From Dehalococcoidia bacterium (GTDB taxonomy: Bacteria > Chloroflexota > Dehalococcoidia > Bin125): a stretch of 64,000 nt of DNA. The stretch is from positions 352,001 through 416,000 of the forward strand of contig CAXXNO010000012.1 of the NCBI GenBank assembly GCA_963663235.2, given 5' to 3'. The first letter of the stretch is position 1; each line of letters opens with the position of its first letter. This document shows, one piece after another, positions 1 to 64,000 of the stretch. The notes below the pieces were generated by a model. That model was given only the letters and a program-made list of their open reading frames with translations, was not told the DNA's origin and did not search any database. Both the position numbers and the translations under genes were made by a program.

Positions 1-1
1 G

Positions 2-172
2 GCCGTGTACGCCTTTAACGCCGTCACCCGCGCAGCCGAGAGCGACGCCAGCGGCCGCCACGTCCCCGAGGCGCTCGCCGAACGGCTCGCCGAGCAGACC
101 TACACCGACGTGCTCCGATACTCGCTCGACGAGTGCTCCTGCTCCTGTCACCAGGACCATCCCGAAGAGTAG
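2..172 (+). CDS. 3' end of a hypothetical protein (truncated by window edge)
   Basis: Open frame AVYAFNAVTRAAES...DECSCSCHQDHPEE* with host-like codon usage, TAG at 170-172. Confidence 0.5.
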   Translation, partial: AVYAFNAVTRAAESDASGRHVPEALAERLAEQTYTDVLRYSLDECSCSCHQDHPEE

Positions 173-276
173 CCCCAGAGACCAGCCACAGCCCCGCCCC
201 CTCCCTCTGCTATCCTGGGCGCCGCGAGCGCGCCTTCACCAACGCCCGCCGCCTCCCGCTCAGGAAGGGACCGACC

Positions 277-921
277 ATGACCACCCAGCAATCCGTCGTC
301 ACGCCCGAGCGCTATGCCCAGGGCCGCACCTGGGACGAATACCTCGATTACGTCGGCACGCCCGAAAACCTCGCCCGCAACATGCCCAACGGCAAGCCGC
401 GCGACGACAACAGCGAGCGCATGCGCCGCAACGAGCGCGAGACCGCCCTCAAGCCCGAGCACGTCCAGGCCCTCCGCGCCCTCCCCAAACTTAGAGTCCT
501 CGCCCTGGGCGAGGACTGGTGCCCCGATGTCTTTCGCGGCATGCCGGTCGTCGCCAAGCTCTGCGAAGCCGCCGGCTGGGAGCTCCGCATCTTCCCGCGC
601 GACGACAACAACGGCGACATCATGGCCGAGTTCCTCAACAAGAAAGACGGTAACGAGTACCAGTCCATCCCCGTCATCGTCCTCTACACCCAGGACCTCG
701 GCTACATCGGCCACTGGATCGAGCGGCCCGCCATCGCCAACGACTATTACGAGCGCCTGCAAAAGACCTTCACCCGACGCGAGGACGAGTCCGAGGACCA
801 GATGAAGGCCCGCATCCGCCAGGCCTACAGCGCCATCCAGACCTCCGACGACTGGGCCGACTGGCGCCACGAGTCCGTCCGCGAAATCCTGGCCATCGCC
901 AAGCAAGCGCCCGGCGCCTAG
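277..921 (+). CDS. Thioredoxin-fold protein (Thioredoxin_9-like, monothiol)
   Basis: ATG 277 after GGAAGGGA; motifs LGEDWCPDV and YQSIPVIV. Confidence 0.8.
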   Translation: MTTQQSVVTPERYAQGRTWDEYLDYVGTPENLARNMPNGKPRDDNSERMRRNERETALKPEHVQALRALPKLRVLALGEDWCPDVFRGMPVVAKLCEAAGWELRIFPRDDNNGDIMAEFLNKKDGNEYQSIPVIVLYTQDLGYIGHWIERPAIANDYYERLQKTFTRREDESEDQMKARIRQAYSAIQTSDDWADWRHESVREILAIAKQAPGA

Positions 922-934
922 CCAGACCCGGCCC

Positions 935-2323
935 ATGATCTTCGACTGCGTCGTCCGCGGTGGCCTCGTCGCCACCGCGAGCGAGGCCTTCCCCGCCGAC
1001 GTCGGCATCCGCGACGGCGTCATCACCGCCATCGGCTCCGGCCTCCCGCCCGCCGATCACGAAATCGACGCCGCCAACCACGTCGTCGTCCCCGGCGCAA
1101 TCGACGTGCACACCCACGTCGCCCAGACCTACGACTGGGTCGACGCCGACATATCCGACGACTACGAGAGCGGCACCCGCGCCGCCGCCGCCGCCGGCAT
1201 CACCACCATCCTCAACTTCGCCTTCCAGGAAAAAGGCCAACCGCTCCGCGCCGCCGTCGACGCCGAGCTCCAGAAGGCGGAGGGCCGCGCCCACGTCGAC
1301 TTCGGCCTCCACATCGTCGTCACCGATCTCAGCGTTCCCGGCGTCCTCGACGAGCTCGCCCCCCTGGCCGCCGACGGCGTCGCCAGCGTCAAGATCTTCA
1401 CCGTCACAACCTCCATCGGCCTCAACGACGCCGACACCCTGCGCGTCCTCCAGGCCTGCGCCGGCCTCGGCCTCCTCGTCAGCGTCCACGCCGAAGACGA
1501 AGCGCTCATCGCTCACCTCACCGACCGCCTCCTCGCCGGCGGCCGCACCACGGTCGACAACTTCCCCCACTCCCGCCCGCCGATCACGGAAGCGCTCGCC
1601 ACTGCGCGCGTCGCCGCCTACGCCCGCACGCTCGACTGCCCCGTCTACTTCGTGCACCTCTCCTCGCGCGCCGCCCTCGACGCCGTCCGCGACGCCCGAT
1701 CGCACGGCGCCACGATCTACGTCGAGACCCGCCCCACCTACCTCTACCTCGATGAGAGCCGCTACGCCCTACCCGACGGCGAGGGCGGCAAGTACGTCTG
1801 CCTGCCCCCGCTCCGCTCCCTCGACGACCAGCAGGCGCTCTGGGACGGCCTCCGCAACGGCGAGATCCAGACCTACGCCACCGACCACTCGCCCTGGCCC
1901 GCCGCGCTCAAGACCGACACGGCCAAGCCCTTCACCGAGATCCCCGCCGGCATCGCCAACCTCGGGACCTCCATCGGCATGCTCTACGCCGAAGGCGTCG
2001 CCAAGGGCCGCATCTCGCTGGGCCGTTTCGTCGACCTCACCGCCACCAACCCGGCGAAACTGTTCGGCCTCTGGCCGCGCAAGGGCGCGATCGCCGTCGG
2101 CGCCGACGCCGACCTCGTCCTCATCGACCCCAACCGCCGCCACCGCCCCACCGCCGCAGGCATGCAGTCCCGCGTCGACTACGAGCCCTACGAAGGCTTC
2201 GACTGCCTCGGCTGGCCCGTGCTCACCCTCTCCCGCGGCGACGTCGTCTACCAAGACGGCGCAATCCGCAGCGCCCCCGGCCGCGGCCGCTTCCTCCCCC
2301 GCACCCCCCACCAGCCCTTGTAG
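935..2323 (+). CDS. hydA: Dihydropyrimidinase / D-hydantoinase family amidohydrolase
   Basis: PGAIDVHTH, SVHAED, VYFVHLS, ATDHSP, NPAKLFGL, GADADLV motifs. Confidence 0.85.
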   Translation: MIFDCVVRGGLVATASEAFPADVGIRDGVITAIGSGLPPADHEIDAANHVVVPGAIDVHTHVAQTYDWVDADISDDYESGTRAAAAAGITTILNFAFQEKGQPLRAAVDAELQKAEGRAHVDFGLHIVVTDLSVPGVLDELAPLAADGVASVKIFTVTTSIGLNDADTLRVLQACAGLGLLVSVHAEDEALIAHLTDRLLAGGRTTVDNFPHSRPPITEALATARVAAYARTLDCPVYFVHLSSRAALDAVRDARSHGATIYVETRPTYLYLDESRYALPDGEGGKYVCLPPLRSLDDQQALWDGLRNGEIQTYATDHSPWPAALKTDTAKPFTEIPAGIANLGTSIGMLYAEGVAKGRISLGRFVDLTATNPAKLFGLWPRKGAIAVGADADLVLIDPNRRHRPTAAGMQSRVDYEPYEGFDCLGWPVLTLSRGDVVYQDGAIRSAPGRGRFLPRTPHQPL

Positions 2324-2408
2324 CTCGCGGCGAGACTATATCCCTCCACCCCAAGCGCGACTCTTCGGACATCTCGCTTGATACCATCGTCCGAGAAGTC
2401 AGGGTGGC

Positions 2409-5174
2409 ATGAGTCCAGTTGCCGAGATTCTTGGAGCCGCGGCGGTTCGATTCGCCGTCACGCTTGCGGCTCGTCGCTTCCGCGACTACCGGAAGCGTAG
2501 ACAGTTGAAGCGCGCGTATCTGCGCGCGGCAGAAGCAACAATCACCCACTGCGAAACTGTCGGACATCCGCCACGCTCGCCCGTCTGGAACGCCGTCTCA
2601 AGCCTGCTCGGAACCGTCGACAACGCGGAGACGATCGCCAGTTGGTACGCGAACCACGCAATCAATCCTCGCGAGGCCGCCACTCTCACCGCAAGCGATC
2701 CGAATGTCGCGCAACTCCTCCAGTATTTCCTCGTCCTGCTCAACCAGCAGCGGCACAAACTGCTCTCGCTCGACCATCAGATCCTCGCCGACCTCATCAC
2801 GACGCGGACCGGCGCGCAGATCACAGAATCCACGAGCACCATCCTTGATGCCATACGCGGGCACGACCCAGCCGCACAGGCGGTGCCCCGCGTAGATCCC
2901 CTGCCCGTCGACGACTACTACACGGTGGAGCGACCCGAGCTCACCGCCATCAAGGAGGCCCTAGCCACCCACCGGATTGCCAAGATCGCCGGACCACCGG
3001 GGGTTGGTAAGAGCACGGTCGCCGTGCACGTCGCGCGCTCGGATTACAGCGGACGCACGCTCTACCTGTCGCTCGACTCCGGCACGTCCGAGAGCCGGCA
3101 AATTAACCTCGCCGGCCAACTACGGGTCGATCCCGGCGAATCACTTCAATCGGCCCTGGCCCACTACGATGGCCTTCTTTTCCTCGACAACATCGAGGAG
3201 CGCGACCGGCCCGAGATCGAACGGCTAATCCCGCGCGGTGGCCCTTGCGTCACCGTCCTTACCGCGCGCGACCAGACCCTGCTGACCTCTCTTCCCGGCG
3301 GCGAATGCAGCCGTCTGGGCGACTTCACCCTCCGGCAAGCACAGGACTGTTTCCGCCACCATCTCTCAGAGCGCTACACAACCATGCAGGACCACGTCGG
3401 AGAAATCATCAGCCTGCTCGGACACCTACCCCTCGCCGTCGACGTCGCCGCGCGCACCCTGAGCGCACGTCCTGAGCTAAGCGCAGCGGATTGGATAGCT
3501 CGTTACGGCCACGATCCCGCCACCATCGCTCAGGATGAAGTGCCTTACGACGCGACGCTTTCCGACGAGGAGATCCGCGCCCACCGAATCGTCGGCCGCA
3601 TCGTCCTCATCGGTTTCGACGGCCTGCCACGTGAAGCGCGCTTGCTACTCGAGGCTCTTACCACCTTTCCCATCGACGACGGTGGGCCGGATCTCCTGAT
3701 CGCACTCACCGCCGCAGTCGATCCCGACGCATCCCGCGATCACTTGCTCCGTCTCCATGAACGCGGCCTCGCGCTGCGAACCGCTCCCTCGGTGATTGGC
3801 GGACACCGTTTCCGCCTGCACCGTCTCACTCGCGCGGCCCTGCAACGGGCGATGCCGGAACCGGATCGCAGCAGCCTCGAGGAACGCCTCATTGCCGTTT
3901 ATGTGGCCTTCGCTGCTTCCTTGGCCTTCTTCGACCCTCCCTCTGCCGGCCATCCCGCAGCAATGGAGGAACGCGCTGCCCTGCAGGAAATCGCGCAGCG
4001 TCTCCTGCAAGCCGGTCGCCCAGAATTGCGCACCTTCACCGCGGCGATCGCCCAGTTCGCGCTGAACACCAATTGGCCAGCCGACCTCCAACGCTCGCTC
4101 TTGGACCGTCAGCTAGACCTACAACGTGAAGCCTCCAACCACCTCGGCGAGGCCAACACCCGCAGAAGCCTCGGCGACCTCGCCCTCCATCAGCAAACGC
4201 TCCCCGACGCCCACGCTCACCACACCGCCGCCCTCACCCTCTATAAAGAGATCGGCGACCGCCTCGGCGAGGCCGAACTCTCGTAAGACCTCCAAGCCTC
4301 GGCGACCTCGCCCTCCGTCAAGACGCCCTCCCCGATGCCCACGCCCACTACACCGCCGCCCTCACCCTCTATAAAGAGATCGGCGACCGCCTCGGCGAGG
4401 CCGCGAGCCTCGGCGCCTCGCCCAACGTCAGGACGCCCTCCCCGAGGCCCACGCCCACTACACCACCGCCCTCACCCTCAGATCGGCGAGCGCCTCGGCG
4501 AGGCCCACGCCCGCAGAGGCCTCGGCGACCTCGCCCGACGTCAGGACGCCCTCCCCGAGGCCCGCGCCCACTACACCGCCGCCCTCACCCTCGCCGAGGC
4601 GATCGGCGAGCGCCTCGGCGAGGCCAACATCCGCAGAGGCCTCGGCGACCTCGCCCTCCGTCAGCAAACCCTCCCCGACGCCCACGCCAACTACACCGCC
4701 GCCCTCACCCTCTATGAGGAGGTCGGCGAGCGCCTCGGTGAAGCCCACACTCTGCTTGGCCTCGCTCGGCATGACTCCATAGCGGGCAAGGTAGACGCAG
4801 AGGGCGGCTTCCGTGCTTCACTGCGAGGACTAATGGATGTCGACGACGCACTCGGCCTCCGGGCAGCCTGGGGCTACTTCGCCGAACACTGTCTGAGAAA
4901 GAACCAACCGCAGGCCGCCCTCCTCGCCTGCGAAGCGAGTCTGCAGGCCCTCCCCGAAAGCGCTGATAGCCATGGCTACGCTATGTCGCTACGCATGCAG
5001 TGCGACGCCTTTGCCCAACTCCAGGAGATCTCCGCGTTCCTCGCCACCACCGAATTGATCGAGGACCGGAACTCGCTAGGGCATCGTCCCAGTGTCTCTG
5101 ATCTCCTCACGAACTCCAAATTGACGCCGGATCAACGGGAAGAGATGCTCGAACTCCTTTCCCAGGCCCAATAG
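2409..5174 (+). pseudogene. NB-ARC (STAND) NTPase with C-terminal TPR array, split by stop/frameshifts at ~4280-4480
   Basis: Walker A GPPGVGKS, Walker B LLFLDNIE, GHLPLAV, FRLHRL in 2409-4286; TPR units LGEAxxRRGLGDLA resume in a second frame to 5174. Confidence 0.75.
4141..4770 (+). repeat. Tandem ~120-bp TPR-coding repeats (about 5.3 copies; copies 2-3 carry indels)
   Basis: Recurring CCTCGGCGAGGCC...CCTCGGCGACCTCGCC...CCCTCACCCTC...TCGGCGA units at ~4141, 4261, 4389, 4492, 4612, 4732. Confidence 0.85.
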
Positions 5175-5204
5175 ATAGAGGGCGCGCTGCCGCGCGCCCT
5201 CTAT
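5175..5204. terminator. 13-bp perfect hairpin right after the NLR stop (possible terminator)
   Basis: ATAGAGGGCGCGC-TGCC-GCGCGCCCTCTAT; no clear U-tract on the + strand. Confidence 0.45.
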
Positions 5205-5335
5205 AAAACTAGGGAAGCATTGCCGGACTTCGAGCAGCGCTTCCTTGCCGGCGATCTTGACCTTCCGCCTGGCGACTAGCTTCGCCCTACCTCTCCACGC
5301 TCCTCTTCCACCCCCTCTTACTCCGCCTTTCGCGA

Positions 5336-5364
5336 TTGACAACCCGCGCTTCGCGTGTCACACT
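5336..5364 (+). promoter_or_regulatory. Sigma70-type promoter upstream of terminase genes
   Basis: TTGACA (5336-5341), N17, then CACACT (5359-5364) preceded by TG (extended -10). Confidence 0.6.
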
Positions 5365-5371
5365 GGACCCC

Positions 5372-6082
5372 TTGGACAGAGCGCATGTTCTCACAGATGG
5401 CCTGCCCGACAAACGCCCCGGCTCCCCTTCGCCCAGCGGAAGAGCCCGTGGTGAGATTGTCGAACCCGCCCGGCCCGTCCTTCGCGGAGCGGAAGGACCC
5501 GACCCGGCCATCGCCGTCCGCCTCGATCAGGTCGAGTCCCTCCACCACCGCGGCTGGAGTCACCGCCGCATCGCCGCCGACCTCGCCGTCTCCGAGCGCA
5601 CCGTCCGCCGCGACCTCCGCCGCCTCGAGGCCCTCTGGCTGGACCGCCTCGCCCAACGCGTCGCCCACGAGCGCGCCCACTCCATCGGCGTCTACCGCGA
5701 GGTCCAGTCCCTCATGTGGAAGGTGATCGACCGTATGTCCGACGCCGACGACCACAAGTCCATCGCCGCCGCCGCCCGCACCATCGTCGCCGCCGCCCGC
5801 GACGGCAAATCCTCCGTCCGCGACCTCTTCGCGGAGTTCACCGACGCCGAGCTCGACGGCACCGACGACCCCTTCGCTGCTCTCGCCCAGGGCGACGAAA
5901 ACTCCCCCTCCCACGCCGCCCTCGACTTCGACGACGATCCGGACAGCGAAGAGCCCGTCCTGAGCGAAGCCCGCACTGAGCTAAGTCGAAGGGTCGAAGG
6001 GCCTGAAACCCCTGCAGATCCCGACGCTTTCAGCGATCCCGACCCTGTCCGCACCCCTGACCGCTCCCCGTCCCAAGCGTGA
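5372..6082 (+). CDS. HTH protein, probable terminase small subunit (start uncertain)
   Basis: HTH WSHRRIAADLAVSERTVRRDL; GTGA overlap with terL; the ORF-track start at 5336 is probably the -35 box. Confidence 0.65.
   Translation: MDRAHVLTDGLPDKRPGSPSPSGRARGEIVEPARPVLRGAEGPDPAIAVRLDQVESLHHRGWSHRRIAADLAVSERTVRRDLRRLEALWLDRLAQRVAHERAHSIGVYREVQSLMWKVIDRMSDADDHKSIAAAARTIVAAARDGKSSVRDLFAEFTDAELDGTDDPFAALAQGDENSPSHAALDFDDDPDSEEPVLSEARTELSRRVEGPETPADPDAFSDPDPVRTPDRSPSQA
5378..5391. promoter_or_regulatory. Putative LexA (SOS) box
   Basis: AGAGC-GCAT-GTTCT, one mismatch to AGAAC-N4-GTTCT, just downstream of the promoter. Confidence 0.55.
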
Positions 6083-7461
6083 CCATCCCTGTCCAATCCG
6101 GTCCGGCCGGACAGCGCCCCCACCGCCTCATCCTCGCCCGCCGCTGGCGCCGCGACCCCGTCGCCTTCGCCCGAGAGGCGCTCGATGTGGATCTCTGGGA
6201 CACCCAGCAGGCCATCGCCCGCGCCGTCCGCGACCATCCCCGCGTCGCCTGTCGCTCCTGCCACGCCGCCGGCAAGACCTTCCTCGCCGCCGCCGTCGTG
6301 CTCTGGTTCCTCTACACCCGCCCCGGCGCCCAGGTGCTCACCACCGCCTCCACCTTCCGCCAGGTCCGCTACGTCCTCTGGCGCACCATCCAAAAGCTCT
6401 TCCACGGTGCCAAGAGCCACCTCCAGGGCGATCTCTTCGAAACCGAACTCCGCCTCGGCCCCAACTGGTACGCCCTCGGCCTCAGCACAGACAACCCCGA
6501 GCGCTTCCAGGGCTTCCACGCCCCCCACGTCCTGGTCCTGGTCGATGAGCCCGGCGCCGTCCCGCCACCCGTCTTTGCCGCCATCGAAGGCGTCCTCGCC
6601 TCCGGCTACACCCGCCTGCTGATGATCGGCAACCCCACCCAATCCAGCGGCCCCTTCTACGACGCCTTCCACAACGATGCCGCCGAGTACCGCACCTTCT
6701 GCATCAGCGCCTTCGACACCCCCAACCTGCGCGAGGGCCACACCGTCCGCCCCTACCTCGTCGCCCCCGATTGGGTCGACCAACGTCGCCGCCTCTGGGG
6801 CGAAGATTCCGACCTCTACCGCTCCCGCGTCCTCGCCGAGTTCCCCCGCGCCGCCGCCGGCCAACTCTTCTCCCTCGCCCTCCTCGACGCCGCCCTCGTC
6901 GACGCCCCACCCGGCATGAGCCGGGTGGCACTAGGAATTGACGTCGCCCGCTTCGGCTCCGACGCCACCGCCCTAAGCCGCATCGAAGACGGCGGCCTCC
7001 GCCACCAGCAGCTCCTCCACGGCCTCGACACCATGGCGGTCACCGGCCATGTCGCCGCCGCCCTCGCGCAGCGGCCCGACCTCCTCCTCGCCGTCGACGA
7101 CACCGGGGTCGGCGGCGGCGTCACCGACCGCCTGCGCGAGCAGGGCTGGGAGCCGCTCGCCGTCAACTTCGGCGCCGCGGCCTCCGAGCGGGCCTACTAC
7201 GCCAACCGCGGCAGCGAGATCTACGCCCGCCTGGCCGCCGCCCTGCGCGACGGCCGCCTCGCCATCGACGCCGCCCTCCCCACCCGCGACACCCTCTTCG
7301 GCCAGCTCGCCCAGGTGCGCGTCGAATACCGCAGCGACGGCCGGCAGCGCGTGCGCAAGCGCGGCCCCGCCGACGCGCAGCCCAGCCCAGACCTCGCCGA
7401 CTCACTGGCCCTCGCTTGGGCCGCCTACGAAGAAGGCACGCAAGGAGCAGGAGTATGGTGA
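6079..7461 (+). CDS. Phage terminase large subunit
   Basis: Walker A CHAAGKT, Walker B VLVDEP, motif III IGNP, nuclease GIDVARFGSD and SPDLADSLALA. Confidence 0.92.
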   Translation: MTIPVQSGPAGQRPHRLILARRWRRDPVAFAREALDVDLWDTQQAIARAVRDHPRVACRSCHAAGKTFLAAAVVLWFLYTRPGAQVLTTASTFRQVRYVLWRTIQKLFHGAKSHLQGDLFETELRLGPNWYALGLSTDNPERFQGFHAPHVLVLVDEPGAVPPPVFAAIEGVLASGYTRLLMIGNPTQSSGPFYDAFHNDAAEYRTFCISAFDTPNLREGHTVRPYLVAPDWVDQRRRLWGEDSDLYRSRVLAEFPRAAAGQLFSLALLDAALVDAPPGMSRVALGIDVARFGSDATALSRIEDGGLRHQQLLHGLDTMAVTGHVAAALAQRPDLLLAVDDTGVGGGVTDRLREQGWEPLAVNFGAAASERAYYANRGSEIYARLAAALRDGRLAIDAALPTRDTLFGQLAQVRVEYRSDGRQRVRKRGPADAQPSPDLADSLALAWAAYEEGTQGAGVW

Positions 7462-7730
7462 CCGATCACACCGCCGCCACTTCCGTTCGTCCTGAGCCTG
7501 TCGAAGGGCGAACCATCACCCCACCCGCGCAGCCCCTCGACCGCCCCATCTGCCCCCGCTGCCGCAAGCCCGCCGGCCTCCTGCTCGAGCGGCCCGCCCC
7601 CGCCGACTACAACCCGGTATTTCGCTGTAATGGGCGACGAGGCGGATGTGGATACCTCTGGAGTCCGAAGCAGGTCCCGCACCATCCACCCCGCGTCTCC
7701 GGGCGCGGCCCCGCAACCGCGGACGGCTAA
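7455..7730 (+). CDS. Small zinc-ribbon protein
   Basis: ATG overlapping the terL end after AGGAG; CPRC-x21-C-x6-CGYLW. Confidence 0.6.
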   Translation: MVTDHTAATSVRPEPVEGRTITPPAQPLDRPICPRCRKPAGLLLERPAPADYNPVFRCNGRRGGCGYLWSPKQVPHHPPRVSGRGPATADG

Positions 7731-7760
7731 CGGGCAGCGCCGCGATCTGCGAAGAGAAAC

Positions 7761-8930
7761 CTAGGCGTGGGCGCTCTCCGCCGTCGGCGCCTCTACCAGT
7801 CGCAGCAACTCCCGCGCCACGTACAACCGCGGCCAAGAGTCCGGCACCGTCTCGACGATCCCCGCATCCACCAGCCGCTCCAAGATCCGGCGGGCCCCGG
7901 CGTTGCTCAGCCCCAGCCGCGACGCCGTCCCCGGCGCCGATGCGAACGGCCGCACGAACAATTCGTCCAGCAACTGCATCGCGTTCGCCGACTCCCGACG
8001 CTCCTGCAGCCGTTCACGATACCGCTCGTACACCTCCCGCACCCCGCGCGACCGCGCCAGCGCGTCCTTCGCCTGCTCGGCCACGCCCTCAAGGAAGAAG
8101 CGCAGCCACGGCGTCCAGTCGCCCGTCGCGCTCACGCTGAGCAGATGGTCGTAGTACGCCTGCCGCCGCCGCTCGAAGTACGCGCTGAGGTACAGCAACG
8201 GTGTCGTCAAGACCCCCTTCGCGATCAAGTACAGCGTGATCAATGCTCGCCCGATGCGACCGTTGCCGTCCTCGAACGGATGGATCGCCTCGAACTGGTA
8301 GTGCATCAGCGCGCACGCCACCAGCGGCGGCAGCCGCTCCGCCTCGTTCACAAAACGTTCCCAGTCGCTCATCAACGCTGGCAACTCCGTGTGTGGCGCC
8401 GGCACGAACCGCGCATTTTGGATCGGCGTCCCCTCGGGCGCGATCCACACCTGATGGGGCCGCCATTCGCCCGGCCTTTTCTCCTCCCCACGCACGCCCC
8501 GCAGCAACTCCGCGTGCATCTCGCGCACCAGCCGGTTGCAGATCGGCAGGCTCTCCAGCAACTCCTGACCCCGCTCGACCGCCCGCACGTAGTTCGCCAC
8601 CTCCCGCGCGTCACCCTGATCCTTCCGCTCCCCCGACGCCTCAAACAGATACAGGTCGGACAGCGACGCCTGCGTCCCCTCGATCCGCGACGACAGCACC
8701 GCCTCCCGGTGCAGGAACGGCCGGATGAGCAGGTGCGGGTTCACCAGCGTCTCCCCTACCCCCGACAGCATCGCCACCGCCCGCGACGCCTCGTCCAGCG
8801 GCAGGATCAATTCGCGGTCGATCTCCAGATCCTGGGGGAGAGGGGCCGGCACGAAAGCCTGCTGCCCCTCGACCGTCGGGACCAACCGTCCAACAGGGCT
8901 ATCTCGGAATTGCGCAGCGTCCACGGTCAA
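7761..8930 (-). CDS. Fic family protein (class II-like, C-terminal HTH)
   Basis: HPFEDGNGRIGR catalytic motif; SSRIEG inhibitory motif. Confidence 0.92.
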   Translation of the reverse strand: MTVDAAQFRDSPVGRLVPTVEGQQAFVPAPLPQDLEIDRELILPLDEASRAVAMLSGVGETLVNPHLLIRPFLHREAVLSSRIEGTQASLSDLYLFEASGERKDQGDAREVANYVRAVERGQELLESLPICNRLVREMHAELLRGVRGEEKRPGEWRPHQVWIAPEGTPIQNARFVPAPHTELPALMSDWERFVNEAERLPPLVACALMHYQFEAIHPFEDGNGRIGRALITLYLIAKGVLTTPLLYLSAYFERRRQAYYDHLLSVSATGDWTPWLRFFLEGVAEQAKDALARSRGVREVYERYRERLQERRESANAMQLLDELFVRPFASAPGTASRLGLSNAGARRILERLVDAGIVETVPDSWPRLYVARELLRLVEAPTAESAHA

Positions 8931-9045
8931 CTCGAAACGCCAGTTTTACTTTCCCGCCAATTAGAAACTATCACGCAAACTAGTATCAACTATCAACGCT
9001 CTGGAAACCCGCGTATCACTCTGCCGCCCGCTCCCGCCCCTCCCC

Positions 9046-9075
9046 TTGACATCAGACACGCTTTACGCGTACTCT
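9046..9075 (+). promoter_or_regulatory. Sigma70-type promoter upstream of portal
   Basis: TTGACA (9046-9051), N18, TACTCT (9070-9075). Confidence 0.65.
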
Positions 9076-9081
9076 AGTTCT
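9068..9081. promoter_or_regulatory. Putative LexA (SOS) box overlapping the -10 element
   Basis: CGTAC-TCTA-GTTCT; core GTAC-N4-GTTC is one mismatch from GAAC-N4-GTTC. Confidence 0.5.
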
Positions 9082-9148
9082 AGTTTCAGGGACTCACCCC
9101 GACCAACGACCACGCACTGACGGAATTCTGCGGGACTGACCCCTCGGG

Positions 9149-10678
9149 ATGCCCATGCCGCTCCTCGAGACGGGCAGCCTCGCGCTCATCCCCTCTTGGC
9201 AGGTGGGCGTCGAGCAGTACCCCGCGGTCGACTTCCCCAAACTCGCCCGCGAGGGCTACCGGCAGAACGAGGTCGTCTACGCCTGCATCCGGGAGATCGC
9301 CACCACCGCCGCGGAGGTCCGCCTCCGGCTCCAGGACCGGGACGGCGCTCCCCTCCTCGACCACCCCCTCCAGCGCCTCCTCGAGCATCCCAACCCCCAG
9401 CAGTCCGCCTTCGAGCTCTGGGAAAGCCTCCTCACCGATCTCCAGGTCTTTGGCAACGCCTTCCTCTTCAAGGAGCACGACCCCGTCGTCTCTCTGGACC
9501 CGGACCGCGGCTTCGACGCGCTGGCGCCCAACGCTTCCGTGGGGAGCATCTGGAAGCTCCGGCCCGACCGCATCACCATCGTCCCCGGCGACCGTCGCCT
9601 CGTCGACGCCTACATCCACCGCGTCGGCGAGCGCGAGACCCGCCTCGACCCCGCCGACGTCATCCACTTCCGGCTCAGCGATCCGCTCAGCGACCTCTGG
9701 GGCCTCTCCCCCCTCGAGGTCGCCGCCCGCCAGATCGACATCGACACCGAGGCCTCCAAGTTCATCGACGCCTTCTTCCGCAACGCCGCCGTCCCCTTCG
9801 GCCTGATCAAGCTCAAGCGCACCCTCCGCGGCGGCGAAGACGAGGCCCGCCGCATCGGCCGGCGCTGGAGCGACCGCTTCCGCGGCCTCCTCGGCCGCTT
9901 CCAGGTCGGCGTCCTCGATGCCGACGCGGAGTTCCAGCGCATCGGCCTCACGCAGGAGGAGATGGCCTTCCCCGAGATCCGCGCCCACACCGAGGCGCGC
10001 ATCTGCGCCGCCTTCCGCGTGCCGCCCATCCTCGTCGGCGTCAAGGTCGGCCTGGACCGCGCCACCTACAGCAATATGGCCGAAGCCCGGCGCCTCTTCT
10101 GGCAAAACACCATGCTCGCCCTCTACCGGCGCGTCGAGAGCAAGCTCGATGCCGACCTCGTCCCCGCCTTCGCCCGGCCCGGCGACTCCCTGTGCGTCCG
10201 CTTCGACTTCAGCGACGTCGCCGCCCTGCGCGAGTCGCGCGAGAGCCTGGAGCGCTCCGCCATCGCCGGGCTGCGCGCCGGGGCGCTCACCATCAACGAC
10301 GCCCGCCGCCGCTTCGGCTTGGAGCCCCTCCCCGACGGTGACGCGCTCTTCCACTCCGTTCGTTCTGAGCCCGTCGAAGGACGAACGGAGTGGAAGAGCG
10401 CGGCCTTCCGCTCCGGCCGGAGACCCTCGCCCCTCGCAACGGAGGACGGCCGTGACCCGCATCACCGGCTACGCCGCCGTCTTCGGTCGCGCCGACAGCC
10501 AGGCCGACCGCATCGCCCCCGGCGCTTTCCTCGCCTCCCTCGCCCGACACGCCGGCCGCGTGCCGCTGCTCTGGCAGCACGACATGGCCGAGCCCATCGG
10601 CCGCCTCACCACCATGCGCGAGGACGACATCGGCCTCTGGTTCGACGCCGACCTGTCCGGCAGCCGCCGTGCCCGTGA
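9149..10678 (+). CDS. Phage portal protein, HK97 family (3' end probably aberrant run-on)
   Basis: VVYACIREIA, LLEHPNP, FGNAF, DVIHFR, GLSPLE, ICAAFRVPPILVG, TINDARRRFGLEP. Confidence 0.92.
   Translation: MPMPLLETGSLALIPSWQVGVEQYPAVDFPKLAREGYRQNEVVYACIREIATTAAEVRLRLQDRDGAPLLDHPLQRLLEHPNPQQSAFELWESLLTDLQVFGNAFLFKEHDPVVSLDPDRGFDALAPNASVGSIWKLRPDRITIVPGDRRLVDAYIHRVGERETRLDPADVIHFRLSDPLSDLWGLSPLEVAARQIDIDTEASKFIDAFFRNAAVPFGLIKLKRTLRGGEDEARRIGRRWSDRFRGLLGRFQVGVLDADAEFQRIGLTQEEMAFPEIRAHTEARICAAFRVPPILVGVKVGLDRATYSNMAEARRLFWQNTMLALYRRVESKLDADLVPAFARPGDSLCVRFDFSDVAALRESRESLERSAIAGLRAGALTINDARRRFGLEPLPDGDALFHSVRSEPVEGRTEWKSAAFRSGRRPSPLATEDGRDPHHRLRRRLRSRRQPGRPHRPRRFPRLPRPTRRPRAAALAARHGRAHRPPHHHARGRHRPLVRRRPVRQPPCP
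10342..10402. repeat. 22-bp perfect inverted repeat built around a family-A hairpin core
   Basis: CGCGCTCTTCCACTCCGTTCGT...ACGAACGGAGTGGAAGAGCGCG with TCTGAGCCCGTCGAAGG loop. Confidence 0.85.
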
Positions 10679-10949
10679 CGCCGCCGCCCTTCTCCAGGCC
10701 GGTGCGCTGCGCGAGTGCAGCATCGGCTTCCTCCCCCGCCGCATCGCCTTCGAGCGGCGCGGACAGGAGCGCGTTCGCGTCCTGCAACAGATCGATCTCA
10801 TCGAGATCAGCCTGGTAACTCTCGCGGCCAACCCATTGGCCCGCGTGATCAGCGTCGATGGCGCCTCGCTCGGGCCCGGACCGCCCATTGGCACGAGCGC
10901 ATCCATATGGCGCCGACGGCTCGCCGCCGTCGCCCCCACCCGCGATTAG
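10452..10949 (+). CDS. HK97-family prohead protease
   Basis: GTG after GGAGG; ITGYAAVFG, DRIAPGAF, LLWQHD, CSIGF, LIEISLVTLAANP. Confidence 0.92.
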   Translation: MTRITGYAAVFGRADSQADRIAPGAFLASLARHAGRVPLLWQHDMAEPIGRLTTMREDDIGLWFDADLSGSRRARDAAALLQAGALRECSIGFLPRRIAFERRGQERVRVLQQIDLIEISLVTLAANPLARVISVDGASLGPGPPIGTSASIWRRRLAAVAPTRD

Positions 10950-10966
10950 AAGTAAGGAGTGCTGCT

Positions 10967-12229
10967 TTGCCTACGCTCAATGCGCTACGCGACTAAGCCC
11001 GCAACACGCTGACCGAAGCTCGCGGGCTCTTGGAAACCCACAACGGAGCCGAGACCTCCCTCCCGCCCGAGACCGCCGCCCGTGTCGATGCGCTGATCGC
11101 GCAGGGACGCGAGGAGTGGCAGGCCTATGAGGCCGCCCTGGCCGAGCGCGAACGGCGCTACCAACTCGGCGAGCTGGAGCACGACCTGCAACGCGCGCCC
11201 GCCACCTGGACCGACCCCAACGCCGGCGCCGCGCCCGCCCCCACCGCCGGCCGCGGCGACACGGACGCCATCTATCGCAAGGCGTTCGAGCGCTACATCC
11301 ACCACGGCGAACGCTCCGTGCTGGCCCTCGGCGCCCCCTACATCAAGGCGCTCACCGAGGGCACCGACAGCGAGGGCGGCCACCTGGTGCCCATCGACTG
11401 GCAGGCGCAGATCTTGCAGGCCGTCGGCGCCCGCGCCGGCCTGCGCCGCTTCGTCACCGCCATCCCCACCGGCCGCGACGCCATCGAGTGGCCCACCATC
11501 GAGGGCGCCGATGACATCCACGCCAGCGCGGTGCGCCGCACCTGGGTCGATGAGCAGCCCGCCGAAGGCGCCGCCGACACCGAGCCCACCTTCGGCGCGA
11601 TCCGCATCCCCGTGCACACGGCCATGCTCACCACCAAGGCCAGCCGCAACCTGGTCGAGGACAGCGCCGTCCCCTTCACCACCATCCTCACCAACCTCTT
11701 CGCCGACGAGGTCCGCCTCAGCGACGAAGAGGCGTTCCTCACCGGCGACGGCGTCGCCAAGCCGCTGGGTCTCCTCTCGACCACCGACATCCCCACGGTG
11801 AACAGCGGCAACGCCGCCCTGGTCACCGCCGATGGCCTCCTGGACCTCTTCTACGGCGTCCCCGCCCAGTACCGCGACAACGCCATCTTCGTCATGACCA
11901 GCGCCACTGAGGACGCGGTCCGCAAGCTCAAGGACTCCAACAACCAGTACCTCTGGATCGGCGGCTTCGCCGCCGCCCCGGAGACGCTGCTGGGCCGCCA
12001 GGTGCTCAGCTCGGAGTTCATGCCCGCCGTCGCCGCCAACGCCACTCCCATCGCCTTCGGCGACTTCAGCCGCTACGTCGTGGCGGACCGCGTGGGCTTC
12101 TCCATCCAGCGCATCGACGGCGACCAGCAACTCGCCGAGAAGAACCAGATCGGCTTCGTGGGCCGGCAGCGCGTCGGCGGCCGCGTGGTGCAGTCGCGCG
12201 CCTTCCGCTTCCAGAAGATCGCCGTCTAG
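10967..12229 (+). CDS. Major capsid protein, HK97 fold (in-frame TAA at 10994-10996; intact ORF from TTG 11030)
   Basis: EGGHLVP, EEAFLTGDG..KPLGLL, LKDSNNQYLW, TLLGRQV, IAFGDFSRY, RQRVGG; RBS AAGGAG precedes TTG 10967. Confidence 0.92.
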
Positions 12230-12297
12230 CGCCGCAACCTGATGGCCGCTGTGCACTCGGAGCTTTCCCAAAACCCACGCCTACAGGAGTTGGCAAA

Positions 12298-12711
12298 ATG
12301 ACCATCAAAGAAGCGCTCAAGTACGACACCGGCCAGATCGACCCCGACGCCTACGCCGCCTCGACGGTCAACGGCGCCTGGGTCTCTATGGCCGACTTCA
12401 CCGAGGCCGCCGCCATCGTCGTCGTCGGCGCCATGGCCGCCGGTGCAACGGTGGATGCCAAGCTCCAGCAGGCGAAGGACGCCGCCGGGACCGGCGCAAA
12501 GGGCATCACCGGCAAGGCCATCACCCAGCTCACTCAGGCTGGCGGCGACGGCGATGAGATCGTCACCATTCCGCTCCGGGCCGAAGAGATCGACATCGCC
12601 AACGCCTTCACCCACATCCGCGTCCAGGTCACCACCGCCGTCGCCAACGTCGACTACGGCGCGGTCCTGATCCGCGGCGGCGCCGGCCACCACCCGCAAA
12701 CCAACGCGTAA
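12298..12711 (+). CDS. Phage structural protein after MCP (probable capsid decoration/cement)
   Basis: AGGAG RBS; position after MCP; beta-rich NGAWVSM...DAKLQQAKDAAGTGAK...FTHIRV. Confidence 0.6.
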   Translation: MTIKEALKYDTGQIDPDAYAASTVNGAWVSMADFTEAAAIVVVGAMAAGATVDAKLQQAKDAAGTGAKGITGKAITQLTQAGGDGDEIVTIPLRAEEIDIANAFTHIRVQVTTAVANVDYGAVLIRGGAGHHPQTNA

Positions 12712-12723
12712 CACCTCTTGTTT

Positions 12724-12845
12724 CCCCTCTCCATCCTTCCGTCCTGGGAAGGATGGAGAGGGGGCAAGGGGTGAGATTTCCATGCCCCTCATCGCCAGCG
12801 CCAACAGCAACATTCCGCTCGTCCTGAGCCTGTCAAAGGGCGACC
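12724..12845 (+). repeat. Family-B plus family-A palindromes
   Basis: CCCCTCTCCATCCTTCC...GGAAGGATGGAGAGGGG and GTCCTGAGCCTGTCAAAGGGCGA. Confidence 0.8.
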
Positions 12846-12871
12846 GGGCGACTCGCTAGAAGCAACCAGAT

Positions 12872-13390
12872 ATGCCCCTCCTCACCACCGCCGACATCCG
12901 CCCCCACGTCGAGACCGCCCTCGACGACACCGCCCTCCAGCGGATCGTCGATCGCATCGACGCGGACGTCGTCGCGCGCGTCGGGCCGCACTCCGGCCCC
13001 CTGACCGAGGTGGTGGCCGGCCGGACGCAGTCCGTCTACGTCCGCCGGCCCATCGCCTCCGTCACCACCGTGCGCGAGGGCAACGTGATCGACGCCGGCG
13101 CGACAACGCTGACCGTCGACACTCACTACCGCCTCTGGGCCGCCGAGGGCCGCCTGGAGCGGCTGCCCGCCGGCGCCGGCTTCGGCCAGCTTGTGGAGGT
13201 CGTCTACACGCCCGTCGACGACACCGAGCAGCGCAAGCGTGTCCTGCTGGAGCTCGTCCGCCTGGACCTGGCCCAGAGCGGTCGCCTGCGCGAGGCCGTC
13301 GGGCGTGACTACGACTACGCCGCCCTCGACTACGGAGGACACCGCGAGGCGCTCCTCCGGGAGCTCTATCCGTTCTTGACCTTGGAATAA
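12872..13390 (+). CDS. Head-tail adaptor (gp6/gp15-like)
   Basis: MPLLTTADIRPHVET..DDTALQRIVD; RRPIASVTTV insertion; synteny. Confidence 0.7.
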   Translation: MPLLTTADIRPHVETALDDTALQRIVDRIDADVVARVGPHSGPLTEVVAGRTQSVYVRRPIASVTTVREGNVIDAGATTLTVDTHYRLWAAEGRLERLPAGAGFGQLVEVVYTPVDDTEQRKRVLLELVRLDLAQSGRLREAVGRDYDYAALDYGGHREALLRELYPFLTLE

Positions 13391-13406
13391 GCGAAGGGAG
13401 CCCTTA

Positions 13407-13742
13407 GTGGCCCGAGTCACTGTACCCCTGCAGACCCTGGACCCGGAGGATTCCGTGGTCCTCAGCTACACCGCCGCCGACGCGACCAACGATCACGCCT
13501 TCACCAACACCGGCCGCGTGCTTTTGCTCGTGAAAAACGGCGGCGGTTCCAGCGTCACCGTGACCATCGTCTCCACGCCCGACGCCCGCGGCCGCACCGG
13601 CGACGAAGTGCGCGCGGTCGCCGCCGCCACCGACGCCCTCTTCGGCCCCTTCCCGCGACAGGGCTGGAACCAGTCCGACGAGTCCGTCCACGTCGATCTC
13701 AGCGCCGATACCAGCGTGCAGCTGGCGGCGATCGTGATCTAG
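13407..13742 (+). CDS. Phage structural protein (hypothetical)
   Basis: GGGAG RBS; FTNTGRVLLLVKNGG...FGPFP; within the neck module. Confidence 0.6.
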   Translation: MARVTVPLQTLDPEDSVVLSYTAADATNDHAFTNTGRVLLLVKNGGGSSVTVTIVSTPDARGRTGDEVRAVAAATDALFGPFPRQGWNQSDESVHVDLSADTSVQLAAIVI

Positions 13743-13759
13743 GAAAGCTGAGGCGGAGC

Positions 13760-14095
13760 GTGATCGGTGGGTTGGTTCATCGCTGTACGGTCTCCCGGCC
13801 GCTGGACGGGCCGGTTGACGCCTACGGCCGCCCCGCGCCCGCGGGCTACGCCGCGGAGGCCCGATCCCTCCGCTGCCGCTTCATCGCCGGCAACGACCGC
13901 GATGCCCCGCGCCTCCTCTTCCCCGCCGACGCCGATGTCGCCGCGGGCGATCGGATCGGCGCCGTTGAAGACGGCGCGGGACGGGTGGTGGACGCCGGAC
14001 CGTTCGCCGTGCTCGCAGTGACAACCGGATCGGGACGGGCGCAGGTCGCCTATCGCAGCGCGCTGCTGCAACGCATCGCACCGGAGAAAGCATGA
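13760..14095 (+). CDS. Head closure / stopper protein (gp16-like)
   Basis: HRCTVSR..DAYGRP, DVAAGDRI; synteny. Confidence 0.65.
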   Translation: MIGGLVHRCTVSRPLDGPVDAYGRPAPAGYAAEARSLRCRFIAGNDRDAPRLLFPADADVAAGDRIGAVEDGAGRVVDAGPFAVLAVTTGSGRAQVAYRSALLQRIAPEKA

Positions 14096-14448
14096 GCACT
14101 CGATTCCGCCTGCTGCGCTGGGAGCCCCACCTCGCCGTCGACACCGTGCACCGGCGCGCCGACCGCTGGCTGGCGCGGGCAGCGGCCTTGGGGAGCGCTG
14201 CGGCCCGGGAGCGCGCGCCCGTGCGCACCGGCTTCTTGCGCTCCTCCATCATCCCGCTGCCCGTTCGACGCCTTGGTGGTCGCTCCACGGCGGGCATCTG
14301 GGCGGCGGCGCCCTACGCCCTCTGGGTGGAGATCGGCACCCGCCGCATGGCGGCGCAGCCCTACCTCCGCCCCGCGCTCAACGCCGTCCGCACCGCCGCC
14401 GCCGACCTCATGGCGCAGGTCCGCGCCACCGAGAGGACCATTCAATGA
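14092..14448 (+). CDS. HK97 gp10-family tail completion protein
   Basis: APVRTGFLRSSI, YALWVEIGTRRMAAQPYLRPAL. Confidence 0.88.
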   Translation: MSTRFRLLRWEPHLAVDTVHRRADRWLARAAALGSAAARERAPVRTGFLRSSIIPLPVRRLGGRSTAGIWAAAPYALWVEIGTRRMAAQPYLRPALNAVRTAAADLMAQVRATERTIQ

Positions 14449-14867
14449 CGCCCCTCACCGGCTCAGAAACTCCGTTCGTCCTGAGCCTCAAGTCTGGCGA
14501 AGGGCCTGCAGAGCGGCAGGCAGCCCCGCCCGATCGCCATACGCCCCCTCTCCATCGCTTGCCGATGGAGAGGGGGCCGGGAGGTGAGGTTCCCTCTCCT
14601 GCCCCGTTCGCCCTGAGCGAAGTCGAAGGGCGAACCGCTGACACCCGTGCCCTTCCCCCTCACACTCCCCCTCTCCATCGCTTGCCGATGGAGAGGGGGC
14701 CGGGGGGTGAGGTTCCCTCTCCTGCCCCGTTCGTCCTGAGCGGAGTCGAAGGAGAACGGGGCAGCCCAGCTGTCCTCCTTGCGCCTGTCGAAGGAGGGCC
14801 GGGGGGTGAGGTTCCTCTCCACGCCGCCGAACCGACCGAAGACACGACAAGCCGAGACCGCCGATGA
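14445..14867 (+). repeat. Repeat array forming a 140-codon ORF coupled to both neighbours
   Basis: Two B copies (14544, 14667; period 123 bp) plus four A copies; ATGA overlaps at both ends. Confidence 0.8.
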
Positions 14868-15282
14868 CCCTCCCCGCCGACCCCGTGGCCGCGGTGCTGA
14901 CCTACCTCCGCACCGACCCCGACTTGCTCGCGTTGGTGGGCGATCGCATCTACGGCGCCGGCCGGCCGGAGAGCGGCCCGGCCTCGCTGCCCGCGCCGGC
15001 GCTCACGCTGACGCCGGTGGGGGGGCCGGCGCACCGCGACCTCCCGCTGGCTGACGTGGAGATGGAGATCCGCTGCTGGGCGGCCTGGGCGTCGACGGCG
15101 CCGTTCGGGCCGTGGCCATCTGGCGCGCCATCCATCGCGCCCTCAACGTCAGCGATCGCGTGGCCGCGAACGCCCGCTTGCTCTGGGCGGTGGAGGTCAG
15201 CGGCCCCGCCCTGCTGCGCGATCCCGATACCCAAGAACCCTTCGTGCGCTGCGGCGTCCGCGCCGCCACCGCCGACGACTGA
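14864..15282 (+). CDS. Tail terminator (gp17-like), frameshifted near 15080
   Basis: LLALVGDRIY..P; adding one G to TGGG at 15077-15080 gives GGLGVDGAVRAVAIWRAIHRAL...SGPALLRDPDTQEPF*. Confidence 0.65.
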
Positions 15283-15299
15283 GTGAAAGGAGCTGCATC

Positions 15300-15857
15300 G
15301 TGCCGGTCAAGCTGCTGGTCGGATCCGGCCGACTCTATCTCAACGCGGAAGCGGCGGCCATGCCCGCCATCGACGCCGACCCCGTCGCCGCCGGCTGGAC
15401 CGACCTCGGCGCCATCGCCGGTGGCGTCACGGTCGAGCGGGAGCAAACGCTGGAGGAACACTTCGTCGACCACGAGACCGGCCCGGTCGACGTGAGCCGC
15501 ACCGCCGAGGCGCTGATCATCGAGACCAGCCTGGCGGAGCCCACGCTCGCCAACCTCGGGCGCGTCCTCAATGACCTCACCCCCACCTCTGCGGCAGGCC
15601 CGCCCGCCACCGAGCGCCTCGGCAGCTACCGCGGCGCGACCGTCGCTCGGCACGCCTTGCTCTTCCGCGCCGGATCGCCGGAAGGCGCGGGCAAGACCGG
15701 CCAGACCTACGTTGCCCGCGGCTACTTCGCCGGCGACGTCGGCCTCGCTCACCGCAAAGACGAGCAGACCCTCGTCCCCGTCGAGTTCCGCGCCCTGGTG
15801 CACGAAGCCGCTGCCACTTCCTCCGAACGCTTCGGAGTCACCGTCTATGAAACCTAA
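15300..15857 (+). CDS. Major tail (tube) protein
   Basis: AAGGAG RBS; LLVGSGRLY, GWTDLGAIAGGVTV, TSLAEPTLANL, VPVEFRAL. Confidence 0.82.
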   Translation: MPVKLLVGSGRLYLNAEAAAMPAIDADPVAAGWTDLGAIAGGVTVEREQTLEEHFVDHETGPVDVSRTAEALIIETSLAEPTLANLGRVLNDLTPTSAAGPPATERLGSYRGATVARHALLFRAGSPEGAGKTGQTYVARGYFAGDVGLAHRKDEQTLVPVEFRALVHEAAATSSERFGVTVYET

Positions 15858-15994
15858 CGCTTCCCAATCCAGGGCGCGGAACCCGGCCCGCGACGCTCGC
15901 CGAGCGGGCCAAAACAACCCAGCCGCGCCCTCGTGCACGAAGCCGCCGCCACCTCCTCCGAACGCTTCGGAGTCACCGTCTATGAAACCTAACC
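15792..15994 (+). repeat. ~68-bp direct repeat duplicating the tail-tube 3' end and the next start (period 135 bp)
   Basis: GTGCACGAAGCCGC..CCTCCGAACGCTTCGGAGTCACCGTCTATGAAACCTAAC occurs twice. Confidence 0.9.
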
Positions 15995-16827
15995 AGCCTC
16001 CCCCTCCCCCGCCCCCTCTCCATCGCTCGCCGATGGAGAGGGGGCCGGGGGGTGAGGTTCCCACTGAGCTCGTCGAAGGAGGGCCGGGGGGTGAGGTTCC
16101 CTCTCCTGCCCCGTTCGTCCCGAGCGAAGCCCAAGGGCCTGAAGAACGGCAAGCAACCCCGCCCGATCCCCACACTCCCCCTCTCCATCGCTCGCCGATG
16201 GAGAGGGGGCCGGGGAGTGAGGTTCCCACTGAGCTTGTCGAACGAGCGCCGGGCGGTGAGGTCCCCTCTCCTACTCCGTTCGTCCTGAGCGAAGCCCACG
16301 GGCCTGAAGAACGGCAAGCGACCCCGCCCGATCCCAACACTCCCCCTCTCCATCGCTCGCCGATGGAGAGGGGGCCGGGGGGTGAGGTTCCCACTGAGCT
16401 TGTCGAACTAGCGCCGAGCGGTGAGGTCCTTTCCGCCGCCACCCCCCTCCAGCGCCTCCTCGACCTCGACGCCGGCCGCCTGCCCCCGCTCGTCGTCCGC
16501 GTCGACGGCCGCGACGTGCCCCTGCGCCTGCCGGAGAGCCTCTCCCTGGCCGACACGCTCCGCCTCGGCGATCTGCTCCGCGCTCTCGCCGACCCAGCCG
16601 CCACGCCCCAACGCTTCGACGCCGCGGCGGCGGAAGTCGTCGCCCTGGTCGCGCCCCCTCTCGGCCCGGACGGCCCCACGCCCCTGCCGCCGGGGCAGGC
16701 CCGCCGCCTCGTGGCCTTTTACGCCGCGCACCTCGCCCGCGCCGCCGAGGCGCTGAGCGGAGCGGACGGCATGCTCCCTTTTGCGATGGCGCAGCCGCTG
16801 GCCGCGTCTGCGCCCGGATCGCCATGA
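15847..16827 (+). CDS. Tail assembly chaperone (gpG-like) with in-frame repeat-derived N-terminal extension
   Basis: ATG 15847/15982 after GGAG; core LDLDAGRLPPLVVRVDGRDVPLR from ~16450; slippery site at the end. Confidence 0.65.
   Translation: MKPNASQSRARNPARDARRAGQNNPAAPSCTKPPPPPPNASESPSMKPNQPPPPPPPLHRSPMERGPGGEVPTELVEGGPGGEVPSPAPFVPSEAQGPEERQATPPDPHTPPLHRSPMERGPGSEVPTELVERAPGGEVPSPTPFVLSEAHGPEERQATPPDPNTPPLHRSPMERGPGGEVPTELVELAPSGEVLSAATPLQRLLDLDAGRLPPLVVRVDGRDVPLRLPESLSLADTLRLGDLLRALADPAATPQRFDAAAAEVVALVAPPLGPDGPTPLPPGQARRLVAFYAAHLARAAEALSGADGMLPFAMAQPLAASAPGSP
16012..16430 (+). repeat. Tandem 165-bp composite palindromic units (about 2.5 copies)
   Basis: B copies at 16012, 16177, 16342 interleaved with A-type hairpins. 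Confidence 0.9.
16776..16782 (+). other. -1 programmed frameshift site C CCT TTT (G/GT)
   Basis: X XXY YYZ in the chaperone frame; the -1 frame is open into ORF 16824-17099. Confidence 0.7.
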
Positions 16828-17099
16828 CGTACCACCTCTCACTGCGCACGCAACTGGCGATGCCGATGGCGGAGTGGGCCTGCTACGCCACCCAACTCGC
16901 GCCCCTGGAGGCGGAGCGATCCCTCCGCGACGCGGAAGCGGCGGCGCTGCCCTGGATGGGTTCCGCCGATCGGCGGCGCGCCGTCGGCCGTCTCCACCGC
17001 CTCGCCTTCGCCGACCTCGATGCCGCGGCCCCGCTTCCCATCGACGGGCTCGCGCTTCGTCATCAAGCGGCCCAGCCCTCCAGGAAAGGTCATCGCTGA
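16824..17099 (+). CDS. Tail assembly chaperone gpT-like segment
   Basis: Between chaperone and tape measure; reached by the -1 shift; TGATG overlap with the tape measure. Confidence 0.65.
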   Translation: MTYHLSLRTQLAMPMAEWACYATQLAPLEAERSLRDAEAAALPWMGSADRRRAVGRLHRLAFADLDAAAPLPIDGLALRHQAAQPSRKGHR

Positions 17100-17734
17100 T
17101 GGTCGAAATCGCCGATGCGGTCCTCACCCTCAGCACCGACGACGGCCCGCTGCAGGCCGGTCTGGCCCAGGCGGAGACCTCCATCCGGGATTCCTTGGCG
17201 CGCATGGAAGCCGTCTTGCGCGATGGCGCCCTCAACACCGGCGAGGAGCAGGTGGCCCTGGCCCAGGCCGCGACGGCGCTCGTGGTCCTCACCATCTCGA
17301 TGGCCGGCATCCCCCCGGCGGCGACGACCGCCTCCATCTCGCTCACCAATCTGAGCCGGGCCGCATCGGACTTCGGCGCTGCCGCGACTGTCGCCGCGAC
17401 GCAAGCCCGCCTCGCCGCCCTCACCATCACCGCCGCCTTCGCGCGGGTGCTCGCCAGCGCCAGGGCAGCGCTCGCCGCGCTCAATGCGGCGGCGGCGGCA
17501 CGCGGCGCTGCCGCTCCCGGCCCGGCGACGTCAACCGGTGTGGTCCCGCCCCTCGCCGCGCGCGCCCTACCCCCCGGACGCGCGGCCGCCGCGGCCCGAC
17601 CCCCCCTCGGTCCGCTGGTCGGAACGCTCAACGTCACCGTCGATCGTGAACATCCCCGTGCCATCCAGGCGGGCGTCGAGCGCGCCTTGATCGAGCTCGC
17701 TGAACGCGCCGAGCTCGCGGGAGCGCTGGACTGA
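17099..17734 (+). CDS. Very short tape measure protein (211 aa)
   Basis: Position after G/GT and before Dit; N-term MVEIADAVLTLSTDD..LQAGL; Ala-rich helical; AGGAAAGG RBS. Confidence 0.72.
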   Translation: MVEIADAVLTLSTDDGPLQAGLAQAETSIRDSLARMEAVLRDGALNTGEEQVALAQAATALVVLTISMAGIPPAATTASISLTNLSRAASDFGAAATVAATQARLAALTITAAFARVLASARAALAALNAAAAARGAAAPGPATSTGVVPPLAARALPPGRAAAAARPPLGPLVGTLNVTVDREHPRAIQAGVERALIELAERAELAGALD

Positions 17735-18648
17735 TGACCATCGACTGGACCGCCGCCGACGGCGTCACCGTCAGCCTGGACCGGGACCCCCGCTGGGCGC
17801 TCTTGAGCATAAGCGGGCACGGCGCCCCCGATACCGACCTCCTCACGACCGGCAACCCCGATCGCGATGAGCGCCTCCCGCTCCACGCCGTCGCGCAGCC
17901 GCGACTGCTCTCCCTGACCCTCCGCATCGAAGGCGAATCCCTCACCGCCTACGAAGCCAACCGCGCCGCGCTGGCCGCGGCCTTCGCCCCCTGGCGCGAT
18001 GCGGGCACGCGCAGCCGCCCGGGCGCTCTGGCCCTCACCCTCGCCGACGGCCGCCGCCGCGCGCTGCGCGCCGTGCCCCGGCAGGGGCTGGCCTGGGCGT
18101 CGGGGCGACAGCGCGGCACCCGCACCGTCGAGTCGGTGCTGCTGGAGGCACCCGATCCATTTTGGTACGACCCCACGCCCCGCACCGGCGCGGCCACCAT
18201 CCAGAGCCCCGGCAACCTCCGCTTCGATGCCGTCACCGAGTTGGGCTTCCCCGCCGGCTTCGGCAGCGACCGCCCCAGCGCGGTCGTCACGGTGACCCAC
18301 GAAGGCAGCGTCCGTAGCTTCCCGCTCTTCACCGTGCCCGGCCCCTCCATCAATCCCAGCTTTCGCCTTGGCGCCTCCGGTTTCTCCGTGGCCTTCTCCC
18401 TGACCGTTCCTCAGGGGCTGACGCTCCAGGTCACCTGTGGGGCGCAGCCGGACGGCTCCGTCGACGCCCCCAAGGCCGTCCTCATCGATGACCTCGGCGG
18501 CGAGTCCAACGTCCTCGGGGCGCTCCGCAGCGGTTCCCGCTTCTGGGCGCTCGGGCCCGGTCCGAATACCGTCGTGCTCACCCAGGACACCCCCGCGGTC
18601 GGCACGGTCTTCAACTATCAGTTCTTCCAACGCGAAGTGGCGGTGTAA
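17734..18648 (+). CDS. Distal tail protein (Dit-like)
   Basis: LEAPDPFWY, VTHEGSVRSFP, FWALGPGPNTV; TGATG overlap with the tape measure. Confidence 0.8.
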   Translation: MTIDWTAADGVTVSLDRDPRWALLSISGHGAPDTDLLTTGNPDRDERLPLHAVAQPRLLSLTLRIEGESLTAYEANRAALAAAFAPWRDAGTRSRPGALALTLADGRRRALRAVPRQGLAWASGRQRGTRTVESVLLEAPDPFWYDPTPRTGAATIQSPGNLRFDAVTELGFPAGFGSDRPSAVVTVTHEGSVRSFPLFTVPGPSINPSFRLGASGFSVAFSLTVPQGLTLQVTCGAQPDGSVDAPKAVLIDDLGGESNVLGALRSGSRFWALGPGPNTVVLTQDTPAVGTVFNYQFFQREVAV

Positions 18649-18651
18649 CCC

Positions 18652-19674
18652 ATGGCTGAAGAGAGTTTCCCCTTCCAGGAACTGGCGGACGGCGACCGCA
18701 CCGTGAGCGCGGCGATGTTCGCCAAACACATCGGCATGATCCGCTCGCGCGGCGTGATCAAGTCGGTGGACAACGGCCTGGCCGTCAGTCAGTCCTCACC
18801 GGCGGCGATGAGCGTCGATCTGGACACCGGCGCGGCCTTCGCCGGAGCCACCCAGTTGCGCGCTTACCGCAACACGCTCGCACGCACCATCACCATCGCC
18901 GCCGCCGACCCCACCGACCCTCGCCACGACCTCGTCGTCCTGGACATGAACACGGACACGGGCCCGCCCGACACCCGACGCGTCACCACGATGATCGTCC
19001 AGGGCACGCCCGACCCCTCCCCCTCCGACCCCGCCCTCGTCCAGACCGAGACGCACTATCAACTCGCCCTCGCCCGCGTGCTCGTCGGCGCCGCCGTCGC
19101 CAGCATCGTCGACGCCAACATCACCGACCTCCGCACCTACTCCACCCCGCTCAACGCACCAACCGGCGGCCTCACCCGGGAAGGCGGCAACACCACCGAG
19201 GCGACCACGACCAGCACAAGCGCGGTGGACCTCGTCTCGATCACCAGCCTGAGCGTTGCCACAGGCTCTCCCATCGACGCACGCGGACTTGCCCGCAAGT
19301 CTGGTGGGGCCGCCTCGAATGGCGGCATCGGCCTAAAGATCAACGCGACTGTGGTGTCAGAAGCCAACGCGACAGCAGGTCATGGAGGGGCGGTCTGGAC
19401 AGGAAGCACCAACGCCGACCGAGCGGAAGCAGGGGCCTTCCATGTTGTCGGGTTTGTCGCCCAGACGAATTACGCCTTTACCCCGGCGATCTCGACGTTC
19501 AGCGCTGAGGACACCGTGCCGCAACTCATCTACGCGCAGGTTGATTCTCTTGGCTCAACGGCCGAGTGGCCCGTCGCGACGCTCACCTCGTTCATCTTCC
19601 GCGCGATCAGCGGCAACGCATCGGTCACTGTGGGACTCGATGAAGTCCATCTCTACAGCCTGGCGGTGAGTTAG
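18652..19674 (+). CDS. Minor tail / fibre (receptor-binding) protein
   Basis: Baseplate-anchor-type N-term (MSVDLDTGAA, AADPTDPRHDLVVL, YQLALARVLV, ITDLR) plus beta-rich C-term. Confidence 0.72.
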   Translation: MAEESFPFQELADGDRTVSAAMFAKHIGMIRSRGVIKSVDNGLAVSQSSPAAMSVDLDTGAAFAGATQLRAYRNTLARTITIAAADPTDPRHDLVVLDMNTDTGPPDTRRVTTMIVQGTPDPSPSDPALVQTETHYQLALARVLVGAAVASIVDANITDLRTYSTPLNAPTGGLTREGGNTTEATTTSTSAVDLVSITSLSVATGSPIDARGLARKSGGAASNGGIGLKINATVVSEANATAGHGGAVWTGSTNADRAEAGAFHVVGFVAQTNYAFTPAISTFSAEDTVPQLIYAQVDSLGSTAEWPVATLTSFIFRAISGNASVTVGLDEVHLYSLAVS

Positions 19675-19676
19675 CG

Positions 19677-20147
19677 ATGCTCTACATCTTCGCCGGCTTC
19701 CCACGCTCCGGCCTCAACGCAGGCGGCATCCAGCACCTCATCGAGCGGGTGGAGGAGATGGGCGTGCTGGAGCACAACCCCACGGTCCAGACCACGAAGG
19801 AACACACCGACACCTGCCGCACCGACAAGACGCTGGACGAATACCTGCGCCTTGGTGAGCCCGTCCCACTCGCGGCGCTGCAACTAGTGAAGCAGCGTGT
19901 CCGGCACGAGGGCTGGGAGACATACGAGCAGCGCTGGCGACCGGGGACTTGCCCGCAACAGAGTCACCTCGTCCATCTGACGTGGCTCATCACGGGGCAG
20001 CCACTGCCCGAAGCCGCCTACGAACGCCTCTGCGAGATCATTGAACGCGGCGCGCGACCTGAGCCGCGTGACGCCTACGAAGATAAACACTTCTCCGAGA
20101 TCCGACGCTGGGACGGCAAGCGCTCCCAGGTGCTCGCGGGAGTGTAA
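19677..20147 (+). CDS. Hypothetical protein in the tail module
   Basis: ATG 2 nt after the fibre stop; 156 aa. Confidence 0.55.
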   Translation: MLYIFAGFPRSGLNAGGIQHLIERVEEMGVLEHNPTVQTTKEHTDTCRTDKTLDEYLRLGEPVPLAALQLVKQRVRHEGWETYEQRWRPGTCPQQSHLVHLTWLITGQPLPEAAYERLCEIIERGARPEPRDAYEDKHFSEIRRWDGKRSQVLAGV

Positions 20148-20190
20148 GCGTGCCCACCCCCGAACAGGCCATCATCAGAGAGAGTCAGCC

Positions 20191-20466
20191 ATGCCCCGCA
20201 ACTTCCGCCAGATCAGCACCGGCAGGTACCTCGCCCGCTTCGACGACCTTCAAACCATGACGCCGGCCGGCCACCTCGCCCACGTCGCCGCCGAGTACGG
20301 CACCCCCGCCGCCGACCTCGAACTCATCGAGACCGCCGTCGACCTCCGCGACCCCGTCCTCATGATCAGCCCGCCCCCGCCCGATCCCGCAACGCTGCCC
20401 GACCCACAGGAGCAGGACTTCACCCCGCAGGAACGCAAGCGAATCCGCACCGCCCTGCAGATCTAA
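20191..20466 (+). CDS. Hypothetical protein (possible fibre chaperone)
   Basis: ATG after GAGAG; host-like codon usage; 91 aa. Confidence 0.55.
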   Translation: MPRNFRQISTGRYLARFDDLQTMTPAGHLAHVAAEYGTPAADLELIETAVDLRDPVLMISPPPPDPATLPDPQEQDFTPQERKRIRTALQI

Positions 20467-20517
20467 CGAGAAGCGTGACCGCCGTTCTTCAATCTCACGA
20501 CGCCTAGGTCGCCAGCG

Positions 20518-21645
20518 ATGCCGAACCACGAGATCGTGCTCTTCCACCGCAGTCCCGCCCAGGAGATTCGGGCCATCCCGCCCTTCACCGCCCTGGACTG
20601 GACCCGGCGCTTCCGCGGCAGCGGCGCCTTCCGCGTCGAGATGCCGCTGGAAGCGGGCGCCGCCATCGCCGGCGGCGACGTCCTCGACATCGAGCTCGAC
20701 GGCCGCGTCGATCTCTCCGGCATCGTCCAGCGTCGCACCATCGTCTTCCGCCCCCAGGAGGCGCCCGCCTGGCAATTGGAGGGAATGGATCTGACCTGGT
20801 GGCTGCACCAGCGCGCCATCGTGCCGCCCGGCGGCTCGTCCCACGACGAGCAGATCGGGGTGCCCGCCGAGGACGCCATCCGCCACTACATCGATGCCCA
20901 CCTCCTCAACCCCACCGACGGCGCCCGCAAGATCCCGGTCTCCGCGGCGCTCGAGACGGCCCACAGCCCTCGCCTCGGACCCAACGTCACGATCCGCGCT
21001 CGCTACGCCAAGCTGGCCAAGGAGGTGGACCGCATCGCCGCCCTCGCCGACCTCGGCTACGCCGCCCTCCGCGACGACGCCGGCTCCATCAGCTTCCGCG
21101 TCCTCGCCCAGCGCGACCGCTCGGCCTCTTCGCCCCAGCCGGTGATCTTCTCCCCCAACCTTGGCACGGCAGAGGAGATGACCTTTGTCGAAGACACGGT
21201 CGGCAGCCGCAACGCCGTCTACGTCCTCGGCAGCGGCAGCGGCAGCGGCCGCCTCGTGGAGACCGTGCTCGACGCCGCCGACGTCACCGCCCGCTGGCGC
21301 CGCGAGCTCGCCCTCGACGCCCGCGACGCCACCACCAGCGCCGCCGCCATCGACGCCGGACAGGCCGAGCTCGCCCGTCAGGCCGTCGCCCGCCTGCGGC
21401 TGCACGCCCTCCCGGCCGCCCTCGGCCCGCTGGCCTATCGTCTCGACTGGGATGTCGGCGACCTCGTCACGCTGGACATCCCCGATCTCGCGCTGCGCCT
21501 CGATCGCCGCATCGAGGAAGTGCGCTGCTCCGTTGACGACCGCGAGCCGCTCCGGATCGACCTAGCCTTCGGCGCCCCGGCGCCGGACGCCACCAGCGCG
21601 CTGCGCCGCCTCGATGAGCGCACTGCGCCGGGACGCTTCACTTGA
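20518..21645 (+). CDS. Siphovirus ReqiPepy6 gp37-like minor tail (Tal/hub) protein
   Basis: LDWTRRFRGSGAF, VIFSPNLG, NAVYVLGSG, YRLDWDVGDLVT. Confidence 0.82.
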   Translation: MPNHEIVLFHRSPAQEIRAIPPFTALDWTRRFRGSGAFRVEMPLEAGAAIAGGDVLDIELDGRVDLSGIVQRRTIVFRPQEAPAWQLEGMDLTWWLHQRAIVPPGGSSHDEQIGVPAEDAIRHYIDAHLLNPTDGARKIPVSAALETAHSPRLGPNVTIRARYAKLAKEVDRIAALADLGYAALRDDAGSISFRVLAQRDRSASSPQPVIFSPNLGTAEEMTFVEDTVGSRNAVYVLGSGSGSGRLVETVLDAADVTARWRRELALDARDATTSAAAIDAGQAELARQAVARLRLHALPAALGPLAYRLDWDVGDLVTLDIPDLALRLDRRIEEVRCSVDDREPLRIDLAFGAPAPDATSALRRLDERTAPGRFT

Positions 21646-22067
21646 GCGCCCTGGACGCGGCCGTCCTGACCACCGCCTGCGCCGGGCTGATCACCGCCCT
21701 GGCCCAGTGGTTTCGCCTGTTCGGGCCCCGCCGCAACGGGCGCAAGGCGGTGATCCGCTATTTCGAGGCGCGCCTCGCCGCCACCGAGGCCGCCCTGGCC
21801 GATTGCCTGGAGCGGACCTCTCCCCGTCACCGCACCCAACCCGGCCGCTGGCGCCGGCCCAACCCGTTCGTCCAGAACCCTGTCCTGAGCAGAGTCGAAG
21901 GGCCTGTCCTGAGCTCCCTCGAAGGGCCTGTCCTGAGCACAGTCGAAGGGCTCCGGCCTCTTCCCCCTCTCCATCGCTTGCGACGGAGAGGGGGCCAGGG
22001 GGTGAGGTTCATCTTGAGCATGCACACAACCCGCGCAACGAAAGGAAACTGCGACCATGAACCGTGA
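21642..22067 (+). CDS. Membrane/coiled-coil lysis-module protein with repeat-derived C-terminus
   Basis: N-terminal hydrophobic helix, coiled coil, then PVLSRVEG-like unit x3 from the repeats. Confidence 0.5.
   Translation: MSALDAAVLTTACAGLITALAQWFRLFGPRRNGRKAVIRYFEARLAATEAALADCLERTSPRHRTQPGRWRRPNPFVQNPVLSRVEGPVLSSLEGPVLSTVEGLRPLPPLHRLRRRGGQGVRFILSMHTTRATKGNCDHEP
21864..22008 (+). repeat. Three tandem 24-bp A units plus one B unit
   Basis: CCTGTCCTGAGC-NNNN-TCGAAGGG at 21879, 21903, 21927; B at 21963. Confidence 0.9.
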
Positions 22068-22296
22068 CTTCCCCTGGGGGTTGCCGCCCGGCTCCGTGCG
22101 GGCGCTGCTGGCCGCCATCGTCCTCGCCGTCTGGGCCGCGCTCGATCTGGGCGCCGGGCCGGACGCCGCGGCGCCCGATGCGGTCCGCGCCAGGGCCGCG
22201 GCCGTCGCCGCCGGCTACGGCCTGATGCGCACCCGGGGCGAGAGCGACGCCGCCCGCGCCGCCACACCGTACAGGGGCGAGCACGATGGCCGCTGA
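22057..22296 (+). CDS. Holin-like small membrane protein
   Basis: AAAGGAA RBS; WGLPPGSVRALLAAIVLAVW; upstream of the lysin. Confidence 0.55.
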   Translation: MNRDFPWGLPPGSVRALLAAIVLAVWAALDLGAGPDAAAPDAVRARAAAVAAGYGLMRTRGESDAARAATPYRGEHDGR

Positions 22297-22300
22297 CCCG

Positions 22301-22607
22301 CCGTCCGTCCGTCCTGAGCCTGTCCTGAGCGAAGTCGAAGGGCCTGCCCTGAGCTCCCTCGAAAGGCTGCCGGCCTCTTCCCCCTCTCCGTCCTTCCCGG
22401 GAGGGAAGGATGGAGAGGGGGCCAGGGGGTGAGGTTCGTTCTGACCTCCGCAAAGGGGCTCCCCTGAGCGAAGTCGAAGGGCCGGCCGAAGGACCTGCCA
22501 AACGGCAAGCGGCCCCGCCCGACTCCCACACTCCCCCTCTCCATCGCTCGCCGATGGAGAGGGGCCGGGGGGTGAGGTTCCCCTGAGCAGTGTCGAAGCA
22601 CGAACGG
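22301..22607 (+). repeat. Composite A/B palindrome array between holin and lysin
   Basis: B at 22380 and 22533; A at ~22311, 22319, 22343, 22461, 22580. Confidence 0.85.
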
Positions 22608-22657
22608 CTCATCGCGGCCCGCCCGGCGCCGATCCCGTCCGTCGCTGCCCCCCCCTG

Positions 22658-23221
22658 ATGCGCGAGCTCCGCGACGCCTGGCCTGTCCCCCGGGAGCGGC
22701 CGCCCCTCAGTCTCTGGGCCGCCCTCATCGACACCGAGAGCGGCGGCCGCCCCGACGTCATCAGCGTCGCGGGCGCGGTGGGACTCGGGCAGGTCATGCC
22801 CTCCGACTTCGCCGGCTACTCCGCCCGGCTCCGCCGCATGTTCCGCGACCGCCCCACCACCGCGGCCCTCCTCGACCCGCGCACCAATCTGGAGTGGTCC
22901 TTGCGCATCCTCGTCACCCTGGGCTACCGCCGCTGCCGCTCCTGGCCCGCCGCCCTCATGGCCTACTTCACCGGCCGCTGCGACGCCCCCACCGCCACCG
23001 ACGCCACGGGGACCAGCGGCGCCCACTACGTCCGCCTCATCCTCGCCCGCCAACAGCGCTACCGTGACCTCGACGCGCCCCCGCCGCCGCCCACGGCCGG
23101 CGATTCAGACGTGAGTCGCCGTGTCGATGCCCTTACTGACGACCTGCAACAGCTCCGCGCCCGCGTCGCCCAAAACAACGCCCGCATCCGCGGCATCGGG
23201 AGAGCCGCCGTGGACGGTTGA
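22658..23221 (+). CDS. Lytic transglycosylase (SLT) endolysin
   Basis: ALIDTESGG, AGAVGLGQVMP, LLDPRTNL, ALMAY; C-terminal coiled coil. Confidence 0.85.
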   Translation: MRELRDAWPVPRERPPLSLWAALIDTESGGRPDVISVAGAVGLGQVMPSDFAGYSARLRRMFRDRPTTAALLDPRTNLEWSLRILVTLGYRRCRSWPAALMAYFTGRCDAPTATDATGTSGAHYVRLILARQQRYRDLDAPPPPPTAGDSDVSRRVDALTDDLQQLRARVAQNNARIRGIGRAAVDG

Positions 23222-23397
23222 CTCGCCCCTCGCCCGATCTCGGCGCGGACCGCCCTCCCGCATTCTCGTTCTCCCCTAGGGATCGTCGGGTGGCGGCATG
23301 AGCGCAATCCCGATAGCAACGCGGTCCCGCCCTCGCCACCCTTGTAGTGCCCGCAGAAGCGGGGATGTCCGCACCAGCAGACCGAAGGAGGGACGGC

Positions 23398-23643
23398 ATG
23401 GACCAGAACCAGCTCACCCAAATCGAGTCCTCGATTCTGGAGACGATCGCAACTGCGTCGGCCCAGAGCTACGAGGAAGTGCCGGTCCGGCGCATCGCGT
23501 CGCGGATCGGACAGGACGTGATCCAGGTCGAGCGCGTGCTCAACGATCTGATGGACCAGCTCGAAAGCACCAGCCAGGCGGATCTCCTGATCGAAGCGCG
23601 CCGGCGCGGCCTGATCATCACCCCCGAGCGCCGCGTCGCCTAA
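23398..23643 (+). CDS. Small LuxR-C-terminal-like HTH protein
   Basis: GAAGGAGG RBS; IASRIG..VERVLNDLMDQLE..QADLLIEARRRGLI. Confidence 0.55.
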   Translation: MDQNQLTQIESSILETIATASAQSYEEVPVRRIASRIGQDVIQVERVLNDLMDQLESTSQADLLIEARRRGLIITPERRVA

Positions 23644-23726
23644 TCGCCGCGCCACGCGGTCGGCCCTGGTCCGCGCCCGCTCCTCAGGGCGCGGACCAGG
23701 AAAAACGCCGGACGGCGGCGCGCCGC

Positions 23727-24776
23727 CTAGGGCTGGAGCGCCGCACGCACCGCGGCCTCCAGCTCCTGGACCGTAAGCGTCCCCTCGAAGCGGGCGCTGA
23801 TCCGTCCGGCCGTGTCCACCACGAACACCCAGGGCTCACTGGGCAGGCCCCATTCCAGGAACGCCGCCGCCTCGCGCAGGGCGTCGGGCTCATCCGGGTT
23901 TTCGAATACCTCCACGTGGATCGCGCGCACGGCGGGCGCATGCGCTCGCCACACCTGCTTGACGATGTCCATCGTGGGTCCGCAGGTGCGCGAGTGGCAG
24001 AACGCCGGCGTGGCGAACGCCACGATCAACGGTCCTCCCTGGTCCAACGCTTCGTCCACGCTCAACTGGTAGAGCCCCGGCTCCGGCGCCAGGTCCGACG
24101 TGAGCCGCCGGATGTCCGGCTCGTCCGCCAGCGTCCGCGTGCGGCTGCGCGGCGCTGGATCGCCGACCGCCGGCGCCTGCGGCCGTTCCCGCACGCTGAG
24201 CCGGAAGCGCACGGTGCTCGCGTCCGCGCCGCCGCCGCGCGGCGTGATGCGGAATTCCAACCCCCATACGCCGGCGTGCGTGAAGGTGACCGGGACCACG
24301 TAGACGCCGGCGCCAACGGAGCGGGCGTCGTCGGAGGGGCTGCCGTCGGCATGCCGGTGCGGCGTCGGCACCGGCGACTCCGCCCCGTAGGGGATGAAGG
24401 CCGCCGGCTGAGTGCTCACCGCGTGTTCCCGGTCCCGCTCCAGGTCGTAGAGGCTTGCCACTACATCCACGTCGGACACGATGATCGCGTCTGCATCCTG
24501 CACGACGAAACTGAGCCGCGTGGGACCGACGGCCAGATCGGCGTTGGCGAGCGTCGGCAGGTATGCCAGGTCGGCATCGACGCGGATCACGTCCCAACTG
24601 TCCGCATCCGCCGGGAGCGCGCTCTGCGACGAGCCGCCGCTCAGCGCCAAGACGGCCGCCGCAATCGCGACTCCGGCCGCGGCCGCCATCAGCGCCGCCC
24701 CCACCACTGCAATCCGCCGCCCGGTCCACTGCACTCGGTTCAGCACCGCCGCCCGCCCTTTCTTTTGGGCGGGCAC
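23727..24776 (-). CDS. Membrane-anchored protein with C-terminal thioredoxin-like domain
   Basis: N-terminal TM segment; FATPAFCHSRTCGP, WGLPSEPWVFVVD. Confidence 0.7.
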   Translation of the reverse strand: MPAQKKGRAAVLNRVQWTGRRIAVVGAALMAAAAGVAIAAAVLALSGGSSQSALPADADSWDVIRVDADLAYLPTLANADLAVGPTRLSFVVQDADAIIVSDVDVVASLYDLERDREHAVSTQPAAFIPYGAESPVPTPHRHADGSPSDDARSVGAGVYVVPVTFTHAGVWGLEFRITPRGGGADASTVRFRLSVRERPQAPAVGDPAPRSRTRTLADEPDIRRLTSDLAPEPGLYQLSVDEALDQGGPLIVAFATPAFCHSRTCGPTMDIVKQVWRAHAPAVRAIHVEVFENPDEPDALREAAAFLEWGLPSEPWVFVVDTAGRISARFEGTLTVQELEAAVRAALQP

Positions 24777-24797
24777 CAGGGTATCGGGCCGTCTCCG

Positions 24798-26096
24798 CTA
24801 GACGAAGCCCCGGAGGTCCAGCGCTTCGGCCACTCGCTCCACGCCGATCATGAAGGCCGCGTTCCGCAGGCTCACGCCGTCATGCCCGGCCCGCGTCTGG
24901 ATCGTGCCGTAGGCGTCGCAGAGCAACGTCTCCAACTCATCGTTCACGCGCTCCAGGCTCCAGCGGTACTGCTGAATGTTCTGCGCCCACTCGAAGTAGG
25001 AGACCAGCACACCCCCCGCGTTCGCGATAAGGTCCGGCACCACTACCGTGCCCCGGCGCTGCAGCTGCCAGTCGGCGTAGGGCGTCAGCGGCCCGTTGGC
25101 CCCCTCCACGATCACGTCCGCCTGCACCGTGTGCCAGTTGTCCGCGTGGATCACTCCACCCAGCGCCGCCGGAACCAGCACGTCGCATTCCACCTCCAGA
25201 ACGCCATCGGAACTCAGAGCCCAGGCGTTCGGAAACCCCACCACGCCACCGCTGGCATCGACGTGGGCCTGCACTGCCGCTACATCCAGGCCGTCGGGCC
25301 GGTGCACGCCACCCGTGACATCGGAGACCGCCACCACGCGGCAGCCCAGATCGCACAGCCATTGCGCCGCGTACACGCCGACGTTCCCGAACCCCTGCAC
25401 GGCGACGCGGATCCCCTCGGGGTCCCGGCCCAACGCCCGCAGCGTTTCGCGCGTGACAAGTGCCACGCCCCGGCCCGTCGCTTCCATCCGGCCCCGGGAT
25501 CCTCCCATGGCCAGCGGCTTGCCGGTTACGATCCCCGGCGTGTGGCCGTAGCGAGCCCCGTACGCGTCCATCATCCAGCCCATCGTCTGGGCGTCGGTGC
25601 CCATGTCGGGGGCCGGGATATCACGGTTGACGCCCAACAGGTGCGCGATGTTCTGCGTGTAGGTCCGGGTGAGCCGCTTCTTCTCCTCTTTGCTCAGCGC
25701 CTTGGGGTCCACCTGCACGCCGCCCTTGGCCCCACCGAAGGGAATGTCCACCAGCGCCGTCTTCCACGTCATCAGTGATGCCAGCGCCCGGACCTCGTCC
25801 AGATCCACGGACGGGTGATAGCGAACACCGCCTTTGTACGGCCCCCGCGCGCCGCTGTGCTGCACCCGGTAGCCGGTGAAAACCTCTAGCCGCCCGTCGT
25901 CCATGCGCACCGGCACTTCCACGTGCAGTTCGCGGTAGGGCCGTGCCAGCAGCGTCACGATCTCGGAATCGATGCCCACGCGCTCCGCCGCCTCCATGAA
26001 GAAGTAGCGGGCCGCCTCCCACGGCGACATCGCGGCCGCCGGTGGCCCCGCTCCTCCCACCTCCGGCTCGACGTCCCTGACCACGGCGTCGCCCAT
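24798..26096 (-). CDS. gdhA: Glutamate dehydrogenase (Glu/Leu/Phe/Val family)
   Basis: GPYKGGVRY, GGAKGG, PAPDMGT, VQGFGNVG, EGANGP. Confidence 0.92.
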   Translation of the reverse strand: MGDAVVRDVEPEVGGAGPPAAAMSPWEAARYFFMEAAERVGIDSEIVTLLARPYRELHVEVPVRMDDGRLEVFTGYRVQHSGARGPYKGGVRYHPSVDLDEVRALASLMTWKTALVDIPFGGAKGGVQVDPKALSKEEKKRLTRTYTQNIAHLLGVNRDIPAPDMGTDAQTMGWMMDAYGARYGHTPGIVTGKPLAMGGSRGRMEATGRGVALVTRETLRALGRDPEGIRVAVQGFGNVGVYAAQWLCDLGCRVVAVSDVTGGVHRPDGLDVAAVQAHVDASGGVVGFPNAWALSSDGVLEVECDVLVPAALGGVIHADNWHTVQADVIVEGANGPLTPYADWQLQRRGTVVVPDLIANAGGVLVSYFEWAQNIQQYRWSLERVNDELETLLCDAYGTIQTRAGHDGVSLRNAAFMIGVERVAEALDLRGFV

Positions 26097-26245
26097 GACG
26101 ATCTCTCCCTAGGCGCGCCGCGTCCCAGAACCGACCGGGCCGGCGCGGGCGCGCACCCTCTCAAGGATGATCGGTTGGGGGGGGGCTCCGCCGTATCGGG
26201 GTTTTCCCGCAGGAGCGTCTCGCCGTCCGAACCCGGCGCGGCCGA

Positions 26246-27079
26246 CTAGCCTGCCCGTCCCAGGAAAGGCTCCACCGCCTCCAGGAGCCGCTGCGGCTGC
26301 TCGACCATGACCGCGTGCCCGGCATCGGCCACAGTAACCACGCGGCAGTCGTCGATTTCCGCGGCCATCGCCTCGGCGGCCTCAGGGGGTAGATCGGCAC
26401 TTTCGGCGCCCCGCACCAGAAGCACGGCGCAACGGATCCGGGCCAGCCAGGGGCGGACGTCCCAGCGATCGGGGTCGGCTCGTGCTGCGGGGGCCCACTT
26501 GGGGACGTGCCCGCCCTCAGCCGCTCGAAACAGGTACGGCACCAGCCAGGTGAGAGTGGCATCATCGGCGCGGGGCGCCGTGGCCCGCGCCGCCTGGACG
26601 AGCGCTTCGTAGCCCTGCAGCAGCGCGTGTCCTTCGTCGCCGGCCGCCGGTCCCGCCTCGCCGCCCCCCGGCCCCGCCCGGGCCGTCGGCTCAACCAGCA
26701 CGAGCCGCTGCACGGCCGTCGGATACGCCCCGGCCAGCATGGCCCCGAGGACAGCGCCGAAGCCTTGGCCCATCAGGGCATAGCGCCCGATCGCCAGTCG
26801 GGACAGCAACGCCTCGATGTCCGCCCGGTGCTCTCGCGGTCCGTAGGCCGGCGGGCTGACGTGCTCTGAGTCGCCGTGGCCTCGGAGGTCCGGCGCGATC
26901 ACCAGACGCCCCGCCATCAACCGACTGGCCACCGGGTCCCAAACATGGCTCTGGCCGGTGACGCCATGGAGGCAGAGTAGGGGTGGCCACCGCTTCTCCT
27001 CCGGCCCCCACTCCAGCCACGCCAGATCGTGTCCGTTCAGCGTCTCAAAGCGCTCGTGGAAGGCATCCAGTGATGGCAC
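26246..27079 (-). CDS. Alpha/beta hydrolase fold protein
   Basis: CLHGVTG, PDLRGHGDS, AGHAV; nucleophile elbow reads GQGFG. Confidence 0.8.
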   Translation of the reverse strand: MPSLDAFHERFETLNGHDLAWLEWGPEEKRWPPLLCLHGVTGQSHVWDPVASRLMAGRLVIAPDLRGHGDSEHVSPPAYGPREHRADIEALLSRLAIGRYALMGQGFGAVLGAMLAGAYPTAVQRLVLVEPTARAGPGGGEAGPAAGDEGHALLQGYEALVQAARATAPRADDATLTWLVPYLFRAAEGGHVPKWAPAARADPDRWDVRPWLARIRCAVLLVRGAESADLPPEAAEAMAAEIDDCRVVTVADAGHAVMVEQPQRLLEAVEPFLGRAG

Positions 27080-27183
27080 CGCTCCAGACTAGCAACCGTC
27101 GGCCCGGCCCCGCCCGCCGTTCAGTCTCGAGCGAGTGCCACCTCTGGCCGGACGCCCTCCCCCTCCACCGTGGGCTACCCTGT

Positions 27184-27211
27184 ATCCACAGGAAGATATA
27201 TTATGTAATAC
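27184..27211. other. dif-like (Xer) site candidate
   Basis: ATCCACAGGAA-GATATA-TTATGTAATAC; the right arm resembles the XerD arm TTATGTnAAnT. Confidence 0.45.
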
Positions 27212-27324
27212 AAGATGCGTCCTCGATAGGGTTGACCGCCCGGTCTCAAGAGGCTTCAATTCGAGGGTAGGAGTTTCCGCTAAACGGAATACTCCCTTTG
27301 CCCGTTCCGAAAGGGGACGTAACT

Positions 27325-27522
27325 ATGGCCTTTTCGACGACCAACTCTAGAGGGCAGACCTACTACCTGCACGGCAAAGACGTCATGCTGAAGAACGGCC
27401 ACGAGCAGCGGATTTACTACTTCGCCAAGCAGCCCAAGGCAGAGGCGATCGAGGCTGTCCCGGCCGGCTACATGATCTCCGAGAACAGCCGGACCGGACT
27501 GCCCGTCCTCAAGAAAGCCTAG
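27325..27522 (+). CDS. Small hypothetical protein (65 aa)
   Basis: AAAGGGGA RBS; NSRGQTYYLH..IYYFAK..ENSRTGLPVLKK. Confidence 0.8.
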   Translation: MAFSTTNSRGQTYYLHGKDVMLKNGHEQRIYYFAKQPKAEAIEAVPAGYMISENSRTGLPVLKKA

Positions 27523-27544
27523 ACCACGGTCAACAGGCCTTGTG

Positions 27545-28354
27545 CTACTGGCCGCCGAGCAGCGCCATAGCCTGATCGTGCGCCCGCCGGTCGCCCGCCG
27601 CTAGGACGCCGCCGCCGGACTGCAGCCCCAGCGCTCCGCCTGACCAGTCCGTGATCACGCCACCCGCGCCTTGCACCACGGGCGCGAGCGCCAAGAAGTC
27701 GTGCGGCTGCAAGGAGGCCTCCGCCACCAGGTCGACGAACCCGGTCGCCAGCAGAGCGTACGCGTAGCAATCGGCGCCGTAGCGCACCGTACGCACCGCC
27801 GACCGCACCCGCGCGAACGCCTCCGCATCGGCGCCCTGAAACATTTCGGGTGCGGTCGCATAGAGCATCGCCAAGTCCAGCCGCGGACAAGCGCGGACCC
27901 GGACCGGCTCGCCGTTCAGCGTGGTCAGCGCACCCGCGGTCCCCGTGGTGATGCCGACCCAGCGTTCGTGCGTGATCGGCTGGTCGATGATGCCGAGTAC
28001 GGGCGCTCCGCGATGCAGCAGCGCCACCAGCGTCCCGAATGATGGCTTGCCACTCACGAACGCCTTGGTGCCGTCGATCGGGTCGAGCACCCAGACGTAC
28101 TCCGCATCCGGCCGCTCACTGCCATACTCCTCGCCCACGATGCCGTCGCTCGGACGCTCCGCGCTGATCAGCGAGCGCATCGCCACTTCCGCCTCGCGAT
28201 CGGCAACGGTCACTGGGCTACGATCGGGCTTTTCCTCTACGGCGATCGGCGTCCGAAAGTACGACCGCACTACCGCAGCCGCAGCATCGGCCACGCGTTC
28301 AGCCAGAGCTCGATGCACGGGCAGCACAGCGTCGGTTCCTGGAGAGAATCCCAT
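27545..28354 (-). CDS. hisN: Histidinol-phosphatase (inositol monophosphatase family)
   Basis: SPVTVADREAE, GEEYG, WVLDPIDGTKAF, GADCYAY. Confidence 0.8.
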   Translation of the reverse strand: MGFSPGTDAVLPVHRALAERVADAAAAVVRSYFRTPIAVEEKPDRSPVTVADREAEVAMRSLISAERPSDGIVGEEYGSERPDAEYVWVLDPIDGTKAFVSGKPSFGTLVALLHRGAPVLGIIDQPITHERWVGITTGTAGALTTLNGEPVRVRACPRLDLAMLYATAPEMFQGADAEAFARVRSAVRTVRYGADCYAYALLATGFVDLVAEASLQPHDFLALAPVVQGAGGVITDWSGGALGLQSGGGVLAAGDRRAHDQAMALLGGQ

Positions 28355-28525
28355 TGCCGATAGTTTCCTGGTCCGGCATCAGAAAAGGAAGCAGGTTGCG
28401 GGGAGGCCGATTGTCGCCACGGGGAACGCCCCCTATATTGAGGGCCTTGCCGTCCCAGGGGAATTGGGCTTCACGGCTCGACACCGCGCACATGCGACCG
28501 GCTCTGGTTAAAGGAGGACCCAACC

Positions 28526-29608
<1,083 letters not shown>

Positions 29609-29609
29609 C

Positions 29610-30548
29610 GTGCTCACGGCCCTGCTCCTCTACATCGCCTGGCGACTGCTGGCCCCACTCGTGCGCGCCTTACCCGTGCCCCTCACCTACGCGCTCGGCG
29701 GCGCCATTGTCGAGTGTTCCATGCTGGCCTGGCCCAGCGGCCGCCGCGCGCTGCGTGAGAACCTGGCCGTCGTCCTGAACACGCGCGACCGGCGGATTAT
29801 CGACTATTGGGCCGGGCGTCACTGCCGCCGCTACGGCGAATACCTCATCGATGCCATCCAACTTGACTCCCACACGCCCCAAGAGTGCCGCGCCGCGGTC
29901 GAGACCGATGACTGGCCCGCCCTGGAGCAGGCCGCTGCCGAAGGGCCCCTGATCCTGGCCCTCATGCACTGCGGGAACTGGGACGTGGCCGGCGGCGCGG
30001 TCGCCACACGCATCGGTCCACCCATCGTGCTGGTCGGATCGCTCGGGCACCCCCGGCTGGATGCAGCCGTCCAGGGCGCCCGAGCCCGGATCGGGATGCG
30101 CCCAATGCCCGTTGAGGCCGGCACGCTGCCGGTCCTGCGCGCGCTGAAGGCTGGGGCCACGGTCGGCATCCTTTTCGACCGTCCGCTCTCGCCGGCGGAA
30201 CCCGGCATCGACGTCACCTTCTTCGATCATCCTTGCCGCTTGCCCACCGGCTTGGCCCGGTTGGCTCTGGCCAGCGGGGCGCGCGTCATCCCCGTCGCGC
30301 CGATTCGCCGGTCCAGCCGCGCCTTCCGCTTCCAAGCGCTCCTCGATCTCGACTTCTGCTACCGGCCCACCGCCGACCGCGACCATGACGTGCGCGCCCT
30401 CACCCAAGCGGTCCTGGACGTCTACGAGCGTTGGGTGCGCCGCTATCCCGACCAGTGGTACCAGTTTCGTCGCTTCTTCCTTCCCTACCCAGCTGGACCG
30501 CTCCCGCAAGACACAGATTCAGTGCCCACGGGCATCGAAAACCCATGA
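29610..30548 (+). CDS. Lysophospholipid/PIM acyltransferase family (PatA/LpxL-like)
   Basis: HCGNWD, FDR, VRRYPDQW. Confidence 0.85.
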   Translation: MLTALLLYIAWRLLAPLVRALPVPLTYALGGAIVECSMLAWPSGRRALRENLAVVLNTRDRRIIDYWAGRHCRRYGEYLIDAIQLDSHTPQECRAAVETDDWPALEQAAAEGPLILALMHCGNWDVAGGAVATRIGPPIVLVGSLGHPRLDAAVQGARARIGMRPMPVEAGTLPVLRALKAGATVGILFDRPLSPAEPGIDVTFFDHPCRLPTGLARLALASGARVIPVAPIRRSSRAFRFQALLDLDFCYRPTADRDHDVRALTQAVLDVYERWVRRYPDQWYQFRRFFLPYPAGPLPQDTDSVPTGIENP

Positions 30549-31420
30549 TTTGGGCCGTCACTATCGTCGTGCTGCGGGCGCTGGCCTCGGTCGTCCCGGC
30601 TCGATTCCTCTATCGCGTGGCGCGCTTCGCCGGCACGCTCGCACTGCCGATCATGGAACGGAGGCGCCTCCGCGTCCGCGCCAACATGCAGCGGCTCCAG
30701 CCGCAGTGGACCGCGCGCGAACTCGATCGCGGAGTGCAGGCTGTGTTTCAAGAGACCGCCTGTTACTACGTCGATCTGGCGCTCCTGCTGCCTCGCCGCC
30801 CCGAGTGGATCTTGGAGCAGCGGCTGGAGATCGAGGGGCTGGGGCACCTCCAGAGCGCCCTCACGGCAGAGAACGGGGTCGTGATGGTCAGCGCTCACCT
30901 CAGCAATCCCGAGGTGGCCATCCAAGCGCTGCCTGCCCTGGGAGCCCGCGCGACGGTGATCGTGGAGTCGCTGCGCAGTCCGCTGCGTCAGCAGGTCATG
31001 CGATCGCTGCGAGAGGCGGGCGGCCATCGCTTCGTCCCCGCGACGCTGGACGGCGTGCGCGACGCCATCGGGACCCTCAACGGGGGTGGCGTTGTGGCAG
31101 TCCTGACCGACCGTGACATCCAGGGGGGCGGGATCTGTGTCCCGTTGGCCGGGCGGCTCGCCCGCTTCCCCACCGGGGCGATCGACTTGGCCCTCCGTAC
31201 GAACGCGACGCTGCTCCCTGCCTTTGCGACACGCATCCGGGACGATCGCTTTCGCGTCGTCTTCCTAGAGCCCGAATCGCTCCCCCATGACGATGATCGG
31301 GCCCGGGCCGTACGCGCCGGGCTCGCTCGCCTGATCGGACGGCTGGAGCCACACATCCGGGAGCACGTCGACCAATGGCGTGTATTCGAGTCGCCCTGGC
31401 GGTCCTGTCGCGATGCCTGA
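30545..31420 (+). CDS. Second lysophospholipid/PIM acyltransferase
   Basis: SAHLSNPE, LTDRD, IREHVDQW; ATGA overlap. Confidence 0.82.
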   Translation: MIWAVTIVVLRALASVVPARFLYRVARFAGTLALPIMERRRLRVRANMQRLQPQWTARELDRGVQAVFQETACYYVDLALLLPRRPEWILEQRLEIEGLGHLQSALTAENGVVMVSAHLSNPEVAIQALPALGARATVIVESLRSPLRQQVMRSLREAGGHRFVPATLDGVRDAIGTLNGGGVVAVLTDRDIQGGGICVPLAGRLARFPTGAIDLALRTNATLLPAFATRIRDDRFRVVFLEPESLPHDDDRARAVRAGLARLIGRLEPHIREHVDQWRVFESPWRSCRDA

Positions 31421-32210
31421 TCGCGGGCTCGACGCACCGCCGCCACCCCGACTCGGTGTCGCCGACCTGCAGACGCACACCACGCACAGTGACGGCATCG
31501 GCACGCCGGAAGCGATGGTCCGTTGGGCCGATGCCCACACCGATCTCGATGTGCTGGCGGTCACGGACCACGATGACCTCAGCGGCGCCGTGGCCGCGCG
31601 CGCTGCGGCCGAGCGACTCGGCAGCCGCATGCAGGTCATCGTCGGCATGGAGATCACCACGCGCGGCGGTCACTTGCTAGCGCTGTTCCTGGAGGAGCCG
31701 GTGCCTTCGTTCCGTTCCCTCGCCTCTACGCTGGAAGCGGTGCACGCGCAGGGCGGGCTATGCGTCGTGCCGCATCCCCTCAGCGTGCTGCCCCCGAGCA
31801 TTGGGCGCCGCGCTATCGATTGCCTTGGGACGGAACGACGCGACGGCCGCCACCTGGACGCCGTTGAGTTGGCCAACCCGGCGCACCTCGCCCGCCTAGC
31901 AAGCGCGCGCGTGCGCCGGCTCAACGCCCGGCGCTGGCACCTCGCTGAAACCGGCGGCAGCGACGCCCACCTGCCCGAGGCGATCGGCGGCGCCGTCACG
32001 CGCTTTCCCGGCCGCAGCGCCGATGACCTGCGCCGGGCCCTCCTCGCCGGCCTCACCGTGGCCGAGATGCGCACGGCCATGGGACTGCGAGAGATCGGAG
32101 CGCGACGCCTAACCGAACTGCAGCTGCGTGCGCTGATTGCAACACCGCGCAACGCCGTCTGGCGTCCCCTGCGATCGCGCCTGGACCGCCGCCGGCAAGG
32201 CATCGGCTGA
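31413..32210 (+). CDS. PHP-domain phosphoesterase
   Basis: DLQTHTTHSDG, VTDHD, GGSDAH. Confidence 0.88.
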   Translation: MPDRGLDAPPPPRLGVADLQTHTTHSDGIGTPEAMVRWADAHTDLDVLAVTDHDDLSGAVAARAAAERLGSRMQVIVGMEITTRGGHLLALFLEEPVPSFRSLASTLEAVHAQGGLCVVPHPLSVLPPSIGRRAIDCLGTERRDGRHLDAVELANPAHLARLASARVRRLNARRWHLAETGGSDAHLPEAIGGAVTRFPGRSADDLRRALLAGLTVAEMRTAMGLREIGARRLTELQLRALIATPRNAVWRPLRSRLDRRRQGIG

Positions 32211-32359
32211 CGATTACAGCGGTCAGTCCGGGCGCCGTTGTCCCGCCGTCCGCGTCCACGCGCACACCCCACACCTAGCCGCCAAGTGATCGCCCTGTAT
32301 CATCGCCCCCGCGGGCCGATCGTCCGGACGCAGCGGACGGACGCGGTCTTGCGGAAAGA

Positions 32360-33007
32360 ATGCGCGTGTCCCTCATTCCGCACTCCCTGCCTCCCGGCCT
32401 GGGACGACGGCTCGGCGAAACGGCGGCGCGCACCCGGCTGAGCCCCAACGCGCTCACGTGCATCGGACTCGTGGGTCACGGCGGAGCCGCGGCGCTCGCG
32501 GCGTACGGTCACTTCTGGCAGGCGGGGCTCGTGCTTGTATTCGCCTCCGCCTTCGACCTCCTCGACGGCGCAGTCGCCCGCGCCACCGGCCGCGCCACGC
32601 GGGGCGGCGCGATCCTGGACGCCGTCGCCGACCGGGTCGCCGAATTCGCGATGCTCTTGGGGTTGCTCGTCTGGTTCAGCACCCCCAATCATTTTGACCG
32701 CGAGACGATCATTCTGCTGGGCGTGGTCCTGGCCGGCTCGATGCTGGTGCCCTACACGCGCAGCAAGGCGGCGGAGTTCGGAGTTCCACTCCCCCACCAG
32801 GGCCTGGGCACCCGCGATTCGCGCGTGGTGATCCTGAGCATCGGCCTGTTCGCCAACGAGATCACCGCGGTGCTCTGGATCCTGGCGGTGTTCACGAACC
32901 TCACCGCCTTGCAGCGGCTGGCCCAGGCGCTTTGGGCCGTCCGCCATGACGATGGCTCTGAGCGTGAGAGCGGGAACGCCGAGGAATCCGAGATCGACCG
33001 CCCCTGA
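32360..33007 (+). CDS. CDP-alcohol phosphatidyltransferase (PI/PIP synthase-like)
   Basis: SPNALT, DLLDGAVAR...G.ILDAVADR. Confidence 0.88.
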   Translation: MRVSLIPHSLPPGLGRRLGETAARTRLSPNALTCIGLVGHGGAAALAAYGHFWQAGLVLVFASAFDLLDGAVARATGRATRGGAILDAVADRVAEFAMLLGLLVWFSTPNHFDRETIILLGVVLAGSMLVPYTRSKAAEFGVPLPHQGLGTRDSRVVILSIGLFANEITAVLWILAVFTNLTALQRLAQALWAVRHDDGSERESGNAEESEIDRP

Positions 33008-33030
33008 CGGGCGATTGAACGGAGATACCC

Positions 33031-33849
33031 ATGCCCATCCCAGCCGGCGAGCTGGCCGCCATCCAGGAACGCCTCGAGGCCGAGCTGCGCGCACCCGTCA
33101 AGGTCGACTACTTCTATCAGCGGAAGAGCGCCCTGCTGGTGCCCGGCCAGGAGCCCTGTCGCAGTTGCGAGGAGGTGAAGACGGTCCTGGAGCAGATCGC
33201 GACGCTGTCCGATCGGATCGACCTTCACGTGTACGAGTTCCAGGACGAACAAGCGCTGGCGCGCAAGCGCAGCATCGACCGGGTTCCGGGCATCGTCCTG
33301 CGCGGCGAGATCAACCGCCCCCTGCGCTTCTTCGGCTTACCCGGCGGCGTCTTTTTCCCCGTCTTCCTCCAGGCGATGTTCGAGGCGGCCAGCCCCCCGA
33401 CCGAGCCGCCGGTGGACGTCTTGCGGCCGCTGAAGAAGCTGCGCGCTCCCGTAAGCCTACGCGTCTTCGGATCGCCGAGCGACGAAGCATCTGGCGTAGC
33501 GGCGCTGCTGGTCTATCGATTGGCCCTGGCGTCGCCACGCGTTGATGCCGCGGTCTACGACATCGACGAGTTCCCGGCGTTGGCGGAGCAATTCGGCGTG
33601 CGGGCCGTGCCCGCCACAATCATCGACGATCGCACCGGCCTCGCGGGCGTTGTGGAGAACGGGGCCGATCTGGCGGCCTATCTGTTGGAGCGCCAAGCGC
33701 ATCCGCAGAGAGCGAGCCTGCACCTGCCCAAAGTGCGAGCAGGAAGCGCGCGCCCATGGGCACCCCCAGAGACGGGAGCGAGCGAAGGCCAGCCGACGGC
33801 ACCGGGAGAGCGCCGCACCCCCGGCGGCCTGATCCTGCCGGGCCTCTAG
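33031..33849 (+). CDS. Two-domain thioredoxin/glutaredoxin (PDO-like) protein
   Basis: CRSC in domain 1; FGVRAVPATII in domain 2. Confidence 0.7.
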   Translation: MPIPAGELAAIQERLEAELRAPVKVDYFYQRKSALLVPGQEPCRSCEEVKTVLEQIATLSDRIDLHVYEFQDEQALARKRSIDRVPGIVLRGEINRPLRFFGLPGGVFFPVFLQAMFEAASPPTEPPVDVLRPLKKLRAPVSLRVFGSPSDEASGVAALLVYRLALASPRVDAAVYDIDEFPALAEQFGVRAVPATIIDDRTGLAGVVENGADLAAYLLERQAHPQRASLHLPKVRAGSARPWAPPETGASEGQPTAPGERRTPGGLILPGL

Positions 33850-35486
33850 GTCTGCGTCCCGCCCTCCGAGTCATCGGGGCGGGGGAACGTCAGCGTCTCG
33901 ACACCGTCGTCTCCCGGGACCTCGGTCGAGCCCTCTGGCGGGGGCGCCGTCGACGCAAGAGGCTCTGGTGTCATCGGCGCACTCGACGGGAGCGTCAGCG
34001 GAGGCGCGGGGCCGGCTTCAGACGCGGCGGGCACCGGCCCCGGCCGTGTCCGACCAAGGAGCAGCCACAGCAGCAGCACGGCCAGTATCAGCACACCGCC
34101 GCTTACGCCTGTGACGACCTCGTCGGTCGGAAACTCGCCGCCGGTTGAAAACGGGGCCGGCAGCCGGCGGGTGCGCTGCCGCTCTTCGATCTCCGCCCGG
34201 CGCGCGGCGATTTCGTCATCCGTCCGTTCGACGGCGATATCCTCAGGGGTCGATTCGGTGACCTCCTCCGAGGGCGACGCCGCGTCCTCGGTCGCGCCCT
34301 CCACCGGCGCGACTTGCACGAGTTCGTCTTCGATCCGCGTGGAGCGGTCCTCCCCGCGGACCAGCGGCGCCAGGCCGACGCTCGCCCGGAAGGCCTCTTC
34401 CAAACCGTCGCGGTCGAAGCCGAACACCTGAAGGAGCGCATTGTCGGTCGTGTTGCCTTCTTGAATGACACGGAAGAGTTCGGCGAATACTTCCTCGCCG
34501 AACTCGGCGATGAGGAAAGTGACGATCGCCGCGGACTGCGCGTAGAAGAGTTCGACTTTGGCCGGGTCGCCGGGGTTGCTGCTGATGCCGCGCACAGTGA
34601 GCAGGGCGTCCCGATCGATCGCCGTGTTCAAGGAGAAGCCGCGACGGTTGAGCCAGTCGCCCTCCGCGTAGGTCGCGGTTCCCTCGTCGAGCCAAGCCGG
34701 TAGCCGGCCGATCCCGGCTTCGCCGGCGGCGTGCGTCAAAACGTGCGTCAGTTCATGGGCCACCACCCATTGAGTGGGGGCGAAGATGTGGATCAGATCA
34801 GCCAGCACGCGGCTGCCCAAGGTATCGATCAGCATCTCGAACGTTTCGCTCTGGACATGCTCCACGCCGCGCGCGTCGGCCACGCTGCTCCAGACGTAGA
34901 GGTTGATGGGAAAGTCGGGTTCAATGCCGAGAAGTCGCGACATCTCCTCGATCGTTTCCGCGCCGAAACTGAGCAGCCGACGTGCGGTCGCCTCATCTTC
35001 GTAGTAACGGATGAACAAGTTCCCCTCTTGGATCTGGAGCCACTCGTAGCGCGGATCTTCGTAACGGAAGACCCTCTGCTCGGTCTCGATCACCAAGCCG
35101 TCACTCAACGTCACTTGCCACTGCCACTCGATGTCCGCGCCCGCCGGGATATAGCCACGCCCCTGGTTTGTCGGAACATCCGTCACGAAGCGGACGATCT
35201 CGCCGGCGGTTACTTCGGCAGGCGCGCGAGTCACCGCACCCTCCGGCCGCACCCGGTAGAAGAGCACAGCCTCCGTCACCTCACCCCCGCCGGGCAGGAT
35301 GGCGCTGAACTCCAGATGCGTGGGGAAGTTGTTGGCGATCTGCGCGCCGCTGATCTCGGGCCCGCCTTGCGCAGCCAGCGGCCCGCCACCACCGGCAAAG
35401 GCCGCTAGGGCCAGCATCAGCAGAGCTGCGGCGACCAGCCGGCTGGGCCGGTGGCCTAGGCGCCTTGAGGGTCGAAACAAGCTCAC
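33846..35486 (-). CDS. Peptidase MA-family metallopeptidase, membrane-anchored
   Basis: HELTH, PAWLDEGTA, FYAQS; signal and C-terminal TM. Confidence 0.85.
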   Translation of the reverse strand: MSLFRPSRRLGHRPSRLVAAALLMLALAAFAGGGGPLAAQGGPEISGAQIANNFPTHLEFSAILPGGGEVTEAVLFYRVRPEGAVTRAPAEVTAGEIVRFVTDVPTNQGRGYIPAGADIEWQWQVTLSDGLVIETEQRVFRYEDPRYEWLQIQEGNLFIRYYEDEATARRLLSFGAETIEEMSRLLGIEPDFPINLYVWSSVADARGVEHVQSETFEMLIDTLGSRVLADLIHIFAPTQWVVAHELTHVLTHAAGEAGIGRLPAWLDEGTATYAEGDWLNRRGFSLNTAIDRDALLTVRGISSNPGDPAKVELFYAQSAAIVTFLIAEFGEEVFAELFRVIQEGNTTDNALLQVFGFDRDGLEEAFRASVGLAPLVRGEDRSTRIEDELVQVAPVEGATEDAASPSEEVTESTPEDIAVERTDDEIAARRAEIEERQRTRRLPAPFSTGGEFPTDEVVTGVSGGVLILAVLLLWLLLGRTRPGPVPAASEAGPAPPLTLPSSAPMTPEPLASTAPPPEGSTEVPGDDGVETLTFPRPDDSEGGTQT

Positions 35487-36602
35487 CGCACGCCGTCGGT
35501 CTGCGTCTCCCCCACCTGCGACTGAAGGTACGCCGTCAGCAGGGGATCCAGAACGCCGTCCAAGACCCGCTCCGGATCCGATGCTTCGTACTCCGTTCGC
35601 AGGTCCTTGACCATCTTATAGGGGTGCAGCACGTATGAGCGGATCTGATTACCCCAGCCCGCCTCCACGTGCTCACCCTTCAGCTTGCTCCGCTCTTCCT
35701 CCAAACGCTCTACCTCTTGCTCTAGGAGTCGCGCCTCCAAGACGCGCATGGCGCTCTCCTTGTTGCGGTAAAGCGAGCGCTCGTTCTGGCAGGTGACCAC
35801 GGTGCCGCTGGGGCGGTGGGTGATGCGCACGGCGGTGGCGTTCTTCTGCACGCTCTGACCGCCGTGTCCGCCCGCACGGAAGACGTCGATTCGCAAGTCG
35901 TCGGGGCCGATGTGCACCTCGGCCTTGCCTTCCACCTCCGGCATAACCTCCACCAAGGCGAACGAGGTGTGGCGGGCGTGCGCGGCATCGAAGGGCGAGA
36001 GCCGCACCAGACGGTGGACGCCACGCTCGCTGCGCAGCCAACCGTAGGCGTACCGTCCGTCAATCTCGATCGTGGTGCTCTTAATCCCTGCTTCGTCTCC
36101 AAGGCTCGTGTCGACGACCGTAGCGGTGAAGCCGCGCCGGTCGACCCAACGCAAATACATCCGCTGGAGCATCTCCGCCCAGTCCTGCGACTCCGTACCG
36201 CCCGCCCCGGCGTGGATCGCCAGCACCGCGTTGCGAACGTCGTAGGGGCCACGGAACGCCAGCTCGAACTCAAGCGCCGCCAGCTCCCGCTCGACAGCGG
36301 CGACATCGTCGGTCAAGTCGCCGATCACCGTCGTGTCGCTCTCGGCGGCGGCCAAGCTCAGCAACTCCGCCGCCTCGTCCAGCCGACGCTCCAGGCCTCG
36401 CCACGTCTCTACCAACCGCTGCCGGTCTGCCAAGCGCTGCAGCCCGGCGCGGGCCCGGTCTGGCTCATCCCAGAACTCGGGGATGGCGGCGGCGCGCTGC
36501 AGGTCGGCAACCTCCCGCTCGACGGCGGGCAGGTCAAAGACGCTCCAAGATGTCCGACACTCGGCGGCGCCGATCAGCGATACGCTCGCGCAGCTCGTCC
36601 AC
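35483..36602 (-). CDS. prfB: Peptide chain release factor 2 (+1 programmed frameshift)
   Basis: GTG 36602 MDELRER...LERL, then GGAG CGT CTT TGA C; SPF and GGQ motifs. Confidence 0.95.
36533..36539 (-). other. prfB +1 frameshift site CTTTGAC
   Basis: Canonical CUU-UGA-C with an upstream internal SD-like GGAG. Confidence 0.9.
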
Positions 36603-36700
36603 GTGGTTGCCCCCGGCCTCGACGCTCTTTCCACCGGCCGCCCTGGTGGGCCGGTGGTAAAACAGCCGTACTTCCAGTTTAGCGACCGGCGGGAGCCCGT

Positions 36701-37597
36701 CTATCCACGCCGGTATTGGCGCGCGGCGCGCACGACGTTAGTCAGAAGCATGGTCACCGTCATCGGCCCCACGCCGCCCGGCACCGGCGTAATGAACGAC
36801 GCCTTTTCGCGCACTGCGTCGAAGTCGACGTCGCCCACCAGACGGTAGCCGCGCTGCTTGCTGGCATCCTCAACGCGGTTGACTCCCACGTCCACCACCA
36901 CGACGCCCGAGCGCACCATCTCCGCGCCGATCATGCGCGGCCGCCCCGCGGCCGCCACCAGAATATCGGCCTGGCGAGTGAGCGCCGCGAGATCGGGGGT
37001 CGCGGTGTGACAGACGGTGACCGTGGCGTTGGCGCCCGCGCGCTTCTGCAGCAGCATGACCGCCAGCGGCATGCCGACCAGGGTGGAGCGGCCGACGATC
37101 ACCACGTGCTTATGCCCCGGATCGTTGCCGGTCCGCACGAGCAGTTGCTGGACACCGTGCGGAGTGGCGGGCAGGAAGCGCGGACGGCCCTGCAAGAGGC
37201 GGCCCTGGTTCTGGGGGTGCAAGCCGTCCACATCCTTCGTGGGCTCGAGCGCTTCGAGCAGCGAGTCCGCGTCAACGCCCTCGGGCAGGGGCAACTGCAC
37301 GATGATCCCGTCGACGGAAGCGTCGCGATTGAGCCGCGCGATCAGATCGCGCACGGTGGCGCCAATGTCGTCGGGGTCTCCGGCGCCGGAGAGCCGATGG
37401 ACCTCCGTTCGCACGCCAATCTCCTCGCTGGCAGCGGCCTTGGCGGTCACGTAGGAGTGCGAAGCGGGGTCGTCGCCGACCAGGATGACCGCCAGGCCGG
37501 GCAAGAGCCCGTCCGCTTTCAGCGCGCTCACCTGTATGGCCAGTTCGCGGCGGATGTTGGCGCTGACGGCCTTCCCGTCGATGAGTTGAGCGGTCAC
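36701..37597 (-). CDS. folD: Methylenetetrahydrofolate dehydrogenase/cyclohydrolase
   Basis: KDVDGLHP, GRSTLVG, TPVPGGVGPMT. Confidence 0.95.
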   Translation of the reverse strand: MTAQLIDGKAVSANIRRELAIQVSALKADGLLPGLAVILVGDDPASHSYVTAKAAASEEIGVRTEVHRLSGAGDPDDIGATVRDLIARLNRDASVDGIIVQLPLPEGVDADSLLEALEPTKDVDGLHPQNQGRLLQGRPRFLPATPHGVQQLLVRTGNDPGHKHVVIVGRSTLVGMPLAVMLLQKRAGANATVTVCHTATPDLAALTRQADILVAAAGRPRMIGAEMVRSGVVVVDVGVNRVEDASKQRGYRLVGDVDFDAVREKASFITPVPGGVGPMTVTMLLTNVVRAARQYRRG

Positions 37598-37683
37598 ACC
37601 AGGATGCTAGGTCTGCCTTGGATGTGCGGCAATGAGGCGGACCCTCGAAGGAGCGCGCAGGCCGCGTGCTAGAATCCCCGCCG

Positions 37684-38085
37684 ATGACGAGTTACAGTGC
37701 GGGCGTAGACCTCATCACCATCAGCCGCATCCGCGACGTGCTGGAACGACACGGTGATCGCTTCCTGCAGCGGGTCTACACTCGGCGCGAGATCGATTAC
37801 TGCGGCGGCCGCGTCCACGAGCTCGCCGCGCGCTTCGCGGCCAAAGAGGCAGTCATGAAAGCGCTCGGCACCGGCGTGCGCGGTGTCGGCTGGCGCGAGA
37901 TCGAGATCCTAGCCAACGGCCGCGGAAAGCCGCAGGTGCTGCTACACCGTCGGGCCCTCGCGCGCGCAAACCGCCTCGGCCTGGAAGCGCTTGAAATCAG
38001 CCTCACTCACGAGGGCGGCCTCGCCTGCGCCATGGTCGTAGGAGCGTCAAGCGAGTCGACGGCCGGCCGCCGGGAACAGTCGTGA
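37684..38085 (+). CDS. acpS: Holo-ACP synthase
   Basis: GVDL, ARFAAKEAVMKALGTG, ISLTHE. Confidence 0.93.
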   Translation: MTSYSAGVDLITISRIRDVLERHGDRFLQRVYTRREIDYCGGRVHELAARFAAKEAVMKALGTGVRGVGWREIEILANGRGKPQVLLHRRALARANRLGLEALEISLTHEGGLACAMVVGASSESTAGRREQS

Positions 38086-39719
38086 AACTGGTGACCAGCG
38101 CCCAAATGCGCGATCTGGAGGCTGGGGCAAGGGCCGCAGGCGTCGACATGGACACCCTGATGGCCAACGCCGGGCTGGCCGTTGCGCAAGAGGCCTGGAT
38201 GCAACTCGGCCAGGTCGCGGAGCGGAGGATCCTTGTTCTCGTGGGCCCGGGCAACAACGGCGGTGACGGCCTGGTGGCGGCCCGCCATCTCGCCGAATGG
38301 CAGGGTGCCGTGCGTTGCTATGCCCTCACGCCCCGCGACGACCCCCAGTGGCAGGCGACGGTCGAGGCAGGGCTCTCCTGCACAGACGCCGCCAGCGACA
38401 GCGGCTTCGCCACGCTGGAGGCGTGGCTCGACGACGCCGAACTGGTGATCGACGCGCTGCTGGGCACGGGCCACGCCCGCCCCATCGCTGGCGACCTGGC
38501 CGAGATTCTCAGCCGCCTGGCGCAGACCCGGGCGCGGCCCAGCGGCCCCAAACTGGTGGCTGTCGACCTCCCCACCGGCCTCGACGCCGACAGCGGCCGC
38601 GTGGACCCACTCGCCGTCGAGCCGGACGAGACCGTGACCTTCCAAGTGGCCAAGCTCGGGCTCTATACGCAACCGGGCGCTGCCGTCGCGGGGTCGCTGG
38701 AGGTGGTTGATATCGGAATCCCGCCGGAGCTGGGGCTCGACCTCCCGATCGAGCTCCTGGAACGACGGCAGGCCAAAACGCTTCTGCCCTCGCGCCCCGC
38801 CGACGCCAACAAGGGGACGTTCGGACGCGTGTTGGTCGTCGCCGGCTCACGCCAGTACCCGGGCGCCGCGATTCTTGCGGCGTCGGCCGCGTACCGCGTG
38901 GGGGCGGGGCTGGTCACGCTGGCGACGCCGGCGTCGCTGATCCGCGGCGTCGTTGCGGCGATGCCGGAGGTTACCTACCTTCCCTTGCCCGAGCCGGCCG
39001 GGGGCGGCGTTCCCGATGTCGAGTCGCTGTTTCCGATCACGCAAGCCCTGCCGGACTACGACGCTTTGGTGGTCGGCTGCGGCCTGGGGCTTGATCCGGT
39101 CACCCAGGTATTCGTGCGCACCCTGCTCCGGCATACGGCACTGCGTGATCTGAAAGGGATCGTGGTCGATGCCGACGGACTCAACGCCCTGGCAGGAACC
39201 GAGTGGTCCAGCCAGATCGCCGCGCCTTTCGTGGTCACCCCCCACCCGGGCGAGATGGCCCGCCTGGCCGAGAGCGACGTGGCGGCGGTGCAGAGCGCCC
39301 GCGTGGACGTTGCGCTGGCGCGCGCGGCGGAGTGGAGAGGGACGGTGGTGCTCAAGGGAGCCAATACGGTTGTCGCTTCACGGGACGGCCGCGCTCGGGT
39401 GAGCGAAGTGGCGCACGCCGGCCTCGCTACGGCCGGCACGGGCGACGTGCTCTCGGGGGCCATCGGCGGTCTGCTGGCGCAGGGGCTGCCTCCATTCGAC
39501 GCCGCGTCGCTGGCGGTGTACCTGCACGGCGACGCCGGCGTGCGTGCCGGCGCCACAATGGGGACCGCAGGGATGCGTGCCGGGGATGTGCTGGCACAGC
39601 TGCCACTGGCGGGACGCTCGCTGGCGGGAGAGGATCGACCGGAGAGCAGCCGATTCAGCTTCGGGCCGCTGTCGACGGGAGGGACAGAGGTGGGGCACAA
39701 TCCAGAGGATGCGGGGTGA
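38082..39719 (+). CDS. nnr: Bifunctional NAD(P)H-hydrate epimerase/dehydratase
   Basis: GPGNNGGDG, DALLGTG, TPHPGEM, AGTGDVL. Confidence 0.92.
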   Translation: MKLVTSAQMRDLEAGARAAGVDMDTLMANAGLAVAQEAWMQLGQVAERRILVLVGPGNNGGDGLVAARHLAEWQGAVRCYALTPRDDPQWQATVEAGLSCTDAASDSGFATLEAWLDDAELVIDALLGTGHARPIAGDLAEILSRLAQTRARPSGPKLVAVDLPTGLDADSGRVDPLAVEPDETVTFQVAKLGLYTQPGAAVAGSLEVVDIGIPPELGLDLPIELLERRQAKTLLPSRPADANKGTFGRVLVVAGSRQYPGAAILAASAAYRVGAGLVTLATPASLIRGVVAAMPEVTYLPLPEPAGGGVPDVESLFPITQALPDYDALVVGCGLGLDPVTQVFVRTLLRHTALRDLKGIVVDADGLNALAGTEWSSQIAAPFVVTPHPGEMARLAESDVAAVQSARVDVALARAAEWRGTVVLKGANTVVASRDGRARVSEVAHAGLATAGTGDVLSGAIGGLLAQGLPPFDAASLAVYLHGDAGVRAGATMGTAGMRAGDVLAQLPLAGRSLAGEDRPESSRFSFGPLSTGGTEVGHNPEDAG

Positions 39720-39804
39720 TCCGAGGCGATCCTGGAACCCTGACGTTCGTTACGATACTTGGCAAGCCTGACCCAGCACGTGCACCGACGAGGACGAGCC
39801 CACA

Positions 39805-41058
39805 GTGACAGAACCCAACGGGCAGCGAGTTGTGGTCACGGGCATGGGAGCGCTCACTCCCGTTGGCATCGGCGTGCCTGCGACGTGGGAAGCGCTCCTG
39901 GCCGGGAATAGCGGGATCGGCCATATCTCGCTGTTCGACCCCAGTCGCGTCAAGGTGAAGATCGCCGGCGAAGTGCCGGACTTTGATCCAGAGCGCTACA
40001 TGTCCCGCAAACAGGCCCGGCGTCTGGACCGCTTCGCCCAGTTGGCCGTGGCGGCGGCGCTGGAAGCGCGGGACGACGCGGGGCTGGTCATCGACGACCG
40101 CAACGCCGAGGAGGTGGGGGTCATGGTGGGCAGCGGCATCGGCGGCGTCATGACCATGGAGAACGGCATCCACGACCTCTTTCACAAGGGGCCGGACCGG
40201 CTCAGCCCCTTCATCGTGACGATGATGCTGCCGAACATGGCCAGCGGGCAAGTCAGCATATTCCTCCGAGCGCGCGGCCCGAACCTGGCGACCACGAGCG
40301 CGTGCTCCAGCGGGTCCGACGCTATCGGCGTGGCCGCGGCCACTATCCGCCGGGGTGACGCTTCCGTCATCTTGGCCGGAGGCGCGGAGGCGCCGATCTG
40401 CGAGATCGGCATCGGGGGCTTCCACGCCGTCCGAGCGCTCTCCACCCACAACGCAGAGCCGCGCAAGGCGTCCCGCCCGTTCGACTTGCACCGTGACGGC
40501 TTCGTCATGGGCGAAGGCGCTGGCGTGCTCGTCCTGGAAGATGCCGAGCACGCACAGGATCGCGGCGCCCGCATCCTGGCCGAGCTCGTCGGGTACCACA
40601 ACGTCAGCGACGCGTACCACATCACGCAGCCCGCAGAAGACAGCGGCGGCAGCGTCCGCGCCATGGCCGGCGCTATCGCCCGTGCGGGGCTGGAGCCCAG
40701 CGAAATCGACTACATCAATGCGCACGGCACTTCCACTCCGATCAACGACCGCAACGAGACCGTTGCGATCAAGGCGGTCTTTGGCGAGGCGGCATACGAT
40801 ATCCCCGTCTCCTCGACTAAATCGATGATCGGGCACCTCATGGGCGCGACCGGCGCCATCGAGGCCATCGCGTGCATCAAGTCCATCAACGAGGGAATCG
40901 TGCACCCCACCATCAACCTGGAGACGCCTGATCCGGATTGCGACCTCGACTACGTGCCCAACACCGCGCGTCGAGTCAACGTGGACGTGGCGCTCAGCAA
41001 CTCGATGGGTTTTGGCGGGCACAACGCGTGTCTCGTGCTCAAACGCTGGGAGCCGTAG
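39805..41058 (+). CDS. fabF: 3-oxoacyl-ACP synthase II
   Basis: SACSS, NAHGTST, KSMIGH, GFGGHN. Confidence 0.95.
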   Translation: MTEPNGQRVVVTGMGALTPVGIGVPATWEALLAGNSGIGHISLFDPSRVKVKIAGEVPDFDPERYMSRKQARRLDRFAQLAVAAALEARDDAGLVIDDRNAEEVGVMVGSGIGGVMTMENGIHDLFHKGPDRLSPFIVTMMLPNMASGQVSIFLRARGPNLATTSACSSGSDAIGVAAATIRRGDASVILAGGAEAPICEIGIGGFHAVRALSTHNAEPRKASRPFDLHRDGFVMGEGAGVLVLEDAEHAQDRGARILAELVGYHNVSDAYHITQPAEDSGGSVRAMAGAIARAGLEPSEIDYINAHGTSTPINDRNETVAIKAVFGEAAYDIPVSSTKSMIGHLMGATGAIEAIACIKSINEGIVHPTINLETPDPDCDLDYVPNTARRVNVDVALSNSMGFGGHNACLVLKRWEP

Positions 41059-41064
41059 CGCACG

Positions 41065-42795
41065 ATGGTGCGCATCCGCACCGATAGCGCCCGCGGGCGG
41101 CGCTGGATCATCCCCGAACCGCACGAACACTGCCCCATTCCGAACACGGCGTACCCCGATTTCGTCACCACACTGCTGCGGCGCAGGGGTATCGAGAGTG
41201 CGGATGAAGCAGCGCAGTTCCTCTTCGACACCCCGGCCGCGCGGCCGGACCCCCTCCTCCTCCCCGGCGCACCCGCCGCCCTGGATCGCATCGAGCGGGC
41301 GATCGTCGGGAACGAAGGGATCGCGGTCTACGGTGACTTCGATGTGGACGGCGTCACTTCCTCGGTGATCCTCACCGAGGCGATCCGCGCGCTGGGCGGT
41401 CGGGTCACGCCCTACATCCCCGATCGGTTCACGGAAGGGTACGGTGTGCACCGCGATGCCTTGACGCGGCTCAGGCGCGATCACGGCATCAGCCTGGTGA
41501 TCACGGTGGACTGCGGGCTGTCATCGTGGGCCGAGGTGGATGACGCCAATGCGCAGGGGCAAGACGTCATCGTGGTCGACCACCACACCATCCCCGATCG
41601 GCTGCCGGCCGCTCACGCGATCGTGCATCCCGGGCTTGGAGAGGGCACCTATCCCTACCGCGAGCTCTCCGCCGGCGGCTTGGCCTATCGGCTGGCCCCC
41701 GCCATGATGGAGCGCTTCGGACGGGCGGTGGAGCCGGATCGCTGGCTGGACCTGGCGACGCTCAGCACCGTGGCGGACGTGGTGCCGCTCACGGGCGAGA
41801 ACCGGTGGATCGTGCGCGATGGGTTGAACGCGATCCGCCACACGTCGCGCGCGGGACTGCGCGCTCTCCTTGACGTCGCCGCGTTGGGGTCCAAAGCGCT
41901 CGACGTGGAGGCCATCGCGTTCGCGCTGGCGCCCCGGCTGAACGCGGCCGGGCGTCTGGAGCACGCCATGCGGGCCTTCGATCTGCTGATCGAAACGGAT
42001 CCCGATCGCGCCGCCGATCAGGCTGCCGCGCTGGACCGGCTGAACCTTCGCCGCCGCCAGATGACGCTGGACGCGATGGAGCGAGCCAACGCCCTGCTGG
42101 CCAACGAAGAACCAGACGCGCCCCTCACCTTCCTCGGCGACGCTGCCATCCCGCAAGGGATCACCGGGCTGGTCGCGGGCCGCATGGCCGAAGAGCGCTA
42201 CCGACCGGCAGTGATTTACGAAGAGGGGCCTGAATTCATCCGCGCCTCCTGTCGCTCTATTCCGGAGTTTGATGTGGCGGAGGCGCTGCGCGACTGCGCC
42301 GACCTGCTGGAGCGGTACGGGGGACATCGGGCGGCAGCCGGATTTACAGCGCGGACCAGCGTCATCCCTGAGCTGAAGGAGCGCCTCGCGGCGATCGCCG
42401 GCGAGCGACTGAGTCAGGTACCGCTGCAACCGCAGATCGTGGTGGACGGGCAGGTGCCGCTCGCCTCATTACAGGGCACGCAAGTGGCATGGTTGGCCCG
42501 CCTGGCTCCCTTCGGCGCGGGCAACCCCGCGCCGACTTTCGTGAGCGCGAACGTCGGCCTGGCGGACGCGCGCCGGGTAGGGAACGGGGGCGAGCATCTG
42601 CGCCTCACCCTGCGCGACGGCGATGCGATCTGGCCGGGCATCGGCTTTCGGCTGGGGAAGTGCCCGGCCGCCGTTGGTGATCGCGTGGACGTGGTCTGGT
42701 CCCTGCGGCACGCTGGGCTATCCGGGGGCAACGAGATGGAGCTCGAAATCCAGGACCTGGCACCCGCCTCGGCGCCGTCTCTCCCGCCGACGTAG
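41065..42795 (+). CDS. recJ: ssDNA exonuclease RecJ
   Basis: YGDFDVDG, TVDCG, DHH, PRLNAAGR, GGHRAAAG. Confidence 0.93.
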   Translation: MVRIRTDSARGRRWIIPEPHEHCPIPNTAYPDFVTTLLRRRGIESADEAAQFLFDTPAARPDPLLLPGAPAALDRIERAIVGNEGIAVYGDFDVDGVTSSVILTEAIRALGGRVTPYIPDRFTEGYGVHRDALTRLRRDHGISLVITVDCGLSSWAEVDDANAQGQDVIVVDHHTIPDRLPAAHAIVHPGLGEGTYPYRELSAGGLAYRLAPAMMERFGRAVEPDRWLDLATLSTVADVVPLTGENRWIVRDGLNAIRHTSRAGLRALLDVAALGSKALDVEAIAFALAPRLNAAGRLEHAMRAFDLLIETDPDRAADQAAALDRLNLRRRQMTLDAMERANALLANEEPDAPLTFLGDAAIPQGITGLVAGRMAEERYRPAVIYEEGPEFIRASCRSIPEFDVAEALRDCADLLERYGGHRAAAGFTARTSVIPELKERLAAIAGERLSQVPLQPQIVVDGQVPLASLQGTQVAWLARLAPFGAGNPAPTFVSANVGLADARRVGNGGEHLRLTLRDGDAIWPGIGFRLGKCPAAVGDRVDVVWSLRHAGLSGGNEMELEIQDLAPASAPSLPPT

Positions 42796-42855
42796 CGATT
42801 TCGCTACACTGCCCCTCGCCACGGCGCTGCCCGGTCTGGGAGTTCGGGAGGTCGC

Positions 42856-44928
42856 ATGCCGATCGTCGATCCCGCGCAGATCCGCAATCTGGTGCTGATG
42901 TCGCACGGAGGTGCGGGCAAGACCTCGCTGGTAGAGGCGCTGGCGTTCGCCGCGGGAGCCACGAACCGGCAGGGCCGCGTCGAAGATGGCAACACCGTTG
43001 CGGACTTTGACCCGGACGAGCAGAAGCGCAGCATGAGCGTGAACGTGGCGGTGGTTTCGTTCGATCATGGCGGCCGCCGCATCAACCTGATCGACACCCC
43101 GGGCTACGCGGATTTCATCGGCGAGGTGAAGGCCGGCGCGCGCGCCGCCGACGTCGCTCTGATCGTTGTGGACGCGACCGCTGGGGTGCAGGTCGGGACC
43201 GAGACGGCGTGGGAGATCGCCGACGAGCGGTCCGTGCCCCGGATCGTCGTAGTCAACCGCATCGACCGCGAGAACGCCAACTGGGATGCGACGGTGGCAT
43301 CGATTCAGGAAACACTCGGAGCGCAGTGCGTGCCCTTGCATCTGCCGATCGGGAGCGAGGCGAGCTTCGAAGGGTTGGTCGACGTGATGCGCGGCGAGGC
43401 CTTCCGCAGTGACGGGGCGAAGCCCTCGGACACACCGGCTGACCTTGAGAGCGCGGTCGCGGCCGCCCGCGATTCGCTGATCGAGCGGATTGCCGAGGCG
43501 GACGACGACCTGACGATGAAGTACCTCGAAGGCGAAGAGCTCACCGCCGACGAGATCCGCAGCGGCCTCAAGCAGGCCATCCTGGCCGGCACGCTGGTCC
43601 CGATCGTGGTGACGTCTGCGACGAACAACATCGGGACGCTGCCGCTCCTCCGTCTGATCGGCGACGACGCGCCCTCACCCGTCGACATCGGGGCCGTCAA
43701 GGCCCTGCGTGATGGCGAGGAAGTCGAGATCGCTGTTGACCCGGCCGCTCCGCCCGCTGCCCTGATCTTCAAGACCAGCGCCGACGAGTTCGTCGGTCGG
43801 CTTACCTACGTGCGCGTGTACAGCGGCACCGTCACGGGCGATGCACCGCTCTGGAACACCCAAAAGAGCGAGACCGAACGGCTCAGCAATCTATCGCACG
43901 TCTTCGGCAAGGAGCTGAAGCCAGTCGATGCCCTAGGGCCCGGCGACATCGGCACCGTCACCAAGCTCAGCGTCTCGACCACGTTCGACACGCTCTGCGA
44001 CAAGAACCACCCCGTGACCTTGCCAGCCCCCTCGCTACCGGAACCGGTCTTCGCCGCGGCCATCCATCCTGAGTCCAAGGCGGATGTCGACAAGCTCGGC
44101 CCCAGCCTGCAACGGCTGATGGAGGAGGACCCCACGCTGCGCGTCGATCGCGAAGCGGATACCGGCGAGACGATCCTCAGCGGGTTGGGAGAGTCTCACG
44201 TGGAGCTGGCCGCGGATAAGCTGCGTCGCAAGTTCAAGGTCGCGGTGCAGATCACCGAGCGTCGGATCCCGTATCGCGAAACCATCACCAGCACGGCGGA
44301 GGCGGAGTACCTGCACAAGAAGCAGACCGGCGGCCACGGCCAGTACGCCCGCGTGGCGCTGCGCGTGGAACCGCGAGGCCGCGGCGAGGGCTTCGAGTTC
44401 GCCCAGAAGATCGTGGGCGGCGCCGTGCCGCGCAACTACATCCCCGCGGTCGAGAAGGGCGTGCAGGAGGTGCTACCCGGCGGCGTCCTGGCGCACTACC
44501 CGCTGACCGACCTCAAGGTCACCCTCTACGACGGCAGGCATCACGACGTGGACTCCAGCGACATGGCCTTCAAGATGGCAGGGAGCCAGGCGCTCAAGGG
44601 GGCGACACAGAAAGCCCACCCCATCCTGCTCGAGCCGATCATGGCCTTGCGCATCATCGTGCCGGACACCGCCACCGGCGACGTCATGAGCGACCTCAAT
44701 TCCCGGCGCGCCCGCGTGCAAGGCATGGAGCCGAGCGGCACGGGCAACACGACCATTGTGGCGGAGGGGCCTATGGCCGAATTCCGCCGCTACGCCACAG
44801 AGCTGCGCTCCATCACCGGAGGCCGCGGCAGCTTCCGCGCCACGTTCGAGCGCTACGAGCCGGTGCCGGAGCACGTCGCCAAGAAGGTGATCGAAAAGGC
44901 GCAGGCGGCCGCCGAAGAGACCCACTAG
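42856..44928 (+). CDS. fusA: Elongation factor G-like protein (EF-G2 type)
   Basis: HGGAGKTS, DTPGYADF, KKQTGGHGQY, HDVDSS; RSMSV replaces RGITI. Confidence 0.85.
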   Translation: MPIVDPAQIRNLVLMSHGGAGKTSLVEALAFAAGATNRQGRVEDGNTVADFDPDEQKRSMSVNVAVVSFDHGGRRINLIDTPGYADFIGEVKAGARAADVALIVVDATAGVQVGTETAWEIADERSVPRIVVVNRIDRENANWDATVASIQETLGAQCVPLHLPIGSEASFEGLVDVMRGEAFRSDGAKPSDTPADLESAVAAARDSLIERIAEADDDLTMKYLEGEELTADEIRSGLKQAILAGTLVPIVVTSATNNIGTLPLLRLIGDDAPSPVDIGAVKALRDGEEVEIAVDPAAPPAALIFKTSADEFVGRLTYVRVYSGTVTGDAPLWNTQKSETERLSNLSHVFGKELKPVDALGPGDIGTVTKLSVSTTFDTLCDKNHPVTLPAPSLPEPVFAAAIHPESKADVDKLGPSLQRLMEEDPTLRVDREADTGETILSGLGESHVELAADKLRRKFKVAVQITERRIPYRETITSTAEAEYLHKKQTGGHGQYARVALRVEPRGRGEGFEFAQKIVGGAVPRNYIPAVEKGVQEVLPGGVLAHYPLTDLKVTLYDGRHHDVDSSDMAFKMAGSQALKGATQKAHPILLEPIMALRIIVPDTATGDVMSDLNSRRARVQGMEPSGTGNTTIVAEGPMAEFRRYATELRSITGGRGSFRATFERYEPVPEHVAKKVIEKAQAAAEETH

Positions 44929-46178
44929 CGCCCCACCACGCGCAGCCATCGGCGCTTCCCGACTTTCAGCACCCCCCCGGGCGTCACGGCAACCTGCGGT
45001 GTCTTGACGCGCACGCCGTCAAGCTCAACGCCGCCCTGCGCGAGCAGCCGCTTGACTTCGCTCCTGCTCTGGACCACACCGGCGCTCGTAAGCAACTCGA
45101 CTAGGTCCACACGAGCGTGGCCGTCTGGGAACGCCAGCGCCACCTCCGGCATCTCCTCTGGGATTTCGCGCTGCGAGAAGACCCTCGCAAACTCATGGGC
45201 CGCGGCGTCGGCCGCCGCCACCCCGTGCCACTCCAACACAATGGCGTGGGCCAGCCGCTTCTTTGCCTCCATGGGATGCAGCGAGCGATCACCGAGCCCG
45301 GTCTCGATGCCGGCGACCTCTTCCGTGGGGAAGTTAGTGGCCAGCGTGAAGAACGTCCGCAGCGAGTCGTCCGGGATCGACATCGCCTTGCCGTACTGCT
45401 CGTCCGGTGGCTCGTTGATGCCGATGTGGTTGCCGGCGCTCTTTGACATGCGCGCCTTGCCGTCCAGCCCCACCAGGATGGGGAAGGTCACTATCACCTG
45501 GGGCGGCTGCCCCTGTGCGCGCTGGAGGATTCGACCGGCCATCAGGTTGAAGGTTTGATCCGTGCCGCCGATCTGCACGTCCGTCCGCAGAGCCACGGCG
45601 TCGTAGCCTTGCATCAGCCCGTACATGAATTCGTGCACGTAGACCGGGTCGCCGCGCTCTAGCCGTCGCCTGAACGTGTCCCGCTCAAGGAATTGGGCGA
45701 CCGTGAAGTGGCTGGCCAGCCGGATCACTTCGGCGAAGCTGAGCGCAGCCAACCACTCGCTGTTTCGCCGCACTTCGGTGCGCTCCGGGTCCAGCACCTT
45801 GAACGCCTGATCCTGATAGGTGCGGGCGTTGGCGTCCAACTCTTCGGCCGTCATCATTGGCCGGAGCGACTCCTTGTCCGACGGATCGCCCACCAGGCCG
45901 GTGAAGTCGCCGATCAGCAGGATCGCCTGGTGGCCGAGGTCGGAGAACGTGCGCAATTTGCGCAGTCCCACGCAATGCCCCAGGTGCAGGTCGGGCGCCG
46001 TCGGGTCGACGCCAAGGTAAACACGCAGCGGAGTCTCAGAGCGGACCGACTTCGCCAGCCGCTCGCGCAACTCCCGCTCCATCGTGGCGCGCGTCTCTGT
46101 ATCGCCGAATGCCGTGCCGCGCATGATCCGCGCGTGCTGGCGCTCAACCTCCTCGGCGATTGCGGTCTCGTCGCTCAT
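44925..46178 (-). CDS. tyrS: Tyrosine-tRNA ligase
   Basis: GVDPTAPDLHLGH, GGTDQTFN, RMSKS, S4 domain. Confidence 0.95.
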   Translation of the reverse strand: MSDETAIAEEVERQHARIMRGTAFGDTETRATMERELRERLAKSVRSETPLRVYLGVDPTAPDLHLGHCVGLRKLRTFSDLGHQAILLIGDFTGLVGDPSDKESLRPMMTAEELDANARTYQDQAFKVLDPERTEVRRNSEWLAALSFAEVIRLASHFTVAQFLERDTFRRRLERGDPVYVHEFMYGLMQGYDAVALRTDVQIGGTDQTFNLMAGRILQRAQGQPPQVIVTFPILVGLDGKARMSKSAGNHIGINEPPDEQYGKAMSIPDDSLRTFFTLATNFPTEEVAGIETGLGDRSLHPMEAKKRLAHAIVLEWHGVAAADAAAHEFARVFSQREIPEEMPEVALAFPDGHARVDLVELLTSAGVVQSRSEVKRLLAQGGVELDGVRVKTPQVAVTPGGVLKVGKRRWLRVVGR

Positions 46179-47107
46179 CGCGCCAGCATCTCTCGCGCGC
46201 CTTCGCAGTCTTTGTGCAGCTGCGCGACCAATGCGTCGATGCTTTCGAACTTCAGCTCCGAGCGCAGCCGGCAGTCCAGCTCGATCCGCAGGTCGCTGCC
46301 ATAGAGGTCACCGCTAAAGTCCAGGATGTGGCACTCCACGGAGAGCAGAGCGCTGTCGTCGAAGGTTGGGCGCACACCGATGTTCGTCACCGAAGGCAGC
46401 ACCCGATCCTCGACGTGAGCCAGCGTCGCGTAGACGCCGGTGGCGGGCAACGCGCGATCGGCGCCGACGGCGATGTTGGCTGTGGGCACCCCGATCGTCT
46501 GACCGCGCTCGAAGCCGCGGGTCACCGGGCCGTGCAGCGAGAAGCGCCGTCCCAGCAGGTCGTTGACCAGGGCGATGTCGCCGGCGGCGAGCGCGGCGCG
46601 GATGTCGCTCGAGGAGATCTGCGATGCGTCCTCACGCAGGAGCGCGACCGCGTCCACGGTGAAGCCGAAGCGGTCGCCCAACGCGCGCAAAGTCTCGATG
46701 TCGCCGCCACGCTTCCGCCCCAGGGCAAAGTCGGGGCCGATCACCAGTCGGGCCATCTGGAGCTCCGTGCACAGCAATTGCACGAAGTCCGTGGCGTCGG
46801 TCTGCGCAAGCTCGGACGTGAAGGTGAGAGGCGCCACGCAGTCGAAGCCTAATGCGAAGAGCAGATCCAGCCGGTCCTCCAGGCTGGTGATGTACTGGAT
46901 CTGGATCGCCGGATCCAGGACCTGGCGCGGATGGGGATGGAGCGTAACCACTCCCGCCGCCAGCCCGTCGGCCCGGGCCGCGGCGATCACCTGGCCCAAG
47001 ACGGCCTGATGCCCGCGATGCACACCGTCGAAGATTCCGACTGTGAGCGCCATCGGACGCTTCACGGACGCGCGTCGCAACTCTTCCCGCGCTAGCGCGG
47101 TGACCAC
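46175..47107 (-). CDS. ribF: Riboflavin kinase/FAD synthetase
   Basis: GIFDGVHRGH, ISSSDIR, GVPTAN, NIGVRPTF. Confidence 0.95.
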   Translation of the reverse strand: MVTALAREELRRASVKRPMALTVGIFDGVHRGHQAVLGQVIAAARADGLAAGVVTLHPHPRQVLDPAIQIQYITSLEDRLDLLFALGFDCVAPLTFTSELAQTDATDFVQLLCTELQMARLVIGPDFALGRKRGGDIETLRALGDRFGFTVDAVALLREDASQISSSDIRAALAAGDIALVNDLLGRRFSLHGPVTRGFERGQTIGVPTANIAVGADRALPATGVYATLAHVEDRVLPSVTNIGVRPTFDDSALLSVECHILDFSGDLYGSDLRIELDCRLRSELKFESIDALVAQLHKDCEGAREMLAR

Positions 47108-47185
47108 CGCAGCGCTCCTTCTCGGCAGCGAACAGGTCGCCCCCGCCAGCGCGGCCAGCGTACCACGGCGCAGCGTGGCAGCCGC

Positions 47186-47968
47186 TTAGAGGCCGCTCTC
47201 GGCGGGCGCAACATCGACAGCGGGGAGCGGTCGCTTGGCCTCGACGAGGATGTCTCCGTAGGTGTGGTCCTGGCGCATGTCGATGTCGCGCAACTTGTAC
47301 AGCTCTAGGATTGCCAGGAACGTCACAATCACTTCGATGCGCGTGCGCGCCTCCGCGATCCAGGCGCGGAACGAGACCAGAGGCCCATCGCTCAGCCGCC
47401 GGCGGAGGTCGGCGATCCGATCCTGCACCGTGACCGGTTCGCGATGGAGCGCCACCTCGGGCTGCCGGCGCGCCGGCGCCTCCGCACGGGTCAGCGCGTC
47501 GCGGACGATGGTGGCGAGCAAGTCCAGGGTGACGCTGTCCGGCAGCCCCTGCGGCGGCGGGATGTCGGAGGCCGCGACGGCGCGGGCCGGGAAGGCGCGC
47601 AGCCCGCTGGTGTCGATTGTGGACAGAACATCCACGGCATCGCGATACCGGCGGTACTCCTCCAGCATCTGCACCAACTCGCGGCCGACATCCTCGCCTT
47701 CATCGCCCTCATCGAAGAGTGGATCGATCTCCCGCGGGAGAAGCGCCCGCGACTTGAGCAGCATCAGGCGTGCGCCGATCACGATGAACTCGGCGAGCGA
47801 TTCGGCGTCGGCCGCGCCCTGGCGGGCCTTCATCTCTGCCACGCTCGCCAGGTACTGGTCCGCGACCTGCACCAGCGAAACCTGGGAGATGTCGAGTTCG
47901 CTCTTCTCGATCAGTTGCAGCAGGAGATCGAGGGGTCCTTCAAAGCCGGCTAGGTGCAACCGGAACAT
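47186..47968 (-). CDS. scpA: Segregation and condensation protein A
   Basis: FEGPLDLLLQLI, KSRALLP, VTFLAILEL. Confidence 0.93.
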   Translation of the reverse strand: MFRLHLAGFEGPLDLLLQLIEKSELDISQVSLVQVADQYLASVAEMKARQGAADAESLAEFIVIGARLMLLKSRALLPREIDPLFDEGDEGEDVGRELVQMLEEYRRYRDAVDVLSTIDTSGLRAFPARAVAASDIPPPQGLPDSVTLDLLATIVRDALTRAEAPARRQPEVALHREPVTVQDRIADLRRRLSDGPLVSFRAWIAEARTRIEVIVTFLAILELYKLRDIDMRQDHTYGDILVEAKRPLPAVDVAPAESGL

Positions 47969-48043
47969 CAGTCGCAGCGTACACGGCTCGTGCGCCCTGG
48001 GCAGCAGAGCGCACGGCTTATGTTCTCGCTACTGTGCCGTCCG

Positions 48044-49096
48044 TTAGATCGTGGAGGCGGAGGTCCGCTCCAGCTGCGGCGCCAACGGCCGCTTCACCGC
48101 CTGGGCGATCGGCTCCAGATTCCGCATCAGGGCGGCGAAGTTCTCGAACGTCAAGGATTGCGCCCCATCCGAGAGCGCGTGGTCCGGGTTCGGATGCACT
48201 TCCACCATGAGGCCGTCCGCGCCCACCGCCACCGAGGCCCGAGCCATCGGCTCGACGAGCTGCCAGCGCCCCGTGCCGTGGCTGGGGTCGCTGATGACCG
48301 GGAGGTGACTGAGCCGCTTCACCAGCGCGATGGCGGTCAAGTCCAGGGTGTTGCGCGTGGCCGTCTCGAAGGTGCGGATGCCACGCTCGCACAGGATCAC
48401 TTCGTGGTTGCCGTGGGCCATGATGTACTCGGCGGCCAGCAGCCACTCCTCAACCGTGCCGCTCATGCCGCGCTTGAGCATCACCGGCCGCCGCGTGCGG
48501 CCCGCTTCGTCCAGGAGGTTGAAGTTCTGCATGTTGCGCGCGCCGATCTGAAGGATGTCCGCGTAGCGCGCCACAAGATCGACGTCGGTGACAGACATCA
48601 CCTCGGTGATCACGGGCAGGCCCGTCTCTGCTCGCGCCGTCGCAAGGTGCTTCAACCCGTCCTCCCCCAGGCCGCGGAACGCGTAGGGTGACGTGCGCGG
48701 CTTGAACGCGCCTCCCCGCAAGATGTGAGCGCCCGCAGCGGCCACCGCCCGCGCCGTATTCACCAAGTGTTCTTCGCTCTCGACGCTGCAGGGCCCGGCC
48801 ATCACAACAAACGCGCCATCGCCGATGCGCACGCCACCCACCTCGATGATGGTGTCGCGTGGCTTGAACTCGCGACCGGCCAGTTTATACGGGCGGCTGA
48901 TCGGCACGACCGAGTCCACCCCCGGCATGGTGCCGATGGCGGTGCGGATCTCCGGGTCCACCACCCGGCCCACCGCGCCGATCACCGTTCGCTCTGCGCC
49001 CGTGGAGAGATGGCCTTGGAGGCTCGCCTCTTTCAGGCGTTCCAGGACGGCGCGGATCTGCTCCTCTCCGGCGGTCGATTGCATCACGACAAGCAT
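48044..49096 (-). CDS. aroF: DAHP synthase (class I-beta)
   Basis: [30 protein letters not shown]. Confidence 0.93.
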
Positions 49097-49130
49097 TGAT
49101 AGCTCCTCCTCGGAAGGCAGGCGGACCCGA

Positions 49131-49520
49131 TTACGCCGACTCTCCGGACACGTCCGGTCGCAGCACGCGGGCCTCGTGAAGGTAGACGTGCTGGATCTCC
49201 GCCTGGGAGCGCTCTGTATTCACGTGCAACAGAACGCGCAGGCAGCGCGGCAGGCTTCCGGGGACGTCAATCTCGTGCCCGCACATGAGAGCAACATTCG
49301 ACCAGCCCATATCTCGCGCCGCTACCGCGGGAAACTCTGCGTCCAAGTCGGGCGTGGTGGTGAACCAGGCGGAGGCGATCTCCGATGGCTCGATCGCGTT
49401 GCGGCTGATCATGTCCTCCAGCAACTCGCGCGCGGCCTCCACAATCGACTCGCGCGTGTTGTGCTCTACCGTTGTGGCGCCCCGTAGCCCGCATACGCGG
49501 ATGGGGGATCCTTCTCCCAT
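49131..49520 (-). CDS. aroH: Chorismate mutase (AroH class)
   Basis: GLRGATT, FTTTPDL.AEFPA, HVYL..A..LRPD. Confidence 0.9.
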
Positions 49521-49670
49521 TGCTCTCTGTCCTTGACGTGCCCTGAACGAAGGAATCGGAATGCCGACAGGGGTGGGCCGGCTGTCAGCGGCCGACGGCT
49601 CCAAACGAGCCGGCCGCGGCGGCATCGATGCGATAGGAACAAGCGGACCGCGCGCGCGCACGGCGACAGT

Positions 49671-50498
49671 TCATCGCTCTTCCTCCTCGATCCGGCGGCC
49701 GGTTACCACCTCTGCGAACTCCTGAACGTCGGCCGCCCGCTTCGATGGCGCGGCGGCCTCGATCACGTCGATCAGCGCGCTGCCGACAACGGCAGCCTCA
49801 CATAGTTTCCCTACAGATTCAACCTGCGCTCGGGTGGAGATGCCGAATCCCACCGCCACCGGCAGGTCGATTCCCGCCTTGACCCGGCGTACGCAGTCCA
49901 CCAGGTCCGGTGGCAGCGCATCGCGGGCGCCGGTCACACCTGTCACGCTGACCAGATAGACGAAGCCCGAGGCCCGCGACCCCACCTCCCGGATCCGAGA
50001 CGCCGTACTGGTAGGCGCAAGCAGATAGATCAGGGCCAGGCCCTGCGAGCGCAACGCCTCACGAATCCGGTCCGACTCCTCCGGCGGCAGGTCGACGATC
50101 AGGAGGCCATCGACGCCGGCGGCTGCAGCGTCGCGGGCCAGCGCCGGGACCCCCTCCCCGCCGGCGTAGGCCAGAAACGGGTTGAGGTACCCCATCAAGG
50201 TGATCGGGACCGCCACGCCACGATCTCGCAGCGCCCGGACGCTGTCCAGCACAAACGACAAGGTGGCGCCCCGGTCCAGGGCGAGCGTGCTGGCGCGCTG
50301 AATCGTAGGACCGTCAGCCAGCGGGTCGCTGAAGGGCACACCCAGCTCTAGGGCGCCCGCACCGCCGCGGATCAGCGCTTCCGCCAGCGGTACGGTGTCA
50401 TCGCGCCCCGGAAAACCCGCAGTCAGAAACGGCATGAACAACGGCCGGCCCCGAGCGTGGGCCGCAGCGAACGCGCTCGCGTAACGACTCTCGCTCAT
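49671..50498 (-). CDS. trpA: Tryptophan synthase alpha
   Basis: ELGVPFSDPLADGPTIQ, GVTGAR, VGFGIS. Confidence 0.95.
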   Translation of the reverse strand: MSESRYASAFAAAHARGRPLFMPFLTAGFPGRDDTVPLAEALIRGGAGALELGVPFSDPLADGPTIQRASTLALDRGATLSFVLDSVRALRDRGVAVPITLMGYLNPFLAYAGGEGVPALARDAAAAGVDGLLIVDLPPEESDRIREALRSQGLALIYLLAPTSTASRIREVGSRASGFVYLVSVTGVTGARDALPPDLVDCVRRVKAGIDLPVAVGFGISTRAQVESVGKLCEAAVVGSALIDVIEAAAPSKRAADVQEFAEVVTGRRIEEEER

Positions 50499-51366
50499 CC
50501 GACGCCTCGATCGGCAATCGTTGCGACGTAGCCGATCACGTTGAACATGAAGTGGGCCATGATGGCGCTCAAGAGGCTGCCGGAGCGCACGTAGATGAAG
50601 GCAAAGACAAGGCCGATCAGCGCAAACGGGATAAGACTCCCGACATCCAGGTGCACAGCGGCGAACAGCGCTGCACTCGCCGCTGCGCCCCCCAGCACGC
50701 CGAAGCGCCGCGACAGCCCCCCGAAGAGAAAGCCACGATAAAAGATCTCCTCGGCGACAGGCGCGACCAGCACCACCAGCACGCCGGTCAGCGCCACGAG
50801 CCCGACGCTTCCGTAGATCTCGTCTTCGTCGATGGTCGAGACCGGCTCCAGCGCTCCCACGCCGATCACCTCCACCAGGCCGAGGTAGGCGCCCAGCAAA
50901 ACCCAGGACAGCGCGAGCCCAGCGAAGGCCCAGCCCAGATCGCGGCTCGATGGACGGCGCAGGCCGAGCGCCGCGAGTGCACGCCGCCCACCGCCGAGCA
51001 CCAGGAATGGGACCACGACCAAGACCACCGCATCGATCACCAGCGTGGCGATCAGCGTCGCGAGCAGCTCCGTCTTGTCGCTGATGTCGCCCGCCACGAC
51101 GAGATACGCGCCGAGCCCGATATTGAGGACCGCGAAAGCGCCGAGCGCCAATGCGAAGCCCACGAAGACCGTGTTGCGCTCAAATCCTTGGCCCAGCCAG
51201 CCGCGACCAGGGGGCCGCGGACCGGGCGGCGCTCCCGACGGCGGCGCGGGACGCGCCAGCCGCCCAGGTGAGGGTTGATCCCAGAGGGCGCCGGGCCGAT
51301 CGGCCTCGCCAGCCTGCGGGTACGCCTCCGGGGGTGGGAGATCGAGGGGTCGGTCTCGCGACGACG

Positions 51367-51370
<4 letters not shown>
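50495..51370 (-). CDS. CPBP (CAAX/Abi) intramembrane metalloprotease
   Basis: [22 protein letters not shown]. Confidence 0.88.
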
Positions 51371-52592
<1,222 letters not shown>

Positions 52593-52596
<4 letters not shown>

Positions 52597-53285
52597 TCGG
52601 AGCCTCGGGCGGCGGCCACGAACGCCGCGATCTTCATCGGGTCTTTGGCGCCATCCGTCTCGACGCCGGAGGAAACGTCGACCGCCCAGGGCCGGACCTG
52701 TTCGATCGCTTCGCCGACGTTGTCAGGTGTGAGCCCCCCGGCGAGCATGATCGGCTGGGCGCGGGCCACTGCCGCTGCGATGCTCCAGTCGAAGGCCCGG
52801 CCCGAGCCGCCGCGCACGCTCGCGTCTCTGGTGTCCAGCAGCGTGACCGTCGGCGGCGATCGATCCGCCGCGCCCAGCACTCGCTCCGCCGCGTCGCCCG
52901 ACTCGACGTGCACCGCCCGGAGGACGGGCCGAGTCAGCCGCGCCGCCAGGGACGGATGCTCGCCGCCGCTGAGCTGAACCACGTCCAGATCGGCCGAGGC
53001 GGCGACCCGGTTGATCTCATCCGGCGGCTGGCCTGCGAAGACGCCCACCAGGAGCGGCCGTCCAGCGGCGCGGCGCGCCTGCGTGAACGCCGACGCCGTG
53101 GCGTCGAGCACCTCGACGCGCGGCCCCACGCGCGTCCGGATCGCGCGCGCCCGTTCCAGCGAAACCCGTCGGGGACTCTCTGCGAAGACAATGCCGAGAA
53201 AATCGGCTCCAGCCTCGATCGCAGCATCGACGTGCGCGGTCTCACGGAGCCCACAGATCTTGATCAGCACCTCTCCCTCAGTCAT
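52593..53285 (-). CDS. trpF: Phosphoribosylanthranilate isomerase
   Basis: [27 protein letters not shown]. Confidence 0.92.
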
Positions 53286-54111
53286 GAAAGAGTTCCCGGA
53301 TCTTGGCCTGCGGGTCGGGCGCCGTGATCAGCGCCTCGCCGATCAGCACCGCCTGGACGTCGCAAGCGCGCATGCGAGCCAGATCGTCGCGGCTGCGGAT
53401 GCCGCTGGCGGCGACCACCGCCACCCCATTGGGGATGAGCGGCCGGATCCGCTCCGTCGTGCTGAGATCCTCTTCGAAGGTGTGGAGGTCGCGATTGTTG
53501 ATTCCGAGCACGGTGGCGCCTGCTTTGAGGGCGCTTGCCATCTCAGCCTCATCGGTCACTTCGACGAAGGCCGTCATGCTCAGCGTCGCGCCGGTGGCGA
53601 TCAAGTCGCGCAGCTGCGACGTGTCCAGCGTCTTGGCGATCAGCAGGAAGGCGTCCGCGCCCAGCGCCCGTGCCTCGACGACCTGATAGGGGTCGAAATG
53701 GAACTCCTTCCGCAGGAGCGGTGGAGTCGCCGGGCCACCGACGGACTCGTCGGCGCGGAGGGCGGAGGCGACTGTGTCGAGGTCAGCATCGCGGGCGAAA
53801 AAGTACCGTGAGGTGAGCACCGAGATCGCGACGGCCCCGGCGTCGCGGTAGGCCCGCGCCACCTGCACGGGGTCGATGCCCTCAGCGAACGGCCCCTTGG
53901 AGGGCGATCCCTTCTTCACCTCGGCCACCAGCCCCAGGCCGGGGCGCAGCAGCGCGGCGCGGAAGTCCCGCGGCGCGGGTCGCTCCCCCGCCCGACGCTC
54001 CAGCGCGTCCAGGGGCGTCGCGACCTGGAGCGACGGCAACTCCGCCATCATCTCCCGCATGATGCGGTCCAGTACGGAGTCGTCGACCGCGGAGCGGCGG
54101 GCCTCAGGCAT
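53278..54111 (-). CDS. trpC: Indole-3-glycerol phosphate synthase
   Basis: AEVKKGSPSKG, LRKEF, GINNRDL. Confidence 0.92.
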   Translation of the reverse strand: MPEARRSAVDDSVLDRIMREMMAELPSLQVATPLDALERRAGERPAPRDFRAALLRPGLGLVAEVKKGSPSKGPFAEGIDPVQVARAYRDAGAVAISVLTSRYFFARDADLDTVASALRADESVGGPATPPLLRKEFHFDPYQVVEARALGADAFLLIAKTLDTSQLRDLIATGATLSMTAFVEVTDEAEMASALKAGATVLGINNRDLHTFEEDLSTTERIRPLIPNGVAVVAASGIRSRDDLARMRACDVQAVLIGEALITAPDPQAKIRELFHD

Positions 54112-55192
54112 GGCTCGACTGCTCCACGCTCTGGCCGATGCGCTGCGTGACCTCGACGAAACGCTCCAGCTTGCGCAGCGCGCGCCCGTCGTCGATGCAC
54201 TCCACTGCGCGGCTCACCCCTTCCGCGAAGGTCGGGGCCTCGTCCGCCGCGATGAGCCCGGCGGCGGCGTTGAGCGCGACGAAGCCGTGCAGTGCGCCGC
54301 CCCGTCCGCCGAGCACGTCGCGCATCATCGCGGCGTTGGCATCGGCGGATCCGCCTTGCACCATGTCCAGCGGCACGGCGCGGATGTGAACATCGGCGGG
54401 CTGCACTCGGTACTCGCGCACCTGCCCGTCTTTCAGTTCCCACACGTCGGTCGGGCCGGCCGGGCTGACCTCGTCCAGCCCCTCCAGCCCATGCACGACC
54501 AGGGCATGTGTCGCTTCCAGACGGCCGAGCGCCGCTGCGATCTTCGGCCCCACGTCCAACGAGCCGACGCCAACCACCTGGTGCCGAGCGCCGGCCGGAT
54601 TGGTGAGCGGACCAAGCAGATTGAAGACCGTCCGGAAGCCCAGTTCCCGACGCACGGGCGCCACGTGCTTCATCGCGGGGTGAAAAGTCTGCGCGAACAT
54701 GAACCCGATGCCGGTCTCCTTGATGGTCTGCGCGACGCCCTGGGGGTCCAAGTCGATGCGGGCGCCCAGCGCCTCCAGCACGTCGGCGCTGCCGCTGGCC
54801 GAGGACATGGCCCGGTTGCCGTGCTTAGCCACCGTTACCCCGCAGCCCGCCAAGACGAAGGCGGCGGCAGTGCTGACGTTGAAGGTGCCTTTGGCGTCGC
54901 CGCCGGTGCCGCAGGTATCGGCGATGCCGGCCAGGTCTTGCTGCCCGGTTTCGTCGACGAGATGGACGTGCAGCGAGCGATAGCGCATCACCTCCGCCAG
55001 CCCGACCAGCTCATCGACCGTCTCGCCCTTGAGCCGCAGCCCGGTGAGGAAGGCGGCGGCCTGGGCGGGGGTCGCGCCGCCCTGATCGGGCCCGGCCATG
55101 AGGTCATCCATGGCGGCGGCGGCCTCGGCCTCAGTGAGATCGCGGCGCTCCTCGACCAGAGCGCGCAGCGCGGCGGTGATCGACTCGGCCAT
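54104..55192 (-). CDS. trpD: Anthranilate phosphoribosyltransferase
   Basis: DTCGTGGD, KHGNR, GSADVLE, FNLLGPLTNP. Confidence 0.95.
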   Translation of the reverse strand: MAESITAALRALVEERRDLTEAEAAAAMDDLMAGPDQGGATPAQAAAFLTGLRLKGETVDELVGLAEVMRYRSLHVHLVDETGQQDLAGIADTCGTGGDAKGTFNVSTAAAFVLAGCGVTVAKHGNRAMSSASGSADVLEALGARIDLDPQGVAQTIKETGIGFMFAQTFHPAMKHVAPVRRELGFRTVFNLLGPLTNPAGARHQVVGVGSLDVGPKIAAALGRLEATHALVVHGLEGLDEVSPAGPTDVWELKDGQVREYRVQPADVHIRAVPLDMVQGGSADANAAMMRDVLGGRGGALHGFVALNAAAGLIAADEAPTFAEGVSRAVECIDDGRALRKLERFVEVTQRIGQSVEQSSHA

Positions 55193-56037
55193 CAGCTCCC
55201 TTTGCCTGGAGCCGCATCCAGCTCGTCGAAGGCGGCGCGCGCCGTCCGTAGCGCGGCGTACCCGGTCGGCCAGCCGGCATAGCCCAGCAACTGCCCAAAC
55301 ACCTCTTCGATCTCATCGCGGGTGACGCCATGGTTCAACGCCCCCTCTACGTGGATTCGCAACTCCTCCATCCGACCCTGCACGGCCAGCGACGTCATCG
55401 AGACGATGCTGCGGTCCCGACGCGAGAGCTGCGGTCGCGCCCACACCTCGCCGAGGAGGTAGTTGAGCGTCAGCGGCGCGAAGCGGCCGAACCGTTGGTC
55501 CAAGCCCTCCAGGTACGCGCTCTCCGCCTCCGCGCCCGAGGCCAGGTCCCGCAGCGTGCGGGCCACGTCCAACCCGTCGCGACGGCGCTGCGCGTCGTCC
55601 TTGCGCTCGGCCGGCTCGTGCGCGGGCTGCTCCTTGCCGCCGTCGAGCGCCTTGAACACCTCCTGCACCTCGCGGAACGAGCCGATGGCGCGGGGGAAGC
55701 CGGCATAGGCGCTGAGGTGGACCAGCACCTCCTCCACTTCCTCGCGCGTCATGCCGTGGTTGAGCGCGCCGCGGGTGTGGACGCGGACCTCCATCGGCTG
55801 GCCGCCGAGCGTCACCAGCGCCGTGAGCACGACCATGCTGCGGTCCCGGCGCGAGAGGTCGGGCCGGGACCACAACTCGCCCATGGTGAAATCGCAGGCG
55901 AAGGTGCCGATAGCGCCCCAGGCGCGCTCGGTGTTCTCCGCGCCGGCCTGCGCGTTGTCGACGCGTCCCGCGCGGAGCTTGGCCATGACGTCCAGGGCGG
56001 TGGCGCGTCGGTCGGCTTGGGTGGTGGGAGTAGTCAT
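55192..56037 (-). CDS. Tandem-domain carboxymuconolactone decarboxylase family protein
   Basis: Two copies of W.RP.LSRRDRS...GALNHG.T.EE..E...YAG.P. Confidence 0.85.
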   Translation of the reverse strand: MTTPTTQADRRATALDVMAKLRAGRVDNAQAGAENTERAWGAIGTFACDFTMGELWSRPDLSRRDRSMVVLTALVTLGGQPMEVRVHTRGALNHGMTREEVEEVLVHLSAYAGFPRAIGSFREVQEVFKALDGGKEQPAHEPAERKDDAQRRRDGLDVARTLRDLASGAEAESAYLEGLDQRFGRFAPLTLNYLLGEVWARPQLSRRDRSIVSMTSLAVQGRMEELRIHVEGALNHGVTRDEIEEVFGQLLGYAGWPTGYAALRTARAAFDELDAAPGKGS

Positions 56038-56081
56038 GGTCAGATCCTCTCTCGCAGTGGCGAAATCTATCTGAGCATCCC

Positions 56082-56672
56082 TTATGTGGCGGCTACCTGC
56101 TCGCCCATTCCCAGGAAGTTCCGCAGCAGGTCGTGCCCCACCGAGGTCATGATGCTCTCGGGGTGGAACTGCACGCCCTCTAGGGCGTAGCGCACGTGCC
56201 GCAGCCCCATTAGGACGCCCGAGTCCGACCAGGCCGTGGGCAGAATCTCCTTCGGCAGCGTGTCCGGGTCGACCGTCAGGCTGTGGTAGCGCGTGGCCTC
56301 GAACGGGTTGGACAGGCCCGCGTAGACGCTCTTGCCGTCGTGGCTGATCGGGCTGGTCTTGCCGTGCCTGATCTCGCCCGCCCCGACGATCTCCGCCCCG
56401 AACGCCGCCCCGATGCACTGGTGCCCCAGGCAGACGCCCAGGATCGGCGTGCGCCCGGCGAAGCGCCGCACCAGCTCGACGCTGATGCCTGCCTCCTTGG
56501 GCGTCTTGGGCCCGGGCGAAATGACGATCCGCTCCGGCGCCATCGACTCGACCTCATCCAGCGTGACTTGATCGTTGCGACGCACGGTCACATCGGCGCC
56601 CAGCTCTGCCAGGTACTGGTAGAGGTTGTAGGTGAAGGAGTCGTAATTATCGATGAGCAGAAGCCCGGCCAT
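56082..56672 (-). CDS. trpG: Anthranilate synthase component II
   Basis: IDNYDSFTYN, SPGP, GVCLGHQ, QFHPES. Confidence 0.93.
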   Translation of the reverse strand: MAGLLLIDNYDSFTYNLYQYLAELGADVTVRRNDQVTLDEVESMAPERIVISPGPKTPKEAGISVELVRRFAGRTPILGVCLGHQCIGAAFGAEIVGAGEIRHGKTSPISHDGKSVYAGLSNPFEATRYHSLTVDPDTLPKEILPTAWSDSGVLMGLRHVRYALEGVQFHPESIMTSVGHDLLRNFLGMGEQVAAT

Positions 56673-57487
56673 CAGCCACCCTTGTCAATCTCGGCGAAGA
56701 TCTCGCGCACCTTCTGGTACCCGGTGACGGCGGTCGGCCAGCCGGCGTAGGCCAGCAGGTGCACCATCACCTCTTCGATCTCCTCGCGGGTCAGGCCGTG
56801 GTTCAGCGCCCCGCGCACGTGGGTGGGGAACTGGCCCGTGCGGCCCAGGACGGTCAGCACCGACAGCGTGACCAGGCTGCGGTCCCGACGCGAGAGCTGC
56901 GGCCGCGCCCACACCTCACCGAAGAGGTACTGGATGGTGGGCTCCGCCAGCGGCCCCATCCGCTTCTCCATTTTCTCCGCGTCGGCTTCGGGGTCGGACC
57001 AGCCCATGAGCGTTTTCAGCACGTCGAGGCCGTCACGACGGCGCTCTTCGTCGCTCTTGCGCGCGGCCGGTTCGTGCGGCGGTAGCTCTCCGCCTTCGTA
57101 CTCCGTGAGTCCCTTCTGCACGGTGCGGATGGCCGCGAGCGCGCGAGGGAAGCCAGCGTAGGCGCTCACGTGCGTGACGACCTCCTCCACTTGCTCGCGG
57201 GTGAGCCCGTGGTTGAGCGCGCCCTGCGTGTGTACCTTCAGCTCTTTGTCCGCTCCGATGGTGATCAACGCCGCGAGGACGATAAGGCTGCGGTCGCGAC
57301 GGGGGAGCTGCGGTCGCGCCCAGATGTCCGCCAGCACGAAGTCGATGGTGAACGAGCCGGTTGCGCCCCAGAGATCTTCCGTGTGCTTGAGGCCGCCCTC
57401 CACGTCCTTGAGACGGTCGCCGCGCAGCTTGCGCAAGCCGTCCACGGCCAGCTGGCGTCGTTCAGCGTGAGTCAAACCGGTGGTCAT
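56672..57487 (-). CDS. Second tandem-domain carboxymuconolactone decarboxylase family protein
   Basis: WARPQLPRRDRS / WARPQLSRRDRS, GALNHGLTRE, YAGFP / YAGWP. Confidence 0.85.
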   Translation of the reverse strand: MTTGLTHAERRQLAVDGLRKLRGDRLKDVEGGLKHTEDLWGATGSFTIDFVLADIWARPQLPRRDRSLIVLAALITIGADKELKVHTQGALNHGLTREQVEEVVTHVSAYAGFPRALAAIRTVQKGLTEYEGGELPPHEPAARKSDEERRRDGLDVLKTLMGWSDPEADAEKMEKRMGPLAEPTIQYLFGEVWARPQLSRRDRSLVTLSVLTVLGRTGQFPTHVRGALNHGLTREEIEEVMVHLLAYAGWPTAVTGYQKVREIFAEIDKGG

Positions 57488-57507
57488 CGTTCGTCCTCCC
57501 TCTGTCG

Positions 57508-58983
<1,476 letters not shown>

Positions 58984-59000
58984 CGCGTCCCCGTGGAAAT

Positions 59001-59290
59001 GAAAACCGCGCCCAACCCACGAAGGGGCGGAGCGCGGCCGCGGTGCCACCCTTCTTTCCCTCCCAAAGGCGGAAGGACACTCATGGCAGGGACGGCGGTC
59101 AATCCCTTCGCAAGGGACGGAGCTCAATCCCCTCGGCCTTGATAACGGAGCCGTACCGGCTGCGCCTACTGCTCCCTGCGGAGGTTCGGGCAGCGACTCC
59201 CGGGCCCATTCCCCGCCCGCGCAACCGCCGGTCTCTCAGCTATGGCCGGCTCTCTGAAGGTTCGCTTGAGCGGGTACTCTTCCCGTTCAC
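59001..59290 (-). ncRNA. T-box riboswitch, Trp specifier
   Basis: Minus strand: GGGAAGAGTA, AGAGAG, GCTGAGA, specifier GAA-UGG (59206-59208), AGTA, CCGTTATC, T-box AAGGGTGGCACCGCG, terminator CCGCGCTC..GGGCGCGG-TTTT. Confidence 0.92.
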
Positions 59291-59363
59291 AGTCGATCGG
59301 CTATTCAATTGTCCATCGACGGTACGCGCGGGCGGAACAGCCTGTCAATCACGGCCGCAACGG

Positions 59364-59963
59364 TCAGACCTCCGGCAGCGATCGACGGGTGTCGGCGCGC
59401 TCCCGGCGCAGGATCGTCAACAGCTCCTCCACTGCCACCTCCTCCTTTCCGTCGCGGTTCACGATCACGTAGTCAAACAGGCCGGCCTGGGCCATCTCCG
59501 CCGGGGCGGCGGCCAAGCGGCGTTGGAGCTCTACCTCGGAGTCGACGTTGCGGCCGCGGATGCGACGCTCCAGCGTGCCGTGATCAGGCGCGGTGACGAA
59601 GACCAGCAGCGCACCGGGGACCCGCTCGCGGAGGGTACGGGCGCCCTGAAGGTCGGTGCGGGCGACGACGGTCCGCCCCGCGGTCAGCGCCGCCCGGACC
59701 GGAGCGCGGGGCACGCCGCTCCGGTGGCCGTAGACCTCGGCGTGTTCCAGGAACTCCCCGGCGGCGACCATCGCGTCGAACTGTGCGTCCGAGAGAAAGA
59801 GATGGTGGACGCCGTCCTGCTCGCCGGGGCGGGGCGGTCGGGTCTTGGCTGTGGCGACGCGGACGCTGTTGGGATCGCGCTCAAGCAGCGCCGTCAACAA
59901 CGTGTCCTTGCCAACGCCGGAGGGACCGGAGAGCACCACGAAGAGCGGCCGCTCACTCCCCAT
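59364..59963 (-). CDS. gmk: Guanylate kinase
   Basis: SGPSGVGKD, TRPPRPGEQDG, FLEHAEVYG. Confidence 0.92.
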   Translation of the reverse strand: MGSERPLFVVLSGPSGVGKDTLLTALLERDPNSVRVATAKTRPPRPGEQDGVHHLFLSDAQFDAMVAAGEFLEHAEVYGHRSGVPRAPVRAALTAGRTVVARTDLQGARTLRERVPGALLVFVTAPDHGTLERRIRGRNVDSEVELQRRLAAAPAEMAQAGLFDYVIVNRDGKEEVAVEELLTILRRERADTRRSLPEV

Positions 59964-60216
59964 CGTCGAGAGCGCGCTCGCCGGCGAGGCGGCGGGCGAT
60001 GGTCTCCGGCGCGATCGCCGCCGGCACCACGTGACCGCTGTCCATCACCACCACGGCCTTGGTGCGGCGGCCACTGGTCAGATCGATAATGCGCCCCAAG
60101 CTCTTGCCCTCCTGAACGAGACGCTTCGTCGGCGCTGCGTCGGGCGCGGCCACCGCAACGATGTGGTTCACCGTCAAGACGTTCCCGAAGCCCACGGGCA
60201 CCGACTCGGTCTGCAT
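59953..60216 (-). CDS. remA: RemA/DUF370 family protein
   Basis: VGFGN, IDLTSGRRTKAVVVMDSGHVV; upstream of gmk. Confidence 0.85.
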   Translation of the reverse strand: MQTESVPVGFGNVLTVNHIVAVAAPDAAPTKRLVQEGKSLGRIIDLTSGRRTKAVVVMDSGHVVPAAIAPETIARRLAGERALDDGE

Positions 60217-60239
60217 GACGCTCCGATCGCCCGCAAGGC

Positions 60240-61547
60240 TCAGGCCAGAGTGGCCGCACCGGCCAAGCTCTGGAAGTCCGACCAGAATGCCGCGTAGGAG
60301 ACGTTCACCGCGTCTTCGCCGTGCAGCTCCGTCTCGCCCTCGGCGGCGAGAGCGGCAACGGCCAGGGCCATGGCCAGCCGGTGATCGCCCTGGGAGTCGA
60401 CGCGCGCGCCCTGCAGCCGCTCTTTCCCTTCGATGACCAGCCCGTCGGGTCGCTCCTCTATCCGGGCCCCCAGCGCCCGTAATCCCGCCGCCGTCGCGGC
60501 GATGCGATCGGATTCCTTGACTCGCAGCTCGGCGGCGTCGCGGATCTCAGTGATCCCGTCCGCGAGGGCCGCCGCCACCGCCAGCACCGGCAGCTCATCG
60601 ATGGTGCGCGGGATCAACTCGCCGGCGATCGTCGTGCCCCGCAGCGACGCCGAGCGCACGGTGAGGTCGGCCACCGGCTCGCCGGCAACGGTGCGTTCGC
60701 CGGAGACCGCGATGTCGGCGCCCATCGCTCGCAGCACCTCAATCACGCCAGCGCGGGTCGGGTTGATCCCAACCGCCGGCAGCTCGATCTCCGACTCCGG
60801 TGTGATGCTGCCGGCCACCAGCCAGAACGCCGCCGCGCTGAGATCGCCGGGCACGTCCACGTCGACGGGACGGAGTGCATCGCCGGGCGGTTCGATGCGG
60901 ACGGCTCGCCCGGTCCGCGTCAGCGCCACGCCCATCGCGCCGAGAAGGATTTCGGTGTGGTCGCGCGTGGGCACGGGCTCCGCGACCGTGCTGGGGCCGG
61001 ACGCCGCCAGTGCCGCGAGGAGGACAGCGCTCTTAACCTGCGCGCTGGCCACCTCAAGGCCGCCCTGGAAGGGCCGCAAGGCGCCGCCGCGCACCGTGAT
61101 GGGGGCGAGCGTGCGGCCGGCCCGCCCATCGACACGGGCTCCCATCGACGCGAGCGGCTGCAGGACGCGATCCATGGGGCGGCGGCGCAGCGACGCGTCG
61201 CCGTCGAGGACGGTGAGGGCATCAAGGCCCGCCGCGACCCCGGCGACCAGGCGCATGGTGGTCCCGCTGTTGCCGCAATCGACAGGACCGGCAGCCTCGT
61301 GCAAGCGACGCCGGCCTGGACTGCGAACCAGCACCGTCGCTCCGTCGTCCACTCGTTCGACTGAGACGCCGAGCGCAGTCATCGCGCCGATCGAGGCCAG
61401 AGTGTCAGCGGCGGCGGAGAAGCCTCGGACGCGGGCGTCACCGCGCGCGAGGCCGTTCAGGATTACGGCGCGATGAGAGATCGACTTGTCGCCGGGAACG
61501 CACAGCCTGCCGCGCAAGCGCGAGGCCGGCGAGAGGCGAACGGTCAT
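60240..61547 (-). CDS. aroA: EPSP synthase
   Basis: PGDKSISHRA, CGNSGTTMR, ASAQVKS, RVKESDRI, DHRLAM. Confidence 0.95.
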   Translation of the reverse strand: MTVRLSPASRLRGRLCVPGDKSISHRAVILNGLARGDARVRGFSAAADTLASIGAMTALGVSVERVDDGATVLVRSPGRRRLHEAAGPVDCGNSGTTMRLVAGVAAGLDALTVLDGDASLRRRPMDRVLQPLASMGARVDGRAGRTLAPITVRGGALRPFQGGLEVASAQVKSAVLLAALAASGPSTVAEPVPTRDHTEILLGAMGVALTRTGRAVRIEPPGDALRPVDVDVPGDLSAAAFWLVAGSITPESEIELPAVGINPTRAGVIEVLRAMGADIAVSGERTVAGEPVADLTVRSASLRGTTIAGELIPRTIDELPVLAVAAALADGITEIRDAAELRVKESDRIAATAAGLRALGARIEERPDGLVIEGKERLQGARVDSQGDHRLAMALAVAALAAEGETELHGEDAVNVSYAAFWSDFQSLAGAATLA

Positions 61548-62512
61548 GCCGGCCCGCCCAAGCGTCGCAGCCGCTCGTATAGCCGCCCGCCGAACAGCAT
61601 GCCGCCGACTTGTGATCCGACCGATGGCAACTCCGCCTGCTGACGATCCGCGTCGGACTCAGCGGACTCGAAGCTCCTTCGATCTCGCTGCGCGCCGGCG
61701 AACTCGCGCTCGATCTCCTCTCGCGGGCGGTCCAGGAGATCACGGAACCGCTGGAGCTCCGCGACGTAGCGGTCAATCCAGTACTGCACGTTCTCGCGAT
61801 TGGTGACGGCGATGTCCGCGGCCATCCGCGGGTCGCCGGAGGCTAATCGTGTCAGGTCACGATAGGCCGGCCCCGAGATGCGGGCGAAGTCATCCCAGCC
61901 AGGGCTGCGACGCAGCAGCGTGAAGAGAGCGGTGGAGGCCGTCAGCGGCAAGTGGCTCACCGCCGCGACTAGACGGTCGTGCTCGTCGGCGTCGATGAAA
62001 AGCTCGCGCGCGCCAATACTCCGCACCAGACTGGATACCGAGTCCACGGCGGCACTTGAGGCGGTAGCCGCCGGCACCAGCGCATAGGGACGGTCGCGGA
62101 AGAGATCGGCGTCGGCATTGGCGATGCCCTGATCGCTCTTGCCGGCCATCGGATGACCGCCCACATAGGAGACGGTCTCCGGCAGCAGCCGCTCGGCCCA
62201 CTCCATCACCCGAGACTTGGTGGACGCGGTATCTGTCACGGCCGCGCCGTGGGCCAGACGGCCCGCGATCCGCTGGAACACGCTCTCCATTGCGAGAGGA
62301 GGCACGGCAACAATCACAAGGGCCGCGCCCTGGACCGCAGACTCCGGCGACTCCACGGCCGTGTCCACGGCGCCCAGACGGCGGGCGTCTTGCATGACGT
62401 CCTGGTCCGTATCGAACCCGACGACTTCGAGATCTTCACGACCCTGCGCCCTGATGGCGAGCCCAAGCGAGCCGCCGATCAGCCCCAAGCCGACGATCGT
62501 GATGCGGGCCAT
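61544..62512 (-). CDS. tyrA: Prephenate dehydrogenase
   Basis: GLGLIGGS, DTASTK, GGHPMAG, HD..VA.VSHLP. Confidence 0.9.
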   Translation of the reverse strand: MARITIVGLGLIGGSLGLAIRAQGREDLEVVGFDTDQDVMQDARRLGAVDTAVESPESAVQGAALVIVAVPPLAMESVFQRIAGRLAHGAAVTDTASTKSRVMEWAERLLPETVSYVGGHPMAGKSDQGIANADADLFRDRPYALVPAATASSAAVDSVSSLVRSIGARELFIDADEHDRLVAAVSHLPLTASTALFTLLRRSPGWDDFARISGPAYRDLTRLASGDPRMAADIAVTNRENVQYWIDRYVAELQRFRDLLDRPREEIEREFAGAQRDRRSFESAESDADRQQAELPSVGSQVGGMLFGGRLYERLRRLGGPA

Positions 62513-62739
62513 TGGCGCTCTTCCTCAAGGGAACGACGCTACCACGACGGCGACACGCATGCGGAAGCGATCAAGCCAAGTGGTGCGGCTGCGAAGGAGT
62601 ATAGCATCGGTCCAGCCGGGTCCCCGCGCGCTTCGCCCGCGTGCGCCGTCACGACGTCGGCTTGACCGACCCTTGAGCGATGCTAGAGTCGACGGGCTCT
62701 CGAAAGAGGCGGGATCCGGCGGGGTTTACGCGGACGTCC

Positions 62740-63870
62740 ATGCGTCTGACCGTAACGCGAGCCCGGTCAATCGGTGCTGCGGGCCTGCTCACGGCAGCAG
62801 CCGTGAGCGCTGTGCTACTCGCGAGTCCTTGGGACGACCGCGGAGCACGGGCTGGGTCCACTGGGCCGGACCGCGGCGCGCTTCTGATTAGCGAGTTCCA
62901 TCCCAACGCCAGCAACCTCTACTTGATCGATCCATCCGATCTGGCCTCGCGCACACCGTACTTGGACGTGCCCCATGCCACAGGCTGGGAGATCATCGGG
63001 GCGCTAGCTCCCGATGGCACGCGGTTCGCCTACCTGGTCCTGCCCCCCGGCACATACGACCCGTCGACGCAGGCGCAGCTGGCGCTGCGCGACCACAACG
63101 GTCTGCGCGTCCTGGCGGATCGGCTGGATCTCGGGGGTGGGCTGGTCTGGAGTGCGGACGGCTCTGCTCTCTACGCTCGACGAACCGCTGCGGACGGGGT
63201 CCATCAGTCGCTGATTGAGGTTGACGCCGAGCATGGAGAGACCCGGACCCGGTTCGAGGGCGGAGAGAGCCTCAGCCTCTACGCCGTGGGGCGACCGGCG
63301 GACGGGCCGCTCTACGTCGTCGTCATCGGGTCGAACGGCAGCAAACTCGTCGCGCTCGACGGCAGCGGCCGGCCGGCGCGCTCGCTCTCTCTCTCGAGCG
63401 GCGTCACCCGCGACTGGGCGCTGTCAGCGGATGGGGCACACTTGGCCTTCACGGAGCAGCAGGGCCTGCAGCTCCACGTCCGTGTCGTCTCGCTTCGAGA
63501 CGACACCCCCACCCTCTCGGTCGCGAGCGCCATCGCCGCCGCACCGACGGCGGGGAGCGGCTCTGCCGCGCCGCTCTGGCATCCAGATGGATCGCTGAGC
63601 GTGGGGACCTTCGGCGCAAAGGACAGCTCGTCCGTCCTGCGGGTGCAGGCCGCGGGCGCAGCGGAGGTCGACGTGCGACCAGCGAGCGGCTTCGCGCTGC
63701 CCGTGGCCTGGTCCGCCGATGGTCGTCGCTTGGCGCTGCGGGCGTTCACGGGACGAGGGCCGGGCGATGTGGGTCAGGAGCGGGCGGCGCTCATCGGCCC
63801 AGACGGCCAGCTCCATACGATCGAGGGGGAGTTCATTCGCGTGCTGGGCTGGTGGTATGGCGGGGACTAG
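62740..63870 (+). CDS. Secreted beta-propeller (TolB/PD40-like) protein
   Basis: Signal/TM segment; repeats APDGTRFAY, WSADG, LSADG, WHPDG. Confidence 0.65.
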   Translation: MRLTVTRARSIGAAGLLTAAAVSAVLLASPWDDRGARAGSTGPDRGALLISEFHPNASNLYLIDPSDLASRTPYLDVPHATGWEIIGALAPDGTRFAYLVLPPGTYDPSTQAQLALRDHNGLRVLADRLDLGGGLVWSADGSALYARRTAADGVHQSLIEVDAEHGETRTRFEGGESLSLYAVGRPADGPLYVVVIGSNGSKLVALDGSGRPARSLSLSSGVTRDWALSADGAHLAFTEQQGLQLHVRVVSLRDDTPTLSVASAIAAAPTAGSGSAAPLWHPDGSLSVGTFGAKDSSSVLRVQAAGAAEVDVRPASGFALPVAWSADGRRLALRAFTGRGPGDVGQERAALIGPDGQLHTIEGEFIRVLGWWYGGD

Positions 63871-64000
63871 GCGCGCGCTGCTTGTCTTCGCGCTGGCAGG
63901 GTTGCTCGGATCGCTCGCCGTGGCCGCGCTTCTATCCCCGGAGACGCACGGGCAGTCGCCCGCTTGCCCCTTCGGCGGCGGCCCGTCGTTCGACATCCAT
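63857..64000 (+). CDS. 5' part of a secreted protein (truncated by window edge)
   Basis: MAGTRRALLVFALAGLLGSLAVAALL signal-like N-terminus, overlapping the upstream stop. Confidence 0.5.
   Translation, partial: MAGTRRALLVFALAGLLGSLAVAALLSPETHGQSPACPFGGGPSFDIH

What the first reader, a model, noticed from the sequence alone, without database searches (positions are those of the whole stretch)
5336..23221. Candidate SOS-inducible gene-transfer-agent-like particle locus in a Chloroflexota-like host
Seen: an ~18-kb, nearly all plus-strand set of DNA packaging, HK97 head, neck, non-contractile tail, baseplate, holin-like and SLT genes. I recognise no integrase, excisionase, repressor, replication or recombination gene on either side and no flanking att repeat. 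Codon style matches the neighbouring host genes at 1-2.3 kb, the tape measure is tiny, and host-type promoters carry LexA-like boxes. Established: morphogenesis-only clusters with short tails under host regulators are the signature of GTAs such as RcGTA. Inference: this may be a domesticated, host-controlled DNA-packaging particle in a lineage where I know of no characterised GTA. The alternative is a decaying prophage remnant.
Basis: partly seen in the sequence, partly recalled or inferred. Interest (0 to 1): 0.9.

Follow-up and report, generated by a model that had tools for sequence, protein, structure and literature searches.

The report
Domesticated phage-particle locus in Dehalococcoidia
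This is a phage-derived gene set for building DNA-filled tailed particles that has been inherited with the host chromosome across several genera of uncultured Chloroflexota, which makes it a good but unproven candidate for a new gene transfer agent.

Summary
Window 5336-23221 carries a TerS-like HTH gene, TerL, portal, S78 protease, HK97 capsid, connectors, tail tube, G/T chaperones, a 211-aa tape measure, Dit, tip and fibre genes, small membrane proteins and an SLT lysin. No integrase, att repeat or tRNA was found.

The cluster lies between the same host genes in seven other genomes of one Dehalococcoidia family. Its proteins diverge as much as the flanking host proteins (68-97% against 68-96% identity) and give the same tree topology. 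Its dS matches the flanks, and dN/dS is 0.06-0.54 for core genes. It is therefore an old, vertically inherited element under selection, not a recent prophage.

The host SOS box (GAAC-N4-GTTC, perfect at lexA and recA) sits at the first promoter. It is perfect in 3 of 7 genomes read and has one mismatch in 4, the window among them.

Among solved structures, the RcGTA capsid and portal are the best matches. The tail proteins matched none.

Caveats: a sister genus lacks the cluster and another keeps only the tail half. The window's copy has a stop at capsid codon 10, a frameshift in the tail-completion gene and many hairpin-repeat insertions. Particle production and DNA transfer are untested.

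The parts
5336..5390 (+). Promoter P1: -35 TTGACA at 5336-5341, -10 CACACT at 5359-5364, and a LexA-type box with one mismatch (GAGCGCATGTTC) at 5379-5390, just after the probable leaderless start.
   Evidence: The orthologous regions were lined up by eye. The box is perfect in G005 and G015 and G080. It has 1 mismatch in G009, G020, G023 and the window. The host box was defined at lexA and recA.
5372..6082 (+). HTH protein, probably the small terminase (TerS). Its stop overlaps the TerL start.
   Evidence: Only generic HTH hits in Pfam and PHROG. phrog_7067 (small terminase) matched 3 of 6 orthologues at best E 0.0015. The AF2 model has an HTH plus long helices at mean pLDDT 65, and the fold search gave nothing at E<=0.001. 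The TerS assignment rests on gene position.
6079..7461 (+). Large terminase (TerL).
   Evidence: phrog_2, E 3.6e-39. 65-69% identical in relatives.
7761..8930 (-). Fic/DOC protein with a C-terminal winged helix. It is cargo in the variable island between TerL and portal.
   Evidence: Fic_N 4.2e-25 and Fic 5.7e-20. Coding score favours the minus strand. A promoter-like site lies at 8996-8967 on the minus strand. Orthologues occur in G009, G020 and G023 and G079.
9046..9075 (+). Promoter P2 ahead of the portal: -35 TTGACA at 9046-9051 and -10 TACTCT at 9070-9075.
   Evidence: A similar promoter-like sequence stands upstream of the portal in 4 relatives read: G005, G009, G015 and G023. No LexA-like box is conserved there.
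9149..10678 (+). Portal. Homology ends near 10342. A hairpin repeat at about 10346-10397 replaces the 3' end, and the frame runs on to 10678.
   Evidence: PF04860 1.1e-68. TIGR01537 5.6e-44. Best solved relative is the RcGTA portal Rcc01684, E 4.4e-30. The junction was read.
10452..10949 (+). Prohead serine protease (S78).
   Evidence: PF04586 1.5e-31. TIGR01543 2.1e-33. GTG start with GGAGGA upstream.
10967..12229 (+). HK97-type major capsid protein with an N-terminal delta domain. The native start is TTG 10967 behind AAGGAG. An in-frame TAA sits at 10994-10996, and the open frame as listed starts at 11030.
   Evidence: PF05065 9.5e-63. TIGR01554 5.6e-83. N-terminus compared with relatives. 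Best solved relative is the RcGTA capsid Rcc01687, E 5e-38.
12298..14448 (+). Five head-tail connector genes: p137 (12298-12711), p172 (12872-13390), p111a (13407-13742), p111b (13760-14095) and gp10-like (14092-14448).
   Evidence: phrog_28483, phrog_16194 and PF04883. p137, p172 and p111b are conserved in all 5 relatives. gp10-like occurs only in G005 and G003. p111a occurs only in the window.
14470..14815 (+). Block of hairpin repeats, not a gene.
   Evidence: Repeat families D1, D5 and D11. Sequence read. Poor coding score.
14864..15282 (+). Tail-completion protein (gp17-like) with a -1 frameshift at about 15077-15079.
   Evidence: PF11367 6.5e-06. Homologues match 14864-15079 in one frame and 15079-15276 in another. 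Contigs of runs X8 and X9 carry an extra G there. Those of X1 and X2 agree with the window.
15300..15857 (+). Major tail (tube) protein.
   Evidence: phrog_2175 2.2e-14 and phrog_117. 73-77% identical in relatives.
15923..16430 (+). A 71-nt duplicate of the tube gene's 3' end, followed by three tandem 165-nt hairpin-repeat units.
   Evidence: Families D3 and D16.
16402..17099 (+). Tail assembly chaperones: G at 16402-16827 and T at 16824-17099. A CCCTTTT heptamer at 16776 is a candidate -1 slip site.
   Evidence: Homologues from G003, G005, G009 and G020 match these frames. Frames and heptamer read. The slip itself is inferred.
17099..17734 (+). Tape measure protein, 211 aa.
   Evidence: Position between chaperones and Dit. 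Matches the 205- and 215-aa proteins of G005 and G003 end to end. The 101-133-aa forms of genus g10 match only its two ends. No family hit.
17734..18648 (+). Distal tail protein (Dit).
   Evidence: phrog_5577 1.9e-18 and phrog_33.
18652..19674 (+). Fibre-like or tip protein. The N-terminal ~165-200 residues are conserved and the C-terminus varies between genera.
   Evidence: phrog_1220 and others over residues 1-166. Relatives align only over the first 164-201 residues.
19677..20466 (+). Two uncertain small ORFs (19677-20147 and 20041-20466) in a strain-variable spot.
   Evidence: No family hits and no homologues in relatives. Contigs of X2, X8 and X9 differ here by insertions or replacements (table 8).
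20518..21645 (+). Sipho_Gp37-like tail tip protein.
   Evidence: PF14594 2.2e-46. 59-60% identical in relatives.
21642..22296 (+). Two small membrane proteins, holin-like: p141b (21642-22067, N-terminal hydrophobic helix, C-terminal part made of repeats) and p79 (22057-22296, one hydrophobic helix).
   Evidence: Hydropathy scan. The N-terminus of p141b is conserved in relatives. Relatives carry a 77-83-aa protein with at least one strongly hydrophobic segment just before their lysin.
22303..22620 (+). Hairpin-repeat block.
   Evidence: Families D1, D5-D8 and D11.
22658..23221 (+). SLT lytic transglycosylase, the lysin. Relatives have an Amidase_2 at this place instead.
   Evidence: PF01464 5.4e-13. 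phrog_669 endolysin. Amidase_2 6e-24 in G023. No SLT homologue in the relatives' loci.
133..921 (+). Left host flank: thioredoxin-like gene (Trx9). In relatives it lies directly before the cluster.
   Evidence: PF14595 4.5e-23. Found in 5 of 5 relatives and in G080.
935..5174 (+). Insertion seen only in this genome between Trx9 and the cluster: an amidohydrolase, a STAND-type NTPase and a TPR protein.
   Evidence: Pfam. No homologues at the relatives' loci.
23727..24776 (-). Right host flank: a conserved gene of unknown function (p349), followed further on by IMPase and p360.
   Evidence: Present beside the cluster in 5 of 5 relatives and G080. Also present in 5 of the 6 genomes without any cluster gene that were read; it was not found in G008's stretch.

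Best explanation
This is a phage-derived morphogenesis, packaging and lysis locus that became a fixed chromosomal gene set in an ancestor of several genera of one Dehalococcoidia family. It has been kept by selection since then.

Shown here:
- It has no integration, replication or lysogeny genes.
- It sits between the same host genes in every carrier read.
- It has diverged in step with those host genes.
- Its head, tail and lysin genes are under purifying selection.

Inferred mechanism:
1. Two host-type promoters drive it: P1 for TerS-like and TerL, and P2 for portal through lysin.
2. P1 carries the host's LexA-type box just after its -10 hexamer, so DNA damage would lift LexA and switch it on.
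3. Procapsids form from the portal, the S78 protease and the delta-domain capsid protein.
4. Terminase fills them. Because the locus cannot excise or replicate, the DNA would mostly be host DNA.
5. A very short non-contractile tail is added. The tape measure is 211 aa here and 101-133 aa in one genus.
6. A holin-like protein and a lysin release the particles.
7. The particles then act as a gene transfer agent or as a PBSX-like killer particle.

The copy in this window may be impaired. It has a stop at capsid codon 10, a frameshift in the tail-completion gene, and a portal 3' end replaced by a hairpin repeat.
For: Gene content.

Same locus:
- Trx9 upstream and p349/IMPase/p360 downstream in 5 of 5 relatives fetched (G005, G009, G015, G020, G023).
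- The same in G080. G079 has the same gene order on a contig that ends inside the cluster.

Co-divergence: eight concatenated cluster proteins and four flank proteins give the same topology and nearly the same identities.
- G000-G005: 70 against 69
- G000-g10: 68-69 against 68
- G005-g10: 73-74 against 72-74
- within g10: 86-97 against 85-96

Selection, by Nei-Gojobori against G009:
- Core genes have dN/dS 0.06-0.54 within genus g10. Flanks have 0.03-0.51.
- Cluster dS tracks flank dS in each pair: G015 0.05-0.25 against 0.09-0.13; G020 0.20-0.41 against 0.19-0.36; G000 0.58-1.43 against 0.71-1.03.

No recombinase: PF00589 is absent from the loci of G000, G005, G009, G015, G020 and G023. PF00239 is absent from those of G000, G005, G009, G015 and G020; G023 was not searched with it.

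Core genes are whole in most carriers:
- Uninterrupted in G005, G009, G023 and G080.
- In G020 the portal match falls into two frames.
- In G015 the Dit match falls into two frames.

Isolated lineage:
- In the 5.8-billion-protein search the listed capsids fall from 71-99% identity (20 clusters) to at most 46%.
- Best phage records are below 40% for capsid and TerL.
- 13 of 373 genomes of other families in the class had only weak capsid matches, at most 147 bits against 813-884 within the family.

SOS link:
- Perfect GAAC-N4-GTTC boxes stand upstream of lexA and recA. There are 43 perfect sites in 2.75 Mb.
- The box at P1 is perfect in 3 of 7 genomes read and has 1 mismatch in 4.

Tape measure size equals RcGTA's 216 residues (PMC7296036, passages).
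Against: - No particle, packaging or expression data exist. No RNA run holding the stretch was listed.
- The window has no perfect LexA box, and LexA-like sites are at chance frequency in it.
- The P1 box lies in the first codons of the HTH gene, so part of its conservation could come from coding constraint.
- The cluster was not found in 56 of 65 genomes of the family.
- It is replaced by unrelated genes at the same site in G004, of the genus nearest to the window's, and in G002.
- G003 has lost TerL, portal and capsid and keeps only the tail and lysin half, with Dit in two frames.
- Dit is also in two frames in G015, and the portal in two frames in G020.
- The window's copy carries a stop in the capsid gene, a frameshift in gp17, a disrupted portal 3' end and many repeat insertions.
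- The TerS assignment is unproven.
- Nei-Gojobori dS is unreliable at GC3 near 0.9 and saturates between genera.
- The flank control is only four genes.
Confidence: 0.6

Rival explanations
1. The locus is under selection, but its job is not DNA transfer. It would be an SOS-triggered killer particle (PBSX-like) or another lysis-linked function. DNA packaging would be a by-product.
For: The LexA-type box at P1 and the lysis genes fit a damage-induced suicidal release. The fibre-like protein keeps a conserved N-terminus and a variable C-terminus between genera, as expected for a part that recognises target cells. G003 keeps only the tail and lysin genes, which resembles a non-contractile tailocin.
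Against: TerL, portal, protease and capsid are as constrained as the tail genes: dN/dS 0.06-0.51 within g10. A tail-only killer would not need them. G003's Dit is in two frames, so its remnant may simply be decaying.
Confidence: 0.2
2. It is an ordinary prophage remnant with no selected function that is slowly decaying.
For: Losses in several lineages and the half-deleted copy in G003. Lesions and repeat invasion in the window's copy. The lysin was swapped between genera, SLT against Amidase_2.
Against: Neutral decay cannot keep about 15 genes open, in order and at dN/dS 0.06-0.54 over a divergence at which the flanking host proteins are only 68% identical. The promoters are conserved too. The G000 branch is not lengthened relative to the flanks: 0.349 against 0.206 for the cluster and 0.438 against 0.233 for the flanks.
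Confidence: 0.12
3. It is a still-mobile temperate phage or satellite that targets this one site with an unrecognised recombinase. The shared locus would then come from repeated integration rather than descent.
For: Site-specific integration can place related elements at one locus in different hosts. The island between TerL and portal holds unannotated small ORFs in some relatives.
Against: No tyrosine or serine recombinase at the locus in the genomes searched. No att-like repeat. No tRNA. In relatives the cluster abuts Trx9 directly. Cluster and flanks have the same dS and the same tree. No close relatives were found in phage or viral-contig collections.
Confidence: 0.03

Closest known systems
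RcGTA, the gene transfer agent of Rhodobacter capsulatus
   Same: Both are morphogenesis-only HK97-type siphovirus-like clusters fixed in the chromosome. Gene order is alike: TerS, TerL, portal, protease, capsid, connectors, tube, two chaperones, short tape measure, Dit, tip proteins. The tape measure is 211 aa here and 216 residues in RcGTA (PMC7296036, passages). Among solved structures the RcGTA capsid Rcc01687 (E 5e-38) and portal Rcc01684 (E 4.4e-30) are the best matches to this cluster's capsid and portal.
   Different: The host phylum differs: Chloroflexota by record titles. The tube, Dit and Gp37-like proteins gave no match at E<=0.1 to any solved chain. No GTA-specific family was hit in Pfam or NCBIfam. 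Lysis genes lie inside the cluster here. Control would be by LexA directly rather than by CtrA/GafA (that RcGTA uses these is recalled, apart from the abstract starts listed). An oblate small head is unknown here.
PBSX, the defective prophage of Bacillus subtilis (properties recalled, no paper read here)
   Same: A chromosomally fixed, non-propagating phage-like element with packaging, head, tail and lysis genes. It is induced by DNA damage, packages host DNA, and is conserved at one locus among related species.
   Different: PBSX has a contractile tail and its own repressor and sigma-like activator. Here no sheath gene was found in the Pfam and PHROG scans, the tail is of the tube/TMP/Dit type, and no dedicated repressor is seen.
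Other independently evolved GTAs: BaGTA, VSH-1, Dd1, VTA, Caulobacter GTA (recalled; only the abstract start of PMC9632790 was seen)
   Same: The same functional class: domesticated tailed-phage particles that cannot propagate themselves.
   Different: No sequence comparison was made here. None is known from Chloroflexota according to the searches, which found no paper with such a claim in title or abstract.
HK97-like temperate siphoviruses
   Same: The portal, S78 protease and delta-domain capsid are HK97-family equivalogs: TIGR01537, TIGR01543 and TIGR01554.
   Different: No integrase, repressor, replication or recombination genes. The tape measure is a few-fold shorter than usual (usual lengths are recalled). 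The element is inherited vertically.

Membership tests
Gene transfer agent (functional class) | Phage-like packaging, head, tail (and lysis) genes without replication, integration or lysogeny modules | tested here: met
   Every ORF between the host flanks is accounted for. PF00589 is absent at the locus in the 6 genomes searched, and PF00239 in the 5 searched. No att repeat.
Gene transfer agent (functional class) | Fixed chromosomal locus, vertical descent with the host | tested here: met
   Same flanks in 6 further genomes and same gene order in a seventh. Identical tree topology and matching identities for cluster and flanks. Matching dS.
Gene transfer agent (functional class) | Purifying selection on structural genes | tested here: met
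   Nei-Gojobori dN/dS is 0.06-0.54 for core genes within g10, like the flanks at 0.03-0.51. This is a rough method at high GC3.
Gene transfer agent (functional class) | Particles hold random host DNA in pieces too small to carry the whole cluster | not testable with these tools
   Needs particle DNA. Capsid size cannot be read from the sequence.
Gene transfer agent (functional class) | Delivery of packaged DNA to recipient cells | not testable with these tools
   Needs an experiment. The hosts are known only as metagenome-assembled genomes.
Gene transfer agent (functional class) | Expression under host regulators | tested here: inconclusive
   The host SOS box stands at P1. It is perfect in 3 of 7 genomes read and has 1 mismatch in 4, the window included. 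No binding or expression data.
RcGTA-type GTA of Alphaproteobacteria | Homologues of the RcGTA head genes | tested here: met
   Best solved-structure matches are the RcGTA capsid (134 bits, aligned over query residues 72-398) and portal (108 bits). The similarity is remote and comparable in strength to the best phage hits.
RcGTA-type GTA of Alphaproteobacteria | Homologues of the RcGTA tail and baseplate genes | tested here: not met
   Tube, Dit and Gp37-like proteins gave no match at E<=0.1 to any solved chain. RcGTA tail and baseplate structures were solved according to PMC7296036. No GTA family was hit in Pfam or NCBIfam.
PBSX-like defective prophage | Contractile tail (sheath) and own Xre/Xpf-type control | tested here: not met
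   No sheath or dedicated repressor/sigma hit in the Pfam and PHROG scans of all cluster ORFs. The only HTH protein sits in the TerS position.
Intact temperate prophage | Integrase, att sites, lysogeny and replication modules | tested here: not met
   The flanks are host genes that are also present in genomes without the cluster.

The most novel reading that the evidence does not exclude
This is a further, independently domesticated gene transfer agent and the first in Chloroflexota. It would be switched on directly by LexA, have an RcGTA-like head lineage, and carry a tape measure miniaturised to RcGTA's size (211 aa). One genus shrank the tape measure further to 101-133 aa. The gap between its two operons would serve as a landing pad for cargo of defence or toxin type (Fic/DOC, a type IIG restriction-modification enzyme, an RNase_T-domain exonuclease).
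Probability: 0.35. Interest if true: 0.85.

Novelty: new variant of a known kind. Interest (0 to 1): 0.68.

Why it matters
Only a handful of GTA lineages are known, and all were found in cultured organisms. If this locus makes particles, it would place GTA-type gene exchange in an uncultured, host-associated Chloroflexota lineage.

It would also give a second example of the same design solutions as RcGTA: a morphogenesis-only cluster and a tape measure of about 210 residues. That would inform how and why phages are domesticated.

The comparative series is a natural experiment on how such elements are kept and lost. It runs from intact copies in four genomes, through a tail-only copy, to a clean loss in the sister genus, with lesion polymorphism inside one species.

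The LexA box gives a concrete, testable switch.

Tried and rejected
- Consensus promoter and terminator scan of 4800-24000 found only the Fic promoter-like site and 4 terminator-like sites against 6.0 expected. P1 and P2 rest on conservation instead.
- The LexA pattern was not enriched in the window: 15 against 18.9 expected.
- The LexA-like site at 9069-9080 overlaps the -10 of P2 but is not conserved in relatives. I treat it as chance.
- The IMG/VR scan gave only two capsids at 25% identity.
- The genome contigs pattern scan found only 3 loci.
- The 'order' search returned the same 65 genomes as the 'family' search.
- Rfam found nothing at gathering score in 1-30000.
- HTH protein: PDB profile search gave only generic HTH hits. 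The AF2 model had mean pLDDT 65. Foldseek against PDB gave no match at E<=0.001; weak rows mix sigma region 4 with the small terminase of phage G20c. TerS is therefore not confirmed.
- TerL against PDB gave one hit at E 0.0083.
- No RNA holder was listed for the stretch, so nothing can be said on expression.
- The runs laid were contigs only, so read depth could not be compared between cluster and chromosome.
- Frameshifts as proof of decay were rejected as a general argument. G000's rpoB is itself split over four frames, so the assembly has indel problems. Only lesions supported by independent contigs are reported, with that caveat.
- The RpoB tree and the flank tree disagree on where the root falls, so gains and losses cannot be counted exactly.
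- Complex prediction, the protein atlas and the search of protein representatives were not used.
- Supplementary files of papers were not opened.

Full report
**What is there.** The window is G000:C12:352001-416000 of a 2.75-Mb, 68.5% GC genome in 14 contigs.

Because many spurious frames are open at this GC content, I scored ORFs with a codon model trained on the genome's own long ORFs and then searched families. From 5372 to 23221 the + strand encodes, in order:
- an HTH protein in the TerS position
- TerL (phrog_2, 3.6e-39)
- portal (PF04860, 1.1e-68)
- an S78 prohead protease (PF04586, 1.5e-31; 10452-10949, missed by the plain ORF list because the portal frame runs over it)
- an HK97 capsid protein with a delta domain (PF05065, 9.5e-63)
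- five small connector genes, including HK97-gp10-like
- a gp17-like tail-completion gene
- a tube protein
- chaperones G and T
- a 211-aa tape measure
- Dit
- a fibre-like protein
- a Sipho_Gp37-like protein (2.2e-46)
- two small proteins with a hydrophobic helix
- an SLT lysin (5.4e-13)

The only minus-strand gene is a Fic/DOC protein (7761-8930) between TerL and portal. The + ORF listed there, and the 826-aa + ORF at 23298-25778, are antisense shadows.

There is no tRNA, no tyrosine or serine recombinase in the window and no att-like repeat. GC3 and coding scores match the host's.

**The key result: one locus, many genomes.**
- The capsid was found in 9 of 65 genomes of the family, the window's included. 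By coded genus the counts without the window's genome are g10 6/7, g6 1/1, g2 1/3, g7 0/37, g8 0/9, g3 0/2, g5 0/3, g4 0/1 and g9 0/1.
- In all five relatives first fetched, the cluster lies between the same host genes as in the window: the thioredoxin-like gene upstream, and p349, IMPase and p360 downstream.
- G080 is the same, and G079 has the same gene order on a short contig.
- In the relatives the cluster starts right after the thioredoxin-like gene. The window alone has an amidohydrolase/STAND-NTPase/TPR insertion there.
- The loci searched hold no recombinase.

**Co-divergence and selection.**
- Concatenated cluster proteins and concatenated flank proteins give the same tree topology. 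Pairwise identities are almost equal: 70 against 69, 68-69 against 68, 73-74 against 72-74, and 86-97 against 85-96.
- Against G009, the dS of cluster genes tracks the dS of flanks pair by pair.
- dN/dS of the core genes is 0.06-0.54 within genus g10, the same range as the flanks.
- The fast evolvers are the HTH protein, the chaperone T, the tape measure and one small ORF (0.42-0.84).
- In G005, G009, G023 and G080 all core genes are uninterrupted. The exceptions are G020's portal and G015's Dit, each matching in two frames.
- Outside the family the listed capsids drop from 71% or more to 46% or less. Phage records stay under 40%. 13 of 373 genomes of other families in a class-wide sample had only weak matches.

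The element is therefore old, host-locked and maintained. It is not a recent or neutrally decaying prophage.

**Losses.**
- G004, of the genus that groups with the window's genome in both trees, has unrelated genes between the same flanks, as does G002.
- G003 has neither TerL nor capsid anywhere in a 93%-complete genome. At this locus it keeps a truncated connector gene, the tail genes and the amidase, with Dit in two frames.
- The flank tree puts all carriers plus g5 on one side of a well-supported split. The outgroup-rooted RpoB tree roots inside that group, but the relevant node has only 0.68 support.
- Either way, one gain and one to three losses suffice.

**Regulation.**
- The host's SOS box is of the GAAC-N4-GTTC type. 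It is perfect upstream of lexA and recA, just after their -10 regions, and there are 43 perfect sites in the genome, none in the window.
- Upstream of the HTH gene all genomes share a promoter (window: TTGACA, 17 nt, CACACT) followed by a start codon and then this box.
- The box is perfect in G005, G015 and G080. It has one mismatch in G009, G020, G023 and the window at 5379-5390.
- The rest of the protein's N-terminus is poorly conserved, which argues that the DNA motif is what is kept. Since the box lies in codons 3-7, this remains suggestive only.
- A second conserved promoter precedes the portal and has no conserved box.
- Both promoters resemble the lexA and recA promoters in a CGCG-rich spacer (by eye).

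**Likeness to RcGTA.**
- Among solved structures the best matches to the capsid and portal are the RcGTA proteins Rcc01687 (5e-38) and Rcc01684 (4.4e-30), well ahead of HK97 itself.
- The tube, Dit and Gp37-like proteins match nothing solved. No GTA-specific family is hit.
- The tape measure (211 aa; 205 and 215 aa in G005 and G003) equals RcGTA's 216 residues, which go with a 49-nm tail (PMC7296036, passages).
- In genus g10 an internal deletion leaves 101-133 aa.
- The locus works like RcGTA on paper but is not a member of that family.

**State of the window's copy.**
- The capsid gene's native start (TTG 10967 behind AAGGAG) is followed by TAA at codon 10, where relatives have Arg.
- The gp17-like gene has a -1 frameshift near 15077-15079. 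Contigs of two runs (X8, X9) carry the extra G that restores it. Contigs of two others (X1, X2) agree with the window, and these also carry two extra letters behind 11050.
- A hairpin repeat has replaced the portal's last codons and its stop.
- Blocks of the same repeats fill five intergenic gaps. The 18-kb cluster holds 7 of the genome's 39 hairpin loci.
- The lysin is an SLT where relatives have an amidase.
- G000's rpoB is itself in four frames, so assembly error cannot be excluded for single lesions.
- The G000 branch is no longer for the cluster than for the flanks, so any loss of function is recent.

**Verdict.**
- Domestication and vertical descent are well supported.
- A GTA-like or PBSX-like particle function is the most likely reason for the constraint, but it is inferred.
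- SOS control is plausible.
- I found no paper with a GTA of Chloroflexota in its title or abstract. I searched 'gene transfer agent' with Chloroflexi, Chloroflexota and Dehalococcoidia and saw only listings and abstract starts.

Noticed in passing
G000:C4:535112-538711 (outside the window): The genome's rpoB matches the family model in four different reading frames, while all relatives have one frame. The assembly seems to carry indel errors, so single frameshifts in this genome need independent support.
   Followed up: partly
window 7481-7511, 10346-10397, 12724-12843, 14470-14815, 15923-16430, 21869-22000, 22303-22620: A family of hairpin repeats lies all in one orientation. It consists of a GC-rich palindrome plus two short tail motifs. 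It is about 30-fold enriched in the cluster: 7 of 39 genomic hairpin loci fall in 18 kb. Elsewhere it clusters at a few loci (C4 ~167 kb, C6 ~126-150 kb, C8 ~25-37 kb, C9 ~2-5 and ~91-101 kb, C12 ~105-107 kb). Contig depth over these spots is very high in all four runs laid. Its nature is unknown (MITE, terminator or RNA element). Rfam has no match.
   Followed up: partly
window 7461-9149 and the same gap in relatives (L016-L025): The gap between TerL and portal is a variable cargo island. The window has Fic/DOC. Some g10 genomes have a second Fic paralogue, DUF6941 proteins and an RNase_T-domain exonuclease. G009 has a 1031-aa type IIG restriction-modification enzyme. G080 has almost nothing there.
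   Followed up: partly
window 935-5174: An amidohydrolase, a STAND-type NTPase (GC3 0.74, lower than its neighbours) and a TPR protein with a 120-nt tandem repeat are inserted between the thioredoxin-like gene and the cluster in this genome only. This may be a defence-type island.
   Followed up: no
L063/L064 (G003), at the same locus: This is a tail-and-lysin-only version of the cluster. It starts inside the p172 connector gene next to one hairpin repeat. TerL and capsid were not found anywhere in that genome. It could be a decaying remnant or a non-contractile tailocin in the making.
   Followed up: partly
window 1-11000: GC skew on the + strand is strongly negative, about -0.25. It fades to about -0.1 by 13 kb and to near zero beyond 33 kb.
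   Followed up: no
window 19820-20040: This is a strain-variable spot inside the uncertain ORF 19677-20147. Contigs of three runs carry a 124-nt insertion or a short replacement there, and contig depth is lowest in this bin.
   Followed up: no
relatives' loci, a few kb upstream of the thioredoxin-like gene (G003, G005, G009, G015, G020, G023, G079, G080): A second perfect SOS box of conserved sequence stands in host DNA near the locus in 8 relatives. It presumably belongs to a host SOS gene that I did not identify. The first 40 kb of the window and G004's stretch have no perfect box.
   Followed up: no
(runs X1-X20): The 9.9-kb head half of the cluster is held nearly letter for letter in runs of 9 studies under 9 different organism labels. 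The host species therefore seems widespread across different sampled organisms.
   Followed up: no
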